DNA of 64,000 nucleotides. Source: Patescibacteria group bacterium (GTDB lineage Bacteria > Patescibacteriota > Patescibacteriia > UBA9570). The translations under genes were made by a program, and so were the position numbers. Position 1 is the first letter of the stretch, and every line of letters starts with the position of its first letter. This document shows positions 1 through 64,000 of this stretch, piece by piece. The notes beneath the pieces are model-generated. The model was not told the DNA's origin, ran no database searches, and saw nothing but the letters and a program-made list of their open reading frames with translations. The stretch spans positions 8,705 to 72,704 of the forward strand of contig JBAZWO010000003.1 of the NCBI GenBank assembly GCA_041660305.1, written 5' to 3'.

Positions 1-348
1 ATACCAATCAGCTTAATCTTTATGATCTTGGTACTAATTGCTAATAAAAAGAACCATACTACCTCTGCAGTAAAATATAACATCATAAAAATATTACCTT
101 GGTTTATCCTTGGGTTTATCGGCCTGGCTATAATTAATTCTACCGGCATCATAAATCAAACTGTTTTGTTACACACAAAAACAACAGCAAAATTTATGAT
201 TGTGATGGCTTTGTCGGCCGTTGGTTTAAAAACTGATTTTAAAAAAATGCTGCAAAGCGGATTTAAACCATTATTGGTCGGTGCCCTAACCTGGTTGTCT
301 GTATCCATTACCAGCCTGGCTGTTCAATATTTCACTGGTCAATTGTGA
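1..348 (+). CDS. C-terminal part of a YeiH/UPF0324-family integral membrane protein (gene continues upstream of the window)
   Basis: The frame is open from base 1. The hydrophobic segments and the stretch LPWFILGF...ALSAVGLKTDFKKMLQSGFKPLLVG resemble the C-terminus of YeiH-type putative exporters. Confidence 0.55.
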   Translation: MPISLIFMILVLIANKKNHTTSAVKYNIIKILPWFILGFIGLAIINSTGIINQTVLLHTKTTAKFMIVMALSAVGLKTDFKKMLQSGFKPLLVGALTWLSVSITSLAVQYFTGQL

Positions 349-429
349 TATATAAATAACCTAATTTAAGTAATCATTGCCAAAAAACGCTTGATTTGTT
401 AAAATACCTCACGCTTTGTGATTATCTAT

Positions 430-501
430 GGCAGGGTAGCTCAGCGGTAGAGCAGAGGCTTCATAAGTCTTTGGTCGCGGGTTCAAATCCCGCCCCTGCT
501 A
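430..501 (+). tRNA. tRNA-Met (anticodon CAT); could instead be a lysidine-modified tRNA-Ile2
   Basis: Hand-folded cloverleaf: acceptor GGCAGGG/CCCTGCT, D-arm GCTC-AGCGGTA-GAGC, anticodon loop TTCATAA, T-arm GCGGG-TTCAAAT-CCCGC. No encoded CCA. It lacks initiator hallmarks (no three G-C pairs in the anticodon stem). Confidence 0.85.
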
Positions 502-511
502 CGAGAGTTGT

Positions 512-2131
512 TTAACAACTCGAACATTTCATGGTGAGCGTGGCGCAGCTGGTTAGCGCACCGGTTTGTGGTACCGGTGGTCGCGGGTTCGAATCCCGTC
601 GCTCACCCAATAGACCCCTTATTATAACTTTCTCTCGTATCTTACTTTGAGAAGGTTGTAGTAAAATTACTTTGTTTGTATTAATTAATGATTCCAATAA
701 CGGTGTAAACTGCACCTCTGTTATGGTTTTATTGGCAGCGGTAATTCTATGAAAAATCAGACCCATATAATGCCGTTGTTGGTCTAGATTGGCCTGTTTG
801 TATAAACTAGAAAAATTACGAGAAAATTGTAATAACTTCACTAGATTATGCACGTATAACTCATGGACTTTCTCTAGTTTATTCAACTCGCTTTGCACAT
901 GAGCTATATCAGCTTTGATAGTTATAGCAACACGTTGGTAATCCTCATCTGAAATTACCCCTTTAAACAATTTATCTTCTACTACCGTACGTTTATGCTC
1001 TAAAGCAGTTAATTGATTTACCAAACCTTGTCTTTTACTACTTTCCTTATTACACATTCCCTCGTATTTTTGCTTCACTTTGGCCACTACTTTATTAATA
1101 AATTCGTCAGAAAATTGTAGCCGTTCAATAATTGCAAAGGCTTGCTTCTCTAATTCACTACACTCTACATACTTGTCTTTGCAACCAGTCGTTTTGGTAC
1201 AATGGTAATAAGATACATGCTTTTTTGGATGATGCTCTGCCGTATACTTTTTTCCACATTTACTACACCACACAAAACCACGTAATAAAAAACTATGCTT
1301 AATGTCTCTACTCCCTCGCTGTGAACGTGATGCTTTTACTGTTTGAACAATATCAAATAATTCTTTATTTATAAGTGGTGTGTGCCTACCTTGTGCAACA
1401 ATATCACCCCATTTAACCTCACCGTAATACACTTGATTGCTTAATATTTCTGCCATACGGCTATGCCCTACTCCATTACCACGAAATCCCCGTAAACCTT
1501 CTTTATACGCTAACTCTACTAACTCCTGCACTGGATAATTACCAGTAGCATATAATTCAAATATTTTCTTCACAATTGGCCCCATCATCTTATCTACTTC
1601 AATTGTTTTTGTACCGTCGCTTTTAGTGATATTTTTGTATCCTACAGGTGCAATACCAGGCCAACCACCCTCTTTGGCCTTTTGTTCAAGGCCTTTCTTA
1701 GTTTTTCGCCGAGTAATATCGAGCTGAAACTGATTAAACGTAGCTAACATCATATCTATCATTTTGCCTTCAGCACTATCATCAATTGCTGGTTGAGAAA
1801 TTGAAATAACCTGCACGCCTACTTTTCTCAATGAAGCTTTTATAGTGAGGTGTCCCTGTACATCACGAGCTAGCCGGTCAGTATCCTGCACTAATACGGC
1901 TTTTACTTCTTTATGACTTGCACAATACCCCAACATTTCTTGCAAAGCCGGCCGATTAAGCGAACTAGCACTTTTGCCAGGGTCTTCAAAAATTTTTACT
2001 ACTACAAAACCATTTCTGTCAGCAAATTCTTTGCATAATTGTTTTTGTGCGTTTAAAGAGTGCTTATCATCCTTAGCCTGCTCTTCAGTAGAAACTCGAG
2101 CATAAATAACAGCTTGTTGTGTCATAATCAT
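512..2131 (-). CDS. Large serine recombinase (integrase of the adjacent element)
   Basis: N-terminal resolvase-type motif VIYARVSTEEQ with the catalytic Ser. Central recombinase domain, Cys-rich zinc ribbon (CSKCGKKY...YYHC) and a coiled-coil tail. The last ~32 codons are the antisense of tRNA-His. Confidence 0.9.
   Translation of the reverse strand: MIMTQQAVIYARVSTEEQAKDDKHSLNAQKQLCKEFADRNGFVVVKIFEDPGKSASSLNRPALQEMLGYCASHKEVKAVLVQDTDRLARDVQGHLTIKASLRKVGVQVISISQPAIDDSAEGKMIDMMLATFNQFQLDITRRKTKKGLEQKAKEGGWPGIAPVGYKNITKSDGTKTIEVDKMMGPIVKKIFELYATGNYPVQELVELAYKEGLRGFRGNGVGHSRMAEILSNQVYYGEVKWGDIVAQGRHTPLINKELFDIVQTVKASRSQRGSRDIKHSFLLRGFVWCSKCGKKYTAEHHPKKHVSYYHCTKTTGCKDKYVECSELEKQAFAIIERLQFSDEFINKVVAKVKQKYEGMCNKESSKRQGLVNQLTALEHKRTVVEDKLFKGVISDEDYQRVAITIKADIAHVQSELNKLEKVHELYVHNLVKLLQFSRNFSSLYKQANLDQQRHYMGLIFHRITAANKTITEVQFTPLLESLINTNKVILLQPSQSKIREKVIIRGLLGERRDSNPRPPVPQTGALTSCATLTMKCSSC
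533..607 (+). tRNA. tRNA-His (anticodon GTG) with genomically encoded G-1
   Basis: Extra 5' G pairs with C73. Acceptor GTGAGCG/CGCTCAC, anticodon stem CCGGT/ACCGG with loop TTGTGGT, T-arm GCGGG-TTCGAAT-CCCGT. Confidence 0.9.
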
Positions 2132-2139
2132 TGTATTAT

Positions 2140-2283
2140 TTACCCTTTTGGTTTCTTTCGGTCTTTAGCCCAATAGGGTGATTTGCACTTCGGACAAACA
2201 CGTATATCAGCAGTACGTGGCACCCAAGTGTGATTACAACGTTTACATTGAATAGTTTGGATAATAATTGATGGATTGTTCAT
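2140..2283 (-). CDS. Small (47 aa) CxxC...CxxC zinc-ribbon protein directly upstream of the recombinase (not in the supplied ORF track)
   Basis: My translation: MNNPSIIIQTIQCKRCNHTWVPRTADIRVCPKCKSPYWAKDRKKPKG. The stop lies 8 nt before the recombinase ATG, on the same strand. Confidence 0.4.
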   Translation of the reverse strand: MNNPSIIIQTIQCKRCNHTWVPRTADIRVCPKCKSPYWAKDRKKPKG

Positions 2284-2672
2284 ATCTTATAATATAATAC
2301 TATAGTAATATAATTGCAATAGGGTGTTTTAAAAACATTTCTCTGTCTCCCTAGATTTTTGCCTATTTTTCGCTTAATTATCAGGTGATAATCTGTATTA
2401 TCAAAATTAACAATCACCATAAAAAATTTATATAAACTACATACAATATAATGACTATAGTTTTTGTTGCGTGTTTAGCTGCCCAATATTAACTGTTATA
2501 ACTTGTGTATATTTTCATACATTCAATCCTTATGTGGTTTTTGAAAACGATTGGCTGCTTTTTTTGACAATATAATACATGTAACAAAATCATGGCGTTT
2601 AAGACGCAAGTTAAGACAGATAAACTATGAATTTGCTATAATAACCAGTAGCTAAACTTCCACAACACACTC

Positions 2673-2990
2673 ATGCAAGAAACAGAACCTTACGATAGAA
2701 AACATCGTCAACGTATTACCGATAAAACCATTAAACCTATTCTCAAACGTTTACGTGGTTATCAAAATAACTTCATTTCGCTCAATGCCATCGCCTTAGT
2801 AATGAAACGCAGTTTACGTACAATTCAACATCATACCCGTCGTGGTTATCTATTTCCTCATTGTGCCTCATTTACTATGCGTCAACGATACGTGGTAGAA
2901 TTGCCTGATTTCATTCGTTATATTAAAACCTATTGGCGAATTGATACTAATGGTAACTATGTGTTTAAACGTCGTAGAGTCAAACCTTAG
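2673..2990 (+). CDS. Hypothetical basic protein, possibly an HTH/excisionase-like DNA binder
   Basis: Basic 105-aa ORF. The segment ISLNAIALVMKRSLRTIQHHTRRGYL looks like a helix-turn-helix. An extended -10 (TGCTATAAT, 2634-2642) lies ~30 nt upstream. Confidence 0.3.
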   Translation: MQETEPYDRKHRQRITDKTIKPILKRLRGYQNNFISLNAIALVMKRSLRTIQHHTRRGYLFPHCASFTMRQRYVVELPDFIRYIKTYWRIDTNGNYVFKRRRVKP

Positions 2991-3133
2991 TAATTGATAA
3001 GAGTAGATTTAGATGCTTCATAGGAGAACGACCAGAAGACACTGACACAAAAGCGAAAGCGCTATAAATACAGCATCTTAAGTGCCTAAATTAATAAGCT
3101 CTATACGAACACTGGCTATACTAGTTACTTAGT

Positions 3134-5293
3134 CTATCTCACCACACTCGTAGTCGCCTGCAAACCATCTAGTTGTTGTAAAAATTCAGTTCCTTTGGGT
3201 AAATTAATCGTAAAACAGCTACCTTTATTGACACCGGCACTAGTAAAGGTGAGTGTACCACCCGAAGCAATCACAATCTTTTTAGCATTATGAACCCCTA
3301 ACCCAGACCCGTTAGCATGGTAATCAATAATATTTTTGCCACGATAAAACTTTTCACCAATATGTTTGGCTTCTTCCACATCAAAACCTCGGCCTTGGTC
3401 TTGAATTTGAATCTGTACATGACCATTGGGTTGCTGAGTAGCGGTAATGGTTACTATTCCATCATGACCATACACAATAGCATTGTGAATTAAGGCTGAG
3501 AGCACTGTCGTGAACTTCTCAGGGTCACTGGTAATACGAGGCAAGTTCGGTTGCACAGTGACATTCAATTTTACTAGTTTAGCTTGAGCAAGCGGTTGTA
3601 GTTGTTGAATCACGGTTTGTAGTACGGTAGCCACATTCACAGGGGCAAAATTCATGTTAGCGGTATTACCTTCTAAATGCGCTGCATCAAGCATGCCTTG
3701 CACAATGCTCTGAAATTCCTTAATGCGAGGCGATACTCCTTTAATATAAGATTGGATTTCTTGCACACCTACGTCTCCCTCTTCAATCATGGCAAAGGCA
3801 CTACGGATAATACTCAAGGGGGTGTTAAATTGATGGTCCACGATATGTAAAAACTCTTCCTTCATGCGTTGTAATTCTGTAATACTCAGCTTTAGATTAT
3901 TGCGTTCACGAGTTAATTCATCGACTCGGTTACGGTATTGAGTAAATAAAATAGATTTAGTAACAGCCATCGCTAAGGCAGGGCTAATTTTGGTAAATAC
4001 AGTAATATCTTCACTGGTATAGGCAGTGTTACGTTGTTTGGAGCCTAAAATAATAAATCCTACTAAATCATTGGAGAGAATTAACGGAATACATACCCCA
4101 TCGGTGAGTGGTGCAAAAGCTTGTTGTAACTTGGTATGAATGGGTGAGGAGAGATAGGGTAACTCACTAATGACCAGAGTTTCTTTCGTTTTTACAAAAT
4201 AATCATAGACGAATTGATGCAAGGCAGATTCTGTCCAAATACCTAATTTAGCTAATGGAATATTTTTAGCTTTATAAATGTGATAGGTACGTTTAATTTG
4301 GTCATCAATGACGACAAAAGCAAAACCTTGAATATGCTGGAGTAAGAATACTCGCTCAATACTATTAATCAATAGCTCAAAATCAGTGATAGTAGAAGCA
4401 GTGTTACTTAATTGGGTTAAAGCTGTATGGAAGCGAAAGGTAGAAGAAAATAAGATATAGCCAAGGCAGGTGGTGTTAAAAATATATTCTAATAAAGCAT
4501 GTAGGACAATAGCAGTGAATATCACAATAATGCCAATAGTAACAGGAGCAATAGTGGTAAAATCATGAAAAAGGTAGGCTAGTATGGTAACAATAGCAAT
4601 AGTAAGAATGACGGGTAGAATCGTGTTAATCAGACGTTGTGCTTGAATTTGAATATCAAACAGGCGGTGTTTAATGATGGAGTAGCTCATTCCACCAATT
4701 ACAATAAGAGTGGCAAAAACACCAATATGATTATAAGCTGGTTTACCTACAATAATGGGAATAATTAAGTTAATAGTAAACGCTAAAACTATTCCAATAA
4801 TAAAGCTGATAGCAATATAAAGGATTTGTCGTTTTTGAATAGCTGTAGCATTACTATATTGTTGAATGAAATAATAAATAGCCAACAAAAATAAAAAAAT
4901 AAAATAAATAATATAGACATAAACAAAATAGCCAAATTCTAATTCAGGAAATTTTTTTACTACTAAACTAGTTAACGATATAGCCGATATTATGAAAGTA
5001 AGACTCAGTAAAATCCATTGGGATAACTTTTTGCTATTATCTTCTTTAGGAAAATATTGGAAAAATAAACCTAAGGTATAAACAATAAAAATACCAAACA
5101 GAAAAGTTAAACGTGCGAACAGAAAACTAGAATAGTTGATGAATACAATAGTACTAACACCCCAACCCGTAATAAAGAAGGACAACCAGAAAAAAATGCG
5201 ATTAGCTTTTTTATGAATATTGTAAAATAAAACAACCCCTCCCAATAGAAGATTTAGAGCTACTATAATGAACGAAACTACAGACCAAAACAT
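3134..5293 (-). CDS. Sensor histidine kinase (multi-TM N-terminus, GAF-like middle, HisKA + HATPase_c); no adjacent response regulator
   Basis: ~300 aa of TM helices. H-box EFLHIVDHQFNTPLS, N-box LIHNAIVYG, G-boxes DQGRGF and GSGLGV. Confidence 0.85.
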   Translation of the reverse strand: MFWSVVSFIIVALNLLLGGVVLFYNIHKKANRIFFWLSFFITGWGVSTIVFINYSSFLFARLTFLFGIFIVYTLGLFFQYFPKEDNSKKLSQWILLSLTFIISAISLTSLVVKKFPELEFGYFVYVYIIYFIFLFLLAIYYFIQQYSNATAIQKRQILYIAISFIIGIVLAFTINLIIPIIVGKPAYNHIGVFATLIVIGGMSYSIIKHRLFDIQIQAQRLINTILPVILTIAIVTILAYLFHDFTTIAPVTIGIIVIFTAIVLHALLEYIFNTTCLGYILFSSTFRFHTALTQLSNTASTITDFELLINSIERVFLLQHIQGFAFVVIDDQIKRTYHIYKAKNIPLAKLGIWTESALHQFVYDYFVKTKETLVISELPYLSSPIHTKLQQAFAPLTDGVCIPLILSNDLVGFIILGSKQRNTAYTSEDITVFTKISPALAMAVTKSILFTQYRNRVDELTRERNNLKLSITELQRMKEEFLHIVDHQFNTPLSIIRSAFAMIEEGDVGVQEIQSYIKGVSPRIKEFQSIVQGMLDAAHLEGNTANMNFAPVNVATVLQTVIQQLQPLAQAKLVKLNVTVQPNLPRITSDPEKFTTVLSALIHNAIVYGHDGIVTITATQQPNGHVQIQIQDQGRGFDVEEAKHIGEKFYRGKNIIDYHANGSGLGVHNAKKIVIASGGTLTFTSAGVNKGSCFTINLPKGTEFLQQLDGLQATTSVVR

Positions 5294-5394
5294 GCACTAT
5301 TAGTATATACTAATCTATGAATAATAAAAGTCGGGGAGCCATCGCCATGATGCACTCCCCGACAGTCCTCCAAAAAAAACGTGAACTCACCCGA

Positions 5395-6426
5395 CTACGG
5401 TACTTGGTAGGCCAACAGGCCTAATGTGAATCCAGCACCATAGATAAGGGAGAAAAATGAGTCACCCGAGCGCAGGCGTCCCGCCTGCATCAGGTCATGA
5501 AGTGCGATTGGCAACTCGGCTGTGACCAAGTTGCCCCTGTAGGCGTAGTCTTGGTGGCAGATTGCCAATGGAACGCCAGCAACCTCCTGGCTCTTGATGA
5601 ACAAGTCACGAGTGGGTTGGTGGATTAATGCTGCCGTAATTTGCTCGAGGGAGAATTCTGCATTGGAGCAGAATTCCTCGATGTATCTTGGCAACATTGT
5701 TTCCATCGCCTTAAAAAAAACCTCGCGGTTGTCCATGAAAAAACCAGTGCGACCAGCGGGTATCTCCGTAGGATACTGCGACCACGGCAGTGGGTAAAAA
5801 ATCGTAGGCCAGTACCGCTGCCTACTGCCGTCTTCATAGTCCATCCACGGGATTGTCCACGTCTGAACTGCCAGCCGCTTGTGACCGTCGGCAGCCCTGC
5901 GGAGTAGGATGCCACCCGCTCCATCAGCGAAGATGAAGCGGTGCATTGGATTCCCCCAAACGGACGGGTTGGTTGACAGCCGAGCACCTGCCAACACCAA
6001 CACGGTTTGATATACCCCTGTTTCTATCAGAGCGGCGGCATGTTGTATGGCCATGGTCGTGCCTGCGCACGACCCGTGCATATCGATTCCAGACCCCCGA
6101 ATACCGAGTTGTTCCTGAATAACAGCACCAACATGAGGAGCACCGATATCAGGGGGAAAGGGGCATGTCAGAAGACAGTCCACTTCACTGACATCGACGC
6201 CAGCGTTGTTGAGGGTGTTTTTTGCTGCCTCGACCATCATGTCAGCACAGGTTTCATTTTGTGCTGCCACATGCCGTTGTTTGACTCCCAATAACGCGTA
6301 GATTGCTTCAGAGGACATGGTGAAATTTGGAAAATCACCAAGTAGCTCCTCGTTACTTACTACTCGTTGTGGTAAGTACATACCAACGGTCATGTCGATT
6401 GCGAACTTAACATTACGGCTAATCAT
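5395..6426 (-). CDS. 3-oxoacyl-ACP synthase III (FabH/KAS III)-like condensing enzyme
   Basis: Thiolase-fold pattern with Cys in HGSCAGT, His in LIHQP and Asn in YRGNLVTAELP, plus a GAGFT C-terminus. The gene sits in a visibly G+C-richer patch. Confidence 0.7.
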   Translation of the reverse strand: MISRNVKFAIDMTVGMYLPQRVVSNEELLGDFPNFTMSSEAIYALLGVKQRHVAAQNETCADMMVEAAKNTLNNAGVDVSEVDCLLTCPFPPDIGAPHVGAVIQEQLGIRGSGIDMHGSCAGTTMAIQHAAALIETGVYQTVLVLAGARLSTNPSVWGNPMHRFIFADGAGGILLRRAADGHKRLAVQTWTIPWMDYEDGSRQRYWPTIFYPLPWSQYPTEIPAGRTGFFMDNREVFFKAMETMLPRYIEEFCSNAEFSLEQITAALIHQPTRDLFIKSQEVAGVPLAICHQDYAYRGNLVTAELPIALHDLMQAGRLRSGDSFFSLIYGAGFTLGLLAYQVP

Positions 6427-6686
6427 TTTAAACCTCCATACAGTTGTTGGTGGGGACGGTTTTTTGTTGAACTATAATAAAACTCTTGTAAAAGAGCGAA
6501 TTTATGTCGTACGTATTACACTATCGTAAAATGAAATAAAGTCAAAATATGAATTGCATATAATTAGCAAAGTGAACCATTATAATAAATAGGAGATAAC
6601 ATTAAATTATGCTACGATAATGAAATTAATGCTTTGAAAATCTATGATTGAGTAATGCACAAAGTATAAAATTTAACTAAATTTAT

Positions 6687-7847
6687 ATGTTACAAACTAT
6701 ATTAGAGCAAAATAAAGTAGAAGATTTAAAACAGTTAATTGAAAATGAGATACACGAAAACAGAACTATTGAATATAAACAAACACTACTCCTCGACTCA
6801 TCAGAAAATAAAAAAGAGTTTCTAAAAGACGTATCTTCATTTGCTAATACTGAAGGTGGCGATTTAATTTTTGGTTTAAAGGAAGAAAATGGTTTGCCAA
6901 CCGCTATTGTTGGTTTAGAATTGCATGATATTGATGCCGAAAAATTACGAATTGAATCTTTAATTCGCGACGGTATTGAACCACGTATTCAATCTAAAAT
7001 TCATACAATTTTTCTGGACGACCACAAAGTAGTTATAATAATACGAATAAAGAAAAGTTGGACTGCTCCACATCGTGTAATATTAGGCGGTCATGATAAA
7101 TTTTATGCTCGTAATTCAGCCGGAAAATATCCAATGAATACAAATCAACTTAGAGAAATGTTTAATGCTTCTATGACAATCTACGATAAAATTAAACAAT
7201 TTAGAGTTGAAAAACTTGCCGAAATTATTGCTGATGAAACACCTGTTTCATTAAGCGGAAAAACAAAAATAGTTTTGCATATTATTCCATTTACTGCCTT
7301 TGACCCCATAACTAAATTTACAATTGAAGAACTACAATCTATTAGTGGTGAACTACGCCCAATATATAGTTATGGTTATACTCCAAGAATTAATATCAAT
7401 GGACTGTTAAATTATAGTAGTAGTGAACAAAGTATACATACTTATCTACAACTCTATAGAAACGGTATTATCGAAGCAGTTGATAGTTCTATATTAGACC
7501 GTACAGGAAAAGAAAAATATATTCCTGATAAAGTATTTGAGAAGGAAATACTTGAAGCCTTAACTCAATATCTATCAGTAATAAAACAATTAAGTTTACA
7601 TTCTCCTTATGTCATTGCCTTGACCTTGATAAATATTAGAGGTTATAAATTTAGACGAATAAGCGGGCTAGAATATCATATTGAAAAAGATACTTTAATA
7701 TTACCAGAATCAATTATAGACCCAGATGTTATACCTAACGCCTCATCTATTCTCCGACCAATGTTTGATATTATTTGGAATGCCTGTGGACTTATAAAAT
7801 CCCCTAATTTTGACAAAGATAATAAATGGATTGGTGATAAACACTAA
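6687..7847 (+). CDS. AlbA_2 (Schlafen-type putative DNA-binding) domain protein with an uncharacterised C-terminal half
   Basis: N-terminal pattern ENRTIEYKQTL...KEFLKDVSSFANTEGGDLIFGLKE...PHRV...FYARNSAG is typical of AlbA_2 domains. Confidence 0.55.
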   Translation: MLQTILEQNKVEDLKQLIENEIHENRTIEYKQTLLLDSSENKKEFLKDVSSFANTEGGDLIFGLKEENGLPTAIVGLELHDIDAEKLRIESLIRDGIEPRIQSKIHTIFLDDHKVVIIIRIKKSWTAPHRVILGGHDKFYARNSAGKYPMNTNQLREMFNASMTIYDKIKQFRVEKLAEIIADETPVSLSGKTKIVLHIIPFTAFDPITKFTIEELQSISGELRPIYSYGYTPRININGLLNYSSSEQSIHTYLQLYRNGIIEAVDSSILDRTGKEKYIPDKVFEKEILEALTQYLSVIKQLSLHSPYVIALTLINIRGYKFRRISGLEYHIEKDTLILPESIIDPDVIPNASSILRPMFDIIWNACGLIKSPNFDKDNKWIGDKH

Positions 7848-7867
7848 CAAGTAAGTAAAATAAATTA

Positions 7868-8638
7868 TTATTTCTGTCGTTGTTTTAGTGCTTCCCACAC
7901 CAACTGATAAATCAATTTTTGCAACTGCGCAAATTCTCGGGATTCAATTACCACCGCCATTTTTTCTTTCCACGAAGCAATGAGCACTTTATCGTTATAA
8001 ATATTTACTTCTGGCGAAAATGTAGCTTCCTTATCGGGTAAAAAACTAGATTCACGTAATTCAGCTTTATCTTGTTTAGCTCGTTCCTGTGAAGACTTAT
8101 TTTGAGGCATAAGCGCTTTAATCGCTACTTTGGCTTTGGAACGTCGCGCATAATATTCTGGAAAAAAATTTGGTAATGCTTCATGCATGGTTTCCACATT
8201 CGCATAGGCTAGAATTGATTCCTGCGCAGTGAGCGTATCTTCATACGCTTCGCGCATACCTTTTTCGCCCTCATAAAACGTTACTTTAGGTTTGGTACTT
8301 TGCGGATGTAATAACGAAGCTAATTCAGGCAAAACTTGTTGCACTAGTTGTTGCTGAGTTTTTATTTTTTTATCAAATTCTTCCCGTTCACGTTCCAAAT
8401 AGTGAATTAAACGCTTCGGGTCTCCCGCATGAAAGTAAATTTTGCTTTTCTTTTTAAATTTGCTAATTAAGCCTTTTTTCATAAGGCTTTCTAGGATGTC
8501 GTAACAGCTAGTACGATTTAAATTCGTTTTTTTACTAATTTGCGTAGGTGTAGCCGAATCTAATTCTAACAGAGCTAGGTAGATACTGGTTTCTTTAGGG
8601 GAAAAGTCCAATTGTTCAAAAATGGTTGTAAATAACAT
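7868..8638 (-). CDS. TrmB-family winged-helix transcriptional regulator (paralog 1 of 4)
   Basis: N-terminal wHTH (SPKETSIYLALLELDSATPTQISKKTNLNRTSCYDILESLMKKGLI). I prefer the internal ATG at 8638 (MLFTTIFEQL...) over the track start at 8737, whose N-terminal extension is non-homologous. Confidence 0.75.
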   Translation of the reverse strand: MLFTTIFEQLDFSPKETSIYLALLELDSATPTQISKKTNLNRTSCYDILESLMKKGLISKFKKKSKIYFHAGDPKRLIHYLEREREEFDKKIKTQQQLVQQVLPELASLLHPQSTKPKVTFYEGEKGMREAYEDTLTAQESILAYANVETMHEALPNFFPEYYARRSKAKVAIKALMPQNKSSQERAKQDKAELRESSFLPDKEATFSPEVNIYNDKVLIASWKEKMAVVIESREFAQLQKLIYQLVWEALKQRQK

Positions 8639-8820
8639 AAATGTTGTGGAAATAATATCGACATTATTAGTATAGCAAATAAAGCATACAATTACAATAT
8701 TAACAGATAATGTCGAATATAGTATGAACATATTCAATATATCCTGCTATGCTTGGTTGTTGCTTAAGGCTAAGTAAATTCTTAAGCAACAATGCTCTTT
8801 CACAATCTTTTGAGGTGGTT

Positions 8821-9222
8821 ATGAGAACGAAATTTTTGTCCTTGGTTCATGAGTTTCTTTATCCGTTTACCACGCCGTGTCGTATGCTTGGTTGTGAGCT
8901 TCACCATCTTACTATTTTCTGGTGGAGTCTAAATGAAATGGAAAGAATCAATGTACGCCAGGAATTAGCAATGCTACTTAATTCACTGGCAACCAATCCT
9001 CCACCCGCCGATTATAAGCTCAACAGTGTACCAAATGTCCAGTTTGCAATTGGCCGCATCTTAGGAGTCGCACTTCTTGTGGGTTTACCTCAGTGCGTCA
9101 GGGCGCTCAAACCTCATATTGAGGAATGGCTTCCTTGTGGCACAGAAGGCGTGTATGGCGGAAGTGAGCAGGACGTTATTATTTTGCAGGCTGCACTCCG
9201 AGTGTTCAATAACCAACCTTAG
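8821..9222 (+). CDS. Hypothetical protein (G+C-richer patch)
   Basis: The ATG at 8821 is preceded by GAGGTGG. The ORF is open to 9222. No recognisable domain. Confidence 0.35.
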   Translation: MRTKFLSLVHEFLYPFTTPCRMLGCELHHLTIFWWSLNEMERINVRQELAMLLNSLATNPPPADYKLNSVPNVQFAIGRILGVALLVGLPQCVRALKPHIEEWLPCGTEGVYGGSEQDVIILQAALRVFNNQP

Positions 9223-9343
9223 TTCTTTTACGTGTCCGCCTGTCACGATTCCCACCTACAGGCATATCCCCGTGTTCATCTTTCAGTATGAAGGTGGGTA
9301 GTGGGATTATAAGTTAGTTACTGTACCTATAACAATCAATTTA

Positions 9344-9946
9344 TTATGTTTCTGTAAGATTTTTTTCTATAAAACTTGTGATTGTATTTGCAATATCATC
9401 ACTAGAAATCCTCTTAGCAGCAATTGGTACAATAATCTCTTCTGCCAATTTTTGCCATAAATCTTTAGTTATCGCTCCTTTATAATCGCGCAATGCGTTA
9501 AGCTGAATATCTAGCCATTGGGTATTTGCAGTATTTTGTAGAAAATTTTTTTTGATAAATTCAAGTTGATGATATAAATGTTTTTTATGAAGATTCTGAC
9601 GTTTTGTTTCATGATGACGATACACATAACGTTGATATACAAGCAAAGACAATACCCCACTTAACGATAAAACTATACCTAATAAAATTGTATCTAATAA
9701 TTTACTAACTTCAGGAAACCATGGAATAGCCATTGCAAATTGAAAAGCAAAACTAATAATCAAAAGATGAAAACCAAGTAAAATAAACTTTTGGTCAGAT
9801 AATACATACTCTTTAAGATATGGATTATGACCAAAATACGTCCCTGTTTCATCCTCTATTTGTTGCTTTGATTTAATTAAGCCAAGGCTTAAGAAAATTG
9901 ACCCAATAAAACTAGTCGCAATACTAAATAAATTTAATAATTCCAT
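9344..9946 (-). CDS. Membrane protein (3 N-terminal TM helices + soluble C-terminal domain), last gene of the nuclease cluster
   Basis: Hydrophobic segments in residues 1-105. Its start lies 2 nt after the stop of the upstream gene. Confidence 0.5.
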   Translation of the reverse strand: MELLNLFSIATSFIGSIFLSLGLIKSKQQIEDETGTYFGHNPYLKEYVLSDQKFILLGFHLLIISFAFQFAMAIPWFPEVSKLLDTILLGIVLSLSGVLSLLVYQRYVYRHHETKRQNLHKKHLYHQLEFIKKNFLQNTANTQWLDIQLNALRDYKGAITKDLWQKLAEEIIVPIAAKRISSDDIANTITSFIEKNLTET

Positions 9947-9948
9947 AA

Positions 9949-10707
9949 TTAATTATTGTCAGGTAAGGGATTGAATTTATTTCGTAGTAAAGTATATCTT
10001 TGTACTTTTTGCTTTTGTCGAATAAATAATTCACTAGATAATAATAAACTAACAAAAAACGTAATAACATTCATTAATAATAAAAAAACTACAATACTCC
10101 AAATGGTGTTTGGTAAAAAGCTAAATAAATTTTTAGCTTCATCGAGTAATCCCATTAAATTTAATGCTTCCAAAACAACCACTGAACCAATAAGCGTATA
10201 AAGTATATAAACTGATAATAAGAGTAACTTATAAGCAATTTTGTAACGACACTTAACTGTTAAAATATAAACCCCTTTGTCGGTTATTTTAAATTTTGTT
10301 GCATCCCATAATATAGCACCAACTGCATGTCCTTCTTTGGTAAGAACGCATTGGTATTCTTTATCATTAGGAACATGTCTGGCAAAACCACGTTCCACTA
10401 AATTCATGAACACCCATTCTCTTTTGATATGCAACGATTGCAATTCATCATGTTTAATTAACCATTGTTCAAAGCGAGCAAAAGGGCTGCCTAATACTAG
10501 CGCCGTTTCACTCTTAATAGGATGGAATAAATGCTTATGACCTAAGTAGGACCAATACAGAATTTTCTTTTCAATTTGCCAAGTAGGATAAGCATCCTCT
10601 GTTCCATTCATCAATTGTAATTTTTCCTGGCGTTCCAACTTTAATAGCAATTCCAAATAGTGTAATCGAGTAAAAATGTTAGTATCTACTAGAGGTAAAG
10701 TAGGCAT
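9949..10707 (-). CDS. Membrane-anchored protein (soluble ~160-aa N-terminal domain + 2 C-terminal TM helices)
   Basis: TM segments LLLLSVYILYTLIGSVVVL and IWSIVVFLLLMNVITFFVSLLL. Its start lies 10 nt after the stop of the Mrr-like gene. Confidence 0.5.
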   Translation of the reverse strand: MPTLPLVDTNIFTRLHYLELLLKLERQEKLQLMNGTEDAYPTWQIEKKILYWSYLGHKHLFHPIKSETALVLGSPFARFEQWLIKHDELQSLHIKREWVFMNLVERGFARHVPNDKEYQCVLTKEGHAVGAILWDATKFKITDKGVYILTVKCRYKIAYKLLLLSVYILYTLIGSVVVLEALNLMGLLDEAKNLFSFLPNTIWSIVVFLLLMNVITFFVSLLLSSELFIRQKQKVQRYTLLRNKFNPLPDNN

Positions 10708-10717
10708 ACAGTATTAA

Positions 10718-12298
10718 CTAATAACTCACCGAAGACGCTGCTTTCTGCTTCTTCTGTAATTCAATCTTGAGTTGATAGCCATGTTTATTAAACATGTAAA
10801 TTAATTCTTCCCCATTAATCAGTTTGAGAGGTTTATTCTTAGCAAACTCTAAAGAATCTTTGCCATAGTAACTAGTCGTAATTAAAATACCTTTCACCGC
10901 TCCTTCATTATGGACCGTGCCAAATAAATCACGCACAGCACTGACTGGTACAATGTTATTATAACGTTTGGCTTGAATGACATATTTACCTCCGCGAATA
11001 GGGTCTTCATCAAAAGCAATAGCATCCACGCCGGCATCACGTGAAGCTTGAGTCACTTCCACCTTACAGCCTTCACGCGCAAACTCTTTTTGAATAAGGT
11101 CACGCACTAACACTTCAAATTGTTGCCAATCCATTGTGGCTAAGTTCGTAGAACTATCTAAGCCATCTAAAACATTATCGGCTGCTATAATACGCTTATC
11201 TTCGGTATTCATAACCATAATTGGCCGTACTGGCGCTAAATTCACTAGTGAGCCAGCAGATACACCTTTTAAGTGTTTAAAACATTCTTGTGGCACAATG
11301 CGTTCAAGATTGATTGCTTCAAATTCCTTGCGGTCAACTTGGACTGATAAAATACAATTTCTAAATTCTTGCCCAGTTTTTGGATTTACACCTTCTACCC
11401 AACCATTAAACACAATCAATTCTACTGTATGCTGATAATCAGACTCACACACTTCATGAATGGTACGAAGTGTAATTTGATATAAGACATCATTATAACA
11501 TGCCTCAAATTCTTTCTTCGTCATATCCTTTGATATAACCTCACGTTTAGCCGCCACATACTTATACGCTACCACATGAGGAATAACCTCACGATTCGGT
11601 AAATCCATATCTACTAATAGTACTTTGGCCTGAGGGTCATAATGCACCACTGGATATAAATTGAGTGCCTCTGGATATTTAGAACGTTCTAAGACCAAAT
11701 TAATATATTGCTCCACCCCTTCTTTGGTACCTGCTTCATACTGCTGTTGCATCGTTTTGAGCTTATCATTATGGACTTGTTGCTGTTTCAGATACTCTGC
11801 CTTCTCTCGCTCATACTCAGCTTGTCGCTTGGCCTCAGCTGCTTCATAGTCATGAATAGCTTTGTTATAGGCTGTAGTAGCGGCTTGTTCGGCTGCTACC
11901 CGTTTTGCTTTCACAAAGGGTAACACATCGAATAACCCCTTAGCAGGAACATCACCTTGAAATTGCTTGAGCGTAAGCTTGGGTTGTGGCTGGTATGTAC
12001 GAAATGGTGTGGTATCTACTAATTTGCTCCATTCTATCCTATCATCCACTGTTAACGTAGCTCGCAAAATACCACGATACGTCTCTAACTCCGCCATAGC
12101 CTGTTGAGTCCGTGTTTCCGCTTCTTCCACAGCTGCTTGCTTATTACGTTGGGCTCGCAACCGCTGATTTTGCTTCTCCCATAGAGCTTTACGTTTATCT
12201 AACTTTGCCTGAAAGGTATAAGGGTCGTTCGATTTAATGAGTACAGTTTCTTTCGTTAATTCATTAGTTAAAAGTTGTTGATAGCGAGCTTGGGACAT
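10718..12298 (-). CDS. Mrr_cat-type (PD-(D/E)xK) restriction-endonuclease-domain protein with an N-terminal coiled coil
   Basis: C-terminus WQQFEVLVRDLI...ASRDAGVDAIAFDED...GKYVIQAKRY...AVRDLFG...GILITTS matches the Mrr catalytic-domain pattern (D ... QxK). The N-terminal 200 aa is charged and Q/E/K/A-rich coiled coil. Confidence 0.75.
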   Translation of the reverse strand: MSQARYQQLLTNELTKETVLIKSNDPYTFQAKLDKRKALWEKQNQRLRAQRNKQAAVEEAETRTQQAMAELETYRGILRATLTVDDRIEWSKLVDTTPFRTYQPQPKLTLKQFQGDVPAKGLFDVLPFVKAKRVAAEQAATTAYNKAIHDYEAAEAKRQAEYEREKAEYLKQQQVHNDKLKTMQQQYEAGTKEGVEQYINLVLERSKYPEALNLYPVVHYDPQAKVLLVDMDLPNREVIPHVVAYKYVAAKREVISKDMTKKEFEACYNDVLYQITLRTIHEVCESDYQHTVELIVFNGWVEGVNPKTGQEFRNCILSVQVDRKEFEAINLERIVPQECFKHLKGVSAGSLVNLAPVRPIMVMNTEDKRIIAADNVLDGLDSSTNLATMDWQQFEVLVRDLIQKEFAREGCKVEVTQASRDAGVDAIAFDEDPIRGGKYVIQAKRYNNIVPVSAVRDLFGTVHNEGAVKGILITTSYYGKDSLEFAKNKPLKLINGEELIYMFNKHGYQLKIELQKKQKAASSVSY

Positions 12299-12392
12299 AG
12301 TAATAATAAGGGGTAATTTTTGGCTAATTTTGATTAGTTCTTACCATAGCAAATCACGACAAACTAGTCTAACTGAAATGTCTAACTGAAAT

Positions 12393-13406
12393 TTATCGAA
12401 TCACTATTCTTCCCCACTCATCATATGTTGCCACAGTGATATATGGGGATTTTTTAAAGCTATAAATTGGTGAATACCCAGGCTCAAAACGCATAGATTG
12501 CTCTGGCGTAACTTTATATTTTGTAACTAAAGTAAATTGATGAATAAATAGATTAAACATTTGTAAATACCCACACACTGAGCCACCCTCATTTCGTACT
12601 GCAACATTATATCCAGCATTCGACAGACGAATACGTTCTGTTTCATTACCCCAAAACGGACGACCAGTATGTGGATAATATGAAAGTGTACCTATACCAT
12701 ATCGAATGAATTGTCTCGCTGCATTCCATTCTTGTTTCATCACTTCATTATATCCAATGTAGTGAGCTGTAAAATTAAACAGAATTTTTGCAAAAGCCCG
12801 TTGCAGTCTTTTATTTATTTCTCCATAAATCCTTACATTCATTGAAGTGGTACCATCAAAGTGCAATGGTTCCATGTCCTGAGGTTTTTGAATATCAATG
12901 CCAACAGTTTTAAGCTTTGCAAGCAGTCTTGTTCTATCCGTATCTGAACCAAAAATTTTTGCCTCCTTAGGAGATAAATTTTTGCCTTTCCAATCTAAAT
13001 TTTCTAATTCTGGCTCTACAAAAATATTGTATTCATGAGTATATATATGTTTTAAATGCACTTGAGATATAGGAGTCATAATATTGCCAGTAGTGCCATC
13101 AATCCATAATAGAACTCCACCATATTCTCTCATTTCTGGAGTTTTTGGAGCACTAATCGCCATTGATTTTTGTCTTTGTGCTTCGCTAGAAAATATACCA
13201 TTGCGATACCGTGTAACACCTTCGAGACTTTCTCGCGCTAGAAAAAAATCTAATTCCTTTCCAAAATACGCATTGCATTTATCACATACGGTTGTAAGTG
13301 TTGGAGTAGCGTTTGCAAACGTCCCAAAACTTTGAGGTAAAACATGCTCAACACCAGTAAAATTTTTATGGTCAGCATCAAAGCAGTAAATACACTTAGC
13401 CATCAC
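12393..13406 (-). CDS. HNH-type (beta-beta-alpha-Me) nuclease-domain protein with a large uncharacterised C-terminal domain
   Basis: N-terminal CIYC-x17-EHVLPQSFG-x16-CDKCNAYFG, i.e. a CxxC...H...CxxCN zinc-finger HNH layout. Confidence 0.6.
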   Translation of the reverse strand: MMAKCIYCFDADHKNFTGVEHVLPQSFGTFANATPTLTTVCDKCNAYFGKELDFFLARESLEGVTRYRNGIFSSEAQRQKSMAISAPKTPEMREYGGVLLWIDGTTGNIMTPISQVHLKHIYTHEYNIFVEPELENLDWKGKNLSPKEAKIFGSDTDRTRLLAKLKTVGIDIQKPQDMEPLHFDGTTSMNVRIYGEINKRLQRAFAKILFNFTAHYIGYNEVMKQEWNAARQFIRYGIGTLSYYPHTGRPFWGNETERIRLSNAGYNVAVRNEGGSVCGYLQMFNLFIHQFTLVTKYKVTPEQSMRFEPGYSPIYSFKKSPYITVATYDEWGRIVIR

Positions 13407-13481
13407 TATTTTGGTTTACTTAATTAATACAGTGCTAAGTATACCACTACAGATTATAACATTCTATTCAATGCTATGACA

Positions 13482-13949
13482 TTATTCTTTACTCCAAATA
13501 ATCTTCCACATATTATCTTCGTAAGACAGCTTTATATTATGAGCACTGCTATTCTCTGAAATATTCGATACTAGTGGCATAACTGTAAATGTAATTGTGG
13601 CGTTCACTTCAGCCGATTGTTTATCCGAAGCAATATTAATATAATTATAACTTATCTCTTTTACGCCATTAACAAGATTGGCATCTTCTGTTTTGGCGTC
13701 AACATAATCTTTCTGACTAATATTACTTTTGGATGAAATATATTTATATGCTTCACCAAACTTACTACTACAAATCAAACTATAATAGTTGCTGATTGTT
13801 TCTTTAATTTGGTCTTCATTCGACGGTTGAGTCACGGTGTTTGTTTGGTTACTAGCAGGAGCGGTGGTGACAATGTTCGTAGCACAACCACTTGTCACGC
13901 TGGCCATAAGAAATAAGCTGAGAACAATGAAAATGTGTTTAGATTTCAT
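13482..13949 (-). CDS. Small lipoprotein
   Basis: Starting at the internal ATG at 13949 gives MKSKHIFIVLSLFLMASVTSGC, a signal peptide with a lipobox. That start is 5 nt after the upstream gene's stop. Confidence 0.55.
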   Translation of the reverse strand: MKSKHIFIVLSLFLMASVTSGCATNIVTTAPASNQTNTVTQPSNEDQIKETISNYYSLICSSKFGEAYKYISSKSNISQKDYVDAKTEDANLVNGVKEISYNYINIASDKQSAEVNATITFTVMPLVSNISENSSAHNIKLSYEDNMWKIIWSKE

Positions 13950-13953
13950 AATA

Positions 13954-14805
13954 TTAATATTTAATAGTAAATGTTTCATAATCAGACCAAACACTGCATG
14001 TTTGCAGATAACAGGCTTTGACATGAAATTTATAACGTTCGTTTTCTTTAAATGATGCGCGTAATAATGTTAGTTTGTTTTTTGTAACATTTTTAAATTT
14101 TTTTATTATCTTTCCTGCGTTATCAGCTATTTGAACTTTGTAATATTGACTATTCTCTACAGCATCCCAACTGAGTTTCACCTTACGTTCTGTAACCCAA
14201 GGAAAAAGATTATCTGGTGCATCTACATGATAAGCGTCACTTGCAATTAATGAAACTTCATCAATATAGCCGGATGTTGCCCACGGCCAAGTTTCTTTGG
14301 TAAAAAATTGTATCTTAACTGTTTGTCCGGCTAAGTCTCCATCAATATATGTACTAAATTGTGTCCAATCATAAGTTTTATCTTCGTTAGAACTCCAATA
14401 TTGAGAAAAGTATGTGGTATTTCCATCCAGTGATTCTACAGAAACCCCAAAAAAACCGTCATTAAGGCTATCGTCATCTTCCAAATAAAATTGATAAGCA
14501 AAATTTAATTGCAATGAATGCGTATTACTAGGCACAGTTACTGTCTGACTAAGTGTAACAAAATTATCCTCTAAAGAATCAAGCGGCGAAAGATAATAGT
14601 AATAATTACCGTTATAGGCTGTTTCATAGCTTATGGAAGACGTAGTTGAACAATAATCATTATAACCACATTCCCAACCAGCTGTGTCATTTTCAAAACC
14701 ACCATTGGTAATAATATTTGTAGTAGCTGCTCGTACAGTATGAGAACCACTAACTAACCATAATACAGTTAATACACCAACGCTTAATAATTTTATATGT
14801 TTCAT
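13954..14805 (-). CDS. Secreted protein: N-terminal jelly-roll/CBM-like region + C-terminal FN3-like domain
   Basis: Signal peptide MKHIKLLSVGVLTVLWLVSGSHTVRA. NGGFENDTAGWE motif. The C-terminal domain (KLSWDAVENSQYYKVQ...YKFHVKACYLQTCSVWSDY) is paralogous to the one in 19078-19626. Confidence 0.6.
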   Translation of the reverse strand: MKHIKLLSVGVLTVLWLVSGSHTVRAATTNIITNGGFENDTAGWECGYNDYCSTTSSISYETAYNGNYYYYLSPLDSLEDNFVTLSQTVTVPSNTHSLQLNFAYQFYLEDDDSLNDGFFGVSVESLDGNTTYFSQYWSSNEDKTYDWTQFSTYIDGDLAGQTVKIQFFTKETWPWATSGYIDEVSLIASDAYHVDAPDNLFPWVTERKVKLSWDAVENSQYYKVQIADNAGKIIKKFKNVTKNKLTLLRASFKENERYKFHVKACYLQTCSVWSDYETFTIKY

Positions 14806-14827
14806 AATAATGAAATAATGTTTAAAT

Positions 14828-14964
14828 AAAAAAGGACAACCCTACGGTTGTCTAGACCCAATCAGACAGGTTGTGCCCAATTGTTTTGTAGGATTGCCCA
14901 TTACTAAGCGCAACCCCAAACCCTTGATAAGAGGGCATAAATATTACCTGATTGAATCTAGACC
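14828..14964 (-). ncRNA. Candidate structured leader or small RNA upstream of the secreted-protein gene
   Basis: On the minus strand: a -35 TTGACG (14993-14998) and a -10 TAATAA (14971-14976). A ~16-18 bp helix pairs 14947-14964 with 14851-14870 and includes G-U pairs valid only for the minus-strand RNA. Then an intrinsic terminator (GACAACC-GTAG-GGTTGTC + U6, 14828-14853), 22 nt before the ATG at 14805. Confidence 0.3.
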
Positions 14965-15066
14965 TAGCTATTATTAACGTTTTAGAGAGTTCCGTCAATG
15001 GCAAGACGAAAATCGTTTTTTGCGATATACTAGAGCAAAATATAATGATAATGACGATGATAATTT

Positions 15067-16503
15067 ATGCTAGATTACCCCTCTATACTCAAAGAACTTA
15101 ATGCTTTACGTCAAAAGATTGAAGTAATAAATAAAAATACTCCATTTCAGGAAGTAGAGTATTTACTTGGAGTAAATTTGTTTCAATATATTTGTATTAC
15201 ACCTCCATTAAAAGAATTTTTTGAAAAGACTGCTCTGTATCGTTTACATTTTTTCGAGCGACCAGATTATTCAGAAAAACGCTCCAAAATAATAGCATTA
15301 ATACCACAGATTAATGCAGCGATTACTAATGCAGTAACACAGCATACTATTAATTTAGATGACTCTACTTATAGTGCAAAACAACACCCCTTTAGGGACC
15401 ATCCTGAAGAGAAAATATCAGCCCCTCAATTCATTACACTTATTAATAATGTTGCTAATTATCCTTTGAAGCCTATTGAGCCAATTGTAAATTATAATCT
15501 CGTACATTCTTATGAAACGAATCAAGCTTATGTTACACTGCGACATTTCAAACAATGCATTTATTTACAAGTACATAAACCATTTAAAAAAATATCTTCT
15601 TTTTTTGATAACATAGATTCACAATTAACTTTGTTATTAATGACACCAACCTCTGCCCCACACGAATTTAGTGATACCGCATATTATTCTCTTCCACCAA
15701 CCGTGATTAATTTAAAACAATTAATAGAACAGTACAAACGATTAATTGATGAACTTAATACTTTTGTTTTTACTACACCACGTGACTTGGGTGTAGAAAG
15801 TTTTGAATACCTACTTTACTTGCGTTATTTTTTGTCAGACGGACAATTACGTCCAAGCGATGAAGATGAGAAATTCATAGGTGGGAAAAACTCTTACGGT
15901 AAAGCTCGTTATCATGGATTACGTGTTGTTGAAGAACTACAAAAATATATTAAAGATTTAATCTATCAAGAAAAAATAAAATCCACGATGATTAATGTTG
16001 ATAAACGACTACCTTTACTTCAAAAGATGATTTATGCCTGCTGGGAAGACATAAGAATTGAATTTATTAACGATGATAAAATCATAATCTCTACAAGATT
16101 AGGCCAAAAAATTGAGTCTAACTACACAGCTTTGGGGTTTGTAAACCAAAACACAAAACGCCCTCACATACAGTGGGAACTTCTTAGAAATTTAGCAAAA
16201 TATGATGGTCAACTATGTTCATTTCACGATGAATTTAAAGAAAATACAAAATCTCAAAAATATGAACTGCAAAGAAAGTTGAAGAAAATTTTTGCACTGA
16301 AAGATATGCCGTTTGATGATTATAAAAAACAACAAGGATATTATACAAGATTTAGTCTAAAATATAATAAAAATTTTCAAAACGTTAACACCACAACCAT
16401 AAAATATGAAGAAGAAAAAGAAGATACTCTGGGTATTGCTGAAGCATATAATGAACAAGCTTACAGTGTTAATGTTAGAGAAAAAAATAATGTTGATGAT
16501 TGA
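15067..16503 (+). CDS. Hypothetical protein (478 aa, no recognisable domain)
   Basis: Long uninterrupted ORF followed by two hairpins. Confidence 0.45.
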   Translation: MLDYPSILKELNALRQKIEVINKNTPFQEVEYLLGVNLFQYICITPPLKEFFEKTALYRLHFFERPDYSEKRSKIIALIPQINAAITNAVTQHTINLDDSTYSAKQHPFRDHPEEKISAPQFITLINNVANYPLKPIEPIVNYNLVHSYETNQAYVTLRHFKQCIYLQVHKPFKKISSFFDNIDSQLTLLLMTPTSAPHEFSDTAYYSLPPTVINLKQLIEQYKRLIDELNTFVFTTPRDLGVESFEYLLYLRYFLSDGQLRPSDEDEKFIGGKNSYGKARYHGLRVVEELQKYIKDLIYQEKIKSTMINVDKRLPLLQKMIYACWEDIRIEFINDDKIIISTRLGQKIESNYTALGFVNQNTKRPHIQWELLRNLAKYDGQLCSFHDEFKENTKSQKYELQRKLKKIFALKDMPFDDYKKQQGYYTRFSLKYNKNFQNVNTTTIKYEEEKEDTLGIAEAYNEQAYSVNVREKNNVDD

Positions 16504-16548
16504 TTTTTGACCAGCCAAAATAGAGATTAGTTGGTCAAAATTAGAACA

Positions 16549-16577
16549 AAAAATACCTAAATTTAGGTATTTTTTTA
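16549..16577 (+). terminator. Rho-independent terminator
   Basis: An A-run, the perfect palindrome ATACCTAAATTTAGGTAT, then T7. It lies downstream of 15067-16503. Confidence 0.6.
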
Positions 16578-16718
16578 TTTTTGGGTCATTTTGACCTTAT
16601 AGGAGTAGGAACACTACTCCTATGCAAAATAAAACCGCCGAAGACACCTTAATCGAACTATTCTCAGACTTTGTACTGGAAGTGTTTTTATCTAACCAAA
16701 CTAACACACTAACTAATA

Positions 16719-16988
16719 ATGATTATGACTCAGCTACCTCGCCAAAACTTTCAAACGACTGATATGTATTTAGCAGTTTATTTGCTAGCCAAAGGTCATC
16801 CTCTACTTAATGTCACAGACGAACAACACCGCAAAGCATTTCATTTCCCTAATACCGACGAAGTGAACATTATTGCAAAAGCTTTTTTTGACGCAGCTGA
16901 TAATGACACAATCTTACTAGTTCCTGTACGCAAATTATTTATGAATCTCACGCGCTTAAAAAATAAAATTCACCAAGGAATTTATTAA
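16719..16988 (+). CDS. Small DUF5659-like protein
   Basis: TTDMYLAVYLLAKGHPLL...FHFPNTDE resembles the DUF5659 pattern as I recall it from phage and mobile-element contexts. Confidence 0.4.
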   Translation: MIMTQLPRQNFQTTDMYLAVYLLAKGHPLLNVTDEQHRKAFHFPNTDEVNIIAKAFFDAADNDTILLVPVRKLFMNLTRLKNKIHQGIY

Positions 16989-16989
16989 T

Positions 16990-17601
16990 ATGAACACACA
17001 ACAACTTCAAGCCACGCTCAGTGATATGGCCATGATTGAACAAGAACGAAAATGGAAACAATCTGTACCTAGTTGCTATGAACGTGAACACTATTTTGCA
17101 ACATTCCCAGAAGTGATTGAACTACTAAAGGATTTAATTAATATAGCTCAATCAGAACACACTACATTAGAAACCATTATTCGTCAGCAGTCAGTAGAAT
17201 TGGCAGCCGATAATTTAGATGATGTCTCGGAAGAATTTATAAAAACATGGTGGAAAGTTAAACGAGTAGCTCTCGATAGTAAAATTGCTCATTTAAAACA
17301 ACTGCTACCGATTACGCTACATAGTACTCAACCTAATTATCGTTTACCAAATGCGCTTATTGAACAAGCTAAAGCCATACCGATTCAAAATCTTATAACC
17401 GAACCAATTAAACAATATGGCGATAGATTAAAGAGCTGTTGCCCATTACATAACGAAAAAACCGCGTCATTCACTATCTATACATCTAAAAATACCTTCT
17501 ATTGCTTTGGTTGTAACAAGGGCGGTGATGTCATTGCTTTTGTACAGTTATTACACTCACTAACTTTTAGAGAAGCCGTGCAATATTTAATACCTAATTA
17601 A
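16990..17601 (+). CDS. CHC2 zinc-finger (DnaG-primase-type) protein
   Basis: C-terminal CCPLHNEKTASFTIY...FYCFGCNKGGDVIAFV is the CHC2 primase zinc-finger signature. Its start lies 1 nt after the previous stop. Confidence 0.7.
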   Translation: MNTQQLQATLSDMAMIEQERKWKQSVPSCYEREHYFATFPEVIELLKDLINIAQSEHTTLETIIRQQSVELAADNLDDVSEEFIKTWWKVKRVALDSKIAHLKQLLPITLHSTQPNYRLPNALIEQAKAIPIQNLITEPIKQYGDRLKSCCPLHNEKTASFTIYTSKNTFYCFGCNKGGDVIAFVQLLHSLTFREAVQYLIPN

Positions 17602-17624
17602 TCAAATTAATTTATTAATCTAAA

Positions 17625-18704
17625 ATGACTATGACAAAAGATTTATCAACAATTCCACATGAAATAGAAGCTATTTTCAAAAAATCAGAACTACCTAAAG
17701 AGCACTGGCCAATGATACCTATGGCCAAACTTGCAAAAAGACCATATAAACCAATTACATTTCTAGTAGAACATTTAATACCAGAACATAATGTAGTTCT
17801 GCTCACAGGTAACTCTACAGTAGGAAAAACTTGGATAGCTTTAAGTATTGGGCTTACCGTTGCCGCAGGTACTCCTCTATTTGGACAATTCAACACACAG
17901 AAAACCGGTGTTTGGTACATAGATAAAGAAAATGGTGAAAATGAAATGATACGCCGTCTTCTACGCCTGCAAGGTCCAGCAGAAATTTGGCAAAATCTTC
18001 CATTTACATTAACAAACGCAGATGATATATCATTCACTCCTGAAACTGTTGTCCCGCTTATTCAACAAGCAAAGCACAATAACATTGGCCTTATTATTTT
18101 TGACTCATTCAGCTCTTTCAATGATGATGACGAAAATAAAACCACCGAGATGCGCCAATTAATGGATATGTTTAAACTAATTAGAAATTCAGGCATTAGT
18201 GTAATTATTTTGCATCATAATCGTAAGGGAGGTACTTATGGTGGACCTTCTACAGACAAGATACGTGGAGCTTCGAGTATTTACAATTCAGTAGATGCGC
18301 ATATTGAAGTGCAGAAAATTAAAGATAAAGAAGACCATATTAAAATAACTCAAACAAAATTACGTTGCACACGAGAGTTTAAACCATTTGAAGTGAGCTT
18401 TAACGAAAATACACATTCTAATAATCGTATAGACTTACAATTTCAAGGCTTAGCTCAGCCTAAATCGGAAAAAAAGAAAAAACGAGATATAGTGACAGAG
18501 GGTATACTTGATATTCTTGCTCAAGAGCCAGTGGAGTTACCGATACAGGCATTATTGGATAAATTACAAGAGGTAGATATTGAGTGTACTAAAACAACGT
18601 TAAAAAAATATCTCCAAGCAATGACTGGTAAACAAATATCAACACGTGAAGATGGCAAAAAAAAATATTTCTCTTTATTACCAGCTGAACAAATAGAAAC
18701 GTAA
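17625..18704 (+). CDS. RecA-fold AAA_25/RepA-like ATPase (replication or primase-associated helicase-like)
   Basis: Walker A LLTGNSTVGKTW, Walker B LIIFDSF, and the sensor region ILHHNRKGG. Confidence 0.7.
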   Translation: MTMTKDLSTIPHEIEAIFKKSELPKEHWPMIPMAKLAKRPYKPITFLVEHLIPEHNVVLLTGNSTVGKTWIALSIGLTVAAGTPLFGQFNTQKTGVWYIDKENGENEMIRRLLRLQGPAEIWQNLPFTLTNADDISFTPETVVPLIQQAKHNNIGLIIFDSFSSFNDDDENKTTEMRQLMDMFKLIRNSGISVIILHHNRKGGTYGGPSTDKIRGASSIYNSVDAHIEVQKIKDKEDHIKITQTKLRCTREFKPFEVSFNENTHSNNRIDLQFQGLAQPKSEKKKKRDIVTEGILDILAQEPVELPIQALLDKLQEVDIECTKTTLKKYLQAMTGKQISTREDGKKKYFSLLPAEQIET

Positions 18705-19039
18705 GATGTAAAAAAATTCTGGTATATAGTAATTTATTTTTTAACTCAGCTAAACAAGGTAATATGTTCAATTTAAATTCTTCTTTGTCTAGCTAATAAA
18801 GTAGTGAAAATAAAAAATACTATAGAAGAATAAATTTTTTTACTCACTGTTTTGCTGTGTGATAGCGTAGGTCAGTGCGTTCATCTATTGTCTAGCGTCA
18901 AAAAAATAGACCCCCACCCCCTCTATAATTTCAGGTAACTATAAACCAACAACATGTGCAAAGGCTAGGTCAAAACTAGTCTTTTGTTGTAGTAATGTTA
19001 TAATTTGTTCAAGATACTCACCCCAATGAAAATTCATAC

Positions 19040-19070
19040 AAAAAAGTCCTGTAGTTGCAGGGCTTTTTTT
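19040..19070. terminator. Bidirectional rho-independent terminator
   Basis: A6-AGTCCTG-TAGTTG-CAGGGCT-T7, immediately 3' of the minus-strand gene that ends at 19078. Confidence 0.6.
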
Positions 19071-19077
19071 GTATTTA

Positions 19078-19626
19078 TTAATCCAAACTCTCACACGCTA
19101 CATCATCATTATCAGAATCCAAACGGTGAATATCTTTACCTACTTCTGCCATACACGTATTGTACACACTTTGAGCCTCAGCTTGAGTAGAAAAATCTGC
19201 ACAGTTATAGGTATCAGAAGAGCAAATAATTGAGTTATTATTTTCAACTGGTACTGGTTGTTCTTCCTCTTCTTCAGTTACGACAATCGGGACTTCGAAT
19301 TGTTTATATTTAGACCATTTACCGCAATTACTCTCTGAGCAAGCTCGTACTTTAAATTTATACGTGCTACCTTGTTCTACTAAAGCGCTAATGTTTAATG
19401 ATGTAGTGGTTGTTTTTTTCCACTTTTTTACCAACTCTACGTCTTGAGTAATCAAACGAACTGTGTAGTAATCAGCATTAGTTACTACATCCCAAGTTAA
19501 CGTTAATGTTTCTCCAGAACCTTCTAATTGCAAGTTAGTTGGTTTGGCTAGTTTGTTAACCGCATAAACACTAGAAGCTATGCTTAATGCAGTTAATACA
19601 GCAAACAATAATAATAGTTTTTTCAT
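19078..19626 (-). CDS. Secreted FN3-like + Excalibur calcium-binding domain protein
   Basis: Signal peptide MKKLLLLFAVLTALSIASSVYA. FN3-like TLTWDVVTNADYYTV...YKFKVRACSESNCGKWSKY. C-terminal Excalibur motif CADF...RLDSDNDDVACE. Confidence 0.7.
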   Translation of the reverse strand: MKKLLLLFAVLTALSIASSVYAVNKLAKPTNLQLEGSGETLTLTWDVVTNADYYTVRLITQDVELVKKWKKTTTTSLNISALVEQGSTYKFKVRACSESNCGKWSKYKQFEVPIVVTEEEEEQPVPVENNNSIICSSDTYNCADFSTQAEAQSVYNTCMAEVGKDIHRLDSDNDDVACESLD

Positions 19627-19679
19627 ATCCTCCCCTTTTTACTTATTAAATATAAATTTAAAAAATTTCTCTAAATACT

Positions 19680-20924
19680 TTAATAAAACTTTTGAGCTTT
19701 AGATACAGCATAACTATACAATGGAATTAATAATAACAATACCATTCCAGCTATTAACCAGGTTAAACTAATAGAATATTGTTTAGCAATCCAACCAAAC
19801 ACAAGTAACCCTATGCCGGCTCCTAATTTACTCATCAGTGAATCAAATGATAACAATGTGGCTCGTTCGCTGCTTGGAATATATTGATTTAAGTAACTTT
19901 TTTGTAGCGGTGCCATTAAACCACGACCTATTTCATAAATAAGAAATCCCGTCACTAACGTAGACACTACCGATGTAGAAGCAATGGTAATAATTGGTAT
20001 AGCTGAGAGCAGTGTAGCAATCACGAATAACCAACGATAAGATATAGTAAGTTTAGTAAAACGTTTGGCCAGATAAGCTCCTAGCATCAAACTTATTGAA
20101 ACACCAGCCCAAACATAACCTAATAACCAAACTTGTTGATTGGTTAATTGTGCTATTCGCGGCGCCCAATACATATTGAGTGGTTGGAAAGCTAAATTAG
20201 CAATAACAGTCGCCAATAGTAACCAAATAACTACCGGGTGCTTAATACCATATTTAATACTTTGCTGTAATACACTACGCATGCGCTTAATACCATTTAC
20301 TAAATGAAACTGAGAATGTTGAACTTGTATCTTTGCTTCAATCATTCCCCAACGAGCTAACGCAAATGTCAGTAGCGCTAATAACGCTCCTATACCAAAT
20401 GGCAAACCAAGTTGAATATTAGCTAATTGAGCTCCAATAAATCCGCCGAGCAATAACGCTAAGCCACTAGCCATACCGCCATGAGAAAATACCAAATCAG
20501 TTTTATTACCATAACCTTGGTGATGTAATTTATCTACCATCCAAGCATCGAGCGCGCCAGATAAACAAGCCATCGAAAAGGCTGTCCAGAGTTCGGCGAA
20601 CATAAACCAGCCAATGTTTGAAGAGAAAAAATAAATACCAAAGCCAATTGGTAAACACATAAAACTTAGTAGCACTGCTTTTTTTCTACCAGCATAATCC
20701 GCATAAGCACCAGTTGGAATTTCAAAGATTACACTACTTAACATAAATACTGTATTTACTAAGTTTACTTGAAATAAATCTAAACCGTGGTGTAAAAGAT
20801 AAAGTGAATAAACCGTAGCCACTAAACCTATTAAAAAATCAGATGAAAACACCAAAACATAATACATGGCTCGTGTATCTTTAGCTCGTATACTTCGATA
20901 AAACTCTAGGCTACGTTTAAACAT
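19680..20924 (-). CDS. MFS transporter
   Basis: About 12 predicted TM helices in 414 aa, with the MFS-like loop GAYADYAGRKKA after TM2. Confidence 0.8.
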   Translation of the reverse strand: MFKRSLEFYRSIRAKDTRAMYYVLVFSSDFLIGLVATVYSLYLLHHGLDLFQVNLVNTVFMLSSVIFEIPTGAYADYAGRKKAVLLSFMCLPIGFGIYFFSSNIGWFMFAELWTAFSMACLSGALDAWMVDKLHHQGYGNKTDLVFSHGGMASGLALLLGGFIGAQLANIQLGLPFGIGALLALLTFALARWGMIEAKIQVQHSQFHLVNGIKRMRSVLQQSIKYGIKHPVVIWLLLATVIANLAFQPLNMYWAPRIAQLTNQQVWLLGYVWAGVSISLMLGAYLAKRFTKLTISYRWLFVIATLLSAIPIITIASTSVVSTLVTGFLIYEIGRGLMAPLQKSYLNQYIPSSERATLLSFDSLMSKLGAGIGLLVFGWIAKQYSISLTWLIAGMVLLLLIPLYSYAVSKAQKFY

Positions 20925-21021
20925 TCACCTAATATAACATCAACTAGTTGCATTATACAATGCTGGCGGCAAAGAAATAATTAACTGTACGTGCTTCCAA
21001 ATATCCGGAAAATGAGGTATC

Positions 21022-21042
21022 AATCCCCGTCGCTCACCCCAA
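21022..21042 (+). repeat. Imperfect direct repeat of the tRNA-His 3' end (putative attR)
   Basis: AATCCCCGTCGCTCACCCCAA here versus AATCCCGTCGCTCACCCAA at 592-610. The shared exact core is CCCGTCGCTCACCC (14 nt), in the same orientation. Confidence 0.55.
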
Positions 21043-21135
21043 GGAAATTTAGACAAAAAAGTCCTTTACTCAAAGGGCTTTTTTGGTTCTAACTCATTGA
21101 CAACGACCGTTTTTTTTGATAGTATTTAGAATTAT

Positions 21136-21726
21136 ATGGGAGAAAAATCTCTATTTAACAGACTGTTTAGAAGAGGTGGGGATCAAACAAAACCTGGAGA
21201 CCGCTTACCTGCCGCTCAACAGAAAGAAGCTGAACCTGTTGAAAGTCGCTTAGAAGTCTTACGTCAAAGCTTGGAAGCTAAAGGTTATTATCTGCAAGAG
21301 ATCCAAGAGAAAACATTAAGTTATGGGTTTTTTACTACTGATCCAGAAGTAGCTGAGTATGGTGCAGAGTTTTCCAAGGCTAGGAGACGACCAGTTGTAA
21401 TGATCGAGTTAGGAGGAAATTCAGATGCACAAGCACTGAGACAACAATTAGATCACATTACACCAGGCACAACTATCATCGTGAAGATGGATATTACCTT
21501 AGAAGAAACGATTGTTGAGCAAGGTAGGCGTAAAGCAACAAGTCAATATACTGATCGCTTAGTGGGAGCACGAATTAGCGACTGTTCAGACGTTGTACGC
21601 GGGCAGCAAATGAGGGGAAATGATAGTACGGTTATACTATTACCTAATGAAAACTTTAACACCGATAGCAAAGAACTAGTAATGAATGTGACAGCAATCA
21701 GGCCAAGCACCATTCAGCCAACCTAA
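21136..21726 (+). CDS. Hypothetical protein
   Basis: 196-aa ORF. Upstream are TTGACA (21097-21102), a 17-nt spacer and TAGTAT (21120-21125), which would give an almost leaderless mRNA. A terminator follows. Confidence 0.4.
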   Translation: MGEKSLFNRLFRRGGDQTKPGDRLPAAQQKEAEPVESRLEVLRQSLEAKGYYLQEIQEKTLSYGFFTTDPEVAEYGAEFSKARRRPVVMIELGGNSDAQALRQQLDHITPGTTIIVKMDITLEETIVEQGRRKATSQYTDRLVGARISDCSDVVRGQQMRGNDSTVILLPNENFNTDSKELVMNVTAIRPSTIQPT

Positions 21727-21783
21727 TACAAAATAGTTCTAACGTCCTCCACTAGACGACCCCAAGAATAATTTAACCAAAAA

Positions 21784-21815
21784 AGTCCTATTTGTTCAGG
21801 ACTTTTTTGTTTTTT
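21784..21815. terminator. Rho-independent terminator (bidirectional)
   Basis: A-run, AGTCCT-ATTTGTTC-AGGACT, then a T-run. Confidence 0.55.
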
Positions 21816-21816
21816 A

Positions 21817-21960
21817 CTAATTCAAACTCTCACATGCTTCACCATCATTATCAGAATCCAAACGGTGAATATCTTTGCCAACTTCTGCTATGCAGGTATC
21901 ATATACTTTTTGTGCTTCGCTTTGAATCGATAAAATCAACAATTTTACTCGCACGCCCAT
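21817..21960 (-). pseudogene. Excalibur-domain gene remnant (duplicate of the 3' end of 19078-19626)
   Basis: Translates to ...SIQSEAQKVYDTCIAEVGKDIHRLDSDNDGEACESLN*. It is homologous at the nucleotide level to 19078-19188, lacks the signal peptide and FN3 part, and overlaps the 3' end of the MBL gene in another frame. Confidence 0.55.
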
Positions 21961-22561
21961 GACTTGGGTAAACTGTTTGAATGTTATACGATTTTAATTT
22001 TTCAATACTGTTTAAATAGTCTTGTTGGCTGTTAATAAACCAGGCAGACTTCTTACCAAAATTAATAAATAAATCTCCTGTTAAACAATCTGTCTTATTT
22101 ACAATCACTGATAGTGAACCTTGAGTATGGCCAGGTGTTGGCAATACCAATCCATCTATGCCAAAAGTAGTTAAATCGGTGTCTTTTTCTATTATTATAT
22201 CGGGGTTCACCGGAGTGATTCTTTTTTTGTAATAAATACTTTTCATTATTTTACTTACCATATGTATTGGTTCGGTTGGTTCATTACTACCCAATCTAAA
22301 ATATGGTTCAGCTACTTTATGAATTAATATTGGAACATGTAATAGAGATTTTATTTCATGAGCATGTTCATAATGATCTAAATGAGCGTGCGTTAAAATA
22401 ATTAAGCTAACATGTTTGGTAGGATAATATTTTTTTAAATAATTAATAATTTTTTTGTAGTGCTTTTTATAACCAGTATCAACAATAATGATTTTTTCAC
22501 CAATTAACAAGTAAGTGTTCAACCAGCCACCAAATGATGTTAATCGTACGATTTTGGTCAT
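21899..22561 (-). CDS. MBL-fold metallo-hydrolase
   Basis: The HxHxDH motif (LTHAHLDHYEH), plus downstream TPGHTQGS and a C-terminal SHG. Confidence 0.8.
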   Translation of the reverse strand: MTKIVRLTSFGGWLNTYLLIGEKIIIVDTGYKKHYKKIINYLKKYYPTKHVSLIILTHAHLDHYEHAHEIKSLLHVPILIHKVAEPYFRLGSNEPTEPIHMVSKIMKSIYYKKRITPVNPDIIIEKDTDLTTFGIDGLVLPTPGHTQGSLSVIVNKTDCLTGDLFINFGKKSAWFINSQQDYLNSIEKLKSYNIQTVYPSHGRASKIVDFIDSKRSTKSI

Positions 22562-22665
22562 GACTATATAAATATTAAAAATCAGCTGAAAACACTAAAA
22601 TATAATACTTCACCTAATATAACATCAATAAGTTACACTATACAATACTAGGCATAAAAATATTA

Positions 22666-23448
22666 TTAGCCTTTATGTATAGGACAACATTTTTGTTCTA
22701 AACGTTGCGCCTCTTCCCAAGCTAATAAAAACGCTTTGTTCTGAGCTTCGGCTAATTCTTGACTTTCAATAATCATGGCAAATTGATCGCACCACGAAAA
22801 AAACGCTACTTTATTGTTGTAAATATTAATTTCTGGAGAAAAGTTGAACGTATCCTGCGGAACCAGTAAAGAGGTGCGATTTTCTGCTTTATCACGTTTA
22901 TGCAGTACTAAGGCCATGGCAGTATTAGGAAAAATAGCATCAATATGAATACCCTTTTTGGCACGACGTTTGTAATAATCAGGAAAAAATCCGGGCAAGG
23001 TTTTTTCTGTATCATCTACTGAAGCATAGGCTTTGATTCCTGTTTTAGCAGTCAGGGTATCTTCATAAGCACTTTGCATTCCCTTCTTGCCTTCAAATAA
23101 TTGCACACGCGGAGTGTTAATGCCACTATTCATCATTGATTTTAATTCTGGTAGCAACTTACGAGCCTGATCGGCCATTTGCGTATACTGCTTAGCCCGA
23201 AATTCCATTAGGCTAATTAACCGCTCGGGCGGTACAGCGGTAAAAGTTTTTTTGTGTTTGCGTTCCGATTGCATCACCAATCCTTTCTCGGCTAATTCAC
23301 GTAAAATAACATACGTCGTAGAACGGTTTAAACGTGTTTCAATAGCAATTTTAGCAGGTAATGTAGCTCCAATTTTAAGCACGGCTAAATATACTAAGGT
23401 TTGTTTAGGCGTTAAGCCAAATTGATATAACAAGTCTTCGGCAATCAT
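22666..23448 (-). CDS. TrmB-family transcriptional regulator (paralog 2)
   Basis: wHTH LTPKQTLVYLAVLKIGATLPAKIAIETRLNRSTTYVILRELAEKGLV and the shared motif FEGKKGMQSAYEDTLTA. I prefer the internal ATG at 23448. Confidence 0.75.
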   Translation of the reverse strand: MIAEDLLYQFGLTPKQTLVYLAVLKIGATLPAKIAIETRLNRSTTYVILRELAEKGLVMQSERKHKKTFTAVPPERLISLMEFRAKQYTQMADQARKLLPELKSMMNSGINTPRVQLFEGKKGMQSAYEDTLTAKTGIKAYASVDDTEKTLPGFFPDYYKRRAKKGIHIDAIFPNTAMALVLHKRDKAENRTSLLVPQDTFNFSPEINIYNNKVAFFSWCDQFAMIIESQELAEAQNKAFLLAWEEAQRLEQKCCPIHKG

Positions 23449-23625
23449 AGTTTTGTTGTTAATAATTATAAACAAAAAAAAGATAGTAGTCAATATTTTG
23501 CTAATTTTAAATAAAATTTAAATACATTTTTTTTATTACTTATTAACAATAAATATTTACTTGCTATATTAACAAGTCTCATAACGAGACTTTGTTCTTT
23601 AAAAATCGAACATGAGGGAGGTATC

Positions 23626-24189
23626 ATGTTGTTGTTTTTGCAGTTGTGGGGTGGAATATTTTTTCTTCTTAATAAAATATTTTTTGCGTTCGCAGAACGC
23701 AGCGTTCGCCCTGCTACAACGAGATGGCGGCTCTGGTCGTGGATAGTGTATTTAATCGGTCTACCGGCCTGGGTGATGATTTTTGCGCTGGAACATAATT
23801 GGATCGCCGCAGCTTTAGAGGCCAGCGGCGCACCAGCGATGATACTCGGTCTGTGGACTGCTTTAGGCAGATCAGACAAACCACCTAAGTGGCTAAACCT
23901 TTTATCGATCGCCGGAATCATGATAGGGATGCTCGGCAGTCTCTACGATTTCGGTGGTGTTACTGCATTTTCGCAATATCTAGAACTAGGCATTGCAACT
24001 GGATATTTTGTAGGAACCTATTTGCTGGCCAAACAAGAATCTGATGGGTATGCATGGTACGTGCTGATGCACGTATCGTGCGGTTGGTTGATGTGGGCGC
24101 AGGGCTATACATGGCTTTGCGCCCAACAAGGGATATCCCTTGTGTTCATAGTTGATGCCTTCCTTGTATCGTCTCGACGACAGAGATAG
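23626..24189 (+). CDS. Integral membrane protein, possibly PnuC-like
   Basis: 6-7 hydrophobic Trp-rich helices. G+C-richer patch. The PnuC assignment is only an impression. Confidence 0.35.
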   Translation: MLLFLQLWGGIFFLLNKIFFAFAERSVRPATTRWRLWSWIVYLIGLPAWVMIFALEHNWIAAALEASGAPAMILGLWTALGRSDKPPKWLNLLSIAGIMIGMLGSLYDFGGVTAFSQYLELGIATGYFVGTYLLAKQESDGYAWYVLMHVSCGWLMWAQGYTWLCAQQGISLVFIVDAFLVSSRRQR

Positions 24190-24289
24190 GACTTCGGTTG
24201 GCAGTTACCCGTTCAAAACTGCCTCTCCATATTAATATTAGATTACACTGCCAAAGCCTTTGCGTTAAAATATAATCAAGCCGTTATTA

Positions 24290-25054
24290 TTAACTTTCCC
24301 TTATTTCTTCAAACTCTAACCGTTGTAGTTGTTTGGTAACTACAACATCTTCTAATGGCTCTGAATAGTGAATCGCCGCTAATTCAGCCTGTTTATTCTG
24401 TTGCACGAATTGCCAATTATTCAAAATATTACGAGAACTAATCGTTTTGCGTACTTCTTTTTTTTGCACTAGCTCTATAACTTCATTTAGATTAACAGTT
24501 AGTTTTTGGCAAATCATCGTAAAATCATAAAAATCACGGTATCGTATCCGATCATTCATAGCACGAATTTTTTCAGCGACAATTTCACGAATATCCATCA
24601 CCCGCACCAATGTGTCTACACCGTAGACATTATGATACTTCAGCTCAAGTGGAGGTAAAACGACATTTTGTAAAAAATCAATTTCCATTTTCATGGAATT
24701 CGGCTGACCAAGCGGACCAGTAAATTGCAAACGCTCAATTTTAATTGTTGCGTTTGAAACATAGTCTTTTTTGACCGATAAAAAATCATAGTCTGTAAAT
24801 ATTGTTTTCACTTCATCTAAAGTAAGTGGTGCGGTATTACTTGAAAAATCTAAATCTTCAGAAAAACGTAACTGTGGTAAATGGGCATGATATAACGCCG
24901 TACCGCCTTTAAAAATCAGCTTATTTCGCAATGGTGAATCGTAAATAATTTTGGATACTAATGCTAAAAAATAATCTTTTTCAGCCACGGCTAAAGGATA
25001 CCGTAAACTAGTACGATTAATTGCTTCAAGTTCTCGACGACCGAGTAATTGCAT
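24290..25054 (-). CDS. AbiEii/AbiGii-family nucleotidyltransferase toxin (pair 1)
   Basis: Motifs FKGGTALYHAHL and RFSEDLDFSS. Confidence 0.8.
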   Translation of the reverse strand: MQLLGRRELEAINRTSLRYPLAVAEKDYFLALVSKIIYDSPLRNKLIFKGGTALYHAHLPQLRFSEDLDFSSNTAPLTLDEVKTIFTDYDFLSVKKDYVSNATIKIERLQFTGPLGQPNSMKMEIDFLQNVVLPPLELKYHNVYGVDTLVRVMDIREIVAEKIRAMNDRIRYRDFYDFTMICQKLTVNLNEVIELVQKKEVRKTISSRNILNNWQFVQQNKQAELAAIHYSEPLEDVVVTKQLQRLEFEEIRES

Positions 25055-25069
25055 AGTTAATAAAAATTA

Positions 25070-25846
25070 CTACTTAAAGTGTTGGTGATAATATAATCTC
25101 CATTTTGCACTAAACACGTTACTATCATTCGTCATTTTACTTACGCTACGATCATTTTGCACTAAAGCATGGAGCTGACTAGTATCATACTGAATTTGAT
25201 CCAATACAAAACCAATCATGCGTTGTACTGTAACAGTCTGCCCATGCAATAATTCGATTAACCGCTGGAAATTAATGTCCGAATAATACTCTCTGCATTT
25301 TTCTTGGACAATATCAATAGTATACAGTGAACGATGAAAATGTAACAAATCTAATAAAGCTTTCTCTGCTGTGGCAATTTTCACTAAGCGATTATCAAGT
25401 TTTTCTTCGATGAACCCATAAAATTGTTCCTGGATAGTATGCACGAAACGATACTGTATATCCTGAACCGTTTTTTCTGTCTCTTTTTTTAATGACACGG
25501 ACTGAATAATTTTTAACATCTGATCAAACATGCCGTGATATTGTAAAGCCGCCTCAAATGAAACGTAAGATTGGGGTACAATAATCTGCGCTACAGTGCA
25601 TGAAGACAACGTGACTGCACCTAAGGATTCCATTGAAGAAATGACATACGTACCTCGTTGCAATCGCACCAACCAGCCTATTGTAGTGAGCTTATTTACC
25701 CAGTTGCGAATGGACTGTCGATTATTGGTATAGTGATTAGCTATTTGAACAATCTGTTTGAACTGAACAACATCACCATGCTTAGCTAATAGGTTTTCTA
25801 GCAAATAATGGTCTTTTTGACTTAAAATGGTATTTTTTATAGTCAT
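25070..25846 (-). CDS. AbiEi-like antitoxin / transcriptional regulator (pair 1)
   Basis: N-terminal wHTH-like region ending in LQRGTYVIS. Located 15 nt upstream of the AbiEii gene. Confidence 0.65.
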   Translation of the reverse strand: MTIKNTILSQKDHYLLENLLAKHGDVVQFKQIVQIANHYTNNRQSIRNWVNKLTTIGWLVRLQRGTYVISSMESLGAVTLSSCTVAQIIVPQSYVSFEAALQYHGMFDQMLKIIQSVSLKKETEKTVQDIQYRFVHTIQEQFYGFIEEKLDNRLVKIATAEKALLDLLHFHRSLYTIDIVQEKCREYYSDINFQRLIELLHGQTVTVQRMIGFVLDQIQYDTSQLHALVQNDRSVSKMTNDSNVFSAKWRLYYHQHFK

Positions 25847-25994
25847 TTAATAACGTATTATGATTATTAACTATGTTTAGTATATACCATAATATAAAAA
25901 AGTCAAACTACCTTCATATCCATTATTCAGGTAAATTGTTTAAATGTAGAACTGTTTTTGTTTACTCACAATAATGTTATACTGAATATATAAG

Positions 25995-27743
25995 ATGGAG
26001 GATAATATTAATATAAAACATATGTTTACTATAAAATGGCTATTTAAGCCTTGTTTGATTAGTTGTCTTTTCTGGTTGTTTTTTTCTAACGCGGCCCAAG
26101 CCAAGTATCAAGATTATACTTATACATATTCTGATACTGACCCAGATACGATGGATTCTAATTATCACTATGATAACTTAGCCATTTCAGCCGATGGTTC
26201 AATCGCAGCAGCTATTGGTGGATTAGATGTAACGGCCGATCAAGATATGGTTGTCTTTAAAGATAATAAAGCCACTCCAGACTGGGGTTATTCAGTTGGT
26301 GAAAATGGATCTATGTTCGATCTAGCATTATCAGCCGATAGCTCAACAATCATGGCTTGTGGTAGTGATATATGGGTATATGATGTTAGTGCAAAAACTT
26401 TACTGTGGAAATATAGCAATAATAATTATGCTTATGATGTTTGCGCTGTATCTAGCGATGGTAATTATTTAGCAGCTGGCGATCGTGGCGGTATGGTAAC
26501 TTTATGGGAGCGTGGCAGTAAAACTCCAGTACGAACTTGGCAATTGGCCGAACCGGGCTATTTTGTGAATAGTGTAACCATGACTAAAGATGGCCAGCAT
26601 ATTTTAGCCAGCACCGATTTTACTACTGCCTACATTGATACACAAAGCGATAAAATGCTTTGGACAAGAAATAGTGCCACAGAAATTATTGCGGCCGGCT
26701 GTAATGCGAGTGATTGCACCTATGGTTATTTACTGCGTGATGATAGCAATTTAGCCAATGGTGGTTATAAATTAACTGGTTTTAAAGTAGACACGGCTAG
26801 CACCTTGTGGCAAAAAGATGTTGCCAGTGATAATACTCCGCGAGTAGCCTTGTCTGGTACAGGCAAACGCCTAGTTTTAACAACTAATACTGGCTATTAC
26901 GGTTATAACATGATTACTGGCCGACAAAAATGGAAATACCTACGCAGCGGTGGAGAAACTGAAGTAGCGCTGTCGGATACCGGAAAATGGATAATTATTA
27001 GTGATGGACATGAATATGTTTATGTGTTTGATTGGGGCTACCCGCATAGTACCCAACGCCCAATTCGAATGATCGCCATGAATTTTCCTGGATCAGTGGC
27101 CATCAGTAGTTATGGTGAAACTATAGTGTATGAACATAACGCTTTTACATTAAAAGATTTGCCGCCAAGTTTATTAGTAAAAACCAGAGGCGTACCAGTG
27201 TATGCCAGAGAATTGCCTGTGAATATGGAATATTTTGTATCTAACCCGGGTGGTAATAAAAATCTTAGAATAAAGACCACTTTGAGTTTGCCACAGGTAG
27301 CTATCTTAAGCGATCTAGAACAAACCGTAGACGGTGAGCCGCAAGGCGTAAAAGGAAAATTATTGGAGTATACCAATGCTACCCTACCTGGCTATGCCGT
27401 TGGTGAAGAAAATCGGGAAGTTGATCAAAACGCACATTCTTCAGAAAAAGTATACGCCAGCTTTACCATGCCAGATTTGCTCATGCCAGATTGGGTAGGC
27501 GATTTATTAGAATTTTTAGGCTTAGATGATTTATTCGATAATATGTTTGGCCAGTTTTCAACACCAATGAATTTATTGCTCAATGCCAAGCTAACTGCTG
27601 AAATGACTGCTAAATCAGACAGCCAAGCCGCAGAAGGCGGGTTGTATCCATTGTTCGGATTAGGAGAAACTCAATTGTATGACGCTTCGACTAATGAAGT
27701 ATATGATATTGATCGATTCTTTTTTATCTACATTGCCTTTTAA
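25995..27743 (+). CDS. Secreted beta-propeller (PQQ/WD40-like repeat) protein
   Basis: Signal peptide. Repeated units of the type ...LWKY/LWTR/LWQK...SADG/SSDG/TKDG. Confidence 0.55.
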   Translation: MEDNINIKHMFTIKWLFKPCLISCLFWLFFSNAAQAKYQDYTYTYSDTDPDTMDSNYHYDNLAISADGSIAAAIGGLDVTADQDMVVFKDNKATPDWGYSVGENGSMFDLALSADSSTIMACGSDIWVYDVSAKTLLWKYSNNNYAYDVCAVSSDGNYLAAGDRGGMVTLWERGSKTPVRTWQLAEPGYFVNSVTMTKDGQHILASTDFTTAYIDTQSDKMLWTRNSATEIIAAGCNASDCTYGYLLRDDSNLANGGYKLTGFKVDTASTLWQKDVASDNTPRVALSGTGKRLVLTTNTGYYGYNMITGRQKWKYLRSGGETEVALSDTGKWIIISDGHEYVYVFDWGYPHSTQRPIRMIAMNFPGSVAISSYGETIVYEHNAFTLKDLPPSLLVKTRGVPVYARELPVNMEYFVSNPGGNKNLRIKTTLSLPQVAILSDLEQTVDGEPQGVKGKLLEYTNATLPGYAVGEENREVDQNAHSSEKVYASFTMPDLLMPDWVGDLLEFLGLDDLFDNMFGQFSTPMNLLLNAKLTAEMTAKSDSQAAEGGLYPLFGLGETQLYDASTNEVYDIDRFFFIYIAF

Positions 27744-27822
27744 AGAAAATGCTTTCACATTCATAACTACTTATTTTCAATAGCGTCATTCTATGTTATA
27801 CTGCGATTGAACATTTTTTTAT

Positions 27823-28887
27823 ATGGCTAAATTAAACTCTGTTTTTGATATCACGGTCGTTTATGATGCTAAATTAGCTCACAGCGCGGCTGATGTTAAT
27901 TATCTTGAAACGGCTCCGTTTGCTAAAAACAGCGCTTATTTTAATTGTAACGCTACTTATCAATATTTTATTGAACACTGCAAAAAACTTGGTTTGCGAG
28001 CGGCTTTTACTACCACTAATGATGTAACGGCGACTGGACAATTCAGTAGTGTTTGGACACATACCCTTAAGTGGGAACGTTGCAAACAAACTGTGTCTGC
28101 TAAAGTAATTTTTGATAAATTTTCTAATTTACAACCACGTAATCAAGCGGCTTATTATCATATAACTACTGCCGGCACACCACCACCATTATTTCATAAT
28201 CAAGCCATGCGCTTATTATTTGATAATAAATTAGCTACTTTTCTAATGTTTCCACATTACAGTATTCCTACGGTTAAAGTTACAGCCCGCACTAAAACTG
28301 CTCTGCTAAACGCTAGCAAAATATTACAAACGTTATGTGAAACACATCCTTATCATGAAGATTTTAACACCACTATGATATTAAAAGATCAATTCGGTAT
28401 TGGTGGTAATAATATTTTTAAAATAACAAATAATGATTTTTCAGCTGTTCCAATTAACACTACCGCTGAATTTATTTTACAACCATTCATTCAAGCCTCT
28501 GGTTTTAAGATTGCTCATCATGCTGGCAATACCGATTTACGCGTCATTATTTTTAATAACACCGTTGTGCAAAGTTATTTGCGCATTGCTAAAGCCGGTG
28601 AATTTCGCGCTAATGCGCAACAAGGAGGCCGTGTAGTTTATTTAGCACTTAATGACATTCCAGCAGACGTATTAAAAATGATAGCGCAAATTAAAAAACG
28701 CTTGCCCAATAAAACCACTTTGTACACGCTCGATTTCATTAAAAGTAATCACGGTCATTTATATTTTATTGAAGGCAATAACAGTCCGGGCTTAAATTGG
28801 TTCGATGCTGAAGATGAAATAAGAGCCAAAGAACTGATTCATTTAATTGTGCGTAATTTGCAACAACTAATATTTAAACCTCACTAA
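27823..28887 (+). CDS. ATP-grasp (RimK/YheC-YheD-like) ligase
   Basis: C-terminal half DLRVIIFNNTVVQSYLRIAKAGEFRANAQQGGRVVYL...LDFIKSNHGHLYFIEGNNSPGL is typical of the ATP-grasp fold. Confidence 0.65.
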   Translation: MAKLNSVFDITVVYDAKLAHSAADVNYLETAPFAKNSAYFNCNATYQYFIEHCKKLGLRAAFTTTNDVTATGQFSSVWTHTLKWERCKQTVSAKVIFDKFSNLQPRNQAAYYHITTAGTPPPLFHNQAMRLLFDNKLATFLMFPHYSIPTVKVTARTKTALLNASKILQTLCETHPYHEDFNTTMILKDQFGIGGNNIFKITNNDFSAVPINTTAEFILQPFIQASGFKIAHHAGNTDLRVIIFNNTVVQSYLRIAKAGEFRANAQQGGRVVYLALNDIPADVLKMIAQIKKRLPNKTTLYTLDFIKSNHGHLYFIEGNNSPGLNWFDAEDEIRAKELIHLIVRNLQQLIFKPH

Positions 28888-29887
28888 TCACATCAAAACC
28901 TTTATAACTACCGGTTAGCGCTAAACCAATAATTTTTCCGGTGCATAAATTTTGGGCTCTAATTTTTTTGGCAGTTTCATTTAAAGTTGCGCCCGAACCA
29001 ACCGCGTCATCAATTAATAAAATATTTTCAAATTTTTTCCGTTCGGTAACGTAAATAGTATTTCTAGCATTAGTTATTCTTTCGTCTATTTTAGTTAGAG
29101 TTTTTTGTGGCACAGCTACATCATTAATTACTTTATTTATTGATATTATTTCCTGCTTAATATCAAGCTGTTTAGCTAGTACACTCATTAATTGCACTTC
29201 TCTTTTAATAGTAGGTGGTATAAACCCAACCCCGTCAATATTATATTGTAAAATTATTTTTTGAACTTGTGGTTTAATTTCTAATGTTAGTTGTTTAATT
29301 AATGTTTTATTTTGGCTTTGTTTTGCATAAAGCAACATTTTTCCTAATTTAGTTTTACCAAAACGTTCAATACTATAAAAATCTAAATAAAACACGCTAT
29401 CTAAATATACTGTTTTAAAAGAGTTCTTCATTTTTTTCATTCCATCTAGTAATCCATCTTTATTTCTATAAGCGGCATATTTTTTTAATGTTTTAATATA
29501 TTCAATGGCTGTTTTTTCTATCGGCTGTTTGGTATTTACACACCAATGTACGAAACCATCCATCCCCTTATAGATATGTCCAAACGAAGAAACGTACAAA
29601 TAATTATTGTCAATTATCCGTTTTTGTTCTTCAGATAATTGGACATTAGTGGTATTGCCTCTGGCTTCTTGAAACCATTCTCCAATGTTTGTAGCTAAAA
29701 TATAATATACTTTTGGTGGCTTCCCAATTTTTACTAATTTATTCTGTAAATTTAATTTTTTTAGCTGTTTAAATACTGCTTGTCGAGAAATATTTAAATA
29801 ATTAACTAATTCAAAAGCCGTAGCCTGTTTGTTTTGTTCAATATATTCCAAAACTTTATGTTCTGTATCTGTTTTCATATCATTCAT
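28874..29887 (-). CDS. Winged-helix + phosphoribosyltransferase (ComF-like) domain protein
   Basis: N-terminal HTH (LEYIEQNKQATAFELVNYLNISRQAVFKQLKKL). C-terminal PRTase motif ILLIDDAVGSGATL. I prefer the ATG at 29887, because the track start overlaps the upstream gene. Confidence 0.6.
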   Translation of the reverse strand: MNDMKTDTEHKVLEYIEQNKQATAFELVNYLNISRQAVFKQLKKLNLQNKLVKIGKPPKVYYILATNIGEWFQEARGNTTNVQLSEEQKRIIDNNYLYVSSFGHIYKGMDGFVHWCVNTKQPIEKTAIEYIKTLKKYAAYRNKDGLLDGMKKMKNSFKTVYLDSVFYLDFYSIERFGKTKLGKMLLYAKQSQNKTLIKQLTLEIKPQVQKIILQYNIDGVGFIPPTIKREVQLMSVLAKQLDIKQEIISINKVINDVAVPQKTLTKIDERITNARNTIYVTERKKFENILLIDDAVGSGATLNETAKKIRAQNLCTGKIIGLALTGSYKGFDVISEV

Positions 29888-29933
29888 TATATATGGTTTA
29901 CAGTTTACTGTCAACTGTAAACCATAAACTACA

Positions 29934-31250
29934 TTATTCTGGCAATTGCCGATACCACTCCCAACTGGTTTTTGGCGAACCATCTTCGTGTACCAGACCA
30001 AAATTAGCTTCGTAAGCCCCTAAATACGGGCGATCGCGAAAAGTATATAGTAAAATTGGTCGCACATTTTTATAATTCAGTAACACTTGAGCGGCCTGCG
30101 GTAAATAACGGCGCACTAAAGCATCGTCTACCCCACCTTGGCCAGTAGAACAGCCTAATTCCGTAACCCAAATTTTTCCAGCTGGTTTATATTTTTTCAT
30201 TAATTTTTCTAAACTATCCCAATCGGTTTTTAATTGGGTAAACTTTTCTCCATCGGCTTGATAGTAGCCACAATAATACACATGTACGTTTAGTTCATCA
30301 AACCATTTATTCCCGTGTTTAAATAGTTTTTTTAAATAAACGCGGTTAGTAATATCTGAAACTGCTCCATTTAAAATAATAGCGTAGGGGTCGGTTTCTC
30401 TAATAACTTGGGAGCCGGATTTTAATAATGGCTTGTATGTTTTCCAAGTATTCGGTTGTAAATAGGTGGCGCTATCTGGTTCGTTCCATAGTTCCCAAAC
30501 GTCTACATAATTACGATATCTGGTTACCACAGTACGAACTAGTTCTGGCCAATGTTCCGTATCACCATAAGCTAACATGCCTACTACTTGAATATTTTTT
30601 GCTTGATACTCCAACATGATTTTATCATAACGTGTTAACCAACCCTGCCAATTATAGCCATTTAATTCTGCTAAATTAAAATGCTCACGTACCCAAGTAG
30701 TATTACTGCCTACTAACCGCTGTTCGTATAACGAATCAATAGTAACATCACCAGCTAACGCCCAATGCGTGTTTAATCCAACTGTACGATGATTAAGTTT
30801 CGGTTTTAAATGATTTAAACCGTATTTAATATGTGGATTTTTGTAAGTTTGTACATAGGGATTAAATATTGTCACTAACTGTGCCGTTGTTAAAATAATA
30901 TCGTGATTAGTTTCGGTATTATTTTTTACTATTAGTGGATACTGCGCTAAATCTAGCGTAATTAAAATAGTAGACACTGGAAACACTAAATTCACCCCGT
31001 TAGCATTACCGCTGATACTACTAGCCTGTAACGATCCAAGCTGAACAATAACCGGATTAAATAATAAATAATCCAAATTTTCACCATACATCGCTACAGT
31101 AGTAGTATAAGGCTCTGTTTGTACTACCGATATAAAATCAGTAGATAAACTAGTAACTACGGGTACGCCTGCACCCATGGCCTGTAGTGGATTTATCCAG
31201 TTACTAAAAGCTATTACTATTATTACGCTAAGCCGGCTATAAAATTTCAT
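29934..31250 (-). CDS. Secreted clan GH-A (GH5/GH39-like) glycoside hydrolase
   Basis: Signal peptide from the ATG at 31250. WELWNEPD (acid/base NEP) and IWVTELG (nucleophile) motifs. Confidence 0.55.
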   Translation of the reverse strand: MKFYSRLSVIIVIAFSNWINPLQAMGAGVPVVTSLSTDFISVVQTEPYTTTVAMYGENLDYLLFNPVIVQLGSLQASSISGNANGVNLVFPVSTILITLDLAQYPLIVKNNTETNHDIILTTAQLVTIFNPYVQTYKNPHIKYGLNHLKPKLNHRTVGLNTHWALAGDVTIDSLYEQRLVGSNTTWVREHFNLAELNGYNWQGWLTRYDKIMLEYQAKNIQVVGMLAYGDTEHWPELVRTVVTRYRNYVDVWELWNEPDSATYLQPNTWKTYKPLLKSGSQVIRETDPYAIILNGAVSDITNRVYLKKLFKHGNKWFDELNVHVYYCGYYQADGEKFTQLKTDWDSLEKLMKKYKPAGKIWVTELGCSTGQGGVDDALVRRYLPQAAQVLLNYKNVRPILLYTFRDRPYLGAYEANFGLVHEDGSPKTSWEWYRQLPE

Positions 31251-31800
31251 AACAATAAATTTTGGTTTTTCCACAATACTGTACTGGTTTAGCAATAATA
31301 CGTTCATGTGGTGTTAATTTAAACACACAACTAATAATTAAACAGCCTGGTTTACATTCTTGCACAAATTTTTCCGTTAAACGTTCGGCTAACGAACTAA
31401 TCCAATAACCAATTATAACATCCGCTTCCTGTAAAGGATAATTAAAAAAATCTGCTTGGACAATTTTTGGTGTATTTTTTTTGTTACTTACTAAAAACCG
31501 TAACCAGCTTAACCACACTAATAACCAGCTGCGTTCTACGCCAATATACTGTTTAGTAGGATTTTGTTTATACAACGCCGCTAATAACGTACCAGTACCA
31601 CTACCTAAATCTACTACCCTCACTTTATTATTCACATCAGCTAATTTAGCTACAAATTTAGCTACCCGCCGAGTAGTAGGTACAAATGGCAAGGTTTGTT
31701 TTTGAAAAATCACTAACAATATCAAATTAACTAAAATTTTTACTAAAAAACCTAGTAATATTAGTAAAAAAATAACATAAAACCACATAATTACTTGCAT
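31237..31800 (-). CDS. Class I SAM-dependent methyltransferase with an N-terminal TM helix
   Basis: Motif I VVDLGSGTGTL. Confidence 0.7.
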   Translation of the reverse strand: MQVIMWFYVIFLLILLGFLVKILVNLILLVIFQKQTLPFVPTTRRVAKFVAKLADVNNKVRVVDLGSGTGTLLAALYKQNPTKQYIGVERSWLLVWLSWLRFLVSNKKNTPKIVQADFFNYPLQEADVIIGYWISSLAERLTEKFVQECKPGCLIISCVFKLTPHERIIAKPVQYCGKTKIYCYEIL

Positions 31801-31820
31801 ATTGACAGGAAAAACCGCTT

Positions 31821-32993
31821 ATGATACTTTTAGCTGTTCCTATGTTACCACTAGAACAACAAATCGTTAATCTTATCCACCAACACCATAATATTTTGGT
31901 GTGTTTACCGGCCAAACCTTCTACCGATGCCATTGCTGCTGGTTTAGCTATGTACACTGTATTACAAAAACTCGGCAAAAATACTAATGTAGTAGCCGCT
32001 CAATTTACCTTACCAGATAGCCACAAATTTTTACCAAAAAGTTCTGCCATTAAACAAGATTTACAAGCTTTAAAAAAATTTATTATTACGCTGAATACGG
32101 AAAAAATAAAAGTATCTGATTTGCAATATGCTCAACAAGATAAACAATTACATATTTATGTAACGCCACAAAACGGTTCGTTTAATGTTCAAGATGTTAC
32201 CACTTCGGCCAGTAACTATGCTTATGATTTAATTATCACGATTGACACTAAAGAACTAGATGCTATTGGAACATTGTTTGAACAAAACGCTGATTTTTTC
32301 TATCACACTCCTATTATTAATATCGATCATCATCCTGGTAATGAACAATTTGGCCAAGTAAATTTAGTGAACATTACCGCTACCAGTGTATCCGAAATTA
32401 TATTTGAATTGATTCAACATTTAGATAACGGCCATTTATTAGATGAGTATATTGCTACAAATTTGCTAACCGGCATTATTTCTAAAACTAAATCATTCAA
32501 AACAGCTAGTGTAACACCGCGCTCACTAGCTATCGCTAGCCATTTAATTGCTTCCGGGGCTCGCCGTGAAGACATTGTTAAAAACTTGTATCAAACTAAA
32601 ACCATTAGCACACTACATCTATGGGGTCGTGCTCTAGCTCAATTGCAATCCGATACTAATCATCGGTTAGTGTGGTCTGTATTACATGAAGAAGATTTTT
32701 TACACACCAATACTAATACCTCTGCTTTGGAGGCCGTAATTGACGAATTGATTATTAATGCACCAGAAGCAGAAAATGTTTACATTATTTACGAACAACG
32801 TGATACCCAACAACAATTACATACCCACGCCATAATATATTTATCACACCAACGTAAAGCACTTAATTTACCGATAGAATGGCAAGTGAACAACACGGAA
32901 CATTTTAAATACATTGCATTTCCCAATCATATTACATTAGACGCCGCTCAAACCATGTTGCATCAGGCCCTGGAAAAACTTCTCCCCCTTTAG
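31821..32993 (+). CDS. DHH-family phosphoesterase (NrnA-like)
   Basis: DHH motif NIDHHPGN, and a DHHA1-like C-terminal half. Confidence 0.7.
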   Translation: MILLAVPMLPLEQQIVNLIHQHHNILVCLPAKPSTDAIAAGLAMYTVLQKLGKNTNVVAAQFTLPDSHKFLPKSSAIKQDLQALKKFIITLNTEKIKVSDLQYAQQDKQLHIYVTPQNGSFNVQDVTTSASNYAYDLIITIDTKELDAIGTLFEQNADFFYHTPIINIDHHPGNEQFGQVNLVNITATSVSEIIFELIQHLDNGHLLDEYIATNLLTGIISKTKSFKTASVTPRSLAIASHLIASGARREDIVKNLYQTKTISTLHLWGRALAQLQSDTNHRLVWSVLHEEDFLHTNTNTSALEAVIDELIINAPEAENVYIIYEQRDTQQQLHTHAIIYLSHQRKALNLPIEWQVNNTEHFKYIAFPNHITLDAAQTMLHQALEKLLPL

Positions 32994-33010
32994 GGGGTTG
33001 GGGGGCTGTG
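32982..33010 (+). repeat. G/C-rich hairpin + G-tail element (short copy)
   Basis: CTCCCCC-TTTA-GGGGG-TTGGGGGGCTGTG. The TAG stop of the DHH gene sits in the loop. Confidence 0.5.
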
Positions 33011-33025
33011 CTATACTATTAGGAT

Positions 33026-34768
33026 ATGGTGCAACGCATTGAAGATTTATTAGCTTTGAACAAACAAAGCCAGGCTACCAATACTCTACCGCCTACTACT
33101 AGCTCTACGGCCGATCCGGCGGCAAAATTGGCCAATAAGATGCATTTAATTGAATTAGAAAAGTTAGAAGAACTTACTCAAGCTAAAGCGGTTGAGTTTA
33201 GTTTGGAATATATTAATCTACAAGGCTTTCCAGTGGGGCCAGAAATACTATCTTTGATTACCGAGGAACAAGCTAGGCGTATTCGCACCGTAGTGTTTTT
33301 TAAATTAGATAATCAGATTCGTTTAGCTACATGTTTGCCAGATCATCCGGAAATTTACGATATTATTGCTCGTTTACAACGCGAATTTCCTGGCACAAAT
33401 ATTGCTATTTACCTAACTTCGGAGCACAGCATGAACGAGGTATTAAAACTATATAAAAATATTGCCCATATTAGAACTACTACCACTAACGTGGCTCTTA
33501 CTAAAGCAGAACTAGATTATTTTCAGCAAGCCATTCATAGTTTTGCTGATATGGAAAAAATGTTAGCCACTGCCAATATGACACAGGCCTTTGCCATGAT
33601 GGTAGCTGAAGCTATGAACGTAAATTCTTCCGATATTCATGTGGAAGCCGGTGAACATCATATTATCGTCCGTTACCGTGTAGACGGTTTATTACAAGTG
33701 GCGGCTAAAATACCAGCTAGCATTTGGCCTCATTTAATTACTAGAATAAAAACAATTGCTGGTTTAAAAATAAACGTAGATAGTATTCCCCAAGATGGCC
33801 GTATTACTATTGTCATGGATCAAGATAAACTAGACATTCGTGTGTCTACTATCCCTACTACTTGGGGTGAATCAGTGGTAATGCGTTTGTTACGCTCTAA
33901 TTCTATAAGTTTATCTTTTGAACAGCTTGGTTTGCGGTCAGCGGCTTTTAAGCGCTTAAAACACGAGCTAGATAAACCCCAGGGCATGATTATTACCACT
34001 GGTCCAACCGGTTCTGGTAAAACTACTTCTTTGTATGCCATGTTAAACACACTCAATCAGCCCGATCGAAAAATTATTACCCTGGAAAACCCTATTGAAT
34101 ATCGTTTGCCTGGTATCGACCAATCGCAAATTGAGCACGCTAAAGGCTACACGTTTTCCAAAGGCTTGCGCGCCATTTTACGGCAAGATCCCAATATTAT
34201 CATGGTGGGTGAAATCCGCGATTTAGAAACAGCCGAAACCGCTATCCAGGCCGCGCTTACTGGCCACTTACTACTTTCTACTATTCATACTAACGATGCC
34301 GCTGGCGCTATTCCTCGCTTTTTATCCATGGGCGCGCAACCGTTTTTATTAGCTCCCGCCATGAACGCCATTGTTGGTCAGCGTTTGGTACGTAAACTAT
34401 GTGATTTTTGCAAAACTGAAATTACGTTAGATCTAGAAACACTGGATCGAGTAAAAAACTTGGTAAAAAACATTCCGGAAAATTCCGGTGAAATTATCCC
34501 CGATCCAAACACCTTAAAATTTTATGAAGGCAAGGGTTGTGATCAGTGCCATAAGTTAGGCTACAAAGGCCGCATTGGCATTTATGAAGTGTTTACCAAA
34601 ACCCCGGAAATTGAAGCTATCACCTTGGCCGGCAATGTTTCCGAATATCAAATGCGCGAAGTTACCCATCGTTTAGGCATGCTCACCATGGCCCAAGATG
34701 GTATCTTGAAAGCGCTAGCGGGAGTTACGTCGGTGGCTGAAGTGATGCGGGTGGCGGTAATAGATTAG
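33026..34768 (+). CDS. Type IV pilus / type II secretion ATPase (PilB/GspE family)
   Basis: Walker A GPTGSGKTT, Walker B IIMVGEIRD, His box, and the tetracysteine CDFC...CDQC. Confidence 0.9.
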   Translation: MVQRIEDLLALNKQSQATNTLPPTTSSTADPAAKLANKMHLIELEKLEELTQAKAVEFSLEYINLQGFPVGPEILSLITEEQARRIRTVVFFKLDNQIRLATCLPDHPEIYDIIARLQREFPGTNIAIYLTSEHSMNEVLKLYKNIAHIRTTTTNVALTKAELDYFQQAIHSFADMEKMLATANMTQAFAMMVAEAMNVNSSDIHVEAGEHHIIVRYRVDGLLQVAAKIPASIWPHLITRIKTIAGLKINVDSIPQDGRITIVMDQDKLDIRVSTIPTTWGESVVMRLLRSNSISLSFEQLGLRSAAFKRLKHELDKPQGMIITTGPTGSGKTTSLYAMLNTLNQPDRKIITLENPIEYRLPGIDQSQIEHAKGYTFSKGLRAILRQDPNIIMVGEIRDLETAETAIQAALTGHLLLSTIHTNDAAGAIPRFLSMGAQPFLLAPAMNAIVGQRLVRKLCDFCKTEITLDLETLDRVKNLVKNIPENSGEIIPDPNTLKFYEGKGCDQCHKLGYKGRIGIYEVFTKTPEIEAITLAGNVSEYQMREVTHRLGMLTMAQDGILKALAGVTSVAEVMRVAVID

Positions 34769-34806
34769 ACCCCTCCTCCAACTCCTCCCCTACAAGGGAG
34801 GAGAGC
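34769..34806 (-). repeat. G/C-rich hairpin + tail element abutting the TAG stop of the pilB-like gene
   Basis: TAG|ACCCCTCCTCCAA-CTCCTCCC-CTACAA-GGGAGGAG. Inverted orientation relative to the copies at 35204, 36006, 37834 and 39933. Confidence 0.6.
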
Positions 34807-34823
34807 AATTAAAATTTTACTAT

Positions 34824-35192
34824 ATGTTATCTCCCTCAAAGAAAAAACCAGCAGTTGTATTACAGCAAAAACTTCATTACATTTCAAAACAACTAAGAAA
34901 TAAACCTACTGCTGCTGAAAATTTGCTCTGGCAAAAATTAAAAGGCAAACAACTTTGTGGTAAAAAATTTAGAAGACAATATCCTTTATATAGTTATATT
35001 GCCGATTTTTATTGCCATGATAAAAAACTTCTTATTGAGGTAGATGGAGAGATTCATAAACAACAACAAACCAAAGATACCAACCGTGATCAAATGTTAC
35101 ATGAATATGGTTATTACACATTACGTTTTACTAATGCGGATATATTAAATAATATCAATTCAGTTTTAACAATTATTACCAAAAATTTATAA
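34824..35192 (+). CDS. DUF559 (Vsr-like endonuclease fold) domain protein
   Basis: LWQKLKGKQL...KFRRQYPLYSYIADFYCHDKKLLIEVDGEIH is the characteristic DUF559 pattern. Confidence 0.8.
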   Translation: MLSPSKKKPAVVLQQKLHYISKQLRNKPTAAENLLWQKLKGKQLCGKKFRRQYPLYSYIADFYCHDKKLLIEVDGEIHKQQQTKDTNRDQMLHEYGYYTLRFTNADILNNINSVLTIITKNL

Positions 35193-35203
35193 TAGATATT
35201 TAC

Positions 35204-35245
35204 TCCCCTCCCTCTTGCAGGAGGGAGGGGCTGGGGGAGAGAGGT
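35204..35245 (+). repeat. G/C-rich hairpin + tail element abutting the TAG stop of valS
   Basis: CCCCTCCCTC-TTGCAG-GAGGGAGGGG-CTGGGGGAGAGAGGT|CTA. Confidence 0.6.
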
Positions 35246-37807
35246 CTAGAGTTCTTGTAATGATTTTTCTAGCTTTTCTAAAATTGCTTTTTTGTCAGCT
35301 AATTTTTTCTGTTCCACTTCAATAATTCTAGCTGGCGCTTTACTGATAAATTCTGGGGTATTCAATTTCTGATTTAAACTGACGACATATTTTTTTAATT
35401 CAACAATTTCTTTTTTTAGTTGCGCCTGATATTTTGGTACGTCAATCACACTTTGTAAATCCAGTGTAAATTCATAAGCATCATTAATTAATTGTACTTT
35501 ACCCATCCCACTCCCCTCACTAATTACTACTTTCGTTAAGTGTTCAATAATATCCTTAGTACCCGAAACTGGTTTTTTAGTAAACAATGTAATTTTTGTG
35601 CTGTAAGCAATATTGTATTTTGCTCGTAAATCGCGAATTTGGGTAACAATATCTTGGATATCAGCAAATTGTTTTTCTATGGTAGGATTAATTTTAGTCG
35701 CATCTGCTTGTGGCCAGGTTTCTATCATTAACAATTTACCTGGATGTAACTCGCTCCATAATACTTCAGTCACAAATGGTATAAACGGATGTAATAATTT
35801 TAGGGTGGTTTCTAATACTTGTTTGGTTAACACTGGATTCGGTTGAAATTTGGTAATTTCAATATACCAATCAGCAAAATCGTGCCACAAAAATTCGTAA
35901 ATCTTTTCGGCCGCTAAACTATATTGATAATGTTCAAAATAATTATTTATTTCTTGAATTAAGCGATTTAATTTGGATTCAATCCAGCTATCCGCTATGG
36001 CTTCACCTCCCTCCCCTTTGAGGGGAGGGATTGAGGGAGAGGTAGTTACATATCTAGCCACATTCCATACTTTGTTGACAAAGTTTCTAGAATCCTCCAC
36101 TTTTTCTTCATAAAATTTCGAATCATTACCTGGTGTAATACCCTTTAATAAACTTAACCGTAACGCATCAGCACCATATTGCTTAATTACATCCAATGGA
36201 TTAATGCCATTGCCTAATGACTTGGAAAATTTGCGTCCTTGTTTGTCACGTAACATGCCATGAATATAAACCTCTTTAAATGGAATACTATCTAAAGCAT
36301 AGGTGGTCATTAATATCATTCTGGCCATCCAGAAAAAAATAATTTCATGACCCATTTGCATCCAAGAGATCGGATGAAATTTTTTTAAATCAGCGGTTTG
36401 CTTTGGCCAGCCTAAGGTAGAAAACGTCCATGTGCCAGACGAAAACCAGGTATCAAGCGTATCTTCATCTTGTTGCCAACCCTGTTCTAATGGAGCTTTA
36501 ATTCCAACATAAACTTCTTTGTCTTTATACCAGGCTGGAATTCGATGTCCCCACCAAATTTGCCGAGAAATACACCAATCACGCAAATTTTCTATCCAGC
36601 GTAAATAAGTTTTTTCAAAGCGCTCTGGAGTAATTTTAATTTTTGCAGCCGCCTCGCGCATTAAATCCTTCAAGGTTTTATTTTTGCCAGGGATAATCTT
36701 ATTTACATTTACAAACCATTGCTCTTTTGGAATTACTTCTACCACATCACTAAAACGATCCGATGTGCCAACACTGTGTACTAATTCTTCTTCTTTAATA
36801 ATAAGATTATTATCTTTTAACCAGGCTACTAATTTTTCTCGAGCGGCTAATGCTGTTAACCCTTGGTAAGCTTTACCAGCTTGTTCGGTCATACAGCCAT
36901 CTTCGCTAATTACTTGAATCAAACCAATGTCTGGATGTTTTAGATACATATCATAATCAGCCATGCTGTGGGCTGGAGTTACTCCCACGGCCCCGGTGCC
37001 GTAATTCATATCCACGGTATCATCCGCAATGATTTTAATAACAAGTGGTTTAGCGGCGCCAATATTGATAGTGTATTCTTTGCCAATATATTGCTGGTAA
37101 CGTTCATCGTTTGGATGTACCGCTACGGCCGTATCGCCTAATTTAGTTTCCGGACGCGTGGTAGCAATGGCAATCGGAAAATCTTTGCTATATTTAAAGG
37201 TATATAATTTAGTAGTTTGTTCCACGTATACTAACTCATCATCTGAACAAGTAGATTGTCCTTTTACCGACCAGTTAATCACACGGTAACCTTTGTAAAC
37301 CAAACCATCTCGATACATGCGCACAAATAATTCATTCACCGCTCGAGACCGCTGCTCATCAAAAGTATAAGCTAATCTAGACCAATCACAACTCGTGCCA
37401 AGTTTTTTTATCTGATTTAAAATAGTTGATTTCGATTGTTCAGCAAAATCACGAATAATACTTACTAATTTTTCTCGGCCATATTCTGTGCGAGGATGTT
37501 TAATGCCCTGGGCTTGTAGATTTTTTTCTACGCGAGCTTGAGTAGCTACAGCAGAGTGATCGGTACCAGGCAACAATAAGGCTTTTTTGCCCAACATGCG
37601 CTGATACCGAATTTGGGTATCCATTAAGGCATTTTCTAAAGCGTGTCCTAAATGTAACACGCCAGTTACGTTTGGCGGTGGAAATAATAATGAAAACGGT
37701 TCACCGTTACCAGGTAAATTATCCGGATTAAAATAACCTGATGCTTCCCATTGCTTGTAAATCTTATCCTCATAATCTTGCGCGTTATACGCTTTTGGTA
37801 GGTTCAT
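35246..37807 (-). CDS. valS: Valine--tRNA ligase
   Basis: HIGH motif (VLHLGHAL), KMSKS variant (KFSKSLGN), class Ia editing-domain length, and a C-terminal coiled coil. Confidence 0.95.
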   Translation of the reverse strand: MNLPKAYNAQDYEDKIYKQWEASGYFNPDNLPGNGEPFSLLFPPPNVTGVLHLGHALENALMDTQIRYQRMLGKKALLLPGTDHSAVATQARVEKNLQAQGIKHPRTEYGREKLVSIIRDFAEQSKSTILNQIKKLGTSCDWSRLAYTFDEQRSRAVNELFVRMYRDGLVYKGYRVINWSVKGQSTCSDDELVYVEQTTKLYTFKYSKDFPIAIATTRPETKLGDTAVAVHPNDERYQQYIGKEYTINIGAAKPLVIKIIADDTVDMNYGTGAVGVTPAHSMADYDMYLKHPDIGLIQVISEDGCMTEQAGKAYQGLTALAAREKLVAWLKDNNLIIKEEELVHSVGTSDRFSDVVEVIPKEQWFVNVNKIIPGKNKTLKDLMREAAAKIKITPERFEKTYLRWIENLRDWCISRQIWWGHRIPAWYKDKEVYVGIKAPLEQGWQQDEDTLDTWFSSGTWTFSTLGWPKQTADLKKFHPISWMQMGHEIIFFWMARMILMTTYALDSIPFKEVYIHGMLRDKQGRKFSKSLGNGINPLDVIKQYGADALRLSLLKGITPGNDSKFYEEKVEDSRNFVNKVWNVARYVTTSPSIPPLKGEGGEAIADSWIESKLNRLIQEINNYFEHYQYSLAAEKIYEFLWHDFADWYIEITKFQPNPVLTKQVLETTLKLLHPFIPFVTEVLWSELHPGKLLMIETWPQADATKINPTIEKQFADIQDIVTQIRDLRAKYNIAYSTKITLFTKKPVSGTKDIIEHLTKVVISEGSGMGKVQLINDAYEFTLDLQSVIDVPKYQAQLKKEIVELKKYVVSLNQKLNTPEFISKAPARIIEVEQKKLADKKAILEKLEKSLQEL
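36006..36044 (+). repeat. G/C-rich hairpin + tail element inserted in frame inside valS
   Basis: CCTCCCTCCCC-TTTGA-GGGGAGGGA-TTGAGGGAGAGGTAG, which encodes ...TSPSIPPLKGEGGE... in ValRS. Confidence 0.6.
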
Positions 37808-37828
37808 AATTTATATAATATCATTTTT

Positions 37829-37911
37829 TTATTCCCCCTTCTCCTCAGAGGAGAAGGGGGTTAGGGGGATGAGGTAGGTTGTTTAAAGGAGAGGGGGTCG
37901 GGGGGTGAGGT
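37829..37911 (+). repeat. G/C-rich hairpin + tail element plus a second partial copy, abutting the TAG stop of the HD gene
   Basis: TTATTCCCCCTTCTCCTCAGAGGAGAAGGGGGTTAGGGGGATGAGGT matches 39928-39974 except for one loop base. It is followed by AGGAGAGGGGGTCGGGGGGTGAGGT|CTA. Confidence 0.65.
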
Positions 37912-38952
37912 CTAAATTATCTTTATATAATGTCCCGCCTGCCGCTTGGCTCGATATTGTTCATTTAAATCATTAAATTCTACATCCAAATGTGATAAAC
38001 GGACTAATTCTCCATCAATTAACACAAATGGATCCACAATTCTAATTTTAGTTTTAACATGAAAATCATAATTTACCAAGTCTTCTTTTACCTTAATAGA
38101 CCTTACTAAGGCTAAATTTTTACTAATTAACGGATGCTTAGCTTGCGCTAGTTTTTCGTACACTACTTCGTCTACCGAAAACAAATCTTTGAACGTAATA
38201 ATATTTTCAAACAAAGCCGTTTTAATGGCTTCAGCAAATAAATGATAAAGAGCCGCCTGCATGGGGTGCCCCCATAAGCGCTGATCACCTAAGCGGTAGA
38301 CATCGGCAAACTGGCGCGCAATATTCTGGTGCTCAAACGCAATGGTGTGCTCAAACCGAACCATGTCATCTAACATGGGTTTTACGTCGTTAATATCTAA
38401 AATCCGATCGGTCACTAAATCTCGAAAACAATAATCAATTCTGTCCATACACAAATCTGGCAAATCCCGTTCTAATAACGAAAATCTAGCTTTATCAAAT
38501 ATAGTATCCAATGATAAATCATGTTTTTTTATAATCGCCGGAATAGTTGAATTCATAATTACGGCTTTGTGAAACTCTTCATGAAACGTGCCAGCTTCGG
38601 CACCGCCAAATACAAAATCAATCACATGGGAAAACGCGGTATGTGGTACATCATGCAACATACCTGCAATCTGTTCTTCTAGTGTGGCGTTGAATCGGCG
38701 TAATAATAAATACACCCCTACACAGTGCTCATAACGGCTAGTGGTAAGATGCGCAAACCGATAAAAACTAGCCCCATACTGATTCACTTTTTTCAGCCGC
38801 TGCATCGCTTCAGAAGCTAGTAATTCTTGTACCACTGGCTCTGTGATAGTTGTTTCGCTATAGATTTTATCTTTATATTGATATTGCATATGTTTTATTA
38901 CCCTATTGTAAACTAAACACCGCTCTTGTCCAGTATCAGAAACCATTGACAT
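37912..38952 (-). CDS. HD-domain metal-dependent phosphohydrolase
   Basis: H...HD motif (YEHCVGVY...GMLHDVPHTAFSH). The true start may be the ATG at 38889. Confidence 0.75.
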   Translation of the reverse strand: MSMVSDTGQERCLVYNRVIKHMQYQYKDKIYSETTITEPVVQELLASEAMQRLKKVNQYGASFYRFAHLTTSRYEHCVGVYLLLRRFNATLEEQIAGMLHDVPHTAFSHVIDFVFGGAEAGTFHEEFHKAVIMNSTIPAIIKKHDLSLDTIFDKARFSLLERDLPDLCMDRIDYCFRDLVTDRILDINDVKPMLDDMVRFEHTIAFEHQNIARQFADVYRLGDQRLWGHPMQAALYHLFAEAIKTALFENIITFKDLFSVDEVVYEKLAQAKHPLISKNLALVRSIKVKEDLVNYDFHVKTKIRIVDPFVLIDGELVRLSHLDVEFNDLNEQYRAKRQAGHYIKII

Positions 38953-38982
38953 TACTTATAGGTCTGCTAATATAATATTATA

Positions 38983-39039
38983 CTTTGACTCCAAATATGG
39001 AGTTCCGAGGCCCTCCAAAAGAGGGCCGTTATTTTTTTT
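38983..39039 (+). ncRNA. Candidate ~55-nt small RNA convergent with the PemK/MazF-like gene
   Basis: TTGACA (38946-38951), a 19-nt spacer and TATAAT (38971-38976). Then two hairpins (ACTCC-AAATAT-GGAGT and GGCCCTC-CAAAA-GAGGGCC), followed by GTTA and T8. Both flanking genes are on the other strand. Confidence 0.3.
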
Positions 39040-39439
39040 AAACAAGTTTACGAAACATGTTTTGAATATTTTTGTAGTCTTCAGCTTCTAATTTACCTAA
39101 ACGACGTAATAGCCTTTTAGCACTAATTACTCTCATTTGAGACAAATTGATTGTATATTGTAAATGATTACGCTGAAATATGTATCTATAATTACCCGGT
39201 TTAATTTTACTAGACGTTGGTACCGCTAAAAACATATCTGCATTAAATTTTTTCAAAATTAATACCGGACGTTCAAAATGAAAATTTTTACCATTTTCTT
39301 CACTGCCGATATTTTGTCCAAGACTAACCCACCAAATTTGACCTTCCTTAAAATAAAAAGTCTGTGATTTTTTACTCAAGTGAATATCTATTTTTAGTTT
39401 TGACCAAGCGTTAAATTCTTGAATTATTTTTAATAACAT
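39038..39439 (-). CDS. PemK/MazF-family toxin-like protein
   Basis: GQIWWVSLGQNIGSEENGKNFHFERPVLILKKF...AVPTSSK...LSQMRVISAKRL follows the PemK/MazF pattern. I prefer the ATG at 39439. Confidence 0.5.
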   Translation of the reverse strand: MLLKIIQEFNAWSKLKIDIHLSKKSQTFYFKEGQIWWVSLGQNIGSEENGKNFHFERPVLILKKFNADMFLAVPTSSKIKPGNYRYIFQRNHLQYTINLSQMRVISAKRLLRRLGKLEAEDYKNIQNMFRKLV

Positions 39440-39498
39440 AAAAAGCGTTCCCAAAAATTGGTGAGCGCTCAATTAAAGTATATGTTATCAAAATTTTA

Positions 39499-39912
39499 TT
39501 AATATTGCAATTTTAACAATGCCAGCCCAATTTCTGACTCCATTGCTCGATGTAACTCTGTAAACGGTCTAATCACTAATTCAATAGTCGGATTAGCAAC
39601 CAGCTTATTACAGTGTCCACCAAACACCTGGTATTGATGATTAGCCAGCGTAACATGAATGTGTAATTTTTCTACGGAAATGTTGCCTTGAATACTGGTA
39701 ACTTCGTAAAACTGATCGTTAAATAATTTATTAGTATACTGTTTGCTTTCTAAATTAAATGAAGCCAGTTCAATTTCTTGTGAACCGCCAATTCCATTTA
39801 TCCAACCACCTTTAATGTTCTGCTCCTGGAAAAATTTTGTTAACGTAGTGATTAATTCTTCACCTGACATCAGGCGAATAATGTAAGTGTCATTGTTTTT
39901 TGTATATTGCAT
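39499..39912 (-). CDS. PPC (DUF296) domain protein
   Basis: IIRLMSGEELITTLTKF...GIGGSQEIELASF...HIHVTLA...GGHC is typical of PPC/DUF296. Confidence 0.6.
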   Translation of the reverse strand: MQYTKNNDTYIIRLMSGEELITTLTKFFQEQNIKGGWINGIGGSQEIELASFNLESKQYTNKLFNDQFYEVTSIQGNISVEKLHIHVTLANHQYQVFGGHCNKLVANPTIELVIRPFTELHRAMESEIGLALLKLQY

Positions 39913-39927
39913 ATATTTAATTATTTA

Positions 39928-39974
39928 TTATTCCCCCTTCTCCTCTGAGGAGAAGGGGGTTAGGGGGATGAGGT
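39928..39974 (+). repeat. G/C-rich hairpin + tail element abutting the TAG stop of tsaD
   Basis: TTATTCCCCCTTCTCCTCTGAGGAGAAGGGGGTTAGGGGGATGAGGT|CTA. Confidence 0.65.
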
Positions 39975-40961
39975 CTATGTTAATTCCCAATTCGGATCGG
40001 CCTGCACAGAAAACAAATCAGCCGGCTCGTTATGTAATTTACACGCCGCGGCAATCATGGCGGCATTATCGGTACAATATTCTAACGCTGGAATACATAA
40101 TGTTACAGGCGTAGAGACGCATTGCAATGCGTCTCTACATGTTTGGCGTAATAACGGGTTAGCCGCTACTCCACCGCCCACTAATAACGTTTTTACCTGA
40201 TACTGCTTAATTGCTTTCATGGTTTTTTTTACTAATACATCTACAATGGCTTGTTGTAAGCTGGCGCAAATATCATTTAAATTTGCATTTGGATTATCGC
40301 GTTTAAAATACAATACCGCCGTTTTTAATCCGGAAAATGAAAACGAATAATCACCGCTATCCAGCATGGGTCTAGGAAAATGAAACGCTGCCGCATTGCC
40401 TTGTGTTGCCAATTTACTAATTTCTGGCCCACCTGGATAAGCCAACCCTAAAATGCGCGCCGTTTTATCAAAGCATTCTCCGGCCGCGTCATCTCGTGTT
40501 TTTCCTATTAACTCATAAGTAGCCGGCTTTGGCATGAACAACAATTCGGTATGGCCACCGGATACCACCAGCGCTATCGCCGGATACTCGATATTAGGCT
40601 GCGTAATAAAATTAGCGGCAATATGGCCTTCAATATGATTAATGGAAAATAATGGTACATGCCAACTGTAACTTAGCGTACGCGCCGTTTCTACGCCTAC
40701 CATTAATGAGGTAATTAAGCCTGGCCCAGTAGTCACGGCAATTCTATCTAGTTGCTGACCGGTTAAATTAGTTTGTTTTAAAATTTGTTCAATTAGTGGC
40801 ATAATAACCTGCACGTGTTCACGTGCCGCCACTTCGGGCACTACTCCACCGGTTAATTTATGCACGTCAATTTGCGAAGCCGTTAAATAGCTAATCTTAT
40901 CATCCTGCATGACCGCTACGCTGGTCTCGTCACACGAAGTTTCTATTGCTAAAATATTCAT
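39975..40961 (-). CDS. tsaD: tRNA N6-adenosine threonylcarbamoyltransferase
   Basis: MNILAIETSCDETSVAV, HIEGHI, SGGHTEL and CTDNAAMIA motifs of the Kae1/TsaD family. Confidence 0.92.
   Translation of the reverse strand: MNILAIETSCDETSVAVMQDDKISYLTASQIDVHKLTGGVVPEVAAREHVQVIMPLIEQILKQTNLTGQQLDRIAVTTGPGLITSLMVGVETARTLSYSWHVPLFSINHIEGHIAANFITQPNIEYPAIALVVSGGHTELLFMPKPATYELIGKTRDDAAGECFDKTARILGLAYPGGPEISKLATQGNAAAFHFPRPMLDSGDYSFSFSGLKTAVLYFKRDNPNANLNDICASLQQAIVDVLVKKTMKAIKQYQVKTLLVGGGVAANPLLRQTCRDALQCVSTPVTLCIPALEYCTDNAAMIAAACKLHNEPADLFSVQADPNWELT
40111..40138. repeat. 28-nt perfect palindrome inside tsaD
   Basis: GTAGAGACGCATTG|CAATGCGTCTCTAC. It is translated in frame as ...CRDALQCVST... Confidence 0.7.
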
Positions 40962-40990
40962 GCTATCATTAAAACACTCGCGCTTACTTT

Positions 40991-42088
40991 ATGCAAACTA
41001 TATTAAAAACTCTATTTACTAGTTATCACGGAATGTTCCGGCTCTATCGCTGGCTGGTGTTAGGCTTAATTATTTTTTTTATTTTTGGCATTATTTTAGG
41101 CGTAGTACTGCCTGCTTCATTAAAAATGATCATGCTAGATTTAGTAATGCAAAAATTTGCTGCGATTACTGGCGATGCTTCTACCGCTTGGCAATTAACC
41201 GAGCGTATTTTTTTAAATAATTTTTTAGTAAGTGGATTATTATATTTATTAGGCTTTATTGTTATTTTTCCAATCTTCTTAATGGTAATTAATGGTTTAG
41301 TGATTGGTATCTTTTTTGATCTGGTGTACCGTTATAATTTTTTATATCCTGGCACTTTTTGGAGTAGTTTAATAGGCTTAATTCCCCATGGTATTTTTGA
41401 ATTAACGGCTTTCTTTTTAGCTGGGACATTAAGTATTGCGGTAATACTGAAAGTGTTATTCAACAAAATTATTGAACCACAAAAATCACGTAAACAAGTA
41501 CTGTTAGAATCCGCTATCAGATTTTTTACCTTAATTATTCCCCTATTAATAGTGGCCGCTTTAGTAGAATGTTACGTGTCACCATTAGTTAGCACGGTTA
41601 TTTTTAATAAAATTAATCAATCTCGCCTTGATGCTAGCTTGGCTATAAACCTAAACGAAACCGTATTAAACAAATATCATTGCACATCAACTCCTAATAC
41701 TCAAACCAAAGCTTTAGATAATTCAGATGCTGATTTTTCCAAGAAATTATTAACCACGCTCTATAATAATGAGGTAATTACTCAATTTAAACAACGTAAA
41801 TCTATTCCTGTGTGGGAACAATATTATTATTGTGATCAAAATATGATTATTGGCATTAGAGCTTATCCGGCTCAACAATGGTCGGTTACTCAAGCTATAC
41901 AATTACAAGAAGCCTTTCTTACGGCGGCTGGCGAATCTTTTCAACATCCTAACAATAATCCAAATATCTTTATTACTAATAGTCCTGCTTTCGGCGGCAC
42001 AATTACGTTTCAAAATTATCAAGATAGAACTGTTGGCGTAGTGATTACTAATGGAGAGATAACAGCGGATGAAGTGCTACAAAAATAA
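40991..42088 (+). CDS. SpoIIM-family-like membrane protein with an extra C-terminal soluble domain
   Basis: Multi-TM N-terminal ~200 aa containing the motif IPHGIFELTAFFLAG. Confidence 0.5.
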   Translation: MQTILKTLFTSYHGMFRLYRWLVLGLIIFFIFGIILGVVLPASLKMIMLDLVMQKFAAITGDASTAWQLTERIFLNNFLVSGLLYLLGFIVIFPIFLMVINGLVIGIFFDLVYRYNFLYPGTFWSSLIGLIPHGIFELTAFFLAGTLSIAVILKVLFNKIIEPQKSRKQVLLESAIRFFTLIIPLLIVAALVECYVSPLVSTVIFNKINQSRLDASLAINLNETVLNKYHCTSTPNTQTKALDNSDADFSKKLLTTLYNNEVITQFKQRKSIPVWEQYYYCDQNMIIGIRAYPAQQWSVTQAIQLQEAFLTAAGESFQHPNNNPNIFITNSPAFGGTITFQNYQDRTVGVVITNGEITADEVLQK

Positions 42089-42156
42089 AGCCGGCCTTGA
42101 CTAGGCTTAATTTAGCCTCTATAATAGATACAAGATAGTTAATCTATATATCAATT

Positions 42157-42843
42157 ATGTTGAATCTATTAACCATAACCAATCTGACTAGGGAAATTAA
42201 TATAGCTCCTTTGCATATTATTAGAGAACATTTAGAAATGGAAACACTGTATTATCTCAGCCAATCCCCATTGGCCAAACAAATACTTTTTTATGGTGGC
42301 ACGGCTATTCGCCTAGCCCATCATGGCTTACGTTTTTCAGAAGATTTAGATTTTCTTTTTAGCACACCTCCAACCGCCCAGACGGCTCAATTGTTACGGC
42401 GGGTCTTAAAAAATGTTGTTCAGAATAATTCCGGAGTAACTCTTGAAGAAGTAATTAATAAGCGGTGGACATTATTTGGTTTACTGCATATTACCCATGA
42501 ATTATTAAAACATCCAATTAGAATTAAAATTGAAATCTGTAAAAAAAAAGAAGCCGCGGAAGTAAAAAATTTTTTACTTACCTCAAAAACAAATAACAAA
42601 GAAATTATTTTTAAAACCGCTACTGTAGAAGCCCTGTGTTTATTAAAAGAAAAAGCCATGTTTAATAGAGCGGTACCACGTGATTGGTTTGACTATTGGT
42701 ATCTTTGTCAAAAATTACAGCGCAATAAAACTATTAAATTGCCCTTTCCTTTTCCAAAGTTAGCCTTTGCTAATGATTTAAAACGTTGGCTACCGCGCCA
42801 AACTTGGCCAGTAATACCAACTATTATTGCCTTTTATGAATAA
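42157..42843 (+). CDS. AbiEii-like nucleotidyltransferase (pair 2)
   Basis: FYGGTAIRLAHHGLRFSEDLDFLF. Confidence 0.7.
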   Translation: MLNLLTITNLTREINIAPLHIIREHLEMETLYYLSQSPLAKQILFYGGTAIRLAHHGLRFSEDLDFLFSTPPTAQTAQLLRRVLKNVVQNNSGVTLEEVINKRWTLFGLLHITHELLKHPIRIKIEICKKKEAAEVKNFLLTSKTNNKEIIFKTATVEALCLLKEKAMFNRAVPRDWFDYWYLCQKLQRNKTIKLPFPFPKLAFANDLKRWLPRQTWPVIPTIIAFYE

Positions 42844-43426
42844 TGCTTTACGTACACAATATTTATCATTCAAAACCGAACTAGAACAAACCGGCAAAAC
42901 ATATTTTTCTTTATCCGATTTGGAAAAATTTTATCAGCATAAAAAAACCAGCTTAAAAGCGTTGTTAACGCATTGGAAAAAACAGCAATTAATTACCAAA
43001 GTTGGGCACGGCTACTACACCTTGGATTTAGCTAGGGTAGATTATCTTCAATTAGCTACCACGCTCTATCCCAATTCTTATGTTAGCTTTGAATACGCCT
43101 TATATTATTACGGCATGCTTAATCAAGTACCTACTACTGTTACTCTAGCCTCTTTAAACCGTAGCCGGCGTTTTCATCTAACAGCTTGGACATTAGAGTA
43201 TACTCATATAAAAAAAGACTTGTTTTTTGATTATGAATTAAAAAATAATGTATATATAGCCACGCCAGAAAAAGCTTTGGCTGACACTTTTTATTTAATA
43301 GCCCGTGGACAACGTCTAGTGGAATTAGATAATCTTGATAGGGCTAAAATTAATAAAACAAAATTACAAGCAACGTTGCAACAATTTCCTAGCTATGTGC
43401 AAAAATTATATCAATCATTTAAATAA
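42827..43426 (+). CDS. AbiEi-like protein (pair 2, encoded downstream of the nucleotidyltransferase)
   Basis: ...LITKVGHGYYTL...SYVSFEYALYYYGMLNQVP...ATPEKALADTFYL parallels the other two AbiEi-like proteins. It overlaps the upstream gene by 17 nt. Confidence 0.55.
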   Translation: MPFMNNALRTQYLSFKTELEQTGKTYFSLSDLEKFYQHKKTSLKALLTHWKKQQLITKVGHGYYTLDLARVDYLQLATTLYPNSYVSFEYALYYYGMLNQVPTTVTLASLNRSRRFHLTAWTLEYTHIKKDLFFDYELKNNVYIATPEKALADTFYLIARGQRLVELDNLDRAKINKTKLQATLQQFPSYVQKLYQSFK

Positions 43427-43510
43427 TATTTAACTCCAATCATTTCCTCTTTCCACAACCAATTTATATAAATTAGCTCTGGGAATGGACTCATAGCAGG
43501 CGGGATAAGG

Positions 43511-43849
43511 CTATGAGTCTTCTATCAAGCTCAGGAGCATCTTAAGCTTCTTCGCTAAAGTTTCTCTAGAATTAACAGTAATTTCGAAAGAAAATCCTGG
43601 CCCGGAGGCCATGATCTTAAAAACATCGGCTGGTAGGGGCAACGCTACTTTCACCTCTGGAAAAACTGTCGTAAATCTTCCCAGCTCCTCCGAATCCAAC
43701 CACCTTTCGCCCCTTTCCACACGAGATACACTTGCCTGATCTAGGCCTATCATTTGTCCAAATGATGTCTGGTTGAAACCTCTTTCTTCCCTTATGGTTT
43801 TCACTATTTCTCCAAGAGGGAGTTTTTTTAATTTTTCAAAATCAACCAT
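43511..43849 (-). CDS. XRE-family HTH protein with a C-terminal extension
   Basis: IREERGFNQTSFGQMIGLDQASVSRVERGER. Confidence 0.7.
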   Translation of the reverse strand: MVDFEKLKKLPLGEIVKTIREERGFNQTSFGQMIGLDQASVSRVERGERWLDSEELGRFTTVFPEVKVALPLPADVFKIMASGPGFSFEITVNSRETLAKKLKMLLSLIEDS

Positions 43850-43982
43850 TTTTTCCTCCTGTCATATAAAAACCTTCATCACTACCTAAACCATTCAGAT
43901 AGTAATGTTAGTTTTTCGTAAAGAACAATTTTTTATAATGAACAACGCCTTATATTAGAAAGACGCTGTTGTTTATAAACAA

Positions 43983-44399
43983 TTACTCAGAATTAGTAGC
44001 TCTTAATAAATCCCAAAAATCGTACAAAATAGATGCTAAATATAGCAGTAATAAAGTTATGTCTAGAATAATCAACCTTTCTCCTATTAATAACTTAGTA
44101 AGAATGGCGGTAAGTTCCAAACTAATACCAATAATTAACATCAATAAAACAGTTGTAACATGAGCCAAATAACGCTGCCAAACATTTTTACAATTAACTC
44201 GTTCATAAGTAAAAGCAAAATTGCCAAAGCAAGCTGTTACCGCCATAATACTTACTACTAATAATAGATTATTTATTATCACGTCATTTTTAATAATTGC
44301 GTTTGTATTTAATGAAATTTGTATATAATAAAAACTGACTATTAAAACCAGCCCTAGTATAATATTTTTTATTATGTTTTCCAGAATAATTTTTTTCAT
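43983..44399 (-). CDS. Small membrane protein (4 TM)
   Basis: Hydrophobic profile only. Confidence 0.4.
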   Translation of the reverse strand: MKKIILENIIKNIILGLVLIVSFYYIQISLNTNAIIKNDVIINNLLLVVSIMAVTACFGNFAFTYERVNCKNVWQRYLAHVTTVLLMLIIGISLELTAILTKLLIGERLIILDITLLLLYLASILYDFWDLLRATNSE

Positions 44400-44427
44400 A
44401 ATAAATATTTTAATTACTGATAAATTT

Positions 44428-44637
44428 TTAACGCCACTCTAATTGATCTATAGACACCACAAAAACCGGCTGTTTATTATTTCGACTGTATTTTTTTACC
44501 TGCGCTTGCTGCTCGATAATTTTCTGTATCACAACAATTGTTTCACTGGGTAAACAATCCTTGGTTTTTACACCCAACATTGGCCCACGATATAAGGCTT
44601 CGTAACCAACTCGCAAAGTTGTATTTTTGGCAAACAT
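44428..44637 (-). CDS. Hypothetical small protein
   Basis: 69-aa ORF co-directional with 43983-44399. No recognisable domain. Confidence 0.25.
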   Translation of the reverse strand: MFAKNTTLRVGYEALYRGPMLGVKTKDCLPSETIVVIQKIIEQQAQVKKYSRNNKQPVFVVSIDQLEWR

Positions 44638-44858
44638 ATTCTGATTGGTTTAATAATTACTGGCCAAATAAAAAAACTTGCTCTGCTAATTTGCAGACCA
44701 AGTTTCATCCAACGTACAGAGTTGTAATATCAACGTCAATATTACTGTCAAAAATGCTGTTACTAACTATAAATAACCCTTATTTATTAGCTATTTATGA
44801 TATAAGTGTTGTTAAAAAAGTTGACAAAAAATAAAAAATATATAATATTTAGGACATT

Positions 44859-45617
44859 ATGGACCTGCAAAAAACTTTGCAACAGCTTGGTTTAGCGCCT
44901 AAAGAAGCACAGGTTTACTTGGCTTGTTTGCAGTTGGGCTGCGCTTCGGTGTTGCAAATTGCCAAATTTGCCGGCTTAAAGCGCCCAACGGTTTATTTAA
45001 TTTTAGACAATTTAGAAGCGCGCGGCTTGGTAAGCAAAACTAAAGATATTAAGAAAAATTTATTTAAAGCCGAAGAGCCAAAGCGTTTGGTAATGGATTT
45101 ACGCAACCGGCAGGAATTGGCTAATCATATATTGCCATCTTTGCAGGCCATTTATAATTTAGATCCGGAAAAACCTAATATTAAAATTGGCGATGGCACA
45201 TTAAGCGTACGCAATGCTTATAACGGAATTTTTACTTATATATCCAATCATCCCAATGAAGAATTATTGATTTTCGGCTCGTTGAAAGACGCTTCGCAAT
45301 ATTTTGAACAGGAAGTGATAACTTATTTTTATGAAAAAATGGCTCGATCGCAAAACCATATTCGCGAAATCGGCAACGATGATCATGAAACCCGTAAATA
45401 TTACCGTGCTTCACGTCGCCTAAACGCTAATCATGATATTCGGTTAATTCGCAATGAAGGCGCGTTCTGGAAAGCAGATAACATGCTGTACGGCAATACT
45501 TTGGTAATATTTTCCGTAAAAGATCAGGTATTTGTTATTACTATAGAATCTAGCAACATTACTACTACCTATCGTACCCTCTTCAACATGGCCTGGCGTA
45601 GTGGGAAAAGAATTTGA
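44859..45617 (+). CDS. TrmB-family transcriptional regulator (paralog 3)
   Basis: LAPKEAQVYLACLQLGCASVLQIAKFAGLKRPTVYLILDNLEARGLV. Confidence 0.75.
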   Translation: MDLQKTLQQLGLAPKEAQVYLACLQLGCASVLQIAKFAGLKRPTVYLILDNLEARGLVSKTKDIKKNLFKAEEPKRLVMDLRNRQELANHILPSLQAIYNLDPEKPNIKIGDGTLSVRNAYNGIFTYISNHPNEELLIFGSLKDASQYFEQEVITYFYEKMARSQNHIREIGNDDHETRKYYRASRRLNANHDIRLIRNEGAFWKADNMLYGNTLVIFSVKDQVFVITIESSNITTTYRTLFNMAWRSGKRI

Positions 45618-45650
45618 CAAAAGGCCAAATATAACTTATCCTGTACATAT

Positions 45651-46220
45651 ATGTACAGGATAACTAGAAGAACTGATTATGTGGCCATTCTTTTAAAAGA
45701 AACCCGGCAAATTTTTCATACGCAGGATTTAATGGTGTTATGGGGAATCTATAATAAAAATACACTTTATACTACTATTAAGCGTTATGTGCAAAAGAAA
45801 ATTTTATACTCCATCCAAAAAGGTTTATATAGCACCGTACCAATTAATCAGCTAGACGACTGGGAGCTAGGATCCAGATTAATACATGATTATTCTTATA
45901 TTAGTTGTGAAACTATATTGCATAACGAGGGTTATATTAGTCCATACATGTACAAAACTGCTTTGGTCAGCAATCAAGCTAAACAATTTGAAATTAATGA
46001 AAAATATTTTTATAGTAGAAAGTTATCGAAAAAATTTTTGTATAATCCTGCTGGAATTAGTCGAGATAAAAATGTTTATGTAGCTTCACCAGAAAGAGCT
46101 ATAGCCGATTTACTCTATTTTAATCCATCAGCTTACTTTGATAGACCGATTAACTGGCCAAAAGTAAAAAACATCCAGCAAGCAGTTGGCTACCAATTAA
46201 CTCCAGAAATTTATGATTGA
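45651..46220 (+). CDS. AbiEi-like antitoxin (pair 3)
   Basis: ...IQKGLYSTVP...SYISCETILHNEGYI...ASPERAIADLLYF. Confidence 0.6.
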   Translation: MYRITRRTDYVAILLKETRQIFHTQDLMVLWGIYNKNTLYTTIKRYVQKKILYSIQKGLYSTVPINQLDDWELGSRLIHDYSYISCETILHNEGYISPYMYKTALVSNQAKQFEINEKYFYSRKLSKKFLYNPAGISRDKNVYVASPERAIADLLYFNPSAYFDRPINWPKVKNIQQAVGYQLTPEIYD

Positions 46221-46950
46221 ACCAAAACAATTAGATATTCTACACAAAGCTAAACTATTTGCCGTGTTACAAGCTGTAGCGGATAATGCGTATCTTTGTA
46301 CCACATTACGTTTTAAAGGCGGTACTTACGCTGCTTTGATGGGCTACTTAAATCGGTTTTCTGTTGATCTTGATTTTGATTATATTGACGACATGATCAA
46401 TTTACCAAAAGCTAGAGCGAATATTGAAACACTAGCTCAACAACTTGAATTAAACATTAAAGATCAAAGCCAAAATCACTTACAATATTTTTTTCAATAT
46501 CAAGCAGATAATCATAAACGTAATACTTTAAAACTCGAAGCCTATGCTCCAGCACCCAAAGCCAATGAATATATACCGGTGTATTTTCCTGAAATTGATC
46601 GCACGTTACAATGTGAAACAATTGAAACTATGTTTGCTAATAAACTAGCAGCCGTGTTGGGAAGATATCGTAAACATAAACGTATTGCCGGCAGGGATAT
46701 TTTTGATGTTAGCCAGTTTTTCCAACAGAAATTTCATTATAAACCAGAAATATTATTAGAAATTTATCCAGAATTCACTATTAAAGAATATTTTGCTAAA
46801 ATCATTACCTTAATAAAAACACAGGTTTCCCAAAAGATAATTGATGAAAATCTTAATATGCTGTTATCTCCTCTACAATTTCAATTATTAAGAAAAACTA
46901 TCAAACAAACCACATTAGATTATTTACAACAAGAATACGCTAAATTTTAG
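46213..46950 (+). CDS. AbiEii-family nucleotidyltransferase toxin (pair 3)
   Basis: FKGGTYAALMGYLNRFSVDLDFDY. Overlaps the AbiEi-like gene by 8 nt. Confidence 0.75.
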   Translation: MIEPKQLDILHKAKLFAVLQAVADNAYLCTTLRFKGGTYAALMGYLNRFSVDLDFDYIDDMINLPKARANIETLAQQLELNIKDQSQNHLQYFFQYQADNHKRNTLKLEAYAPAPKANEYIPVYFPEIDRTLQCETIETMFANKLAAVLGRYRKHKRIAGRDIFDVSQFFQQKFHYKPEILLEIYPEFTIKEYFAKIITLIKTQVSQKIIDENLNMLLSPLQFQLLRKTIKQTTLDYLQQEYAKF

Positions 46951-46986
46951 CAAAAATTATTCCTGAACTTCATTAAATTATCATAA

Positions 46987-48093
46987 TCAACGCACAGACA
47001 AAGATTCTGCTGTGTAGGTAATGTTTTTTGGTAGAATAGTTAAACTTTTAGTGTGACTGGCCTGCACGTAACCAGCGTCAATGGCTTTGATGTTATTTTT
47101 AGAGCAAATAGCCAAAACGGCTTGAACATTATCTGGAGCAATGTATAAGGCAAAGCCGGTTCCCATATTAAATGTTCCATACATTTCTTTGTCATTCAGG
47201 CTGGATTTTTCTTGAATAAAATTAAATATTGGTAATGGTTCGAATATATTTTCAAGCACATAGGCAAATGGTTCAACTGCTCGCATAATTTTTCTTAAAC
47301 CGTGGCCAGTGATATGTGAAACGTAATGTAATGCAATATTGTTAGCGATGCAATCTTTGAGAATTGGCACGTAGATAATACTAGCATCAAGCACGGCTTC
47401 TCCAAACATTCTGCCGTCAGACAACTTAGTTTGATATCCCTCTGGTATTTCAGATGCAATTTTACGGCACAAACTAGCTCCATTAGCATGGATGCCAGAG
47501 CTTTCCAATAATATTATTCTATCCCCAGCTTGTAGATTGGTAGAACGAATGATGTTCTTTTTATCTTGAATAATGCCGGTAGCCGAACCAGATAATAACA
47601 CCGTATCTTTTTGTACAATGTCTTTAAGAGTTGGTGTTTCTCCACCGGCCCAAACTGCCGAAGATAAATCACAGCCTTTTTTCCAACCAGCTACTAAATC
47701 TTTTTGTCTTTGGTTGTCTGCAAACCAGTGTGAATCACCCACTGCTAAATGCATTGCTAAAGACATAGGTAGAGCCCCCATAGTTATTAGATCATTTACA
47801 ATTGCTCCAACTGTGTCTATAGCAATATTATCGTAGTAGGATTTATTGGTTATCTTGTACATAGCATCTGCTATTAAATTCTTTGTGCCCAATGTTTCTT
47901 CCACATGAGCAATATACCCCATGTTTGTTTCTATCAAAAAAGCGCTTTCTCCACGACTAGCGGACACTTCTTTTAAGTGAAGATAATCAATATTGCCATC
48001 TGTTGTGGCTGCCGCTTGTTGAGCGGCTATTTTAAAGGGATCTAATAAATCATAATGTACACCACTGGATTTATAGTCAATTTTTTTCGTCAT
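46987..48093 (-). CDS. AIR-synthase-related (PurM-family) protein
   Basis: Collinear with PurM: LGTKN...IDTVGAIVNDLITMGA...GGETP...SSGIHANG...HITGHG...MYGTFNMGTGF. Confidence 0.6.
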   Translation of the reverse strand: MTKKIDYKSSGVHYDLLDPFKIAAQQAAATTDGNIDYLHLKEVSASRGESAFLIETNMGYIAHVEETLGTKNLIADAMYKITNKSYYDNIAIDTVGAIVNDLITMGALPMSLAMHLAVGDSHWFADNQRQKDLVAGWKKGCDLSSAVWAGGETPTLKDIVQKDTVLLSGSATGIIQDKKNIIRSTNLQAGDRIILLESSGIHANGASLCRKIASEIPEGYQTKLSDGRMFGEAVLDASIIYVPILKDCIANNIALHYVSHITGHGLRKIMRAVEPFAYVLENIFEPLPIFNFIQEKSSLNDKEMYGTFNMGTGFALYIAPDNVQAVLAICSKNNIKAIDAGYVQASHTKSLTILPKNITYTAESLSVR

Positions 48094-48206
48094 AAGGCTT
48101 CATATTATGTTAAATTTTATTAAAATTCATTATAGCAAAAAACATCAACTAAGTCTTGGTGGACTTGACCAACTTTATGTTTTACGATAGTGTAGATTAC
48201 GCTTTC

Positions 48207-48280
48207 GGCCCGTTCGTCTAATGGTTAGGACATCAGGTTTTTCCGCCAGAGGCGGATCCGCCTCTGGCGGACAACCTGTA
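48207..48280 (+). pseudogene. 5' fragment of tRNA-Glu (acceptor 5' strand through the anticodon stem) with a 30-nt perfect palindrome inside the anticodon
   Basis: 48207-48241 and 48272-48280 are identical to 48551-48585 and 48586-48594 of the intact tRNA-Glu. They are interrupted by TCCGCCAGAGGCGGA|TCCGCCTCTGGCGGA (48242-48271). No T-arm follows. Confidence 0.6.
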
Positions 48281-48287
48281 TATATGT

Positions 48288-48542
48288 ATGCATTATCTCT
48301 ACATTTTACAAAGCTTGCGTGATAATGGTTATTACATTGGCATTACGGAAAACATTGAACAGCGTTTAAAAGCGCATAATGCTGGTAAAACAAAATCACT
48401 TCTTGCTCGCTTGCCAGTTGTCTTGAAACATATTGAAAAATATGATACTACAACTGAAGCGAGAAAAAGAGAAATTCAGCTTAAAAAGAATTATCAATTG
48501 CGTAAGCAATTATTAACTCAATTAGGCTTTGTGCTAAAATAA
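48288..48542 (+). CDS. Small GIY-YIG nuclease-family protein
   Basis: YLYILQSLRDNGYYIGITENIEQRLKAHN...R..E..LK is the GIY-YIG core (GIY ... YIG ... R ... E). Confidence 0.85.
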   Translation: MHYLYILQSLRDNGYYIGITENIEQRLKAHNAGKTKSLLARLPVVLKHIEKYDTTTEARKREIQLKKNYQLRKQLLTQLGFVLK

Positions 48543-48550
48543 CTTTATAT

Positions 48551-48622
48551 GGCCCGTTCGTCTAATGGTTAGGACATCAGGTTTTCAACCTGTAAACGGG
48601 GGTTCAATTCCCCCACGGGCTA
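48551..48622 (+). tRNA. tRNA-Glu (anticodon TTC), intact
   Basis: Acceptor GGCCCGT/ACGGGCT, D-arm GTCT-AATGGTTA-GGAC, anticodon stem TCAGG/CCTGT with loop TTTTCAA, T-arm GGGGG-TTCAATT-CCCCC. Confidence 0.9.
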
Positions 48623-48656
48623 CTAATAATTACAGTGTTCTAAAATGTCCACAGTT

Positions 48657-48741
48657 GGGGTTCTCCGCCTGAGGCGTCAGCCTGAGGCTGATCCGCCTTA
48701 GGGGGAGATCCGCCATTCGGCGGAAATTCCCCCACGGGCTA
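48657..48741 (+). pseudogene. 3' fragment of tRNA-Glu (T-arm + acceptor 3' strand) with a ~61-nt insertion of TCCGCC...GGCGGA-type hairpin modules in the T-loop
   Basis: GGGGTTC + [48664-48724 insert] + AATTCCCCCACGGGCTA, versus GGGGGTTCAATTCCCCCACGGGCTA in the intact gene. Confidence 0.55.
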
Positions 48742-48812
48742 CTGATATACTTTTAGTTAAAAAACACGGGTGCATTTTTGGCAAAACAGTTTTATCTTGT
48801 ATACTTAATAAC

Positions 48813-51020
48813 ATGGTAGAAGGAGGCGAACGTTTATTGCGTAACAATGAATGGATGCATGATTATGCTAAGTTTTTAATTAACGGCTTAAAGCAACAGC
48901 CAGCGTTTTCAACTGAACAACTTATTACTTTAGTTAATCAAACTAATATAGAAATCGATCAACGCTTCAATGATCAAGCCGATCAAGCGCGCTTGGTTTT
49001 TGTTCAGGAGTTTACTCAAGCCACAGTTCAGGCTACACGAGAAAATTTAGAGCAAGCATGCACATTATTATCGGTTGGGCCGGAAGTATTAACTATGTCA
49101 AACGGCATGTTAGCACGGCTGCCTATTGTAGATCAGTTACAATGTGTGGTTGAGATATTTAATAATACTGCGCTTGAACGGTGGCATGAACCAATGAATA
49201 ATCATTTATTGAATAAGCTTGATCTGGCTACGGATACTAGTTTAGAACAAGTTGTGACTGCTACGTTAGAACAACCGTTAGGCGAAACTTTGCCAGTACT
49301 TTGTGCCTTGGAACGTTTGTTGGAATCTGCCCAACCAGCCGAACGGCCATCCCTATATAAGATAATTAATTCTATTGCGGAACGGTCAGACCAGGCTTTT
49401 TTACGCTATGCCTGTGCTACTTTGCAACCGCAATTAGTGGAAGAAGAGCAACCAGTTGATCTGTTAATGATGCAACCAGATCAATCGACTAGGGTATCTT
49501 CAGATTACGTGGCTTTACTGGGTGATTATAATATAATTCGCGGTTTAGCACCTGAATTAGATTCTGTTCGGCATTATCAAGATGTGGAAGATATCATGCA
49601 AGATCCTATGGTATTACCATTTCAAGGCACAATTGATAGTGCTGAAATAGCTAACGTATTTACCTATCTGCATCGACCAAAGATGCGCTATTATCTTGAA
49701 CAAACGCTTCATTTGCGACTAGACCAATTATCGTTACGCAGTCAAATCCAATTATTAAATTACCTTACTGCTAGCGAATCTAACGTTGGCACTTTTGAAG
49801 CAACCGCAACTAAACCAGAATTAAACACGCAACAGTTTGCCGAAAGTTTTTTTGCTGCTACGGAACAACCGCAGCTGGCGGATCAATTATTGCATTTTGC
49901 GCAAACGTTTCCAGCTGAGCAGGTTAATACAGTACTGCAACACTATTTAGCCATCATTTCTGAATTAAACAATGTTGAACAGCGTATTCACGATTTTTTT
50001 GTTTCACCTGGGCAAGCCGATACGGTTGATACTAGAATAGTAGTACAAGAAACATTACGGCGAGCTAATCGTGTTTTACAATCTGCTATATGCGCTGATC
50101 AAACTATAAACTTTCAAGAATTACAGAAAAATTTGACAGCGATTAAAAAAGACGCGATTATTTTTGGTGCAATGTGTTGGGCAGTGCTACGACATCAGCC
50201 AGAAGTAACCTTAGAACAACTACGTGATTTTTCGGTTGAACAACTAGCATATACTGAATTATCCGAGGAGTATAAAAAATCTATGCTTGCTATTTCAAGC
50301 GATAATCATCCAGATACGCCAAATACTGTAGAGGGACTAGCAAACATTCTATCTCCCAAAACTGCAACTGAAACAACTCTTGCTCAACGTAATCGTTTTA
50401 TTTTTGTGAAACATAAGAATAAGATAGTTTCTTTCATTCGTATTGAAAATCGTGGTTCTGAACAATATCTTGCTAGTTTTAATGTTGACAAAACGTTACG
50501 TGGCTCTGGAATTGGTGAGCAGTTAGGATTATTTGCTTTAGAAGGATTAAGACAAGATCCAACTGTGCAATTAATTTCAGCTGATGTCTTTCCTTTACAA
50601 CAACCTATTATTCGGTATATGCGAGCAGGTTTTGTTGGAATGCATTTTACTATTGATCCTACAGCAAAAGGGAAGGAAGCTGCTTGGATTGAGATGAAGC
50701 TAACACAATCCCCTAATGCATATAATTTACAAAAGAAAACGATCCAGGAATTATTAGCTTTAGCTGAACAGCAGCATCAAATTGATGATTATACTACCTT
50801 AGCCAAACGACAGGAACCGACTATTGTGCTGCTGCTTGATTTGACGCAATCAGTTGCTTCGCTAAATTCAATCTTCCAAACACTCTTAAATCATAAGCCT
50901 CAACCTTATTGTTTAACTCGTTATGAATGTTTGGATCGAACCTGTTCTAAGCGTCTGGCAGGATTTGAAATTAAAGATGTTGCCATACAAACTCAAACAG
51001 CTTCTTCTGTTGCCGCGTAA
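48813..51020 (+). CDS. Large hypothetical protein with a C-terminal GNAT acetyltransferase-like domain
   Basis: Residues ~540-640: FIRIENRGSEQYLASFNVDKTLRGSGIGEQLGLFAL is a GNAT motif A-like R-G-x-G-I-G. The rest is uncharacterised. Confidence 0.5.
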   Translation: MVEGGERLLRNNEWMHDYAKFLINGLKQQPAFSTEQLITLVNQTNIEIDQRFNDQADQARLVFVQEFTQATVQATRENLEQACTLLSVGPEVLTMSNGMLARLPIVDQLQCVVEIFNNTALERWHEPMNNHLLNKLDLATDTSLEQVVTATLEQPLGETLPVLCALERLLESAQPAERPSLYKIINSIAERSDQAFLRYACATLQPQLVEEEQPVDLLMMQPDQSTRVSSDYVALLGDYNIIRGLAPELDSVRHYQDVEDIMQDPMVLPFQGTIDSAEIANVFTYLHRPKMRYYLEQTLHLRLDQLSLRSQIQLLNYLTASESNVGTFEATATKPELNTQQFAESFFAATEQPQLADQLLHFAQTFPAEQVNTVLQHYLAIISELNNVEQRIHDFFVSPGQADTVDTRIVVQETLRRANRVLQSAICADQTINFQELQKNLTAIKKDAIIFGAMCWAVLRHQPEVTLEQLRDFSVEQLAYTELSEEYKKSMLAISSDNHPDTPNTVEGLANILSPKTATETTLAQRNRFIFVKHKNKIVSFIRIENRGSEQYLASFNVDKTLRGSGIGEQLGLFALEGLRQDPTVQLISADVFPLQQPIIRYMRAGFVGMHFTIDPTAKGKEAAWIEMKLTQSPNAYNLQKKTIQELLALAEQQHQIDDYTTLAKRQEPTIVLLLDLTQSVASLNSIFQTLLNHKPQPYCLTRYECLDRTCSKRLAGFEIKDVAIQTQTASSVAA

Positions 51021-51723
51021 CACCTGGATGAGAAATAACAAAAGCCATTAGATGATCTTGATGGACTGTTAAATATGATATAGTATCATCATAAATTTCC
51101 ATGGCTATATCAAACTGATACTTATTGGCTGGTAAAAATTTTATTTTAGTAAAAGCATTAACAGTTTCTGTGTTAACTGTATGGGCAGCTGGGGTATCTA
51201 CCATAATAATTTTTTTGTGAATTCGACGTTTTAATCTTTCCATTACATATTCTTGATTCATCTGTTTACCATATTGCTGAATAATATCCTCATTTACATA
51301 CGTATAAATAGTATCGTGTGTTTTAAGCGAATCGTATAAGGCTTGCTTCAGGCCAGCTTCGCCTTCAAAGAATTGAATACCAGGTTTGCCAATGGAGATA
51401 TTATATAATCCTGTTAATTGTTCGATGTGCTTTTGTATATCGTGAGCAATTAATTCGGCTTCTTGTTTTTTCTTTTCAGCAACCATCATTAAAGCATGTG
51501 GATGAGTGATTTGATAAAACACCGATCGGCCGGCTTTTTTATATTCAACCAAACCTTGTTTTTCTAACGCATGCAGCGCTTCATAAACCGTTACTCGGCT
51601 AAACCGAGATTTATTAATCAAACGAGTAACATCAATCTTGCCTGCCTGGCAAAGCAGTAAGTAAATTTCAATGTCCGTAGTAGTAAATCCGCAAGCGTTA
51701 AGAGTTTGTTCAATCGAAGGCAT
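50971..51723 (-). CDS. TrmB-family transcriptional regulator (paralog 4)
   Basis: FTTTDIEIYLLLCQAGKIDVTRLINKSRFSRVTVYEALHALEKQGLV and the shared motif FFEGEAGLKQALYDSLKT. Confidence 0.75.
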   Translation of the reverse strand: MPSIEQTLNACGFTTTDIEIYLLLCQAGKIDVTRLINKSRFSRVTVYEALHALEKQGLVEYKKAGRSVFYQITHPHALMMVAEKKKQEAELIAHDIQKHIEQLTGLYNISIGKPGIQFFEGEAGLKQALYDSLKTHDTIYTYVNEDIIQQYGKQMNQEYVMERLKRRIHKKIIMVDTPAAHTVNTETVNAFTKIKFLPANKYQFDIAMEIYDDTISYLTVHQDHLMAFVISHPGVTRQQKKLFEFVWQHL

Positions 51724-51967
51724 TACATTATAATAGCATATTTATATGTATAGTCAATGATATACATATTAAGTATTTCATTTATTGCTTGTAATATAAT
51801 ACTATAAATGTAGTATATTTTTAATATATATAGAATAATTTGACATATAAATATTACGCATTACACTGGTCAAGCTTCAGCAACCAAGCCTATATGTTCT
51901 GAAATCACTTGCAGTTGGGCGAGTGACTAAGACGTAGCAGGCTGCCAACCCTAGAAAGGAGGTTGTT

Positions 51968-52702
51968 ATGAAGCGGTTTGTAGTGTTCTTTTTTGTCATG
52001 TTTTTTGTTAGTGGCTGTGAAGATCCGTGTGAAAAAACGTTGAAGATGTACGGACTTTCAGCTCAAGCGGCAGAGGAAGCCTGTAACGATGATGGTCTTC
52101 CTCTATACACCGAGGGAGACCCTGTGAATCATTACATGCCAGTACCAAATGCGGACTCCAGGTTTTTTCTTTGGGACAAGCCGGGTACGCCTGCCCCCGA
52201 CCCTTCGGGTGGATATGACGTTTATACGATGGACTATTACCCTGACGGGGTTGAATCGGCGTATTGCCGTTTGATGGTTAGTGGACAGCTTTCGGCTTTT
52301 ATCGCATACTATCGTACCAACACAATGTACGTCAATTTTTGGCGGTGGTATCTGTACAATGATAGTAATCAGTTTGTTGAGCAGATAGCTGACACCTATC
52401 TGCAAAAAAACCCAGAAACAGGCAGTTATACTGAGTGGTACGCTGGGGTTCTTAGTGACCTTAGTTGGGAAGACGATGTTGATGGATGGTCGTACTCTCA
52501 GTGGGTGATGGAGCCGGTTTTTTATTATCCAACAGGTCTACTGGCAACAGCAATGGCACTATTCGAATATAACGACGTCCCAGAGGATGAGGACATGAAT
52601 ATGAGGCTTTGGATGTGGTCAACAGTTTCTCCAGAGCCGCCCATCTATGATGGGCAGAACACTTCAGAGTGTCTACAACAAGTTATCGACGGCCAATTGT
52701 AG
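51968..52702 (+). CDS. Lipoprotein of unknown function (G+C-rich patch)
   Basis: MKRFVVFFFVMFFVSGC lipobox. Strong RBS AAAGGAGG. Trp/Tyr-rich mature part. Confidence 0.5.
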   Translation: MKRFVVFFFVMFFVSGCEDPCEKTLKMYGLSAQAAEEACNDDGLPLYTEGDPVNHYMPVPNADSRFFLWDKPGTPAPDPSGGYDVYTMDYYPDGVESAYCRLMVSGQLSAFIAYYRTNTMYVNFWRWYLYNDSNQFVEQIADTYLQKNPETGSYTEWYAGVLSDLSWEDDVDGWSYSQWVMEPVFYYPTGLLATAMALFEYNDVPEDEDMNMRLWMWSTVSPEPPIYDGQNTSECLQQVIDGQL

Positions 52703-52723
52703 AAGCGTCGGGCACAGGAGGAG

Positions 52724-52758
52724 ATCGGGTAGCGCTTCAGATAGGCTGCCCGATTTTT
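52724..52758 (+). terminator. Rho-independent terminator
   Basis: ATCGGGTAGC-loop-GCTGCCCGAT followed by T5. Confidence 0.6.
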
Positions 52759-52802
52759 ATTTTGCCTTGTCATATTATTAGCACCTGGAGTATAATATTA
52801 TT

Positions 52803-53333
52803 ATGATACTTACAAACACAAACAAAGCCCAATTTAAAAATAAAATTAAGGATTTAGAGCAAGAAGAATTTGATCATCCGGAAAACTTTTTTGCTAAAGC
52901 GCAGGCGGAAATTGCCGCGGCTGGACCAGTTTCAGAAAACAGTGTGCAACGCACCAGTGCTAGTGATGAAGTATGGATTAATACTTCGAATGATGATTAT
53001 GAAGGCCAGTTAGCGGTAGATGTGTATCAAGATGCTAAAAATTTATATGTGAAGGCTATTATTGGTGGCATTCGTCCAGAAGATATCGAGATTCATTTAA
53101 ATAATGATTTACTTACTGTTAAAGGCAAGCGCATCAAGCCCGATGCCGATGTGGCTCCGGAACAATACTATATTCAAGAATGCTTTTGGGGAGGATTCTC
53201 CCGATCAATTATACTGCCAGTCGATGTGCTAAGCGATCGAGTGGAAGCTACTATTGAACACGGCGTGTTATCGTTAACATTACCAAAATCCAAACGTCCA
53301 AAAAACACCCGTATTCCAATTAAAGTTAAATAA
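52803..53333 (+). CDS. Hsp20/alpha-crystallin small heat-shock protein
   Basis: The alpha-crystallin domain QLAVDVYQDAKNLYVKAIIGGIRPEDIEIHL...LTVKGKR...FSRSIILP...GVLSLTLPK. Confidence 0.85.
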   Translation: MILTNTNKAQFKNKIKDLEQEEFDHPENFFAKAQAEIAAAGPVSENSVQRTSASDEVWINTSNDDYEGQLAVDVYQDAKNLYVKAIIGGIRPEDIEIHLNNDLLTVKGKRIKPDADVAPEQYYIQECFWGGFSRSIILPVDVLSDRVEATIEHGVLSLTLPKSKRPKNTRIPIKVK

Positions 53334-53389
53334 ATCAGCTTACATTGCCTGCATTGCAGAAACCTTAGTAGCCGTGTTATCATGCTAAC

Positions 53390-55330
53390 ATGGCCACTAA
53401 AATTAAAGTAAACGCTCCTGTTAAAGATGAGCTTAAAAAAACTGTAAAAAAGTTTAATAAAACTGTTGGTTATGTTGTGTTAGTGTTAATAGTCTTATTA
53501 TTGCTTAGCGCTATAAGTGTTTTTGGCTATGAATACAATTATAAAAATAAAATTTATCCTGGCATTAAATTAAATGATATATCTGTATCTGGTAAAACTT
53601 ATGCTGAATTAGCCGATCAGGTTACTACTAAAAAAACTGCTCTGGAACAAGCTGGTTTAACTTTTATCTACCAAGATCACTCTGTTACCATTTCAGCTAA
53701 AACCACTGCCGCTGACGCACCGCCAATCTTAACTATTAACGTAGATGCTACTGTACAAACTGCTTATAATATTGGCCGCGCTAATACTACTAGCCAAAAC
53801 ATTATTACAAAAATGAAAACTTGGTGGTTCGGCAATGCTGTTCCATTGCAATATCAATTAGATCGTTCAGCTTTATTAGAACAATTGCAAAATGAATTCG
53901 CTGTTTATCCTACGCCATATACTAACGCTACGTTTAAGTTTTCTAAAGATCATAGTATTAATGTAGTAAATCATGAAGATGGTGCTATGTTTGTTTGGAA
54001 TAATGTTCTAAATAAAGTGGAAGAACAGCTAGCTGGTGGCCAAGTGGCTAATGTTAAATTAGAACTAGTTACCGATCCTGCTCCGGTAACCACGGAATTA
54101 GCTACCATACAAGAATCTGAAGCATTAACCGTAGCAAAATTAGCCCCCCTGACCTTAACTTACGAAGCTAATAAATTCACCGTTGCCCAAGATGAACTTG
54201 AATCATGGTTAATTCCTACCGAACCAGGCGTTGGCTTTAATACTGAAATAGTTACTGAATATTTAAATACGGTAGCTAGCGAAATTGACGTACCAGTAAA
54301 AGAAGGTAAATTTAGTTTAAATGTTAGTGGTGATGAAATAACCGTAAAACAATTCCAAGACGGTGAAGACGGCTTAACGTTAACAATCGATAAAACTATT
54401 ACCGCTTTAACTACGGCTGTACTAGAAAACCAACAATCTAATATAGCCTTAGTGGTAGAAGTAGCTAAACCACGCGTATCCCCTGATAATTTAAATGATT
54501 TAGGTATTAAAGAATTATTAGGTACCGGTGAAACCAGTTTTGCTGGCAGTCCTAGTAATCGAGTTTATAATATAAAAAAGGGAGCAGAAATGCTGAACGG
54601 CATTCTAATCACTCCTGATGAAACGTTTTCATTATTAAGTATTTTATCGCCTATTGATGAAGCTCATGATTGGAAGCCAGAACTAGTCATTAAAGATAAA
54701 AAATTAAAAGCGGAAGCTGGCGGCGGCTTGTGCCAAGTAGGCACTACTTCTTTCCGCGCCGCTATGTTGTCTGGCTTGCCGATTGTAGAGCGCCGTAATC
54801 ATACCTGGGCTGTGTCTTATTACAATTATAATGGTAAAGCCGGCGTAGACGCTACTATTTATGAACCGTCACCTGATTTTAAATTTAAAAATGATACCGG
54901 ACATTATATTTTATGGCGTAGCCGCGTAGAAGGTTCTAAATTATATTTTGAATTGTGGGGCACATCAGATGGCCGTAAAGGTTCATTCACTACCCCTACT
55001 AATTATAATTATGCGTCTCCTGGTGCTGCTGTTGAAACTATAGATCCATCTTTACCACCCGGCACGCGTAATTGCGATAGCCATGTTTTTACCGGTGTAA
55101 GCGCTTCGTTTGATTACACTATTGAACAACCTAATGGCACGGTAGATAAAACTACTTACACTAGTGTGTATAAGCCCCAAGCTGCTACTTGTACTGTTGG
55201 ACCAAAAGAAGAAGCTACCCCTCCTACTAATACCAACCAATCTAACAACAATACAAATTCATCCAAAAATTCCAACAAAAACACTAATACAAACAAAACA
55301 AATACTAATTCGTCTAATAAAAATTCCTAG
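53390..55330 (+). CDS. VanW-family protein with an N-terminal TM anchor and an N/S/T/K low-complexity tail
   Basis: VanW core GGGLCQVGTTSFRAAMLSGLPIVERRNHTWAVSYY. C-terminus NTNQSNNNTNSSKNSNKNTNTNK... Confidence 0.8.
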   Translation: MATKIKVNAPVKDELKKTVKKFNKTVGYVVLVLIVLLLLSAISVFGYEYNYKNKIYPGIKLNDISVSGKTYAELADQVTTKKTALEQAGLTFIYQDHSVTISAKTTAADAPPILTINVDATVQTAYNIGRANTTSQNIITKMKTWWFGNAVPLQYQLDRSALLEQLQNEFAVYPTPYTNATFKFSKDHSINVVNHEDGAMFVWNNVLNKVEEQLAGGQVANVKLELVTDPAPVTTELATIQESEALTVAKLAPLTLTYEANKFTVAQDELESWLIPTEPGVGFNTEIVTEYLNTVASEIDVPVKEGKFSLNVSGDEITVKQFQDGEDGLTLTIDKTITALTTAVLENQQSNIALVVEVAKPRVSPDNLNDLGIKELLGTGETSFAGSPSNRVYNIKKGAEMLNGILITPDETFSLLSILSPIDEAHDWKPELVIKDKKLKAEAGGGLCQVGTTSFRAAMLSGLPIVERRNHTWAVSYYNYNGKAGVDATIYEPSPDFKFKNDTGHYILWRSRVEGSKLYFELWGTSDGRKGSFTTPTNYNYASPGAAVETIDPSLPPGTRNCDSHVFTGVSASFDYTIEQPNGTVDKTTYTSVYKPQAATCTVGPKEEATPPTNTNQSNNNTNSSKNSNKNTNTNKTNTNSSNKNS

Positions 55331-55332
55331 TT

Positions 55333-55425
55333 CCTGTAGGCAAGAAAATCTTGGGAAGGGATGAATGAAGTGCGAAACCTCGTTTATCCTTCCTTAAGAT
55401 TTCCATGCTCGTCGTGCCTACAGAA
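55333..55425 (+). other. ~90-nt extended imperfect hairpin immediately 3' of the VanW gene (structured 3' UTR or RNA element)
   Basis: Outer stem CTGTAGGCA (55334-55342) / TGCCTACAG (55415-55423). The inner ~16-bp stem AATCTTGGGAAGGGAT / ATCCTTCCTTAAGATT has G-U pairs that only work on the plus strand. Confidence 0.25.
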
Positions 55426-55490
55426 ACCAGGCGTTTTTAACGAACAAAACATTCTACCATAGGTTTAAAATTCTGTCAATAGCAAACAGT

Positions 55491-55516
55491 AAAAACGCCC
55501 CGTTGGGGCGTTTTTG
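55491..55516. terminator. Bidirectional rho-independent terminator
   Basis: A5-CGCCCC-GTT-GGGGCG-T5, between the convergent VanW and rpsP genes. Confidence 0.7.
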
Positions 55517-55538
55517 GTAGATATCAATTGATAACGCT

Positions 55539-55859
55539 CTAGACTTTAGCGGTTGGCGCTGCAGCAGGCTTTTCAGTTGCTTTCTTGGTTTTGGCTATTA
55601 CACGCCGTTTTGGAGCGTTCACTACTACAGCTGCTGTAACCAACATATTATGTACGGTAGCAGATGTTTCAGCGCCTTTACTAAGCCAATATTGAATGCG
55701 GTCCTTTTTTAACACTACGGTAGCCGGATTAGTACGCGGATTCATGTGCCCTAAAATTTCCATTACCTTAGAAGTAGGGGACCAATCTTTTTCCTGTAAT
55801 ACCACGCGATAAGCTGGTTGATTTTTGCGCCCGTAACGAGCTAAACGAATAGATAACAT
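55539..55859 (-). CDS. rpsP: 30S ribosomal protein S16
   Basis: MLSIRLARYGRKNQPAYRVV...YWLSKGA. Confidence 0.92.
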   Translation of the reverse strand: MLSIRLARYGRKNQPAYRVVLQEKDWSPTSKVMEILGHMNPRTNPATVVLKKDRIQYWLSKGAETSATVHNMLVTAAVVVNAPKRRVIAKTKKATEKPAAAPTAKV

Positions 55860-55919
55860 AATTGCTAAACAATCATAACGGATGGGCTTTTTTCTGTCAA
55901 TAAGCTATACTGCACAAGT

Positions 55920-56663
55920 ATGAAAATGGCCATTACTTATTATCGTTTATTAAAATTGGCTTGGAAACAGTATCGTTTACGTTTTGATCTAATATTAGTT
56001 TGTAATTTAATAGCATTTCTACCAATTTATCTATTATTAGATATTTTATCGTATTTTAAACATCTTAATCTTAATTTTGATACGGTAGATGATTTGTTGA
56101 AAATTTGGCAAAATCCATATTTTTTAGGCCTACAACTGTTTACTACCGTAGCCGGAATTTGGGTAGTAACTTGTATATTACTTATGGTAAAAGCTAATTA
56201 CCATCAACAATTACCTTCTGTTAAAACTCTATTGCTATCTAGTAAACATTATTTACCTAAAATATTATTATTAAGTTTTATCACCGGTAGCTTAATATTA
56301 CTTGGTTTTATTTTTTTCATTGTTCCAGGAATTATATTATGGTTATTATTCAGTTTAAGCTTGCCAGCTTTAATTTGGCATAATAGTTCCATTAAACAAG
56401 CCTTAACGTTAAGCTGGCGCTTAGGCAAACGTTATTGGTGGATAATTTTAAATTATCAAATTATCACGCTTGGCTTATCTGCTTTAATTAATCTTTGTTT
56501 AGCCGCTTTACTGCCAAACGTAATCGGCTTTACGGCTATTGGTTCTACCCTTGGTCAACTAGCCTTAAGCTTAGGCACTATTTTATTGATGGTATTGTTT
56601 TTAATATTAGATGAAATAGATATTACTGCACTGCCGTCAACTGCACCGAAAGAATCTTGCTAA
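55920..56663 (+). CDS. Integral membrane protein of unknown function
   Basis: About 6 TM helices. Its 3' end overlaps the 3' end of smc by 41 nt. Confidence 0.45.
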   Translation: MKMAITYYRLLKLAWKQYRLRFDLILVCNLIAFLPIYLLLDILSYFKHLNLNFDTVDDLLKIWQNPYFLGLQLFTTVAGIWVVTCILLMVKANYHQQLPSVKTLLLSSKHYLPKILLLSFITGSLILLGFIFFIVPGIILWLLFSLSLPALIWHNSSIKQALTLSWRLGKRYWWIILNYQIITLGLSALINLCLAALLPNVIGFTAIGSTLGQLALSLGTILLMVLFLILDEIDITALPSTAPKESC

Positions 56664-59262
56664 CTCCGGCTTTATTCATGGTTACGCCATACAATACATC
56701 GGCTTGGCGCATAGTAACTTGATTATGCGAAATCACAATAAATTGCGTTTTTTGTGATAATTGTTTAATAATGGCAGAAAATTTTTCTGAATTAATTTCA
56801 TCCAAAGCAGCCTCTACTTCATCCAACACTACAAAAGGCGGTGTATTAGCATCAATGATGGCACAAATTAACGCTATAGCCGTCATGGATTTTTCTCCGC
56901 CAGATAATGCCTGGACAGAAGATAGTTTCTTGCTTGGTGGTTGTGCAATAATATCAATGCCCGATACAATCCGCTGTCGTTGTTTTCGTTTACCTAATAA
57001 TTCAGGTTGTGTCTCAACAATTTCAGTGGTTGTTTCCTCAACTACTGGTTGCTCAATTAATAAATCTAGCTTAGCTTCACCGCCAGCAAATAATAATTTG
57101 AAATACTTGTTAAAACTCTTCGTAATAGCTTTAAATGATTGATTAAATTGTTTTTTAATCGTTTTGTCTAATTCATCAATCACTTGCTCGAGTGCCATAA
57201 TGGCCTGACGTAAATCTTTAGCCTGTTGTTTCAAAAAAGTGAAGCGTTCTTCAGTACTAATTTGTTCTTGAACAATCTCTGGATCAATCCCGCCAATTAA
57301 TTCCAATTGATGTTTTAATCGTTCAATTTCAATTAATAATTGTTCCTGATCTTGGCGTAGTTCTGTATATTGTTCTATATTTTTCTGTACTACTGCTGAA
57401 ACTTCGCGACTTAATTCGGCTAATAAATCTTCTTGATGCGTTTGCAACTTGGTAATTTGTACTTCTACTACTTGTTGCTTATTAGCAATTTGATTCAACT
57501 GGGCTTGAATTTTTCTACCTTGGGTTTGTTTGTCTAATAAATCACGCTGTTTAGTTTCTTCTGTTTGATTAAATTGTTGCAGAGCCTGTTGTTTGGTCTG
57601 TAATTCACTATCTACTGTGGTTAATTGTGCCACTAATGCTTCGCTTTGTTTTTGTAAATTAGCTAATTGAACACTACGGTTCTGATTTTGCTCTAAGGTT
57701 TTTTTCTGATTAGCAATGTCATTTTTTGCGCCCTGTTGTTCATTTTCTAATTGTTTTATGGATGTTTTTACTTGGTCTAATTGATCACGTTTAGTTTGTA
57801 ATACTGCTTTTAGTTCGGCATAATCTTGTAATAACTTTTCTTTTAATTCGGTGGTAATTTTAGCTCGTTGCGTAAGCGCTGTAATAGCTTGTTGTTGCAA
57901 AGCAATGGCTTCTCTGTCTTCTTCATGCAAATCATCTAGTAACTCTGCTAATTGCTTGGTAATATTTTGGGCTTGTTGCTGAACGGTTTTAAATTGATCC
58001 AAAGACACTGTATTTAATAAACTACGCAAAAATTGTTCCTGGACTTGAAATAATTGCGTTAAACGTTGTTTTACTTCTGGTAAAGCTACTGTAATAGCAA
58101 CTTTAGCCAGCGTTTCACGAGCGGCTTGTAACTCCTGTTCTAATTGTATTGTTTCTTGTTTTACTTGCGCTTGCGCCGTTGAGATACTATTTAATTGTAG
58201 CTCTTGATGAGTAATTGTGGCTATTATTTGCTCGCGTAAATTGTGTTGTGTTTGTATTTGTTGGGTTAATTCATTTAACCGACGCTCTAACCAAATCAAC
58301 TCAATTTCTCCATGTTGTTCTTGCTCTAGTTGTAAACGCCCCTGCAATACAGCCTGATCTTTCAATAACGTTTGTTTTTTAGCCAACACTTGAGCTTGGT
58401 CTTGTTGTAATTGTTGATATAATACGGTGCGCGACGTAGCTAAGTTAACTTTATCAATCTCGGCTTCTAGGGCGGTTAATATTTGTTCTTGAGCTGTGCG
58501 CTCTTGCTGTAATTGTTGTGCTAATTGTTGTTGCTTGGTTAATTTCTGTTGCAAATCAACTAACATAGATCCATAGTATTGCGTTTGCGTTTGTTGTAAC
58601 TGTTGTTCTAATTCTTGGCGTTGCTGTAATTTTTTTACTTGCCTAGTTAATGAACGTAATCTGGGTTCCACTTCTTTTAATAAATCTTCTACGCGCAATA
58701 AATTTTCTTCCGTACGAATTAATTTGTGAATCGCTGTATCACGCTTCATTTGATGTTCTTTAATACCAGTAGCTTCATCGAAAAACTGTTTGCGATCTTG
58801 GGGATTGGCATTGATAATATCCGTGATCATGCCCTGACCAATCACGCCATAACTTTTTTGACCAAAATTAGCCTGCGCCAACAATAACAAAATATCTTGT
58901 AAGCGCGCCGGGTTATTATTAATCAAATATTCTGTTTCCCCATCACGCGCAATCTGCCGTGAAATTACTACCTGATCATAATCAATTTTTAATCGTTTAC
59001 CTTCGTTATTCAAATATAAATCCACCCGCGCCAGACCACCACGACTTAATTGCTCTGAGCCGGCAAAAATAACATCGGTAGCTTGTTTAATGCGCAATAA
59101 TTTAAGTGCTTGTTCACCCATAACCCAACGTAACGCATCAGTTACATTAGTTTTTCCAGAGCCATTTGGTCCAACTACCGCTACAAACGGGTAATCAAAT
59201 TTAAATTCTGTAGTTTTAGCAAACGATTTAAAACCAGTAATGACTAGTTTCTCTAAATACAT
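56623..59262 (-). CDS. smc: SMC-type chromosome segregation ATPase, short form with no recognisable hinge
   Basis: N-terminal head FKSF...GPNGSGKTN...RWVMGEQ. C-terminal signature LSGGEKSMTAIAL and Walker B VVLDEVEAALD. The ~550 aa in between is Q/E/L-rich coiled coil. Confidence 0.85.
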   Translation of the reverse strand: MYLEKLVITGFKSFAKTTEFKFDYPFVAVVGPNGSGKTNVTDALRWVMGEQALKLLRIKQATDVIFAGSEQLSRGGLARVDLYLNNEGKRLKIDYDQVVISRQIARDGETEYLINNNPARLQDILLLLAQANFGQKSYGVIGQGMITDIINANPQDRKQFFDEATGIKEHQMKRDTAIHKLIRTEENLLRVEDLLKEVEPRLRSLTRQVKKLQQRQELEQQLQQTQTQYYGSMLVDLQQKLTKQQQLAQQLQQERTAQEQILTALEAEIDKVNLATSRTVLYQQLQQDQAQVLAKKQTLLKDQAVLQGRLQLEQEQHGEIELIWLERRLNELTQQIQTQHNLREQIIATITHQELQLNSISTAQAQVKQETIQLEQELQAARETLAKVAITVALPEVKQRLTQLFQVQEQFLRSLLNTVSLDQFKTVQQQAQNITKQLAELLDDLHEEDREAIALQQQAITALTQRAKITTELKEKLLQDYAELKAVLQTKRDQLDQVKTSIKQLENEQQGAKNDIANQKKTLEQNQNRSVQLANLQKQSEALVAQLTTVDSELQTKQQALQQFNQTEETKQRDLLDKQTQGRKIQAQLNQIANKQQVVEVQITKLQTHQEDLLAELSREVSAVVQKNIEQYTELRQDQEQLLIEIERLKHQLELIGGIDPEIVQEQISTEERFTFLKQQAKDLRQAIMALEQVIDELDKTIKKQFNQSFKAITKSFNKYFKLLFAGGEAKLDLLIEQPVVEETTTEIVETQPELLGKRKQRQRIVSGIDIIAQPPSKKLSSVQALSGGEKSMTAIALICAIIDANTPPFVVLDEVEAALDEINSEKFSAIIKQLSQKTQFIVISHNQVTMRQADVLYGVTMNKAGVSKILSVQLTAVQ

Positions 59263-59263
59263 A

Positions 59264-59977
59264 CTACCAGCTTTTTAAACTAATAGCATTGTGGGCGGCA
59301 TTAACTTGAGCTTCTTGTTTGGAAGAGCCGTGACCCACCGCAATCTGTTCTGCTCCTAAATATACACCTACGGTAAATTTTTTATCATGATCTGGCCCTT
59401 CTTCTGACAGCACGCGATAAGTAGGAGTAATGGATAACAATTCTTGCGCTGTTTCTTGAAAATGTGTTTTAGGATCTAAATATAATTTGTGATTCAATAT
59501 ATAACTTAATTTTATCATCAGCCGTTCCGTAATAAATACTTTAGCTATATCATAGCCTTTTTCTAAATAAATTGCGCCAATTAAAGCCTCAAAAGCATTG
59601 GCTAAAATTTTCATGCGCGCTTTACTATTATTATCTTTCTGTTCACCATGTGATAAATATAAAAATTGTTCCAAACCTAATTCACCAGATAAGGTAGCCA
59701 ACATTTGTGAATTAACTAAACTAGCCCGCCAGTTGGTTAACTCACCTTCTGGATTTTTAAACTGTTTATATAAATATTCTGTAACTACTAATTCTAATAC
59801 TGCATCACCTAAAAATTCTAAACGTTCATTATGCCCTAATGGAAAATCACGGTGCTCGTTTAAAAAAGAACGGTGCACTAAAGCTTGAGTTAATAAATCA
59901 CGATTAGCAAACGTAACATTGATTTTTTGTTCAAGCTCTCCTAACGCTGTGGTATTAATTAAATAATGAGGTGTCAT
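59264..59977 (-). CDS. rnc: Ribonuclease III
   Basis: The signature NERLEFLGDAVLE and a C-terminal dsRBD. Confidence 0.92.
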   Translation of the reverse strand: MTPHYLINTTALGELEQKINVTFANRDLLTQALVHRSFLNEHRDFPLGHNERLEFLGDAVLELVVTEYLYKQFKNPEGELTNWRASLVNSQMLATLSGELGLEQFLYLSHGEQKDNNSKARMKILANAFEALIGAIYLEKGYDIAKVFITERLMIKLSYILNHKLYLDPKTHFQETAQELLSITPTYRVLSEEGPDHDKKFTVGVYLGAEQIAVGHGSSKQEAQVNAAHNAISLKSW

Positions 59978-59997
59978 AAATAATTTTTACGATAATG

Positions 59998-60414
59998 TTA
60001 TACTTTTTGCATGTCTTTATAAATACTACCTAATACTCCGTTCACAAACTTACCACTGGAAGGACCACCAAATGTTTTAGCTAACTCAATAGCTTCATTA
60101 ATGGCTACCTTTGGTGGAATATCTGTACTGAATTTTAGTTCACCCAAACCAATCCGCAATACATTACGATCCACCACGGTAATTTGTTCTAACGGCCACT
60201 CTGGAGCATATTGAATAATATACTTATCAATGGCCGATAAATTTTTTAAAATATTTTCTATCAGTTGCTCACAAAATTGTTGATCATCAAAACTAGGAGC
60301 AAATTCAATAGCATTACGTTTTACTAAATCAAGCACGATTTCTTTTTTGCCACGAAAATCCCACTCATACAAACTCTGCAAGGCAATCGTTCTAGCTAAA
60401 TGACGATTGGCCAT
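59998..60414 (-). CDS. nusB: Transcription antitermination factor NusB
   Basis: [17 protein letters not shown] ... [12 protein letters not shown] ... [12 protein letters not shown]. Confidence 0.85.
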
Positions 60415-60420
60415 ACCAGC

Positions 60421-60675
60421 TTATTGTTTAACCGATTTTTCTTCGGCAACAACTGATTCAGCTTTTACTGTTTTGGTTACAGCTTTTTTAGATTTGGCTG
60501 TAGCGCGCGCTAATACATTGCGCCCTTTATAATGACCACAAAAATCACAGGCTGTATGAGGCAAAGCTGGTTTTTTACATTGGGTACAAACATTCAATGT
60601 AGTTGGTTTTAACGCATGATGCGCTGCTCTAGTTTTTTTTCTGCGACTGGAAAGCCGTTTTCCTGGTAAACCCAT
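60421..60675 (-). CDS. rpmF: 50S ribosomal protein L32 with a C-terminal extension
   Basis: RRKKTRAAHHALKPTTLNVCTQCKKPALPHTACDFCGHYKGR. Confidence 0.85.
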   Translation of the reverse strand: MGLPGKRLSSRRKKTRAAHHALKPTTLNVCTQCKKPALPHTACDFCGHYKGRNVLARATAKSKKAVTKTVKAESVVAEEKSVKQ

Positions 60676-60789
60676 ATAAATAACAAATAATTAAGTAATT
60701 AGTAGTTTGGTAATTCGTAAATAAACAACTAGTAAACTGTACAATAGTTTATAGTTTTTGGCAAGCGTGTTATAATAAATGAACTTGCT

Positions 60790-61506
60790 ATGAAAAAACT
60801 AATTGTAGCCAACTGGAAAATGTATAAAACCCCTGCAGAAACCGGGGGTTTTATACAACAATTAACTGCTCATACTTGGCCTATGGCTAACCAGGCTATT
60901 ATTTGTGCCCCGTTTACCGTGTTAGCAACACTACAACAAGTTACCAAACAAACCACTATTCAATACGGTGCCCAAAATATGCACTGGGAGGATAAAGGTG
61001 CTTACACCGGAGAAATTTCTGCATTAATGTTAGTAGATTTAGGCTGTAAATACGTGATTATTGGTCATTCCGAACGGAGGCGCGATAATAACGAAACAAG
61101 TGAAACGATAAATAAAAAAGTACTAGCTGCCCTAAAACATAATTTAATTCCTATTATCTGCGTAGGTGAAAACGCTACCCAAAATACTACTAAGCAAACA
61201 TTAATTATTATTAAAGAACAAGTGGAACAGGCTTTACTTAACGTGACTGCAACACAACTAGCCAATATTGTAATAGCTTATGAACCAATTTGGGCTATTG
61301 GCACCGGTAAAACGCCCACTCCCGCTCAAGCTGAAACAGTTCATGCTTTTATTCGCACCCTAGTAGCCAATACTACTCCTATTATTTACGGCGGCTCGGT
61401 TACCGTGCAAAACATTAAAACATTTTTAACCCAACCAAACATTAACGGAGCCCTAATTGGTAGCGCTAGTTTAGATGCTGCTAACTATGCAACTATGCTA
61501 AGTTAG
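60790..61506 (+). CDS. tpiA: Triosephosphate isomerase
   Basis: [26 protein letters not shown] and IIYGGSV. Confidence 0.92.
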
Positions 61507-63937
61507 CTAATACTGCGATGCTAGCAATAGTATCGTTTGCTTCCTTGAAGCGCATCAAACGTACCCCTTGAGTAGCGCGACCGGATACTGAAATACCTTT
61601 AATTGACATGCGAATCACTTGGCCGCCTTTTGAAATCATTAATATATCTTGCGCTGCATTAGACTCTACTAAAAAGCTGTACACAATTTGCCCGGTTTTT
61701 GGTGTAACTTTAGCTGTTTTAATACCAGATCCACCCCGATGCTGCACTTTATAACTTTTCAAATCACTCCGCTTACCAAAACCATGGCTCATTACTACGG
61801 TTAACTGTAAATTTTTTACATCACCACTGGTAATAATATCCATGCCTACCACATGATCTTGTTGCTTTAAACGAATCGCTCGTACACCGGAAGCACCACG
61901 TCCCATATCACGCACATCGGTTTCTTTAAAGCGAATAGCTTGGCCGTTATTTGAAGTTAACATGATTTGATCTTTACCGGTAGATTGTTTTACCCATTGC
62001 AATTGATCGCCGGTTTTTAATTTTAGAGCAATTAAGCCAGACCGGCGCACATTAGCAAACGCTTCTAATTTGGTTTTCTTAATTAAACCATGCTGTGTTA
62101 CCATGACCAAAAACTTATCATGATTTTTTTGTTCCACCGGCAAAATGGCGTTCACTTGCTCTTCCGGGCCTAACTGTAAAAAGTTAATCACGGCTTGCCC
62201 TTTAGCAGTACGTGAGGCTACTGGTACCTCGTAAACTTTTAATTGAAATACTCGCCCTTTGGAAGTAAAGAATAATAAATTAGCATGTGTATTAGTAGAA
62301 ATTAGTTTCTCGGCACTGTCTTCTTCTTTGGCGGTTAAACCAATAATGCCTTTACCACCACGGTGTTGCTGTTTAAATGTATCAGGCGTTAACCGCTTAA
62401 TGTAACCATCGCGGGTTAACATTACAATAGCCGATTCTTTGGGAATTAAATCTTCTTGCGAAAAATTACCTAGCGCTTGTGACACAATTTCGGTGCGGCG
62501 CTCATCACCATATTTCTCTTGGATGTCTTTAATTTCCTCTTTTACTACCACTAAAATATTCTGGCGTTTAGATAAAATACGCTTTAACTCTTTAATAATT
62601 TTTTCTTGTTCACGCAGTTCTTCTTCCACTTGTAAACGCTCCAAATTAGCTAATTGCTGTAACCGCATTTCCAAAATAGCTAAAGTTTGTCGTTCCGAAA
62701 ACTTGAATTTCTTCATTAAATTAAGCTTGGCTTCGTCTTTATTTTTAGAAGCTTTAATGGTTTTAATAATGGCATCAATTTTTTCCAAGGCCATCACTAA
62801 TCCCTCTAAAATATGGGCTCGGTCTTGAGCCTTCTTTAATTCAAACTGACTCCGCCGCGTTACTACTACTTCTCGATGTTTAATGTATTCCGCTAATAAT
62901 GTTTTTAAATTAAGCACGCGTGGTTGTAAACCATCTACCAACGCTACCATATTCACATGAAACGTTTCTTGCAATTGGGTTAATTTATATAACCGGTTTA
63001 ATACTTTTTTCGGATAGGCATCTTTCTTTAATTCAATCACCACTCGTACACCAGACCGATCGGATTCATCGCGCAAATCTTTGATGCCTTCAATTTTTTT
63101 ATCTTTCACTAAATTGGCAATGGCTTCTACTAAAGTAGCTTTATTTACCTGGTAAGGAATTTCAGTAATAATAATTTGAAAATAGCCGTTTTTCATTTCT
63201 TCAATGACGGCGCGGCCACGCATCACAATACCACCCTTACCGGTAGCGTACACTGTTTTAATGCTGGCGATATCATAAATAATACCGGCCGTAGGAAAAT
63301 CTGGGCCTTTAATATATTCCAATAAATCGTCTACATCAGCATCGGGATGATCGATTAAATACGTAATACCGGAACACAATTCGTTTAAATTATGCGGCGG
63401 AATATTCGTAGCCATACCTACGGCAATACCTACCGTACCGTTCAATAATAAATTTGGTAATTTAGCCGGCAATACTACCGGTTCATCATGTGTGCCATCA
63501 TAGTTTGGCCGAAAATCCACCGTGTCTTTATCAATGTCCCACAATAATTCTTCGGCAATTTTTTGCAATTTAGCTTCGGTATAACGCATGGCAGCCGCTG
63601 AATCACCATCCATGGAACCAAAATTACCTTGGCCATGCACTAACGGATAGCGCAAGGAAAAATCTTGGGCTAACCGCACCATCGTATCGTACACAGCAGT
63701 ATCACCGTGCGGATGATATTTGCCTAACACTTCCCCAACTACCGTGGCTGATTTTCTAAATTTAGCGCCCGCCCGTAAGCCAATTGTCCACATGGCGTAT
63801 AAAATGCGCCGATGCACTGGCTTTAAACCATCGCGCACATCGGGTAAGGCACGCGAAGCAATTACGCTCATGGCGTAATTTAAATAAGATTCCTCCATTT
63901 CTTTCACAATCGGCTGATCAATGACTCGTTCACTCAT
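61493..63937 (-). CDS. gyrA: DNA gyrase subunit A
   Basis: [24 protein letters not shown], the active-site [11 protein letters not shown], and C-terminal beta-pinwheel repeats. Confidence 0.95.
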
Positions 63938-64000
63938 AATAAATTTAGATTAGTTTAAATCGGCAAATAGTTGCTCCAGCTCCTCCGGGCTAGGTACAGC

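Follow-up and report, generated by a model that had tools for sequence, protein, structure and literature searches.

Probable repeated integration at a Patescibacteria tRNA-His gene now occupied by an element with a large serine recombinase

Introduction

Integration into tRNA genes is usually associated with tyrosine integrases. Location of attP within an element's own gene is known from two kinds of tyrosine-integrase system: SSV1-type integrases, in which the int gene is split upon integration, and mycobacteriophages with integration-dependent immunity, in which the repressor or Int is left without its degradation tag. Serine integrases use a short attP (~50 bp) and attB (~40 bp), with a 2-bp staggered crossover at a central dinucleotide that is not palindromic, and a separate factor (RDF) sets directionality; a 5-bp offset of the outer motif between attB and attP is known for them (A118/LI integrase structures).

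According to Mageeney et al. 2020 (PMC7192596), who found only 14/297 candidates, no serine integrase had previously been reported to use a t(m)RNA gene; the survey of Durrant et al. 2022 (PMC10083194) covers protein-coding targets, with the word 'tRNA' absent from its main text. The available text of Hackl et al. (bioRxiv 10.1101/2020.12.28.424599) reports a large serine recombinase in 27 of 937 tycheposons and, as far as that text extends, gives no att geometry for these enzymes. Serine integrases are a known kind of enzyme; the tRNA-targeting variant is little described, and its clade is large.

Here we analyze a tRNA-His locus of an uncultured Patescibacteria bacterium within a window of 64,000 nucleotides (contig JBAZWO010000003.1, positions 8,705 to 72,704), numbered from its first letter.

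Results

Displaced copies of the tRNA-His 3' end

The left side of the locus and the transcription terminators that recur across it are as follows:

430-502: tRNA-Met (ARAGORN, Rfam)
534-608, + strand: tRNA-His (GTG), intact, as called (ARAGORN; Rfam 65.4 bits); 534..610 when treated as a part
19040..19069, + strand: intrinsic terminator, with homologues at 21053-21088 and 21778-21809 (self-BLAST, repeat families)

The CCA of tRNA-His is not fully encoded, as its 3' end reads ...CTCACCCAA. A preliminary description of this DNA had reported that the tRNA-His 3' end recurs in the same orientation with a 14-nt core, and this repeat is confirmed: AATCCCGTCGCTCACCCAA at 592-610 and AATCCCCGTCGCTCACCCCAA at 21022-21042 differ solely in the length of two C-runs, by one C each. 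The 14-mer CCCGTCGCTCACCC occurs exactly at 595-608 and 21026-21039 and nowhere else in the window, even with 2 mismatches allowed, against a chance expectation of 0.01 (shuffles); the displaced fragment is accordingly no chance match. Two shorter copies, which that description had missed, lie at 19017-19026 (CTCACCCCAA) and 21759-21766 (ACCCCAAG), giving three nested tRNA 3' fragments with a homologous terminator 3' of each. The layout is that of the Islander definition, with an intact tRNA at one end, int adjoining it, and direct-orientation 3' fragments at the far side. Collectively, integration of foreign DNA at the tRNA-His 3' end with a tRNA-proximal large serine recombinase, as first proposed, is supported. 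The proposed start at 430 is not, since it takes in tRNA-Met, a gene outside every element.

A large serine recombinase that reads into the tRNA

Two genes occupy the tRNA-proximal end:

512-2131, - strand: Int, large serine recombinase, 539 aa, with Resolvase, Recombinase and Zn_ribbon_recom domains (Pfam)
2673..2990, + strand: basic protein of 105 aa, adjoining int

Int matches PF00239 (1.8e-35), PF07508 (1.7e-11) and PF13408 (1.8e-07) as well as a PHROG integrase family (3.9e-88), and is distantly related to phage integrases (TP901-1 catalytic domain, 1.2e-11; A118 C-terminal domains, 1e-6). Ser14, Arg12, Asp85-Arg86 and Arg89 are invariant in an alignment of 31 sequences, and the enzyme looks catalytically intact from its sequence. 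It is the only recombinase among the 21 ORFs scanned between 512 and 22561, none of which contains a tyrosine-type Phage_integrase domain (Pfam). The 105-aa protein has no Pfam or PHROG match; its position alone makes it a speculative candidate for a DNA-binding or directionality factor.

The int ORF, in a feature absent from the preliminary description, has no stop before the tRNA and traverses the whole antisense tRNA-His (C-terminus ...GERRDSNPRPPVPQTGALTS...), such that antisense tRNA-His and spacer together make up its last 33 codons. This coding tail includes the P' half-site, where GTT ATA ATA encodes V-I-I.

tRNA targeting across the Int clade

Among relatives of Int (25-44% identity), the ORF overlaps a convergent intact tRNA in 58/80 genomic loci, making tRNA targeting a trait of the whole clade. 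A serine recombinase at a tRNA-end repeat had been called less usual, which is accurate for the literature and an understatement for this clade. The closest relatives of Int all reside at tRNA-His. At least 68 of the best 120 homologues have an antisense-tRNA peptide or an acceptor-end terminus, and all homologues with the T-arm peptide read it in the frame ...(D/E)(S/L)NP. Of more distant large serine recombinases on viral contigs, 3/80 overlap a tRNA, while 36 end too near the contig edge to judge.

Attachment-site geometry is fixed among close relatives, with attP = GTTATAAT-N31-ATTATAAC centered on tRNA position 71. The P' 8-mer starts 16 nt past this position in 9 tRNA-His attL relatives (hand-counted distances), and an intact inverted repeat GTTATAAT-N31-ATTATAAC lies inside the int 3' end, not at a tRNA, in three loci (L289, L290 and L291), the first two of which are the same element and hence not independent cases. 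A second recombinase gene lies upstream in these intact-attP relatives, so their functional equivalence may not be exact. In a further relative, L006, the right arm is degenerate and sits at the same 31-nt spacing (hand count).

Predicted attachment sites of the innermost element

Applying this geometry to the locus yields the following sites for the element bearing Int, which we call E3:

587..628, + strand: attL of E3; GTTCGAAT (587-594), N10, A605, N15, P' half-site ATTATAAC (621-628)
18997..19039, + strand: attR of E3 (attR3); P half-site GTTATAAT (18997-19004), N15, A19020, native tRNA end CCCCAA (19021-19026), ATTCATAC (19032-19039)

The intact tRNA-His is the attL of E3: its T-loop supplies the B-arm half-site GTTCGAAT, and the center, A605, is tRNA position 71. 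With the center placed at A605 ± 1 nt, the central dinucleotide of the predicted crossover is possibly CA or AC. In a 63-kb scan for the pattern 'GTTATAAT, N14-16, ACCCAA', the best match is at 18997 (0+1 mismatches), and GTTATAAT itself occurs only 4 times on the + strand. The combination of an 8-nt half-site, N15 and tRNA position 71 is present in the window only at 18997-19026, 2 kb inside the right border given earlier, and joining A19020 to C606 produces a spacer of exactly 31 nt. E3 therefore most likely extends over ~606-19020 (18.4 kb), as judged from this geometry. The sites reconstructed in sequence are an attP of 47 bp, GTTATAAT-N31-ATTATAAC, and an attB of 38 bp, GTTCGAAT-N10-A-N11-ATTCATAC. 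The left half-site is 5 bp closer to the center in the inferred attB (N10) than in attP (N15), the same offset as between attB and attP of serine integrases.

The A19020|C606 join also yields an Int tail with the pattern VIIR-x9-IITLL, in agreement with the 17 non-tRNA-tailed homologues; scored with an HMM of these 17 tails, the continuation at 19020 ranks 4th of ~128,000 positions. Past IITLL, the reconstructed tail bears little resemblance to the family consensus. The P arm does not mirror P' over its inner 15 nt, and generic scans for mirror symmetry gave noisy output in which 19020 did not stand out.

A point against these borders is that the best-preserved and longest tRNA-end copy is the outer one at 21022, which would fit a single element of ~20.4 kb (609-21021) moved by Int, with the 14/21-nt repeat as attL/attR and the 19017 copy as an internal relic. 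Such an element could also be a composite of two accreted elements now moving together, as tandem islands can fuse, and the 13-17-nt repeats of the distant relatives L018, L040 and L041 begin, like this one, at T-loop AAT/AT. However, the left arm of the 21022 site has TGAGGTAT at N15 in place of a GTTATAAT-like 8-mer, an attP rebuilt with it leads to an Int tail that lacks VIIR-x9-IIT, and its own half-site GTATCAAT, at N11, pairs with ATTCATAC at the left end of the next segment (E2, below) rather than with the int end. We regard the single element as unlikely and place the right border most likely at 19020, not at 21022 as originally drawn.

Gene content of E3

Beyond int and its neighbor, E3 contains:

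3134-5293: histidine kinase (Pfam)
5395-6426: KAS III, G+C-rich (Pfam)
6687-7847: Schlafen/AlbA_2 protein (Pfam)
7868-8737: TrmB regulator (Pfam)
9344-10707: two membrane proteins
10718-12298: type IV methyl-directed Mrr nuclease, Mrr_cat (Pfam; PADLOC mREase_IV 1.3e-69)
12393-13406: HNH_5 nuclease (Pfam)
13482-14805: two secreted or lipoproteins
15067-16503: 478-aa protein of no known family
16719-18704, + strand: DUF5659, CHC2 zinc-ribbon and AAA_25 proteins (Pfam)

The genes at 3134..12298 and 12393..16503 are cargo, defence genes included. CHC2 resembles a primase N-domain, and AAA_25, a RecA-family ATPase, resembles a primase-helicase C-domain (PHROG primase/helicase families), making 16719-18704 the putative replication module of E3.

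These primase/helicase-like genes and the PHROG integrase match of Int would suit a prophage or a conjugative element (ICE), a very improbable identity for E3: the interval 609-19020 has no capsid, terminase or tail genes by Pfam and PHROGs and no relaxase, coupling protein or type IV secretion genes by Pfam, these searches addressing sequence profiles. Furthermore, the close Int clade is missing from IMG/VR, whose best viral relative reaches no more than 35% identity.

In composition, the contrast to the host is only weak. G+C has a local peak of 0.46 at the KAS III gene against ~0.36; the k-mer profile proposed earlier as a check is slightly less host-like over 1-17 kb (mean tetranucleotide r of 0.909 vs 0.932) and host-like again from ~17 kb.

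Separately, a solitary inverted copy (15/16 nt) of the P' arm and Int tail coding stretch occurs at 12299..12320 (+ strand), with no tRNA-like core beside it. This better copy of the half-site counts against the E3 model, which does not account for it.

Two probable older relics downstream

Beyond E3, the remaining tRNA-end copies delimit two further segments:

19021..21035: E2, 2-kb segment without integrase
19078-19626, - strand: fn3/Excalibur secreted protein (Pfam), in E2
19680-20924, - strand: MFS transporter (Pfam), in E2
21017..21042, + strand: attR2; GTATCAAT (21017-21024), N11, A21036, CCCCAA
21037..21758: E1, 0.7-kb remnant with one 196-aa ORF (21136-21726, + strand) and its own promoter-like site
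21736..21766, + strand: attR1; GTTCTAAC, N15, A21759, CCCCAAG

The secreted protein and MFS transporter complete the gene classes listed in the preliminary description (recombinase, CHC2/RecA-like module, nucleases, kinase, KAS III), all of which are present by Pfam. Both ends of E2 are 78-82% identical to chromosomal 21759-22668 (self-BLAST). The tRNA identity in attR2 runs from T-loop AAT through the 3' end, and GTATCAAT, unique in the window, mirrors ATTCATAC (19032-19039) at 7/8 positions and at equal distance from the center. The 21022-21042 repeat most likely closes E2 and not E3, and the terminator at 19040..19069 would be the one that stood behind tRNA-His before E3 arrived.

attR1 shares 25/29 positions with the attR of a related 10.7-kb element from another genome (locus L003), while the flanks are unrelated on either side. 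This match validates the geometry independently and shows that the site was used serially, which makes the locus a tandem array. E2 and E1 are two older relics downstream of E3, E1 ending at an L003-type attR. Read from its sequence, the whole would be a stack of three insertion relics rather than one 20-kb element.

One might instead dismiss the repeats as chance matches or tRNA pseudogene debris without site-specific recombination, as the tRNA-His 3' 25-mer is common in metagenomes, where at least 120 contigs contain it, and short words rich in C are found repeatedly. Against this, the 14-mer is confined within the window to two sites where 0.01 is expected, all three copies are direct-orientation 3' fragments backed by homologous terminators, and attR1 and the attR of another genome match precisely across the att site. 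This reading is already disfavoured, to the point of having almost no probability.

Mobility

No empty site or circular junction was found, exact-protein look-ups returning only the same integrated arrangement; scanning metagenomes for the predicted native end of the tRNA turned up only unrelated organisms among the matches listed, and the upstream YeiH gene led to no syntenic relatives. Present-day mobility is thus unproven, and integration is deduced from anatomy alone. The island may be fixed and immobile, with historical att relics and a decaying or domesticated recombinase: all records of it, in three assemblies representing at least two samples, are of the integrated form, the CCA of the regenerated tRNA is incompletely encoded, conservation of the tail encoded by the P arm is poor, and no directionality factor was identified. 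However, the ORF retains its 539 codons intact and every catalytic residue, both 8-nt half-sites of E3 are perfect, and assembled contigs with exact-protein look-up could hardly reveal rare excision. We consider immobility possible but less likely than not.

Discussion

We favor, as the probable reading, a tRNA-His gene that serves as a repeatedly used integration site, with the ~18.4-kb E3 as its current occupant and the older relics E2 and E1 behind it. From anatomy and family comparison, we infer that Int recombined a ~47-bp attP (GTTATAAT-N15-center-N15-ATTATAAC) on a circular element with a ~38-bp attB comprising the T-loop GTTCGAAT, N10, tRNA position 71, ~11 nt and a weak right half-site. 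The crossover would fall in the final base pairs of the acceptor stem, so that the element would resupply only tRNA positions 72-76, and the residue of integration would be the short direct repeat CTCACCC(C)AA. Because attP would sit within the int 3' end, the integrated int ORF crosses attL and ends in antisense tRNA.

The locus resembles Islander islands of tyrosine integrases in its integration at a tRNA 3' end, regenerated tRNA, int adjoining the tRNA, far end marked by a displaced 3' fragment, and array of fragments after serial integration. It differs in that the enzyme is a large serine recombinase, and in that the direct repeat of E3 is only 7-10 nt, owing to the predicted crossover near tRNA position 71.

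As far as the available account of them goes, tycheposons of Prochlorococcus are likewise tRNA-adjacent islands with partial tRNA copies and no transfer apparatus of their own, combining a site-specific integrase, a primase/helicase replication module and cargo; the resemblance is functional only. They belong to another phylum and, in the same available text, are overwhelmingly tyrosine-recombinase elements (Hackl et al., bioRxiv 10.1101/2020.12.28.424599).

Int shares its Resolvase, Recombinase and zinc-ribbon architecture with the large serine integrases of phages (A118/LI, TP901-1, Bxb1, phiC31), and the predicted E3 sites share with theirs a ~47-bp attP, a shorter attB and inverted half-sites around the center. 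As in the A118 model, the outer half-site motif lies 5 bp nearer the center in attB. Here, however, the sequence is distant, the target is a tRNA gene whose T-loop acts as a half-site, attP lies within the coding tail of the integrase itself, and the elements are not phages.

Lastly, as in the SSV1 and mycobacteriophage systems, a crossover within an ORF means that integration alters the 3' end of an element gene. Unlike those systems, the serine Int at this locus appears to exchange its last ~30 residues for antisense-tRNA codons.

Results

Probable stacked insertions at tRNA-His

At the left of the window the reading frame of a large serine recombinase, here called Int, meets a tRNA-His gene on the opposite strand, and three putative insertions follow one another beyond it.

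Features of the tRNA-His region
430-502, tRNA-Met (ARAGORN and Rfam)
534-608, tRNA-His(GTG) (ARAGORN and Rfam)
512-2131, minus strand, Int, 539 aa as encoded
606-19020, E3, putative Int-bearing element, right end attR3
19021-21035, E2, putative 2-kb segment closed by attR2, without an integrase, encoding an fn3/Excalibur protein and an MFS transporter
21037-21758, E1, putative remnant, right end attR1

The 3' end of tRNA-His, AATCCCGTCGCTCACCCAA at 592-610, returns as AATCCCCGTCGCTCACCCCAA at 21022-21042 in unchanged orientation, and the exact 14-mer of this repeat has no third copy in the 64 kb with 2 mismatches tolerated, against a chance expectation of 0.01. The repeat seen in the preliminary description is thus real, and every gene listed there was recovered by Pfam. 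We also found two further partial copies of the tRNA end, CTCACCCCAA at 19017-19026 and ACCCCAAG at 21759-21766, and a homologous terminator hairpin follows each copy (19017, 21022, 21759) by about 15 nt. Positions 19020-19197 are 79% identical to 21759-21937, and 20924-20979 are 82% identical to 22609-22662, so that the 19.0-21.0 kb interval resembles the stretch after the third copy. The proposal of a single 20-kb element with the 21022 repeat as its right border probably mis-delimits the element by 2 kb. As we read the sequence, integration has taken place here three times or more, and the newest arrival is an 18.4-kb element of a tRNA-targeting serine-integrase clade. The tetranucleotide profile contrasts only weakly with that of the host. 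This host is a Patescibacteria MAG, and NCBI gives the same name to proteins with 100% identity to two proteins of the window; ValRS, SMC, and GyrA are encoded further along.

A recombinase clade associated with tRNA genes

Int retains all catalytic residues, and its frame, having no stop ahead of the tRNA, reads across the whole antisense tRNA-His (...KVIIRGLLGERRDSNPRPPVPQTGALTS...). A protein search returned 690 homologues at E <= 1e-20, predominantly from Patescibacteria. Among the best 120 of these 690, the antisense T-arm peptide forms the C-terminal end in 35, all in one common frame, and another 33 stop exactly at W/R-G-x, which corresponds to the CCA/acceptor end. We surveyed 80 genomic loci encoding relatives of Int (25-44% identity): the 3' end of the ORF overlaps an intact opposite-strand tRNA gene in 58, and a tRNA lies within 150 nt in 2 more. 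The closest relatives all adjoin tRNA-His, followed by a tRNA-Asn group; more distant ones adjoin tRNAs for Glu, Arg, Leu, Ala, Lys, Met, Gly, Gln, and Pro. By comparison, overlap occurs in only 3 of 80 more distant serine recombinases from viral contigs, where 39 have no nearby tRNA and 36 terminate too near a contig edge for judging. The difference between 58 and 3 of 80 indicates that tRNA association is a property of the Int clade, which comprises hundreds of proteins, chiefly of Patescibacteria but also of Gastranaerophilales, Elusimicrobiota, Omnitrophota, and Bacteroidota. IMG/VR holds distant relatives only.

A putative attachment site within the int reading frame

Seventeen homologues lack a tRNA-derived tail and share the conserved end VII(R/S)-x9-(I/L)IT(L)L-(D/E)-x-x-Y-x-x-L-(K/R)-E-K-L-x-x-I-K. 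We compared the DNA of three such elements, L289 (L290 being the same element), L291, and L006, and found that the VII and IIT codons are the two arms of an inverted repeat, GTTATAAT-N31-ATTATAAC, with a short sequence resembling a tRNA 3' end at the centre of the spacer. The arms reach 12/12 nt in L289 and 9/9 in L291; in L006 the right arm is degenerate with equal spacing (hand count). We read this repeat as a putative attP lying within the int reading frame. Integrated relatives carry one arm at a matching position: the Int-proximal 8-mer A[A/T]TATAAC or a variant starts 16 nt past tRNA position 71 in nine of their tRNA-His left junctions (hand count), and the tRNA-Asn relatives L012, L020, and L024 have a similar 8-mer at comparable offsets, the distance in L012 being confirmed as equal by hand count. 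Exact direct repeats of the tRNA end of at least 10 nt within 10 kb occur at distant loci only (L018, L038, L040, L041, L062) and at none in the close tRNA-His clade, because the repeat of that clade is very short.

Directly upstream in L289/L290 and L291 (about 8100-11617) lie a second, co-oriented large serine recombinase gene and an ORF of ~95 aa, and the surroundings hold CBASS-like genes, KAP NTPase and HEPN genes, or a TraG-like coupling protein. These intact-attP relatives may be paired-recombinase elements.

Probable borders of E3

In the window, ATTATAAC stands at 621-628, 15 nt past A605 (tRNA position 71), the centre of the left junction (attL). For the far end we searched with the family-derived 8-mer and spacing, that is GTTATAAT, N15, A, and then the tRNA end. 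Within 63 kb this pattern fits best at 18997-19026 (0+1 mismatches), and GTTATAAT has just four occurrences on that strand. If A19020 is connected to C606, a 47-bp site results that has a spacer of exactly 31 nt and two perfect half-site 8-mers, and the same junction yields a 535-aa Int ending ...KVIIRGLLGEYLEQIITLLQQKTSFDLAFAHVVGL, with VIIR-x9-IITLL spacing equal to that of the homologues; an HMM of homologue tails ranks this continuation fourth among ~128,000 positions. A reconstruction with the 21022 repeat gives no VIIR-x9-IITLL-type tail, and no GTTATAAT-like motif is present at N15 beside that repeat. Based on the half-site pattern, the 31-nt spacer, and the Int tail, E3 most likely spans about 606-19020 (18.4 kb), and its own direct repeat is just CTCACCC(C)AA. 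The predicted junctions are GTTATAATTTGTTCAAGATACTCACCCAATAGACCCCTTATTATAAC for attP and GTTCGAATCCCGTCGCTCACCCCAATGAAAATTCATAC for attB; the outer borders proposed earlier would instead give GGTATCAATCCCCGTCGCTCACCCAATAGACCCC.

We considered an excised form encoding a shorter Int (...RGLLG*) and discarded it as the product of a 4-C core, since a 3-C junction with the native CCA end keeps the frame open. Scans for mirror symmetry between the attP half-site P and the reverse complement of P' over 16 nt were too noisy in A+T-rich DNA, failing even on L018. Exact-protein look-ups (Int, ORF196, MFS, AAA_25), Int cluster members, a metagenome scan, and synteny of the upstream YeiH gene revealed neither an empty site in a relative nor a circular junction: the protein and cluster look-ups returned the same integrated arrangement only, the predicted native tRNA-His end is a widespread metagenome word that led solely to unrelated organisms, and YeiH has no syntenic relatives, its homologues lying in unrelated contexts.

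A lone inverted copy of the Int-proximal att arm (15/16 nt) lies at 12299-12320, between the Mrr and HNH genes, where its + strand frame reads DIVIIRGNFW. No int remnant (tblastn) or tRNA-like core adjoins it, and a decayed inverted attL was rejected because identity falls near random past the first 19 nt (by-eye comparison). The copy may have been left by another element or may be a place where Int binds; a chance match is the third option (rough p ~0.01).

The predicted attB and the integrase tail

When the tRNA part of attL is connected to the right-hand part of attR3, the product reads GTTCGAAT-N10-A-CCCCAATGAAA-ATTCATAC. The attB inferred in this way would be the native tRNA-His end with encoded CCA, followed by a terminator. 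Its left half-site coincides with the T-loop, has 6/8 identity to GTTATAAT, and lies 5 bp nearer the centre than its attP counterpart. Work on A118/LI integrase reportedly led to a structural model of serine integrases in which an offset of 5 bp separates attB from attP.

With attP inside the int frame, integration would swap the conserved C-terminal tail of ~30 residues (IITLL-D-x-x-Y-M-x-x-L-K-E-K-L-x-x-I-K in intact-attP relatives) for antisense-tRNA residues. The enzyme of an integrated element would differ from that of the free element, an integration-dependent switch of integrase form and possibly of directionality or stability. That the T-loop GTTCGAAT and its fixed distance to the acceptor make up half of the attB of the clade, with such a switch, is a tentative and rather doubtful proposal; if true, it would account for close relatives residing at different tRNAs (His and Asn, and further out Glu, Arg, Leu, and Ala).

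Older insertions and order of arrival

The right end attR1 (21736-21766) reads GTTCTAAC-N15-A-CCCCAAG and matches the far end of the L003 element, which measures 10.7 kb, occupies tRNA-His in a single-cell genome of Patescibacteria, and encodes an Int with 39% identity. Identity is 25/29 over exactly those 29 nt, and the flanks are unrelated. This match indicates that an older element of the L003 type had its right end at attR1, and E1 appears to be the 0.7 kb that is left of it. At attR2 (21017-21042), which includes the repeat first noticed, the half-site is GTATCAAT, unique in the window and placed at N11; it is mirrored in 7/8 positions by ATTCATAC (19032-19039), which lies equally far from the centre. 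The tRNA-Asn relative L018 has a 17-nt repeat from the T-loop AAT and the same type of 8-mer, ATTGATAC, adjoining its tRNA. This different half-site and the L018 8-mer point to another recombinase, related to Int, as the probable agent that inserted E2; that E2 arose by duplication is the lesser possibility. Since new arrivals enter at the intact tRNA, the order of arrival would be E1, E2, E3.

Beyond the stack, 21814-21960 holds a 47-codon remnant of the 3' end of an Excalibur-domain gene, paralogous to the intact gene at 19078-19626 and abutting a metallo-beta-lactamase-fold (MBL) gene. The two 'terminator, genes, promoter' cassettes have common ends and different inner genes (MFS and MBL). 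Just past the att array is an AbiEii/AbiEi toxin-antitoxin pair (24290-25846); its neighbour, a second TrmB regulator (22666-23493), shares 40% identity with the TrmB of E3.

Gene content of E3

A module of DUF5659, CHC2 zinc-ribbon, and AAA_25 proteins matches phage primase/helicase families, the AAA_25 protein having only 3 homologues, all distant. In the 215-nt gap upstream lies a perfect 28-nt palindrome, AAAAAATACCTAAATTTAGGTATTTTTT (16548-16575), which may terminate transcription or may be a candidate origin or operator. E3 further encodes two nucleases, one of the HNH type and one a type IV methyl-directed Mrr enzyme (PADLOC 1.3e-69), together with a Schlafen/AlbA_2 protein, a TrmB regulator, membrane and secreted proteins, and a histidine kinase with no adjacent response regulator. 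ORF 2673-2990 is a speculative candidate for a directionality factor. The KAS III gene (5395-6426) lies in a local G+C peak (0.46 versus about 0.36), which suggests that it was acquired independently and later, as an insert within E3. Pfam and PHROG searches of E3 detected no genes for capsid, terminase, relaxase, or secretion functions, and conservation of cargo among related elements is essentially nil, except for one AAA_25 in L018. The most fitting description of E3 is a cryptic integrative element that has a replication module of its own and carries genes for defence or cargo.

Other repeats in the window

Tetranucleotide usage is least host-like at 47-54 kb, and pieces of tRNA-Glu(TTC) flank that gene (48207-48290, 48551-48623, 48725-48742). 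Its first 35 nt are repeated 344 nt upstream, in a copy broken in the anticodon loop by a perfect 30-nt G+C-rich palindrome after which the copy runs on for 9 tRNA nucleotides. The last 18 nt of the gene (AATTCCCCCACGGGCTAC, from the T-loop AAT) are repeated 101 nt downstream. The arrangement resembles what a further integration and a deletion at a tRNA would leave behind. G+C-rich palindromic units, which are REP- or MITE-like, recur in this A+T-rich genome at 37825-37875, 39924-39974, 48242-48271, and 48660-48720; one, TTCCCCCTTCTCCTCAGAGGAGAAGGGGGTTAGGGGGATGAGGT, has two copies, 96% identical, on either side of an HD-domain gene.

Discussion

The pattern described here implies that a whole serine-integrase clade targets tRNA genes, following a constant geometry that allows prediction down to the single base pair. 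It provides testable substrates, a 47-bp attP and a 38-bp attB, for enzymes native to a radiation that is hard to manipulate genetically. Serine integrases do not need host factors, and enzymes of the Int clade are hence candidate integration tools for a site that nearly all bacteria possess. The predicted tail swap raises the question of whether it has a regulatory role upon integration. Elements like E3 will be overlooked or given wrong borders by island finders that demand tyrosine integrases or tRNA repeats of some length.

Insertion into tRNA genes counts as a defining habit of tyrosine integrases. Mageeney et al. (2020; PMC7192596), in the only large survey we found on the question, stated that no serine integrase had been reported to use a t(m)RNA gene and that experimental proof was needed (14 of 297 islands), and Durrant et al. 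(2022; PMC10083194) analysed protein-coding targets, the word 'tRNA' being absent from their main text. Open-access full texts combining serine recombinase, tRNA, and Patescibacteria contained nothing relevant, and an earlier description elsewhere is possible. The preprint by Hackl et al. (bioRxiv 10.1101/2020.12.28.424599) counts a large serine recombinase in 27 of 937 tycheposons, which E3 resembles functionally. An island in a tRNA gene is thus of a known kind; the combination of a serine integrase, a short repeat, and an attP inside int is a little described variant of it.

Follow-up and report, generated by a model that had tools for sequence, protein, structure and literature searches.

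A hairpin-plus-tail element family at TAG stop codons and at the flanks of DUF559 genes in a Patescibacteria genome

Introduction

Within 7 kb of a 64-kb stretch of a Patescibacteria genome (the whole DNA analyzed, hereafter the window), G/C-rich hairpins followed by a G-rich tail recur, and the tail repeatedly ends at the TAG stop codon of a gene that is read toward it. What are these elements, and why do they stand in this orientation? A sequence-only reading, which described the family, had offered two alternatives. Either the elements insert at a TAG stop or bring their own, or they represent a lineage-specific 3ʹ-end signal (for termination or stability) without a U-tract. It had also proposed a comparison of orthologous gene ends in relatives. 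Here we describe the copies, their termini and flanks, their counterparts in other genomes, and their association with genes for DUF559 nucleases.

Results

Copies in the window

The window was read by eye, scanned without bias for GC hairpins, and searched over all 64 kb with an unfiltered covariance model (CM). The three methods agreed on five full copies, all with E ≤ 5e-5, besides which there were two to three partial copies, confirming the family as first described. Every significant copy was confined to 32.98–39.98 kb, and outside the copies listed below the CM gave no match better than E=2 in all 64 kb. The element takes the form of a homopyrimidine/homopurine hairpin of 8–12 bp and a G-rich tail of 13–16 nt ending in GAGGTC (GACCTC on the other strand). 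Folded as RNA, the window copies, with stems of 8–12 bp, reach −15.6 to −23.7 kcal/mol.

Two full copies bracket a DUF559 gene with their tails pointing outward, namely copy 2 at the left end of the unit (34766/34768–34807, minus strand; hairpin 34782–34803, terminus GACCCC; CM 28 bits, E=5e-5) and copy 3 at the right end (35201/35203–35246, plus strand; hairpin 35205–35230, tail ending in GAGAGGTC; CM 39.3 bits, E=8.6e-8). Copy 4 (36004–36046, plus strand), which was read by eye, matched by the detector and included in the CM training set, lies within the valS reading frame. Copy 5 (37832–37876, plus strand; CM 29.7 bits, E=2e-5) is located between the HD gene and the valS start, and copy 6 lies at 39931–39975 on the plus strand (CM 32.1 bits, E=5e-6). 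The last two are 2.1 kb apart and agree at 49 of 51 positions, and repeat comparison bore out the earlier remark that the copies at 37829 and 39928 are one loop base apart over 47 nt. The degenerate copy 1 (32980–33013, plus strand; CM R1 16.1 bits, E=0.042) has a 5-bp hairpin, CCCCC-TTTA-GGGGG, and a TTGGGGGG tail. Copy 5b (~37886–37912, plus strand) retains the 3ʹ arm and tail, GGAGAGGGGG-TCGGGGGGTGAGGTC, without the 5ʹ arm, and is a weak match (CM E=8.7). A tail-only remnant, GACCCCCACCCCCTC with TA on either side, was found at 18908–18925 on the minus strand, intergenic and away from gene ends (CM E=2). A different hairpin family stands with a GIY-YIG protein at the tRNA-Glu of the window.

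Stop codons and TA flanks

Four TAG stop codons directly touch the tail end of an element (34766–34768, 35246–35248, 37912–37914, and 39975–39977), each exact to the base, in agreement with what had been reported for the pilB-like gene, valS, the HD gene, and tsaD. The fifth reported case was also recovered: the DHH gene runs into the 5ʹ arm of copy 1, and its TAG (32991–32993) lies within the loop of the 5-bp hairpin. The junction previously divided as TAG-ACC is better read as TA-GACC, in which G is the last base of the element, whose conserved terminus is GACC(TC), and TA is flanking DNA. At pilB, the stop is composed of TA (34766–34767) and the terminal G (34768) of copy 2, and on the minus strand the valS stop is composed of the terminal C (35246) of copy 3 and TA (35247–35248). 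Likewise, the terminal C of copy 5b (37912) with TA forms the TAG of the HD gene, and that of copy 6 (39975) with TA forms the tsaD stop. Chance is ruled out by the clustering of the five full copies in 5.2 kb of the 64-kb window (p ~2e-4 under uniform placement), by all four abutted stops being TAG (p ~0.01 given a window TAG usage of 20 in 60), and by the base-exact abutment.

TA was also present at ends that form no stop codon. Copy 6 has TA on both flanks, and the hairpin side of copy 5 is flanked by TA (TA-TTCCCCC). Across the 64 kb of the source genome and a contig from the same sample, L117, TA flanked 10 of 12 outer ends; where no stop codon was formed, it flanked six of six (p ~1e-6 at a TA frequency of 0.097). 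In L117, TAGACC stands after the gene's own TGA stop, and in the loci L118 and L022 the stop reads T-GAcc, a TGA built with the element terminus.

Element-free sites in syntenic relatives

The proposed comparison of orthologous gene ends was made with two syntenic relatives, L004 and L005; the valS of the nearest relative is 67% identical. The tsaD–PCC spacer in L004 is 16 nt long and carries no element, and tsaD is two codons longer there. Copy 5 is missing from the HD–valS junction of both relatives, the spacer being 5 nt in L004 and the two genes overlapping in L005. In L005, pilB ends with TAA at the same codon as here and has no element, and the orthologue of the DHH gene stops at the same codon position, again with TAA. 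Because the orthologous sites in relatives lack them, the elements are evidently, by this comparison, insertions into this Patescibacteria genome. Independent assemblies break at elements, with L002 ending at 39977 and L004 ending inside one.

With sites empty in relatives and the G of TAG being the terminal base of the element, the first of the two earlier alternatives is essentially right. The idea that elements bring their own TAG holds for the G, which comes from the element, but not for the TA, which comes from flanking DNA. In both L004 and L005 the HD gene already stops with TAG at this codon, so there was no need for an element to supply it there.

The elements as 3ʹ-end signals

The second alternative corresponds to a functional 3ʹ-end signal of the upstream gene, for example an exonuclease barrier or factor-dependent terminator, selected to follow stop codons. 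The stability of the hairpins and the mRNA order in four of four cases (stop, C-rich stretch of 13–15 nt, hairpin) are consistent with such a role, for which there is a precedent in the E. coli REPs that stabilize upstream mRNA. An intrinsic terminator was rejected: neither strand has a U-tract, and AAUAAUAA, AGUAAAUA or UUAGGGGG stands after the hairpins instead. The terminator scan called none of copies 2–6, yet it called a canonical site at 39009, and ordinary U-tract terminators are present elsewhere in the same genome. Two element sites lie 18–24 nt upstream of co-directional genes (PCC and valS), one copy is inside valS, and the orthologous gene ends in relatives manage without elements. 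In other phyla, the element seldom abuts a stop and often precedes a co-directional gene. Further, stem mismatches were without strand bias (T-G 21 versus C-A 16), and thus do not point to selection acting on a specific transcript. These observations speak against the termination or stability role, and we regard it as improbable. From the earlier wording, the missing U-tract stands; lineage specificity does not, since the element occurs in at least five phyla, and the signal role is unsupported.

The DUF559 gene and its inverted pair

The gene between copies 2 and 3 (34824–35192, plus strand) encodes a protein of 122 aa that matches Pfam PF04480 with E=1.5e-34 and is predicted from its sequence to be a small Vsr-like PD-(D/E)xK nuclease of unknown function. 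It keeps every invariant residue of the family alignment. A profile of 19 DUF559 proteins matched PDB 3HRL (E=1e-31) and 3R3P (I-Bth0305I, "mobile intron protein"; E=1.3e-4), and nucleases of the 3HRL/3R3P type have been grouped with Vsr (PMC3424549). Copies 2 and 3 are the sole inverted pair in the window. The sequence-only reading had missed both the identity of this ORF as a DUF559 gene and its flanking pair as the typical arrangement of the family.

Copies gather beside DUF559 genes, as a rule in inverted pairs; the gene in the window is one such case. Elements were about 20–30-fold (22–28-fold) denser within ~250 nt of DUF559 genes, mostly as inverted pairs. With the strict detector, 80 metagenome DUF559 loci had 1.78 elements per kb near the gene versus 0.082 per kb farther off, and the corresponding CM densities were 2.06 and 0.072 per kb. 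The CM found an element at 36 of 78 DUF559 loci and on both sides at 19 of 78, with the tail directed outward in 53 cases versus 23. About half of the DUF559 loci had no element. The ORF ends of ~35 of 120 DUF559 homologues translate such elements. Both ends of one DUF559 unit share stem and loop, and a 453-nt unit recurs with 91% identity in loci with non-aligning flanks, although no matching empty allele turned up. In Sphingomonas the unit sits between sufB and sufC, and the same arrangement also occurs in Synechocystis and Azospirillum. In diverged genomes, several DUF559 loci retain synteny, which indicates long vertical residence rather than frequent movement. No target duplication was visible around DUF559 units in the metagenome loci. 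In the literature, we found no paper describing the association of the element with DUF559.

Such an arrangement could also arise if the hairpins were control parts of a DUF559 cassette, with the G-tail as its Shine-Dalgarno sequence, the 3ʹ hairpin stabilizing or insulating a toxic nuclease gene, and solo copies left over from lost cassettes. In L009, L076/L105, L118, and L128, the DUF559 ATG does follow the GAGGT tail at a distance of 4–8 nt, and the stop codon of the gene is overlapped by a copy in reverse orientation. However, the tails point away from the gene in the window and at most loci, and the solo copies 5 and 6 are near-identical, yet of another subtype than the pair at the DUF559 gene of the window. 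Inverted doublets of conserved composition that hold no gene also recur in several phyla, and we consider a cassette origin very unlikely.

Occurrence in other phyla

The exact 20-nt tail was found at 31 loci of species-representative genomes, and in ~28 of these the same hairpin, with a variable loop, stands ahead of it. Tail and hairpin occur in Bacteroidota, Spirochaetota, Chloroflexota, Patescibacteria, and a Gammaproteobacterium; thus, the same element is present in at least five phyla. Hundreds of related copies are present in other loci. Of the 31 loci, which were identified from the element alone, three have a DUF559 gene directly adjacent, and the other 28 were far from any DUF559 gene. 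In related loci, neighboring copies formed 17 tail-outward inverted pairs versus two direct pairs. Gene-less inverted doublets are common, one of them lying in L117 from the same sample, and those from other phyla keep the termini GACC...GGTC. These doublets resemble REPINs. No Rfam family was assigned to the elements.

Discussion

We favor, with moderate confidence, the explanation that the elements are REP/REPIN-like mobile palindromic repeats that target TA, rebuild stop codons and have DUF559 as their partner enzyme. In the source genome their targets would be TA dinucleotides, which they may duplicate. At a TA that is part of a TAA or TAG stop, an element with its tail toward the gene would remake TAG with its terminal G, and the insertion would be harmless; in the other orientation, TAT would result, with translational read-through. 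There is almost no intergenic space here, spacers being only 5–16 nt, and selection would therefore leave copies tail-fused to stops on either strand, which would explain the orientation rule. We infer that the DUF559 protein plays the part that RAYT plays for REPINs. As a Vsr-like or homing-endonuclease-like nuclease, it may cut or nick the palindrome, with copying by host repair or recombination. Counting against this explanation are that a hydrolytic PD-(D/E)xK nuclease alone cannot integrate DNA, the many DUF559 loci without an element, the many elements remote from DUF559, the lack of TA flanks in other phyla, and the synteny of several DUF559 loci. Any effect of the hairpin on mRNA stability would be secondary.

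The comparison with REP/REPIN-RAYT systems is close in many respects. Both have short (20–45 nt) GC-rich palindromes with a conserved single-stranded extension, in multiple and mostly extragenic copies after gene ends; inverted doublets are common, a small gene can lie between two inverted copies, termini can donate TAG, and copies occasionally fall within ORFs. REP families are usually species-specific, whereas the same sequence variant here spans several phyla. The termini of GTAG REPs frequently provide TAG stops, and REPs are also found within ORFs; by definition, their GTAG/GTGG (or CGTC) tetranucleotide directly abuts the stem (PMC3733652, which also mentions the Rickettsia palindromic elements, RPE). 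The elements here have no GTAG, GTGG or CGTC at the stem. The base ahead of the four abutted TAG stops is T, C, T or A, a tail of 13–15 nt separates TAG from the stem, and the conserved terminus GACCTC ends a tail of 13–16 nt. The arms are strictly pyrimidine and then purine, and the flanked gene encodes a DUF559 PD-(D/E)xK protein rather than a Y1 HUH transposase; Y1_Tnp was not found among the window ORFs scanned.

Alternatively, the repeats might be MITE-like and moved in trans by a transposase elsewhere, such as an IS630/Tc1-type DDE enzyme that targets TA; DUF559 would then be a passenger, or a selfish homing-type nuclease gene in its own right with a preference for sites in or beside these palindromes. 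Correia/NEMIS, ERIC, and IS630/Tc1-type elements are small bacterial MITEs inserting at TA. The present elements likewise are small, lie near or within gene ends, have TA on both sides in the source genome, and form doublets with inverted termini GACCTC...GAGGTC. The predominance of solo copies remote from DUF559 genes and the inability of a nuclease to integrate DNA by itself would fit this origin. So would the GIY-YIG protein, another small nuclease, which adjoins an element in L019 besides standing by the separate hairpins at tRNA-Glu. However, terminal inverted repeats are missing from single copies, elements of other phyla showed no TA flanks, and a search of ~55 window ORFs turned up neither a DDE nor a Y1 transposase. 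A trans-acting transposase would also not by itself account for the 22–28-fold enrichment at DUF559 genes, the outward orientation across phyla, and the matching unit ends. We therefore judge this origin unlikely.

On the enzyme side of the REPIN-like reading, the DUF559 profile matches the catalytic domain of the Vsr-like (EDxHD) homing endonuclease I-Bth0305I (3R3P; E=1.3e-4), and the gene has the look of a small selfish nuclease gene inserted where conserved genes adjoin (pilB and valS in the window, sufB and sufC in Sphingomonas). Unlike homing endonuclease genes, it lies outside any intron or intein, and hairpin repeats bracket it.

Among RNA families, whalefall-1 (RF01762) has a similar consensus, a CUCUCC-loop-GGAGAG hairpin with a ...AGGGUGAGG stretch, but its model has 22 extra positions between hairpin and tail. 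Membership was rejected, as the best match, at 36007–36044, scored 19 bits versus a gathering score of 37, and 17 element-rich loci gave no match at E ≤ 0.01. The likeness is a lead only.

Copy 4, in the essential valS gene, recalls RPE, palindromic repeats that genes can tolerate in frame. It is translated in frame as ...SPSIPPLKGEGGE... in a hypervariable loop of ValRS that separates the catalytic domain from the anticodon-binding domain. The sequence family is unrelated to RPE, this is the one in-gene copy here, and unlike RPE it adds no net length to the loop. In the relative L004, valS contains an element-like hairpin at the corresponding position (CM E=0.028).

Hairpin-plus-tail elements in the window

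The window is AT-rich (G+C ~36%), and G/C-rich hairpins with a G-rich tail were located by four approaches: reading of 32.8–40.2 kb, an unconstrained scan for GC-rich hairpins, a purpose-built detector, and an unfiltered covariance model (CM) run over the whole window. All four agreed on five full elements, at 34766–34807 on the minus strand (copy #2) and at 35201–35246 (#3), 36004–36046 (#4), 37832–37876 (#5) and 39931–39975 (#6) on the plus strand. In each, a pyrimidine-only 5ʹ arm and a purine-only 3ʹ arm enclose a loop of 3–6 nt, and a G-rich tail with GAGGTC at its end follows; the RNA folding energies of the hairpins are between -15.6 and -23.7 kcal/mol. The weaker copies were a degenerate one at 32980–33013, one missing its 5ʹ arm at 37886–37912 and a tail-only remnant at 18908–18925, and the unfiltered CM gave no further copy better than E=2 in the 64 kb.

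The elements lie among genes for a DHH protein (31821–32993), a PilB-type ATPase (33026–34768) and a DUF559 protein of 122 aa (34824–35192) on the plus strand, and for ValRS (35246–37807), an HD protein (37912–38952), a PCC-domain protein (39499–39912) and TsaD (39975–40961) on the minus strand, together with a MazF-like toxin gene. The sequence-only reading had placed tail ends directly on TAG stop codons, and this contact was exact for four genes, namely pilB, valS, the HD gene and tsaD.

When the window was searched with Rfam at the gathering threshold, only three tRNAs were returned, and an E-value threshold added only sub-threshold hairpin look-alikes in the element region. No Rfam family was found for the elements; the consensus of whalefall-1 is similar, but they score 19 bits against it, compared with the 37 required. 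As a plain MAFFT alignment was out of register, covariation was assessed on an equal-length subset, in which 5 of 10 stem pairs carried compensatory changes; these are not independent evidence, because the detector that picked the sequences requires pairing.

Comparison with syntenic relatives

Two syntenic relatives, L004 and L005, were recovered via their ValRS homologues, both 67% identical to the window protein, and no closer relative by ValRS identity was found in the database searched for an empty-site comparison. In L004, the spacers are 16 nt between tsaD and the PCC gene and 5 nt between the HD gene and valS, and in L005 the HD and valS genes overlap. All three sites are free of elements, indicating that the window genome gained 45 nt at tsaD-PCC and ~104 nt at HD-valS. 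The elements are thus inserted repeats, essentially the first of the two possibilities that the sequence-only reading had raised. The stops of pilB, valS and the HD gene occupy the same codon position in the window and the relatives (the pilB stop is TAA in L005, and the HD stop is TAG in both), and the window tsaD is two codons shorter than that of L004. The elements therefore sit exactly on the native stop and the genes are not truncated. Independent assemblies of the window organism break off at elements, as expected for multi-copy repeats.

The valS gene contains copy #4, which falls in a hypervariable loop (40 ValRS sequences compared) whose length shows no net gain, and an element-like hairpin occupies the same place in L004 valS. 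Over their last ~36 aa, the ValRS proteins of the window (35246–35360) and L004 (12480–12589) are nearly identical, compared with 67% overall and only 38% over the preceding 80 residues, and an element follows the valS TAG directly in both genomes. This near-identical 3ʹ end may reflect gene conversion or simply a conserved arm; co-conversion was not favoured, as the nucleotide identity of ~0.78–0.85 is not clearly anomalous.

The other possibility, a 3ʹ-end or termination signal lacking a U-tract, is quite unlikely as the primary role. The hairpins have no U-tract, the relatives do without the elements, one copy lies in valS, and others precede co-directional genes. A family of canonical two-way U-tract terminators (AAAAAAGTCCT...AGGGCTTTTTT), carried on a 176-nt repeat of 78% identity, is present at 19020–19195, 21037–21087 and 21759–21934, indicating that the genome uses ordinary intrinsic terminators. 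Strand-specific selection on RNA was likewise rejected, since T-G and C-A stem mismatches numbered 21 versus 16, without bias.

TA flanks and stop codons

Doublets of the element from other phyla share the termini GACCTC...GAGGTC, and "TAG-ACC" is therefore to be parsed as "TA-GACC". The terminus is conserved, and TA flanks are present in the window genome. Taking the window genome together with L117, a second DUF559 locus of the same sample, TA flanks 10 of 12 outer ends, including every one of the six lying outside a stop codon, namely the hairpin sides of #5 and #6 (TA-TTCCCCC), both sides of the 18908 remnant, and the two ends of the L117 doublet, in which the gene's own TGA is followed by TAGACC. 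At a TA dinucleotide frequency of 0.097, six of six has p ~1e-6. Because TAG is not rare in the window (20 of 60 stops), the fact that every abutted stop is TAG carries only modest significance by itself (p ~0.01). The terminus also completes TGA (T-GAcc), as in ligA of L118 and a 639-codon gene of L022.

The whole DUF559 unit, comprising the gene with copies #2 and #3, reads GAT-TA-[GACC...GGTC]-TA-GAGTTC. Without the bracketed part and one TA, the sequence becomes GATTAGAGTTC, in which pilB would end in TAG, valS on the other strand would end in CTC-TAA, and the TA would be common to both stops; judged from sequence, this is a plausible empty site of the unit. Outside the window genome, no shared flank indicative of target duplication was found around 12 DUF559 units or 17 doublets.

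We infer that the elements target TA and that selection favours stop-restoring insertions. Insertion would occur at TA, possibly with TA duplication, and the terminal G of the element would then rebuild a TAG stop. The opposite orientation would yield TA+T (Tyr) in place of a stop, and translation of the gene would continue into the element. As the spacers of 5–16 nt would also hold the start signals of the next gene, the likely survivors would be elements that land "tail-first" directly on the stop codon. Stop codons supplied by element termini have a published precedent in GTAG REPs (PMC3733652). Selfish DNA could thereby persist despite spacers of a few bases, landing on a stop codon and restoring it.

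Distribution of the family

Among species-representative genomes, 31 loci carry the exact 20-nt tail GGGGGTTAGGGGGATGAGGT, with ~1 chance match expected, and in ~28 of them the same TT-CCCCCTTCTCC / GGAGAAGGGGG hairpin precedes it, with freely varying loops. The hosts include Bacteroidota, Spirochaetota, Chloroflexota, Patescibacteria (Peribacteria, Kerfeldbacteria) and a Gammaproteobacterium. The family is thus widely distributed, and the suggestion that the signal is lineage-specific did not hold. Across the 31 loci, the tail rarely abuts a stop and often has a co-directional gene downstream. The 20-mer had no match in 2.9 million viral contigs, and these data therefore give no support for phage carriage. 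At the contig end of L006, a Draconibacterium orientale MAG (1–110), the tail forms a tandem array without hairpin, with a 31-nt period and at least three copies (GGGGGTTAGGGGGATGAGGTACCCTGGGACA).

Association with DUF559 genes

Copies #2 and #3 bracket the DUF559 gene in inverted orientation, tails outward, and a DUF559 gene between inverted elements is a general arrangement. In about 35 of the 120 best homologues of the window protein, the predicted N- or C-terminus is extended by translated elements, for example PPSPLAGRGLGGGV or SSPSPRGEGAGG; these homologues come from cyanobacteria, Bacteroidota, Chloroflexota, Proteobacteria and the Candidate Phyla Radiation (CPR). When 80 metagenome loci were collected with the DUF559 profile, the strict detector found 62 elements within ~200 nt of the gene (1.78 per kb) and 18 farther away (0.082 per kb), and the CM gave 2.06 versus 0.072 per kb. 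With the CM, 36 of 78 non-redundant loci had an element, 19 of them on both sides, and tails pointed outward in 53 cases and inward in 23, a strong oriented enrichment. The element was undetected in about half of the DUF559 loci. In the reverse test, a DUF559 gene was directly adjacent in 3 of the 31 element-found loci and was found elsewhere in none. Neighbouring pairs enclosing no gene were inverted with tails outward in 17 cases versus 2 direct, and DUF559 was the only recurrent gene between inverted copies.

Stem and loop are common to both ends of one unit, yet differ between loci. The 453-nt units of L076 and L105 are 91% identical, and the similarity ends at the outer edges of the hairpins. 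On a Sphingomonas parapaucimobilis plasmid (NZ_CP155753.1; L128, 509–992), a DUF559 gene bracketed by two elements occupies the sufB–sufC gap of the Fe-S cluster operon; the tails point inward, the upstream one directly before the DUF559 ATG. The bracketed DUF559 arrangement was seen too on complete replicons of Synechocystis sp. B12 and Azospirillum brasilense. In some loci the tail would serve as a ribosome-binding site, which would suit hairpins that control the DUF559 cassette, with solo copies as leftovers; this account is highly improbable, as the outward orientation and the distinct solo subtypes are left unaccounted for.

At L117 (89–886), the protein is 85% identical to that of the window, the gene adjoins a Transposase_mut (IS256-like) gene fragment, and the left element is truncated at its terminus. 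In Neisseria gonorrhoeae, related elements lie a few hundred bases downstream of a DUF559 gene of the 3HRL protein family (NZ_CP119142.1; L127, 1060–1506). They lie within a 280-nt repeat unit, the first element being CTCTCTCCC-TGT-GGGAGAGAG plus tail and the second a C-rich tail plus CCCTCCCCC-ACA-GGGGAGGG, interleaved with DNA uptake sequences.

The DUF559 protein as a candidate partner enzyme

DUF559, a very large protein family of unknown function, has members in taxa as different as E. coli, Neisseria, cyanobacteria and CPR. The window ORF (PF04480, E=1.5e-34) retains all family-invariant residues, including E32, W36, D61, E72, D74, H78 and D85. The family profile matches 3HRL, a structural-genomics entry (1e-31), and the catalytic domain of the homing endonuclease I-Bth0305I (3R3P; 1.3e-4). 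A published classification places Vsr, DUF559, 3HRL and 3R3P in one group (PMC3424549). On these sequence grounds, the window protein is most probably a small, active nuclease belonging to the Vsr/homing-endonuclease type.

DUF559 would be the partner enzyme of the elements. Our tentative proposal, which may well be wrong, is that DUF559 proteins are the dedicated nucleases of an unrecognised multi-phylum REPIN-like replicator, in which a Vsr-like PD-(D/E)xK enzyme, not a Y1 HUH one, helps to recognise and propagate these hairpin-plus-tail palindromes as single copies and inverted doublets. A dimeric restriction-like DUF559 would recognise the perfect palindrome, or alternatively a structure-specific nickase would act on the extruded hairpin, and either would start repair-dependent copying. 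Weak points are that a hydrolytic nuclease cannot integrate DNA and that half of the DUF559 loci have no detectable element. A trans-acting transposase could instead move the elements, with DUF559 as a passenger or independent homing gene, which we regard as rather unlikely; searches of the window ORFs gave no Y1 (RAYT/IS200) or DDE transposase, and the rightmost window genes are ordinary housekeeping genes. A further weak point is that synteny is kept at several DUF559 loci between diverged genomes, which resembles the vertical, single-copy behaviour of RAYTs more closely than an active transposon.

The elements behave like REP/REPIN sequences: short palindromes after gene ends, donated TAG stops, copies inside ORFs, inverted doublets, which resemble REPINs, and a gene bracketed by inverted copies. 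They differ in that they have no GTAG or CGTC tag at the stem, a REP-defining feature, and in that the bracketed gene encodes another kind of enzyme, no RAYT, likewise REP-defining, having been found among the window ORFs. No published description of a DUF559-repeat partnership was found in the searchable library, and one may exist elsewhere. If true, the DUF559 proposal would add to bacteria a second repeat-enzyme partnership, independent of the first. The steady pairing suggests a concrete role for DUF559 as a repeat-associated nuclease, analogous to RAYT with REPINs, and also a specific DNA substrate for biochemical work. The partnership would account for DUF559 and neighbouring ORFs lengthened by "PSPL...GEGxGG" peptides (an annotation artefact), contig breaks in CPR bins, and stop codons rebuilt by an inserted element. 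It may also explain the independently reported enrichment of DUF559 (odds ratio 14) among predicted programmed-inversion targets (PMC9881135), a signal that suits genes bracketed by inverted repeats.

Other features of the window

A second "small nuclease plus GC hairpin" module lies at 48207–48750, at tRNA-Glu (48551–48623). Upstream is a partial copy of the tRNA 5ʹ part, its anticodon loop interrupted by a perfect 13-bp hairpin (TCCGCCAGAGGCG-GATC-CGCCTCTGGCGGA, 48242–48271), followed by an 84-aa GIY-YIG nuclease gene (48288–48542; Pfam E=1.2e-15). Past the tRNA is a partial copy of its 3ʹ end, also interrupted by TCCGCC...GGCGGA hairpins. Inside tsaD, a perfect 28-bp palindrome with GTAG...CTAC ends (GTAGAGACGCATTGCAATGCGTCTCTAC, 40111–40138), single-copy in the window, falls where the protein has 4+2 extra residues compared with its L004 orthologue.

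Positions 1–25900 look like an integrated mobile island adjoining tRNA-Met and tRNA-His (430–608). Its genes encode a large serine recombinase (512–2131), an Mrr-type restriction nuclease (10718–12298), an HNH protein (12393–13406), a DnaG-type zinc-ribbon protein (16990–17601), an AAA_25 ATPase (17625–18704) and an AbiE toxin-antitoxin pair (24290–25846), and more AbiEii genes occur at 42157 and 46213.

Follow-up and report, generated by a model that had tools for sequence, protein, structure and literature searches.

Several described systems place nuclease genes or palindromes inside host genes. In fungal mitochondria, endonuclease genes insert into atp6 and rps3 while bringing a duplicate of the displaced part, so part-duplication has precedents in a few organellar protein genes. 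The Rickettsia palindromic elements (RPE) and the double-hairpin elements (DHE) and GC clusters of fungal mitochondria are short, GC-rich and dispersed, and they occur in frame in proteins; we know of no enzyme that moves them. Among GIY-YIG proteins, Slx1 has an additional zinc-finger domain and requires Slx4, and phage SegB is about 220 aa long with a DNA-binding part.

The T4 enzyme SegB is reported to recognise a T-psi-C stem-loop motif found in tRNA genes and to promote the inheritance of the tRNA region in which it lies (PMC2330249); it is also reported to amplify tRNA genes segmentally and to be located with tRNAs in phages (PMC13096335). CPR rRNA genes contain intervening sequences that are not introns and that carry GIY-YIG or LAGLIDADG ORFs (PMC11270868). 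Self-splicing group I introns sit at position 35/36 of Patescibacteria tRNA-Asn and tRNA-Asp (PMC13011429), and integrase-borne elements usually leave behind, downstream of the intact gene, a 3' piece of the tRNA (PMC9897764).

The locus described here is a unit of ~540 nt in the window, which is the whole 64-kb stretch of DNA that was analysed; its neighbours are an AIR-synthase-like gene and a GNAT gene. A first-pass annotation had listed a tRNA-Glu 5' fragment, a GIY-YIG ORF, an intact tRNA-Glu, a spacer and a 3' fragment, and sequence comparison confirmed all five items in that order and at those coordinates. The parts are as follows:

48207..48241, plus strand: partial tRNA-Glu, positions 1-35 (acceptor 5' strand, D-arm, anticodon stem 5' strand and loop to the second anticodon base); 35/35 identical to 48551-48585 (blastn-short E 4e-15)
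48242..48271, no strand: double-hairpin insert, a perfect 30-nt palindrome (TCCGCCAGAGGCGGA followed by TCCGCCTCTGGCGGA), between anticodon bases 35/36
48272..48280, plus strand: partial tRNA-Glu, positions 36-44, CAACCTGTA (remaining anticodon loop, anticodon stem 3' strand and one further base); 9/9 identical to 48586-48594
48288..48542, plus strand: 84-aa GIY-YIG gene, catalytic domain only (Pfam PF01541, 58 bits), placed by sequence and predicted fold in the UPF0213/Slx1 branch
48513..48540, plus strand: promoter-like site from a consensus scan, TTAACT, 16 nt, TG-TAAAAT
48551..48623, plus strand: intact tRNA-Glu(UUC), the working copy (ARAGORN; Rfam full-length)
48657..48663, plus strand: partial tRNA-Glu, GGGGTTC, same as 48599-48605 (T-stem 5' strand with 4 of 5 G, and T-loop bases 54-56)
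48664..48724, no strand: 61-nt composite hairpin insert (TCCGCCTGAGGCG / TCAGCCTGAGGCTGA / TCCGCCTTAGGGGGAGA / TCCGCCATTCGGCGGA) at T-loop 56/57
48725..48743, plus strand: partial tRNA-Glu, positions 57-73 plus two flanking bases, AATTCCCCCACGGGCTACT (T-loop 3' part, T-stem 3' strand and acceptor 3' strand); 19/19 identical to 48606-48624

The matches of the fragments to tRNA-Glu far exceed chance, and the 3' piece retains 22/23 identity with the tRNA-Glu region over 48725-48747. A full cloverleaf was found by ARAGORN and Rfam at 48551-48623 alone; Rfam scored 48551-48622 at 65.9 bits (gathering score 29), which agrees with the earlier call of a complete tRNA-Glu(UUC), and this is the only complete tRNA-Glu gene within the 64-kb window. 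The 5' piece at 48207-48241 drew no tRNA call from ARAGORN or Rfam, and the outer fragments went undetected by the tRNA detectors even at E <=10. The first-pass annotation had read 48207-48280 as a tRNA 5' part and the sequence from 48657 as a 3' part. Both tRNA-Glu matches stood, but the palindrome within the former and the T-loop insert within the latter had been missed. The gap between the intact tRNA and the 3' fragment measured 33 nt rather than the earlier figure of about 35 nt. The two fragments had also been said to make one tRNA-Glu jointly, but their sum is four nt short (AACG, from the variable loop and the first T-stem G). The overlooked hairpin inserts are the most unusual part of the locus.

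A promoter had been proposed upstream at 48165 on the basis of TTGACC; at 17 nt spacing we found only TAGTGT (3 of 6), and the promoter scan made no call there. The candidate promoter that matched the consensus, at 48513-48540, lies within the 3' end of the ORF, 10 nt ahead of the intact tRNA.

The 84-aa protein matched Pfam PF01541 over residues 1-71, well above the cut-off of 22.6 bits. In an alignment with 21 relatives, Y5, Y16, R26, H30 and E62 were invariant, and we take these to correspond to Y6, Y17, R27, H31 and E75 of I-TevI. The AF2 model (pLDDT 94) showed the element order E-E-H-H-E-H-H, from which we are confident that the protein is predicted to adopt the GIY-YIG fold, a three-stranded sheet flanked by helices. 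Profile searches against the PDB gave E-values of 1e-12 for UPF0213 (1zg2, 1ywl), 5e-4 for SLX1 and 0.16 for I-TevI. The best Foldseek matches of the model were likewise 1zg2 and Slx1, the latter with a TM of 0.65-0.69 and an rmsd of about 2 A; UvrC and I-TevI domains were also found, with a probability of only 0.15-0.21 for I-TevI. By sequence and modelled fold, the protein thus belongs to the UPF0213/Slx1 branch and not to the I-TevI/Seg type, and its TIGR01453 score was 14.6 bits, below the cut-off of 56. The catalytic domain fills all 84 aa, and the C-terminal DNA-binding region of classical homing enzymes is absent. Because the protein has no DNA-binding domain, sequence-specific cutting of the tRNA gene is an assumption.

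Some database homologues appeared to carry an extra N-terminal domain. This was rejected, as these extensions are gene-caller read-through of the tRNA fragment and hairpin, comparable to the ORF at 48221 in the window; cassettes nested in tRNA genes yield false N-terminal extensions in gene calls (P0013, P0022, P0023, P0029). A phage origin was also rejected: the family is almost missing from viral contigs, with one match among 2.9 million, and searches of phage and plasmid collections turned up nothing but ordinary UPF0213/YazA genes. Ordinary members were also present in Firmicutes records. The literature searched held no description of a function or tRNA linkage for the bacterial UPF0213/YhbQ/YazA family.

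Relatives of the protein were found with protein alignment at 80 species-level genome loci. At 56/80, the ORF abuts or overlaps an intact tRNA on the same strand (start -30 to +40 nt from the ORF stop); the isotype is Glu in 48/56, and the rest are Ser, Asp (the version present in Neolewinella strains), Tyr, Trp, Met and Gln. An upstream 5' partial copy of the adjacent tRNA was present at 55/80 loci. By a strict definition, 44/80 have a GC-rich hairpin doublet in this copy, at a distance of 20-140 nt from the ORF start. A 3' fragment was seen at 11/80, and both fragments, as in the window, at 10/80. The ORF stop codon lies inside the tRNA at many loci (overlap 14-21 nt), the upstream fragment sits a fixed 16-27 nt ahead of the start codon, and its isotype is always that of the adjacent tRNA. 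Positions 36-43 are kept in most loci, with the anticodon stem retained on either side of the insert. Fifteen of 38 fragments were identical to the neighbouring tRNA or had at most two mismatches (at least 33 of about 35 positions), and tRNA 5' halves differ by about 20% between loci. Tandem 3' copies that include the downstream flank were found at four loci (L003, L019, L032, L043). A survey of small GIY-YIG ORFs had been suggested before; it shows that the arrangement of fragment, ORF and intact tRNA recurs in about 50 unrelated bacteria and is no local accident.

These counts bear on the earlier proposal that one tRNA was split by a segment of ~375 nt. With 5' fragments at five times as many loci as 3' fragments, such a split is just one possible history, and the proposed breakpoint between the anticodon stem and the T-stem is not borne out, since 3' fragments elsewhere begin at T-loop 56/57.

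The survey also bears on whether the locus is the remnant of an integrase-mediated island or prophage at tRNA-Glu that left attachment-site repeats. The 3' tRNA fragment that follows the intact tRNA resembles the scar that such elements usually leave (PMC9897764). However, no integrase or island genes lie nearby, the whole unit measures ~540 nt with only the 33-nt gap before its 3' fragment, the dominant repeat is an upstream 5' fragment instead of a 3' repeat, and the layout recurs with the nuclease gene and not with an integrase. We regard this origin as highly improbable; the lack of a recombinase among the neighbours, together with the 5' duplication, effectively refutes it.

The layout is not tied strictly to the ORF. 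Derivatives without an ORF were found (the middle copy at L002, L106 and L166), and partial duplications that carry hairpins and lack the ORF occur at other tRNAs (L106 Tyr, L166 Val, L117 Ser, L135 Leu), so duplication and hairpin can arise or persist without it. A LAGLIDADG gene at a tRNA-Ser has the same layout, with its stop codon inside the tRNA and with a foreign tRNA-Ser-like fragment and hairpins upstream.

The distribution of the relatives suggests movement. Patescibacteria share ORF clades with Bacteroidota (contigs of 3-5 Mb), Bdellovibrionales and Gammaproteobacteria MAGs; the taxonomic assignment of small MAG contigs could be incorrect. The tRNA isotype tracks the ORF clade, as does the type of hairpin stem, and the hairpin type follows the clade even for Patescibacteria hosts within a clade shared with Bacteroidota. 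At four loci (L029, L047, L074, L075), the fragments come from another tRNA-Glu lineage than the neighbouring intact gene, and four contigs carry two copies each (L023, L056, L066, L081). As had been advised, we looked for an uninterrupted tRNA-Glu in related genomes, and no such empty site was found among six contexts of flanking-protein homologues. The homologues of the AIR-synthase-like flank were at most 81% identical, save for a partial copy from the same species. The only syntenic relative (L082, one of the six contexts) retains the neighbouring 707-aa gene; its gap of 443 nt lacks the whole module and any tRNA and gave no alignment to the window. A protein search with the flank of a Bacteroidota locus (L042) gave no match at E <=1e-40, and the module was unchanged in eight contexts of an identical protein (P0039). 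Insertion boundaries and mobility are thus suggested by the distribution of the sequences.

One alternative is that nothing here is mobile: a tandem tRNA-Glu duplication would have decayed, hairpins would have landed in it, and the UPF0213-type gene would merely be resident and co-transcribed. UPF0213/YazA/YhbQ genes are indeed part of the ordinary chromosomal complement of many bacteria, hairpin elements are widely inserted, protein genes among their sites, and duplicated tRNAs with hairpins exist without the ORF. In contrast, the layout is found in about 50 species across phyla with over half of the mapped inserts at the same position, 35/36 (see below); old pseudogenes would have drifted, whereas many of the fragments are near-identical to their neighbouring tRNA; and movement is further suggested by foreign fragments, contigs with multiple copies and the mixing of phyla within ORF clades. 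We consider ordinary decay quite unlikely.

Instead, recurrence, phylum-crossing clades, foreign fragments and the LAGLIDADG layout favour a homing-type selfish cassette that keeps a working tRNA. This part of the earlier interpretation was upheld, with the reservation that the protein has no DNA-binding domain and no empty site was found. An addiction-like dependence of the host on the element had been proposed as well, but it is not supported: if the 35-nt direct repeats recombined, the cassette would be lost and an intact tRNA-Glu would remain.

The 30-nt palindrome in the 5' tRNA piece consists of two 15-nt units, TCCGCC-AGA-GGCGGA and TCCGCC-TCT-GGCGGA, and 48242-48271 is predicted to lengthen the anticodon stem by 13 bp (-36 kcal/mol, z -8). 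The 61-nt insert comprises about four hairpin units, and the fold of 48650-48743, which includes its tRNA flanks, has -54 kcal/mol (z -5.3). The two strands of the hairpins fold equally well, as a palindrome should. Relatives carry the same kind of insert at the same site, as 24 of the 43 mapped inserts are at 35/36. Other positions in dead tRNA pieces include the T-loop (at 56/57 also in L019, L037 and L003) and the D-loop; all 43 inserts fall in cloverleaf loops, loop edges or helix junctions, and none lies well inside a helix. Under a two-hairpin model, both-sided changes were observed at 7/12 stem pairs. The 100% pairing in this count is partly circular, since the doublets were chosen for pairing, and the independent evidence consists of the compensatory changes and the loop-to-loop complementarity alone; the latter was not a selection criterion and reached 27/27 and 22/27 at two column pairs.

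Within 425 kb of ORF loci, GC-rich doublets, which occur in both orders, are almost confined to the tRNA pieces beside the ORF. The same unit is dispersed elsewhere as a 30-bp, two-times-15-nt element of the form TC..GA / YC..GR that translates as SAxGGSAxGG; more than 120 metagenome stretches, whose hosts are presumed to be Patescibacteria, contain the pattern. Of 83 dispersed sites, 43 fall in long open frames, mostly as SAxGGSAxGG and often in housekeeping proteins, and RtcA shows a clean 10-aa in-frame insertion relative to 4o89. A mini GIY-YIG ORF is near only 2/83 of these sites, as opposed to the doublets at nearly every ORF locus. No dispersed hairpin was seen in the other 63 kb of the window. 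The best explanation is that the hairpins in the dead tRNA pieces belong to this dispersed family and were inherited with the cassette. With its short unit, many copies and clean in-frame insertions, the family is of the kind of dispersed in-frame palindromic elements, which does not imply homology to them.

The 35/36 position of the inserts is that of the group I introns in Patescibacteria tRNA-Asn and tRNA-Asp (PMC13011429), and one full-length tRNA-Leu with a hairpin insert exists (L135). The outer tRNA could then be functional, with the inserts removed as introns (group I or archaeal-type) or the halves joined in trans. No Rfam intron family was found in 48000-48900, however, even at E <=10, and a group I intron or other known RNA family was rejected on this ground. 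In addition, a 30-nt hairpin is too small for a ribozyme core, and the remaining sequence is taken up by the ORF. The outer tRNA lacks four nt, most loci have no 3' part, and there is always an intact tRNA next to the fragments. In proteins, these hairpins stay in frame, which points to translation and not to splicing. We rate a functional outer tRNA as the least probable of the readings considered here.

The tRNA-like leader with its lengthened anticodon arm could alternatively act as RNA: it might regulate the nuclease mRNA in cis or stabilise it, or it might direct the nuclease to its target by pairing with tRNA-gene DNA. The inserts spare helix interiors, the anticodon stem is kept on both sides, the stems covary, the spacing from fragment to start codon is fixed, the isotype of the fragment always matches, and the protein is without any targeting domain. 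On the other hand, fragments with hairpins are also found downstream of the tRNA, in tandem arrays and at loci without the ORF, and the doublets occur in both orders. A mismatch tally, used as a probe for the RNA versus the DNA level in a noisy hairpin set, gave 22 G-T versus 17 A-C. A functional RNA appears improbable to us.

The loop placement of the hairpins also raises the possibility that nuclease and hairpins are partners. An Slx1-like mini GIY-YIG protein would move the 30-bp double hairpins in trans, and the copy on the gene side would be the master end, much as RAYT genes have REP sequences on their flanks; this is unlikely, though to be taken seriously. A similarly tentative extension is that folded single strands of tRNA genes would expose the loops and that partial duplications would be the survivable outcome. 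The partnership is consistent with doublets at nearly all ORF loci and the ORF at so few dispersed sites, an asymmetry like that of autonomous and non-autonomous elements. It also agrees with a stem type that follows the ORF clade, including Patescibacteria in the Bacteroidota-shared clade, with Slx1, a cutter of branched and stem-loop DNA, as the nearest match in fold and sequence, with the sparing of helices by all mapped inserts, and with tRNA duplications that carry the hairpin and no ORF. Conversely, GIY-YIG enzymes are hydrolytic and are not known to catalyse strand transfer, the gene is present in the window yet no dispersed hairpin lies outside the locus, and the LAGLIDADG gene with the same tRNA-nested layout indicates that this nuclease is not needed. 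A full two-component mobile system of an autonomous nuclease gene and non-autonomous hairpins, in which the nuclease would cut loops of folded ssDNA such as tRNA-gene cloverleaves, hairpins would be pasted in, and the tRNA locus would be the master and the source of the in-frame SAxGGSAxGG insertions, seems rather unlikely.

We therefore return to the selfish cassette. With moderate confidence, we read the locus as one of a widespread set of free-standing nuclease cassettes nested in a partly duplicated tRNA gene, with hairpins that occupy the dead pieces. In the proposed mechanism, the nuclease would break DNA within or beside a tRNA gene, and the break would be repaired by recombination with a copy that bears the cassette, the conserved tRNA sequence providing the homology. 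The 5' fragment upstream of the ORF would pair to the left of the break and the downstream intact tRNA to the right. The ORF would thereby be copied in with a duplicate of the tRNA 5' part, and one intact tRNA would always stay, so the host would survive. Repeated self-cutting and repair could now and then leave a 3' fragment or partial copies in tandem, an outcome demonstrated for SegB, and the GC-rich hairpins with their 15-nt units may break up direct repeats. We infer the activity and target of the nuclease, the recombination route and any role of the hairpins from these patterns.

Further observations are counterpoints to the cassette reading or its simplest form. The closest relatives (UPF0213/YazA/YhbQ and Slx1) are not known as homing enzymes. 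A nuclease that targets tRNA would also see the adjacent intact copy, and self-immunity is unaccounted for. The placement of hairpins in loops only and the tracking of ORF clade by hairpin type are not predicted by simple colonisation of dead DNA.

By analogy, our best reading is that the cassette family would behave most like phage SegB. The cassette and T4/T6 SegB (PMC2330249, PMC13096335) share an intron-free GIY-YIG gene among or next to tRNA genes; SegB spreads with adjacent tRNA sequence by break repair and causes tandem tRNA amplification, and the partial tandem tRNA copies by the ORF at the four loci given above parallel that amplification. No counterpart of the fixed 5' partial duplication or the hairpin inserts was found for SegB in the abstracts and the one section consulted of the two reports. 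Unlike SegB, which is a phage protein of the Seg/I-TevI type, the protein described here is cellular, far shorter and of the UPF0213/Slx1 branch, and the analogy is functional and not phyletic because the family is almost absent from viral contigs. In sequence and fold, the protein is matched best by UPF0213/YhbQ/YazA and the Slx1 domain, which also share its size and its catalytic residues.

Similarity to other systems is partial. The CPR rRNA intervening sequences occur in the same host group and also place a nuclease ORF inside a structural RNA gene and outside group I/II introns, at the tops or bases of stem-loops (PMC11270868). Those inserts are tolerated or excised, whereas here the host gene is saved by partial duplication and its pieces carry double hairpins; tRNA, hairpins and palindromes are not mentioned in that report (PMC11270868). 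As in the atp6 and rps3 cases, the host gene stays functional through a copied segment, and a displaced pseudo-fragment is left beside it; in contrast, the host here is a bacterial tRNA gene with its 5' part duplicated, while those are organellar protein genes with LAGLIDADG or larger GIY-YIG enzymes. The double hairpins are like RPE and DHE in being dispersed, foldable, GC-rich palindromes that are tolerated in protein genes and in variable parts of RNA genes. They differ in the 30-bp two-times-15-nt unit, the SAxGGSAxGG translation and the Patescibacteria-type contigs, so they are likened by kind and relatedness is not expected; the tight linkage to a tRNA-nested nuclease gene is new here. 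With the REP/RAYT pair, flanking palindromes are the sole shared aspect, since the gene is GIY-YIG and not HUH (Y1).

The earlier statement that no described system has exactly this layout held: no prior description of tRNA-nested cassettes was found in the literature searched, which leaves most subscription journals uncovered, and the same search yielded no description of the part-duplication strategy for bacterial tRNAs. If the cassette reading is true, Patescibacteria, Bacteroidota and other phyla host compact selfish nuclease cassettes in tRNA genes, and an essential, intron-less RNA gene can be occupied safely via partial self-duplication. It would also offer the first genomic handle on the function of the widespread, uncharacterised UPF0213/YhbQ/YazA family and would tie it to Slx1-type structure-specific cutting; were the two-component system true, the UPF0213/YhbQ family would gain its first function. 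Finally, the locus would expose a family of 30-bp double hairpins with in-frame insertions in essential proteins, encoded by metagenome contigs that are presumed to be from Patescibacteria, and this family parallels the Rickettsia palindromic elements in another reduced-genome lineage.

The order of pieces at the tRNA-Glu locus was established by reading positions 47900-49100 and by a scripted comparison of the pieces, and is listed below.

Features of the tRNA-Glu locus (repeat counts are against the intact gene)
48207-48241, + strand: tRNA-Glu positions 1-35; 35/35 repeat
48242-48271: perfect 30-nt palindrome made of two 15-nt hairpin units, TCCGCC-AGA-GGCGGA and TCCGCC-TCT-GGCGGA
48272-48280, + strand: tRNA-Glu positions 36-44; 9/9 repeat; then a 7-nt spacer
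48288-48542, + strand: 84-codon ORF, Pfam GIY-YIG 58 bits; then an 8-nt spacer
48551-48623, + strand: intact tRNA-Glu(UUC), called by ARAGORN and Rfam; then a 33-nt spacer
48657-48663, + strand: GGGGTTC, the T-stem 5' strand plus T-loop bases 54-56; 7/7 repeat
48664-48724: 61-nt block of about four hairpin-like units
48725-48743, + strand: remainder of the T-loop, T-stem 3' strand and acceptor 3' strand; 19/19 repeat

The exact repeats and the Pfam match confirmed the feature list of the first-pass annotation. Both tRNA fragments that it described are present, but neither is uninterrupted: one insert lies in the anticodon loop between positions 35 and 36, and another in the T-loop between positions 56 and 57. 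The two fragments do not make up one whole tRNA-Glu, as had been supposed, because four 'outer' tRNA bases are absent. ARAGORN and Rfam detected neither fragment, and the intact tRNA-Glu was their sole call at the locus. No TCCGCC...GGCGGA-type units were found elsewhere in the 64-kb window.

We also observed an 11-nt direct repeat (TGTGCTAAAAT at 48530-48540 and TGTTCTAAAAT at 48636-48646), with one copy 10 nt 5' of the intact tRNA and the other 10 nt 5' of the 3' fragment. The first of these copies forms the -10 element of a promoter-like site that was called by its match to consensus and lies within the 3' end of the ORF. Judged by this repeat, the 3' fragment may descend from a tandem promoter and tRNA copy, or the repeat could be chance in AT-rich DNA. 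In the neighbourhood (44859-46950 and 50971-51723), Pfam marked two TrmB/MarR-like regulator genes and, 3' of a 189-aa ORF, an AbiEii-domain gene (46213-46950); a toxin-antitoxin pair may be present. The nearest sequences of a flanking AIR-synthase-like gene were from Peregrinibacteria.

The GIY-YIG/tRNA layout is conserved in other genomes. A protein search revealed 40 relatives, most of them 84 aa long and most from Patescibacteria, and an identical database protein is annotated to a Patescibacteria MAG. Using the protein alignment and one peptide pattern, we fetched 80 species-level genome loci, a sample and not a census, in which taxon labels on short MAG contigs may be wrong. A same-strand intact tRNA started -30 to +40 nt from the ORF stop in 56 of the 80 loci (48 Glu; the others Ser, Asp, Tyr, Trp, Met and Gln), and a strict GC-rich double hairpin was present 20-140 nt upstream of the start codon in 44/80. 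Of the 80 loci, 55 carried a 5' partial copy of the same tRNA at most 200 nt upstream; a 3' fragment lay downstream in 11/80, and 10/80 resembled the window in having both.

In many loci, the ORF ended inside the tRNA, with the TAG of the GTCTAG D-arm as its stop codon and an overlap of 14-21 nt (L016, L018, L025, L045, L047, L053, L057, L068 and others among the fetched loci), so that an RNase P cut at tRNA +1 would take the last codons and the stop off the mRNA. Some loci contained two 5' fragments (L002, L012 and L046), two ORFs (L023, L066 and L081) or tandemly repeated 3' parts with hairpins and downstream flank (L003, L019, L032 and L043). Separately, perfect inverted repeats of 12-16 nt bracketed the intact tRNA-Glu in L009 (around 3240-3340; TTATAAACATTTTCTT ... 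AAGAAAATGTTTATAA), L047 and L048, differing in sequence by locus; if paired, the repeats would enclose the tRNA in a long stem, and they may represent a processing stem or the ends of an element.

The protein is a catalytic-domain-only GIY-YIG protein of the YhbQ/YazA/Slx1 branch. This placement rests on profile matches and the Foldseek order: with the family profile, the UPF0213 proteins BH0048 and EF2693 scored 1e-12 and SLX1 nuclease domains about 5e-4, against only 0.16 for I-TevI, and the confident AlphaFold model (pLDDT 94) found 1zg2 first and Slx1 next at a TM of 0.65-0.69, with UvrC and I-TevI far behind. Residues Y5, Y16, R26, H30 and E62 were invariant among relatives, and the protein fell below the threshold of the NCBIfam group I intron endonuclease model. 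The family was almost absent from viral contigs, and matches in phage and plasmid collections were ordinary Firmicutes UPF0213 genes only. Four homologues (P0013, P0022, P0023 and P0029) carried an N-terminal 'extension' of about 22 residues (MVRTSGFSAGGGSASGG...), which is the translated tRNA 5' fragment plus hairpin insert and can be read likewise in the window at 48221-48322; the public-database N-termini of these four proteins are therefore artefacts.

We mapped 43 hairpin inserts in tRNA pieces from 33 loci, with tRNA positions counted from the anticodon and approximate past the variable loop. In total, 24 of the 43 lay between positions 35 and 36 in the anticodon, and the others were distributed over the D-loop and its edges (9-23), the T-loop (55-57) and, in one case, the T-stem/acceptor junction. 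None of the 43 was well within a helix; the deepest, between 12 and 13, preceded the last (wobble) pair of the D-stem. The site was again between 35 and 36 in tRNA-Ser(UGA) despite different bases, and between 34 and 35 in tRNA-Leu(UAA). The usual form was two abutting hairpins, TC-N4-loop-N4-GA and YC-N4-loop-N4-GR, with stems that varied by locus (CCGCC, CACCC, CAGCC, CTCCT, CAATC and others) and retained complementarity. Two-sided changes were found in 7/12 stem pairs, the 100% pairing in this count coming partly from selection. Complementarity between the loops of the two hairpins was well above chance, averaging 65% compared with about 25% expected, and the loop column pairs 17-30 and 15-32 were paired in 27/27 and 22/27 sequences; with complementary loops and paired stems, the insert is near to a 30-bp palindrome. 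When folded, the window insert lengthens the anticodon stem by 13 bp (-36 kcal/mol, z -8). With the inserts in place, only short stretches of the direct repeats are contiguous.

Across the fetched loci (425 kb), GC-rich doublets were almost confined to ORF-adjacent tRNA pieces (exception, L053:2282). An exact-pattern scan of metagenome contigs with TCCGCCNNNGGCGGAYCCGCCNNNGGCGGR revealed at least 120 stretches, and the 30-bp double hairpin TCCGCC-N3-GGCGGA-YCCGCC-N3-GGCGGR was dispersed in these contigs (L091-L170; for example L097:9575-9604, L107:680-709 and L091:1381-1410), usually flanked by TT^...^AA. Among the matches listed (83 sites in 80 loci), 43 sites fell within open frames 150 codons or longer and were mostly translated as SAxGGSAxGG, and only 2 had a GIY-YIG gene of the mini family within 4 kb. 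The host proteins, named from translations, included DnaE, UvrC, LysRS, FtsK, RtcA, Asd and a CCA-adding enzyme; RtcA and Asd alone were compared with the PDB, where RtcA showed a clean 10-residue insertion relative to 4o89 and the Asd element fell at a gap relative to a solved homologue. Some tRNA-linked copies had no ORF: L106 (tRNA-Tyr 1-35, hairpin, 36-44, 40 nt, intact tRNA-Tyr), L166 (tRNA-Val 1-17, hairpin, intact tRNA-Val), L117 (a T-loop hairpin fragment 3' of tRNA-Ser) and L135:2300-2950 (minus strand). The last is a tandem set of tRNA-Leu(UAA) genes: besides an intact copy it contains a 3' partial and a full-length copy, both of which carry a double hairpin between 34 and 35, and the full-length interrupted copy differs in its D-arm and variable arm. 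The double hairpin, found in protein frames and at ORF-less tRNA sites, is thus a dispersed palindromic element of small size that resembles Rickettsia palindromic elements (RPE) in kind and behaviour and mitochondrial double-hairpin elements in behaviour.

Several features are signs of mobility, although among the relatives available, none of them close, no empty site was found. In a neighbour-joining tree of the ORFs, Patescibacteria were mixed with Bacteroidota (contigs of 3-5 Mb), Bdellovibrionales and Gammaproteobacteria MAGs. Both tRNA isotype (Glu, Ser and Asp groups) and hairpin stem type tracked ORF clade, with TCCGCC/TCCTCC in one clade and TCACCC/TCAGCC in another that includes Patescibacteria hosts. 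When 38 fragments were compared with the neighbouring tRNA over positions 1-35, 9 were identical and 6 had one difference; intact tRNA 5' halves were only about 79% alike between loci. In L029, L047, L074 and L075, the fragment came from another tRNA-Glu lineage.

The nearest studied system is phage SegB, a free-standing GIY-YIG enzyme of the T4 tRNA cluster that recognises the T-psi-C stem-loop motif in tRNA genes and brings about its own inheritance along with that of neighbouring tRNA genes (PMC2330249). By analogy, we propose a homing-type mechanism in which the mini nuclease would cut a tRNA gene and the break would be repaired from a cassette-bearing copy, with the upstream fragment and the intact tRNA as homology arms; the ORF and duplicate 5' part would be copied in, and the intact tRNA would be regenerated every time. 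Such a route would account for the fixed order, the close abutment of ORF and tRNA and the excess of 5' over 3' fragments, as well as for fragments that match the host (left arm) or are occasionally foreign (carried over with the cassette) and for tandem 3' copies. The 3' fragments starting between 56 and 57 in the window, L018, L049 and L051 point tentatively to the T-loop as a breakpoint. The hairpins are inherited with the cassette, their stem type tracking ORF clade, and by splitting the repeats they could protect it from deletion or re-cutting. Alternatively, they may mark cut sites of a structure-specific nuclease on folded single strands, on which basis the mini GIY-YIG would be the enzyme that moves the palindromes. 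The addiction suggested in the first-pass annotation is not implied, as recombination in the 35-nt repeat would excise the cassette and leave a normal tRNA-Glu.

We also found the design with other nucleases and tRNAs. In L211:915-2142 (minus strand), a LAGLIDADG endonuclease gene ends in tRNA-Ser(CGA), with the D-arm TAG as its stop codon, and upstream lies a tRNA-Ser-like fragment of a foreign lineage, preceded by several hairpins. This module stands back to back with a GIY-YIG/tRNA-Glu module, and the arrangement recurs in L212-L218 (contigs with the homologue P0039); the tRNA-nested design is thus common to two nuclease families. A second layout on the same theme is found at L082:5150-5700, where a different 76-aa GIY-YIG gene lies directly 3' of an intact tRNA-Lys(CUU), with two partial tRNA-Lys copies on its upstream side and a third downstream; in these partial copies the hairpin CTCCGC-TAAA-GCGGAG replaces the entire anticodon arm. 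In L126:5978-6650, a tRNA-Arg(UCU) 5' fragment, GIY-YIG ORF and intact tRNA follow in order; the fragment's D-loop carries a single long hairpin (CCTGCCTGCCGGCAGGCAGG), and the contig also has a dispersed double hairpin at 9973, in a 506-codon frame.

In the literature searched, with most subscription journals outside its coverage, the tRNA-nested mini GIY-YIG and the hairpin element were undescribed, as were in-frame RPE-like insertions of the double hairpin in proteins, and no link of such palindromic elements to Patescibacteria was found. Compared with classical GIY-YIG homing enzymes, the protein has no DNA-binding domain and its nearest relatives differ, and the locus would behave like a free-standing homing cassette. 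It resembles the non-intron GIY-YIG/LAGLIDADG intervening sequences of CPR rRNA genes (PMC11270868); unlike them, it keeps the host gene working through duplication.
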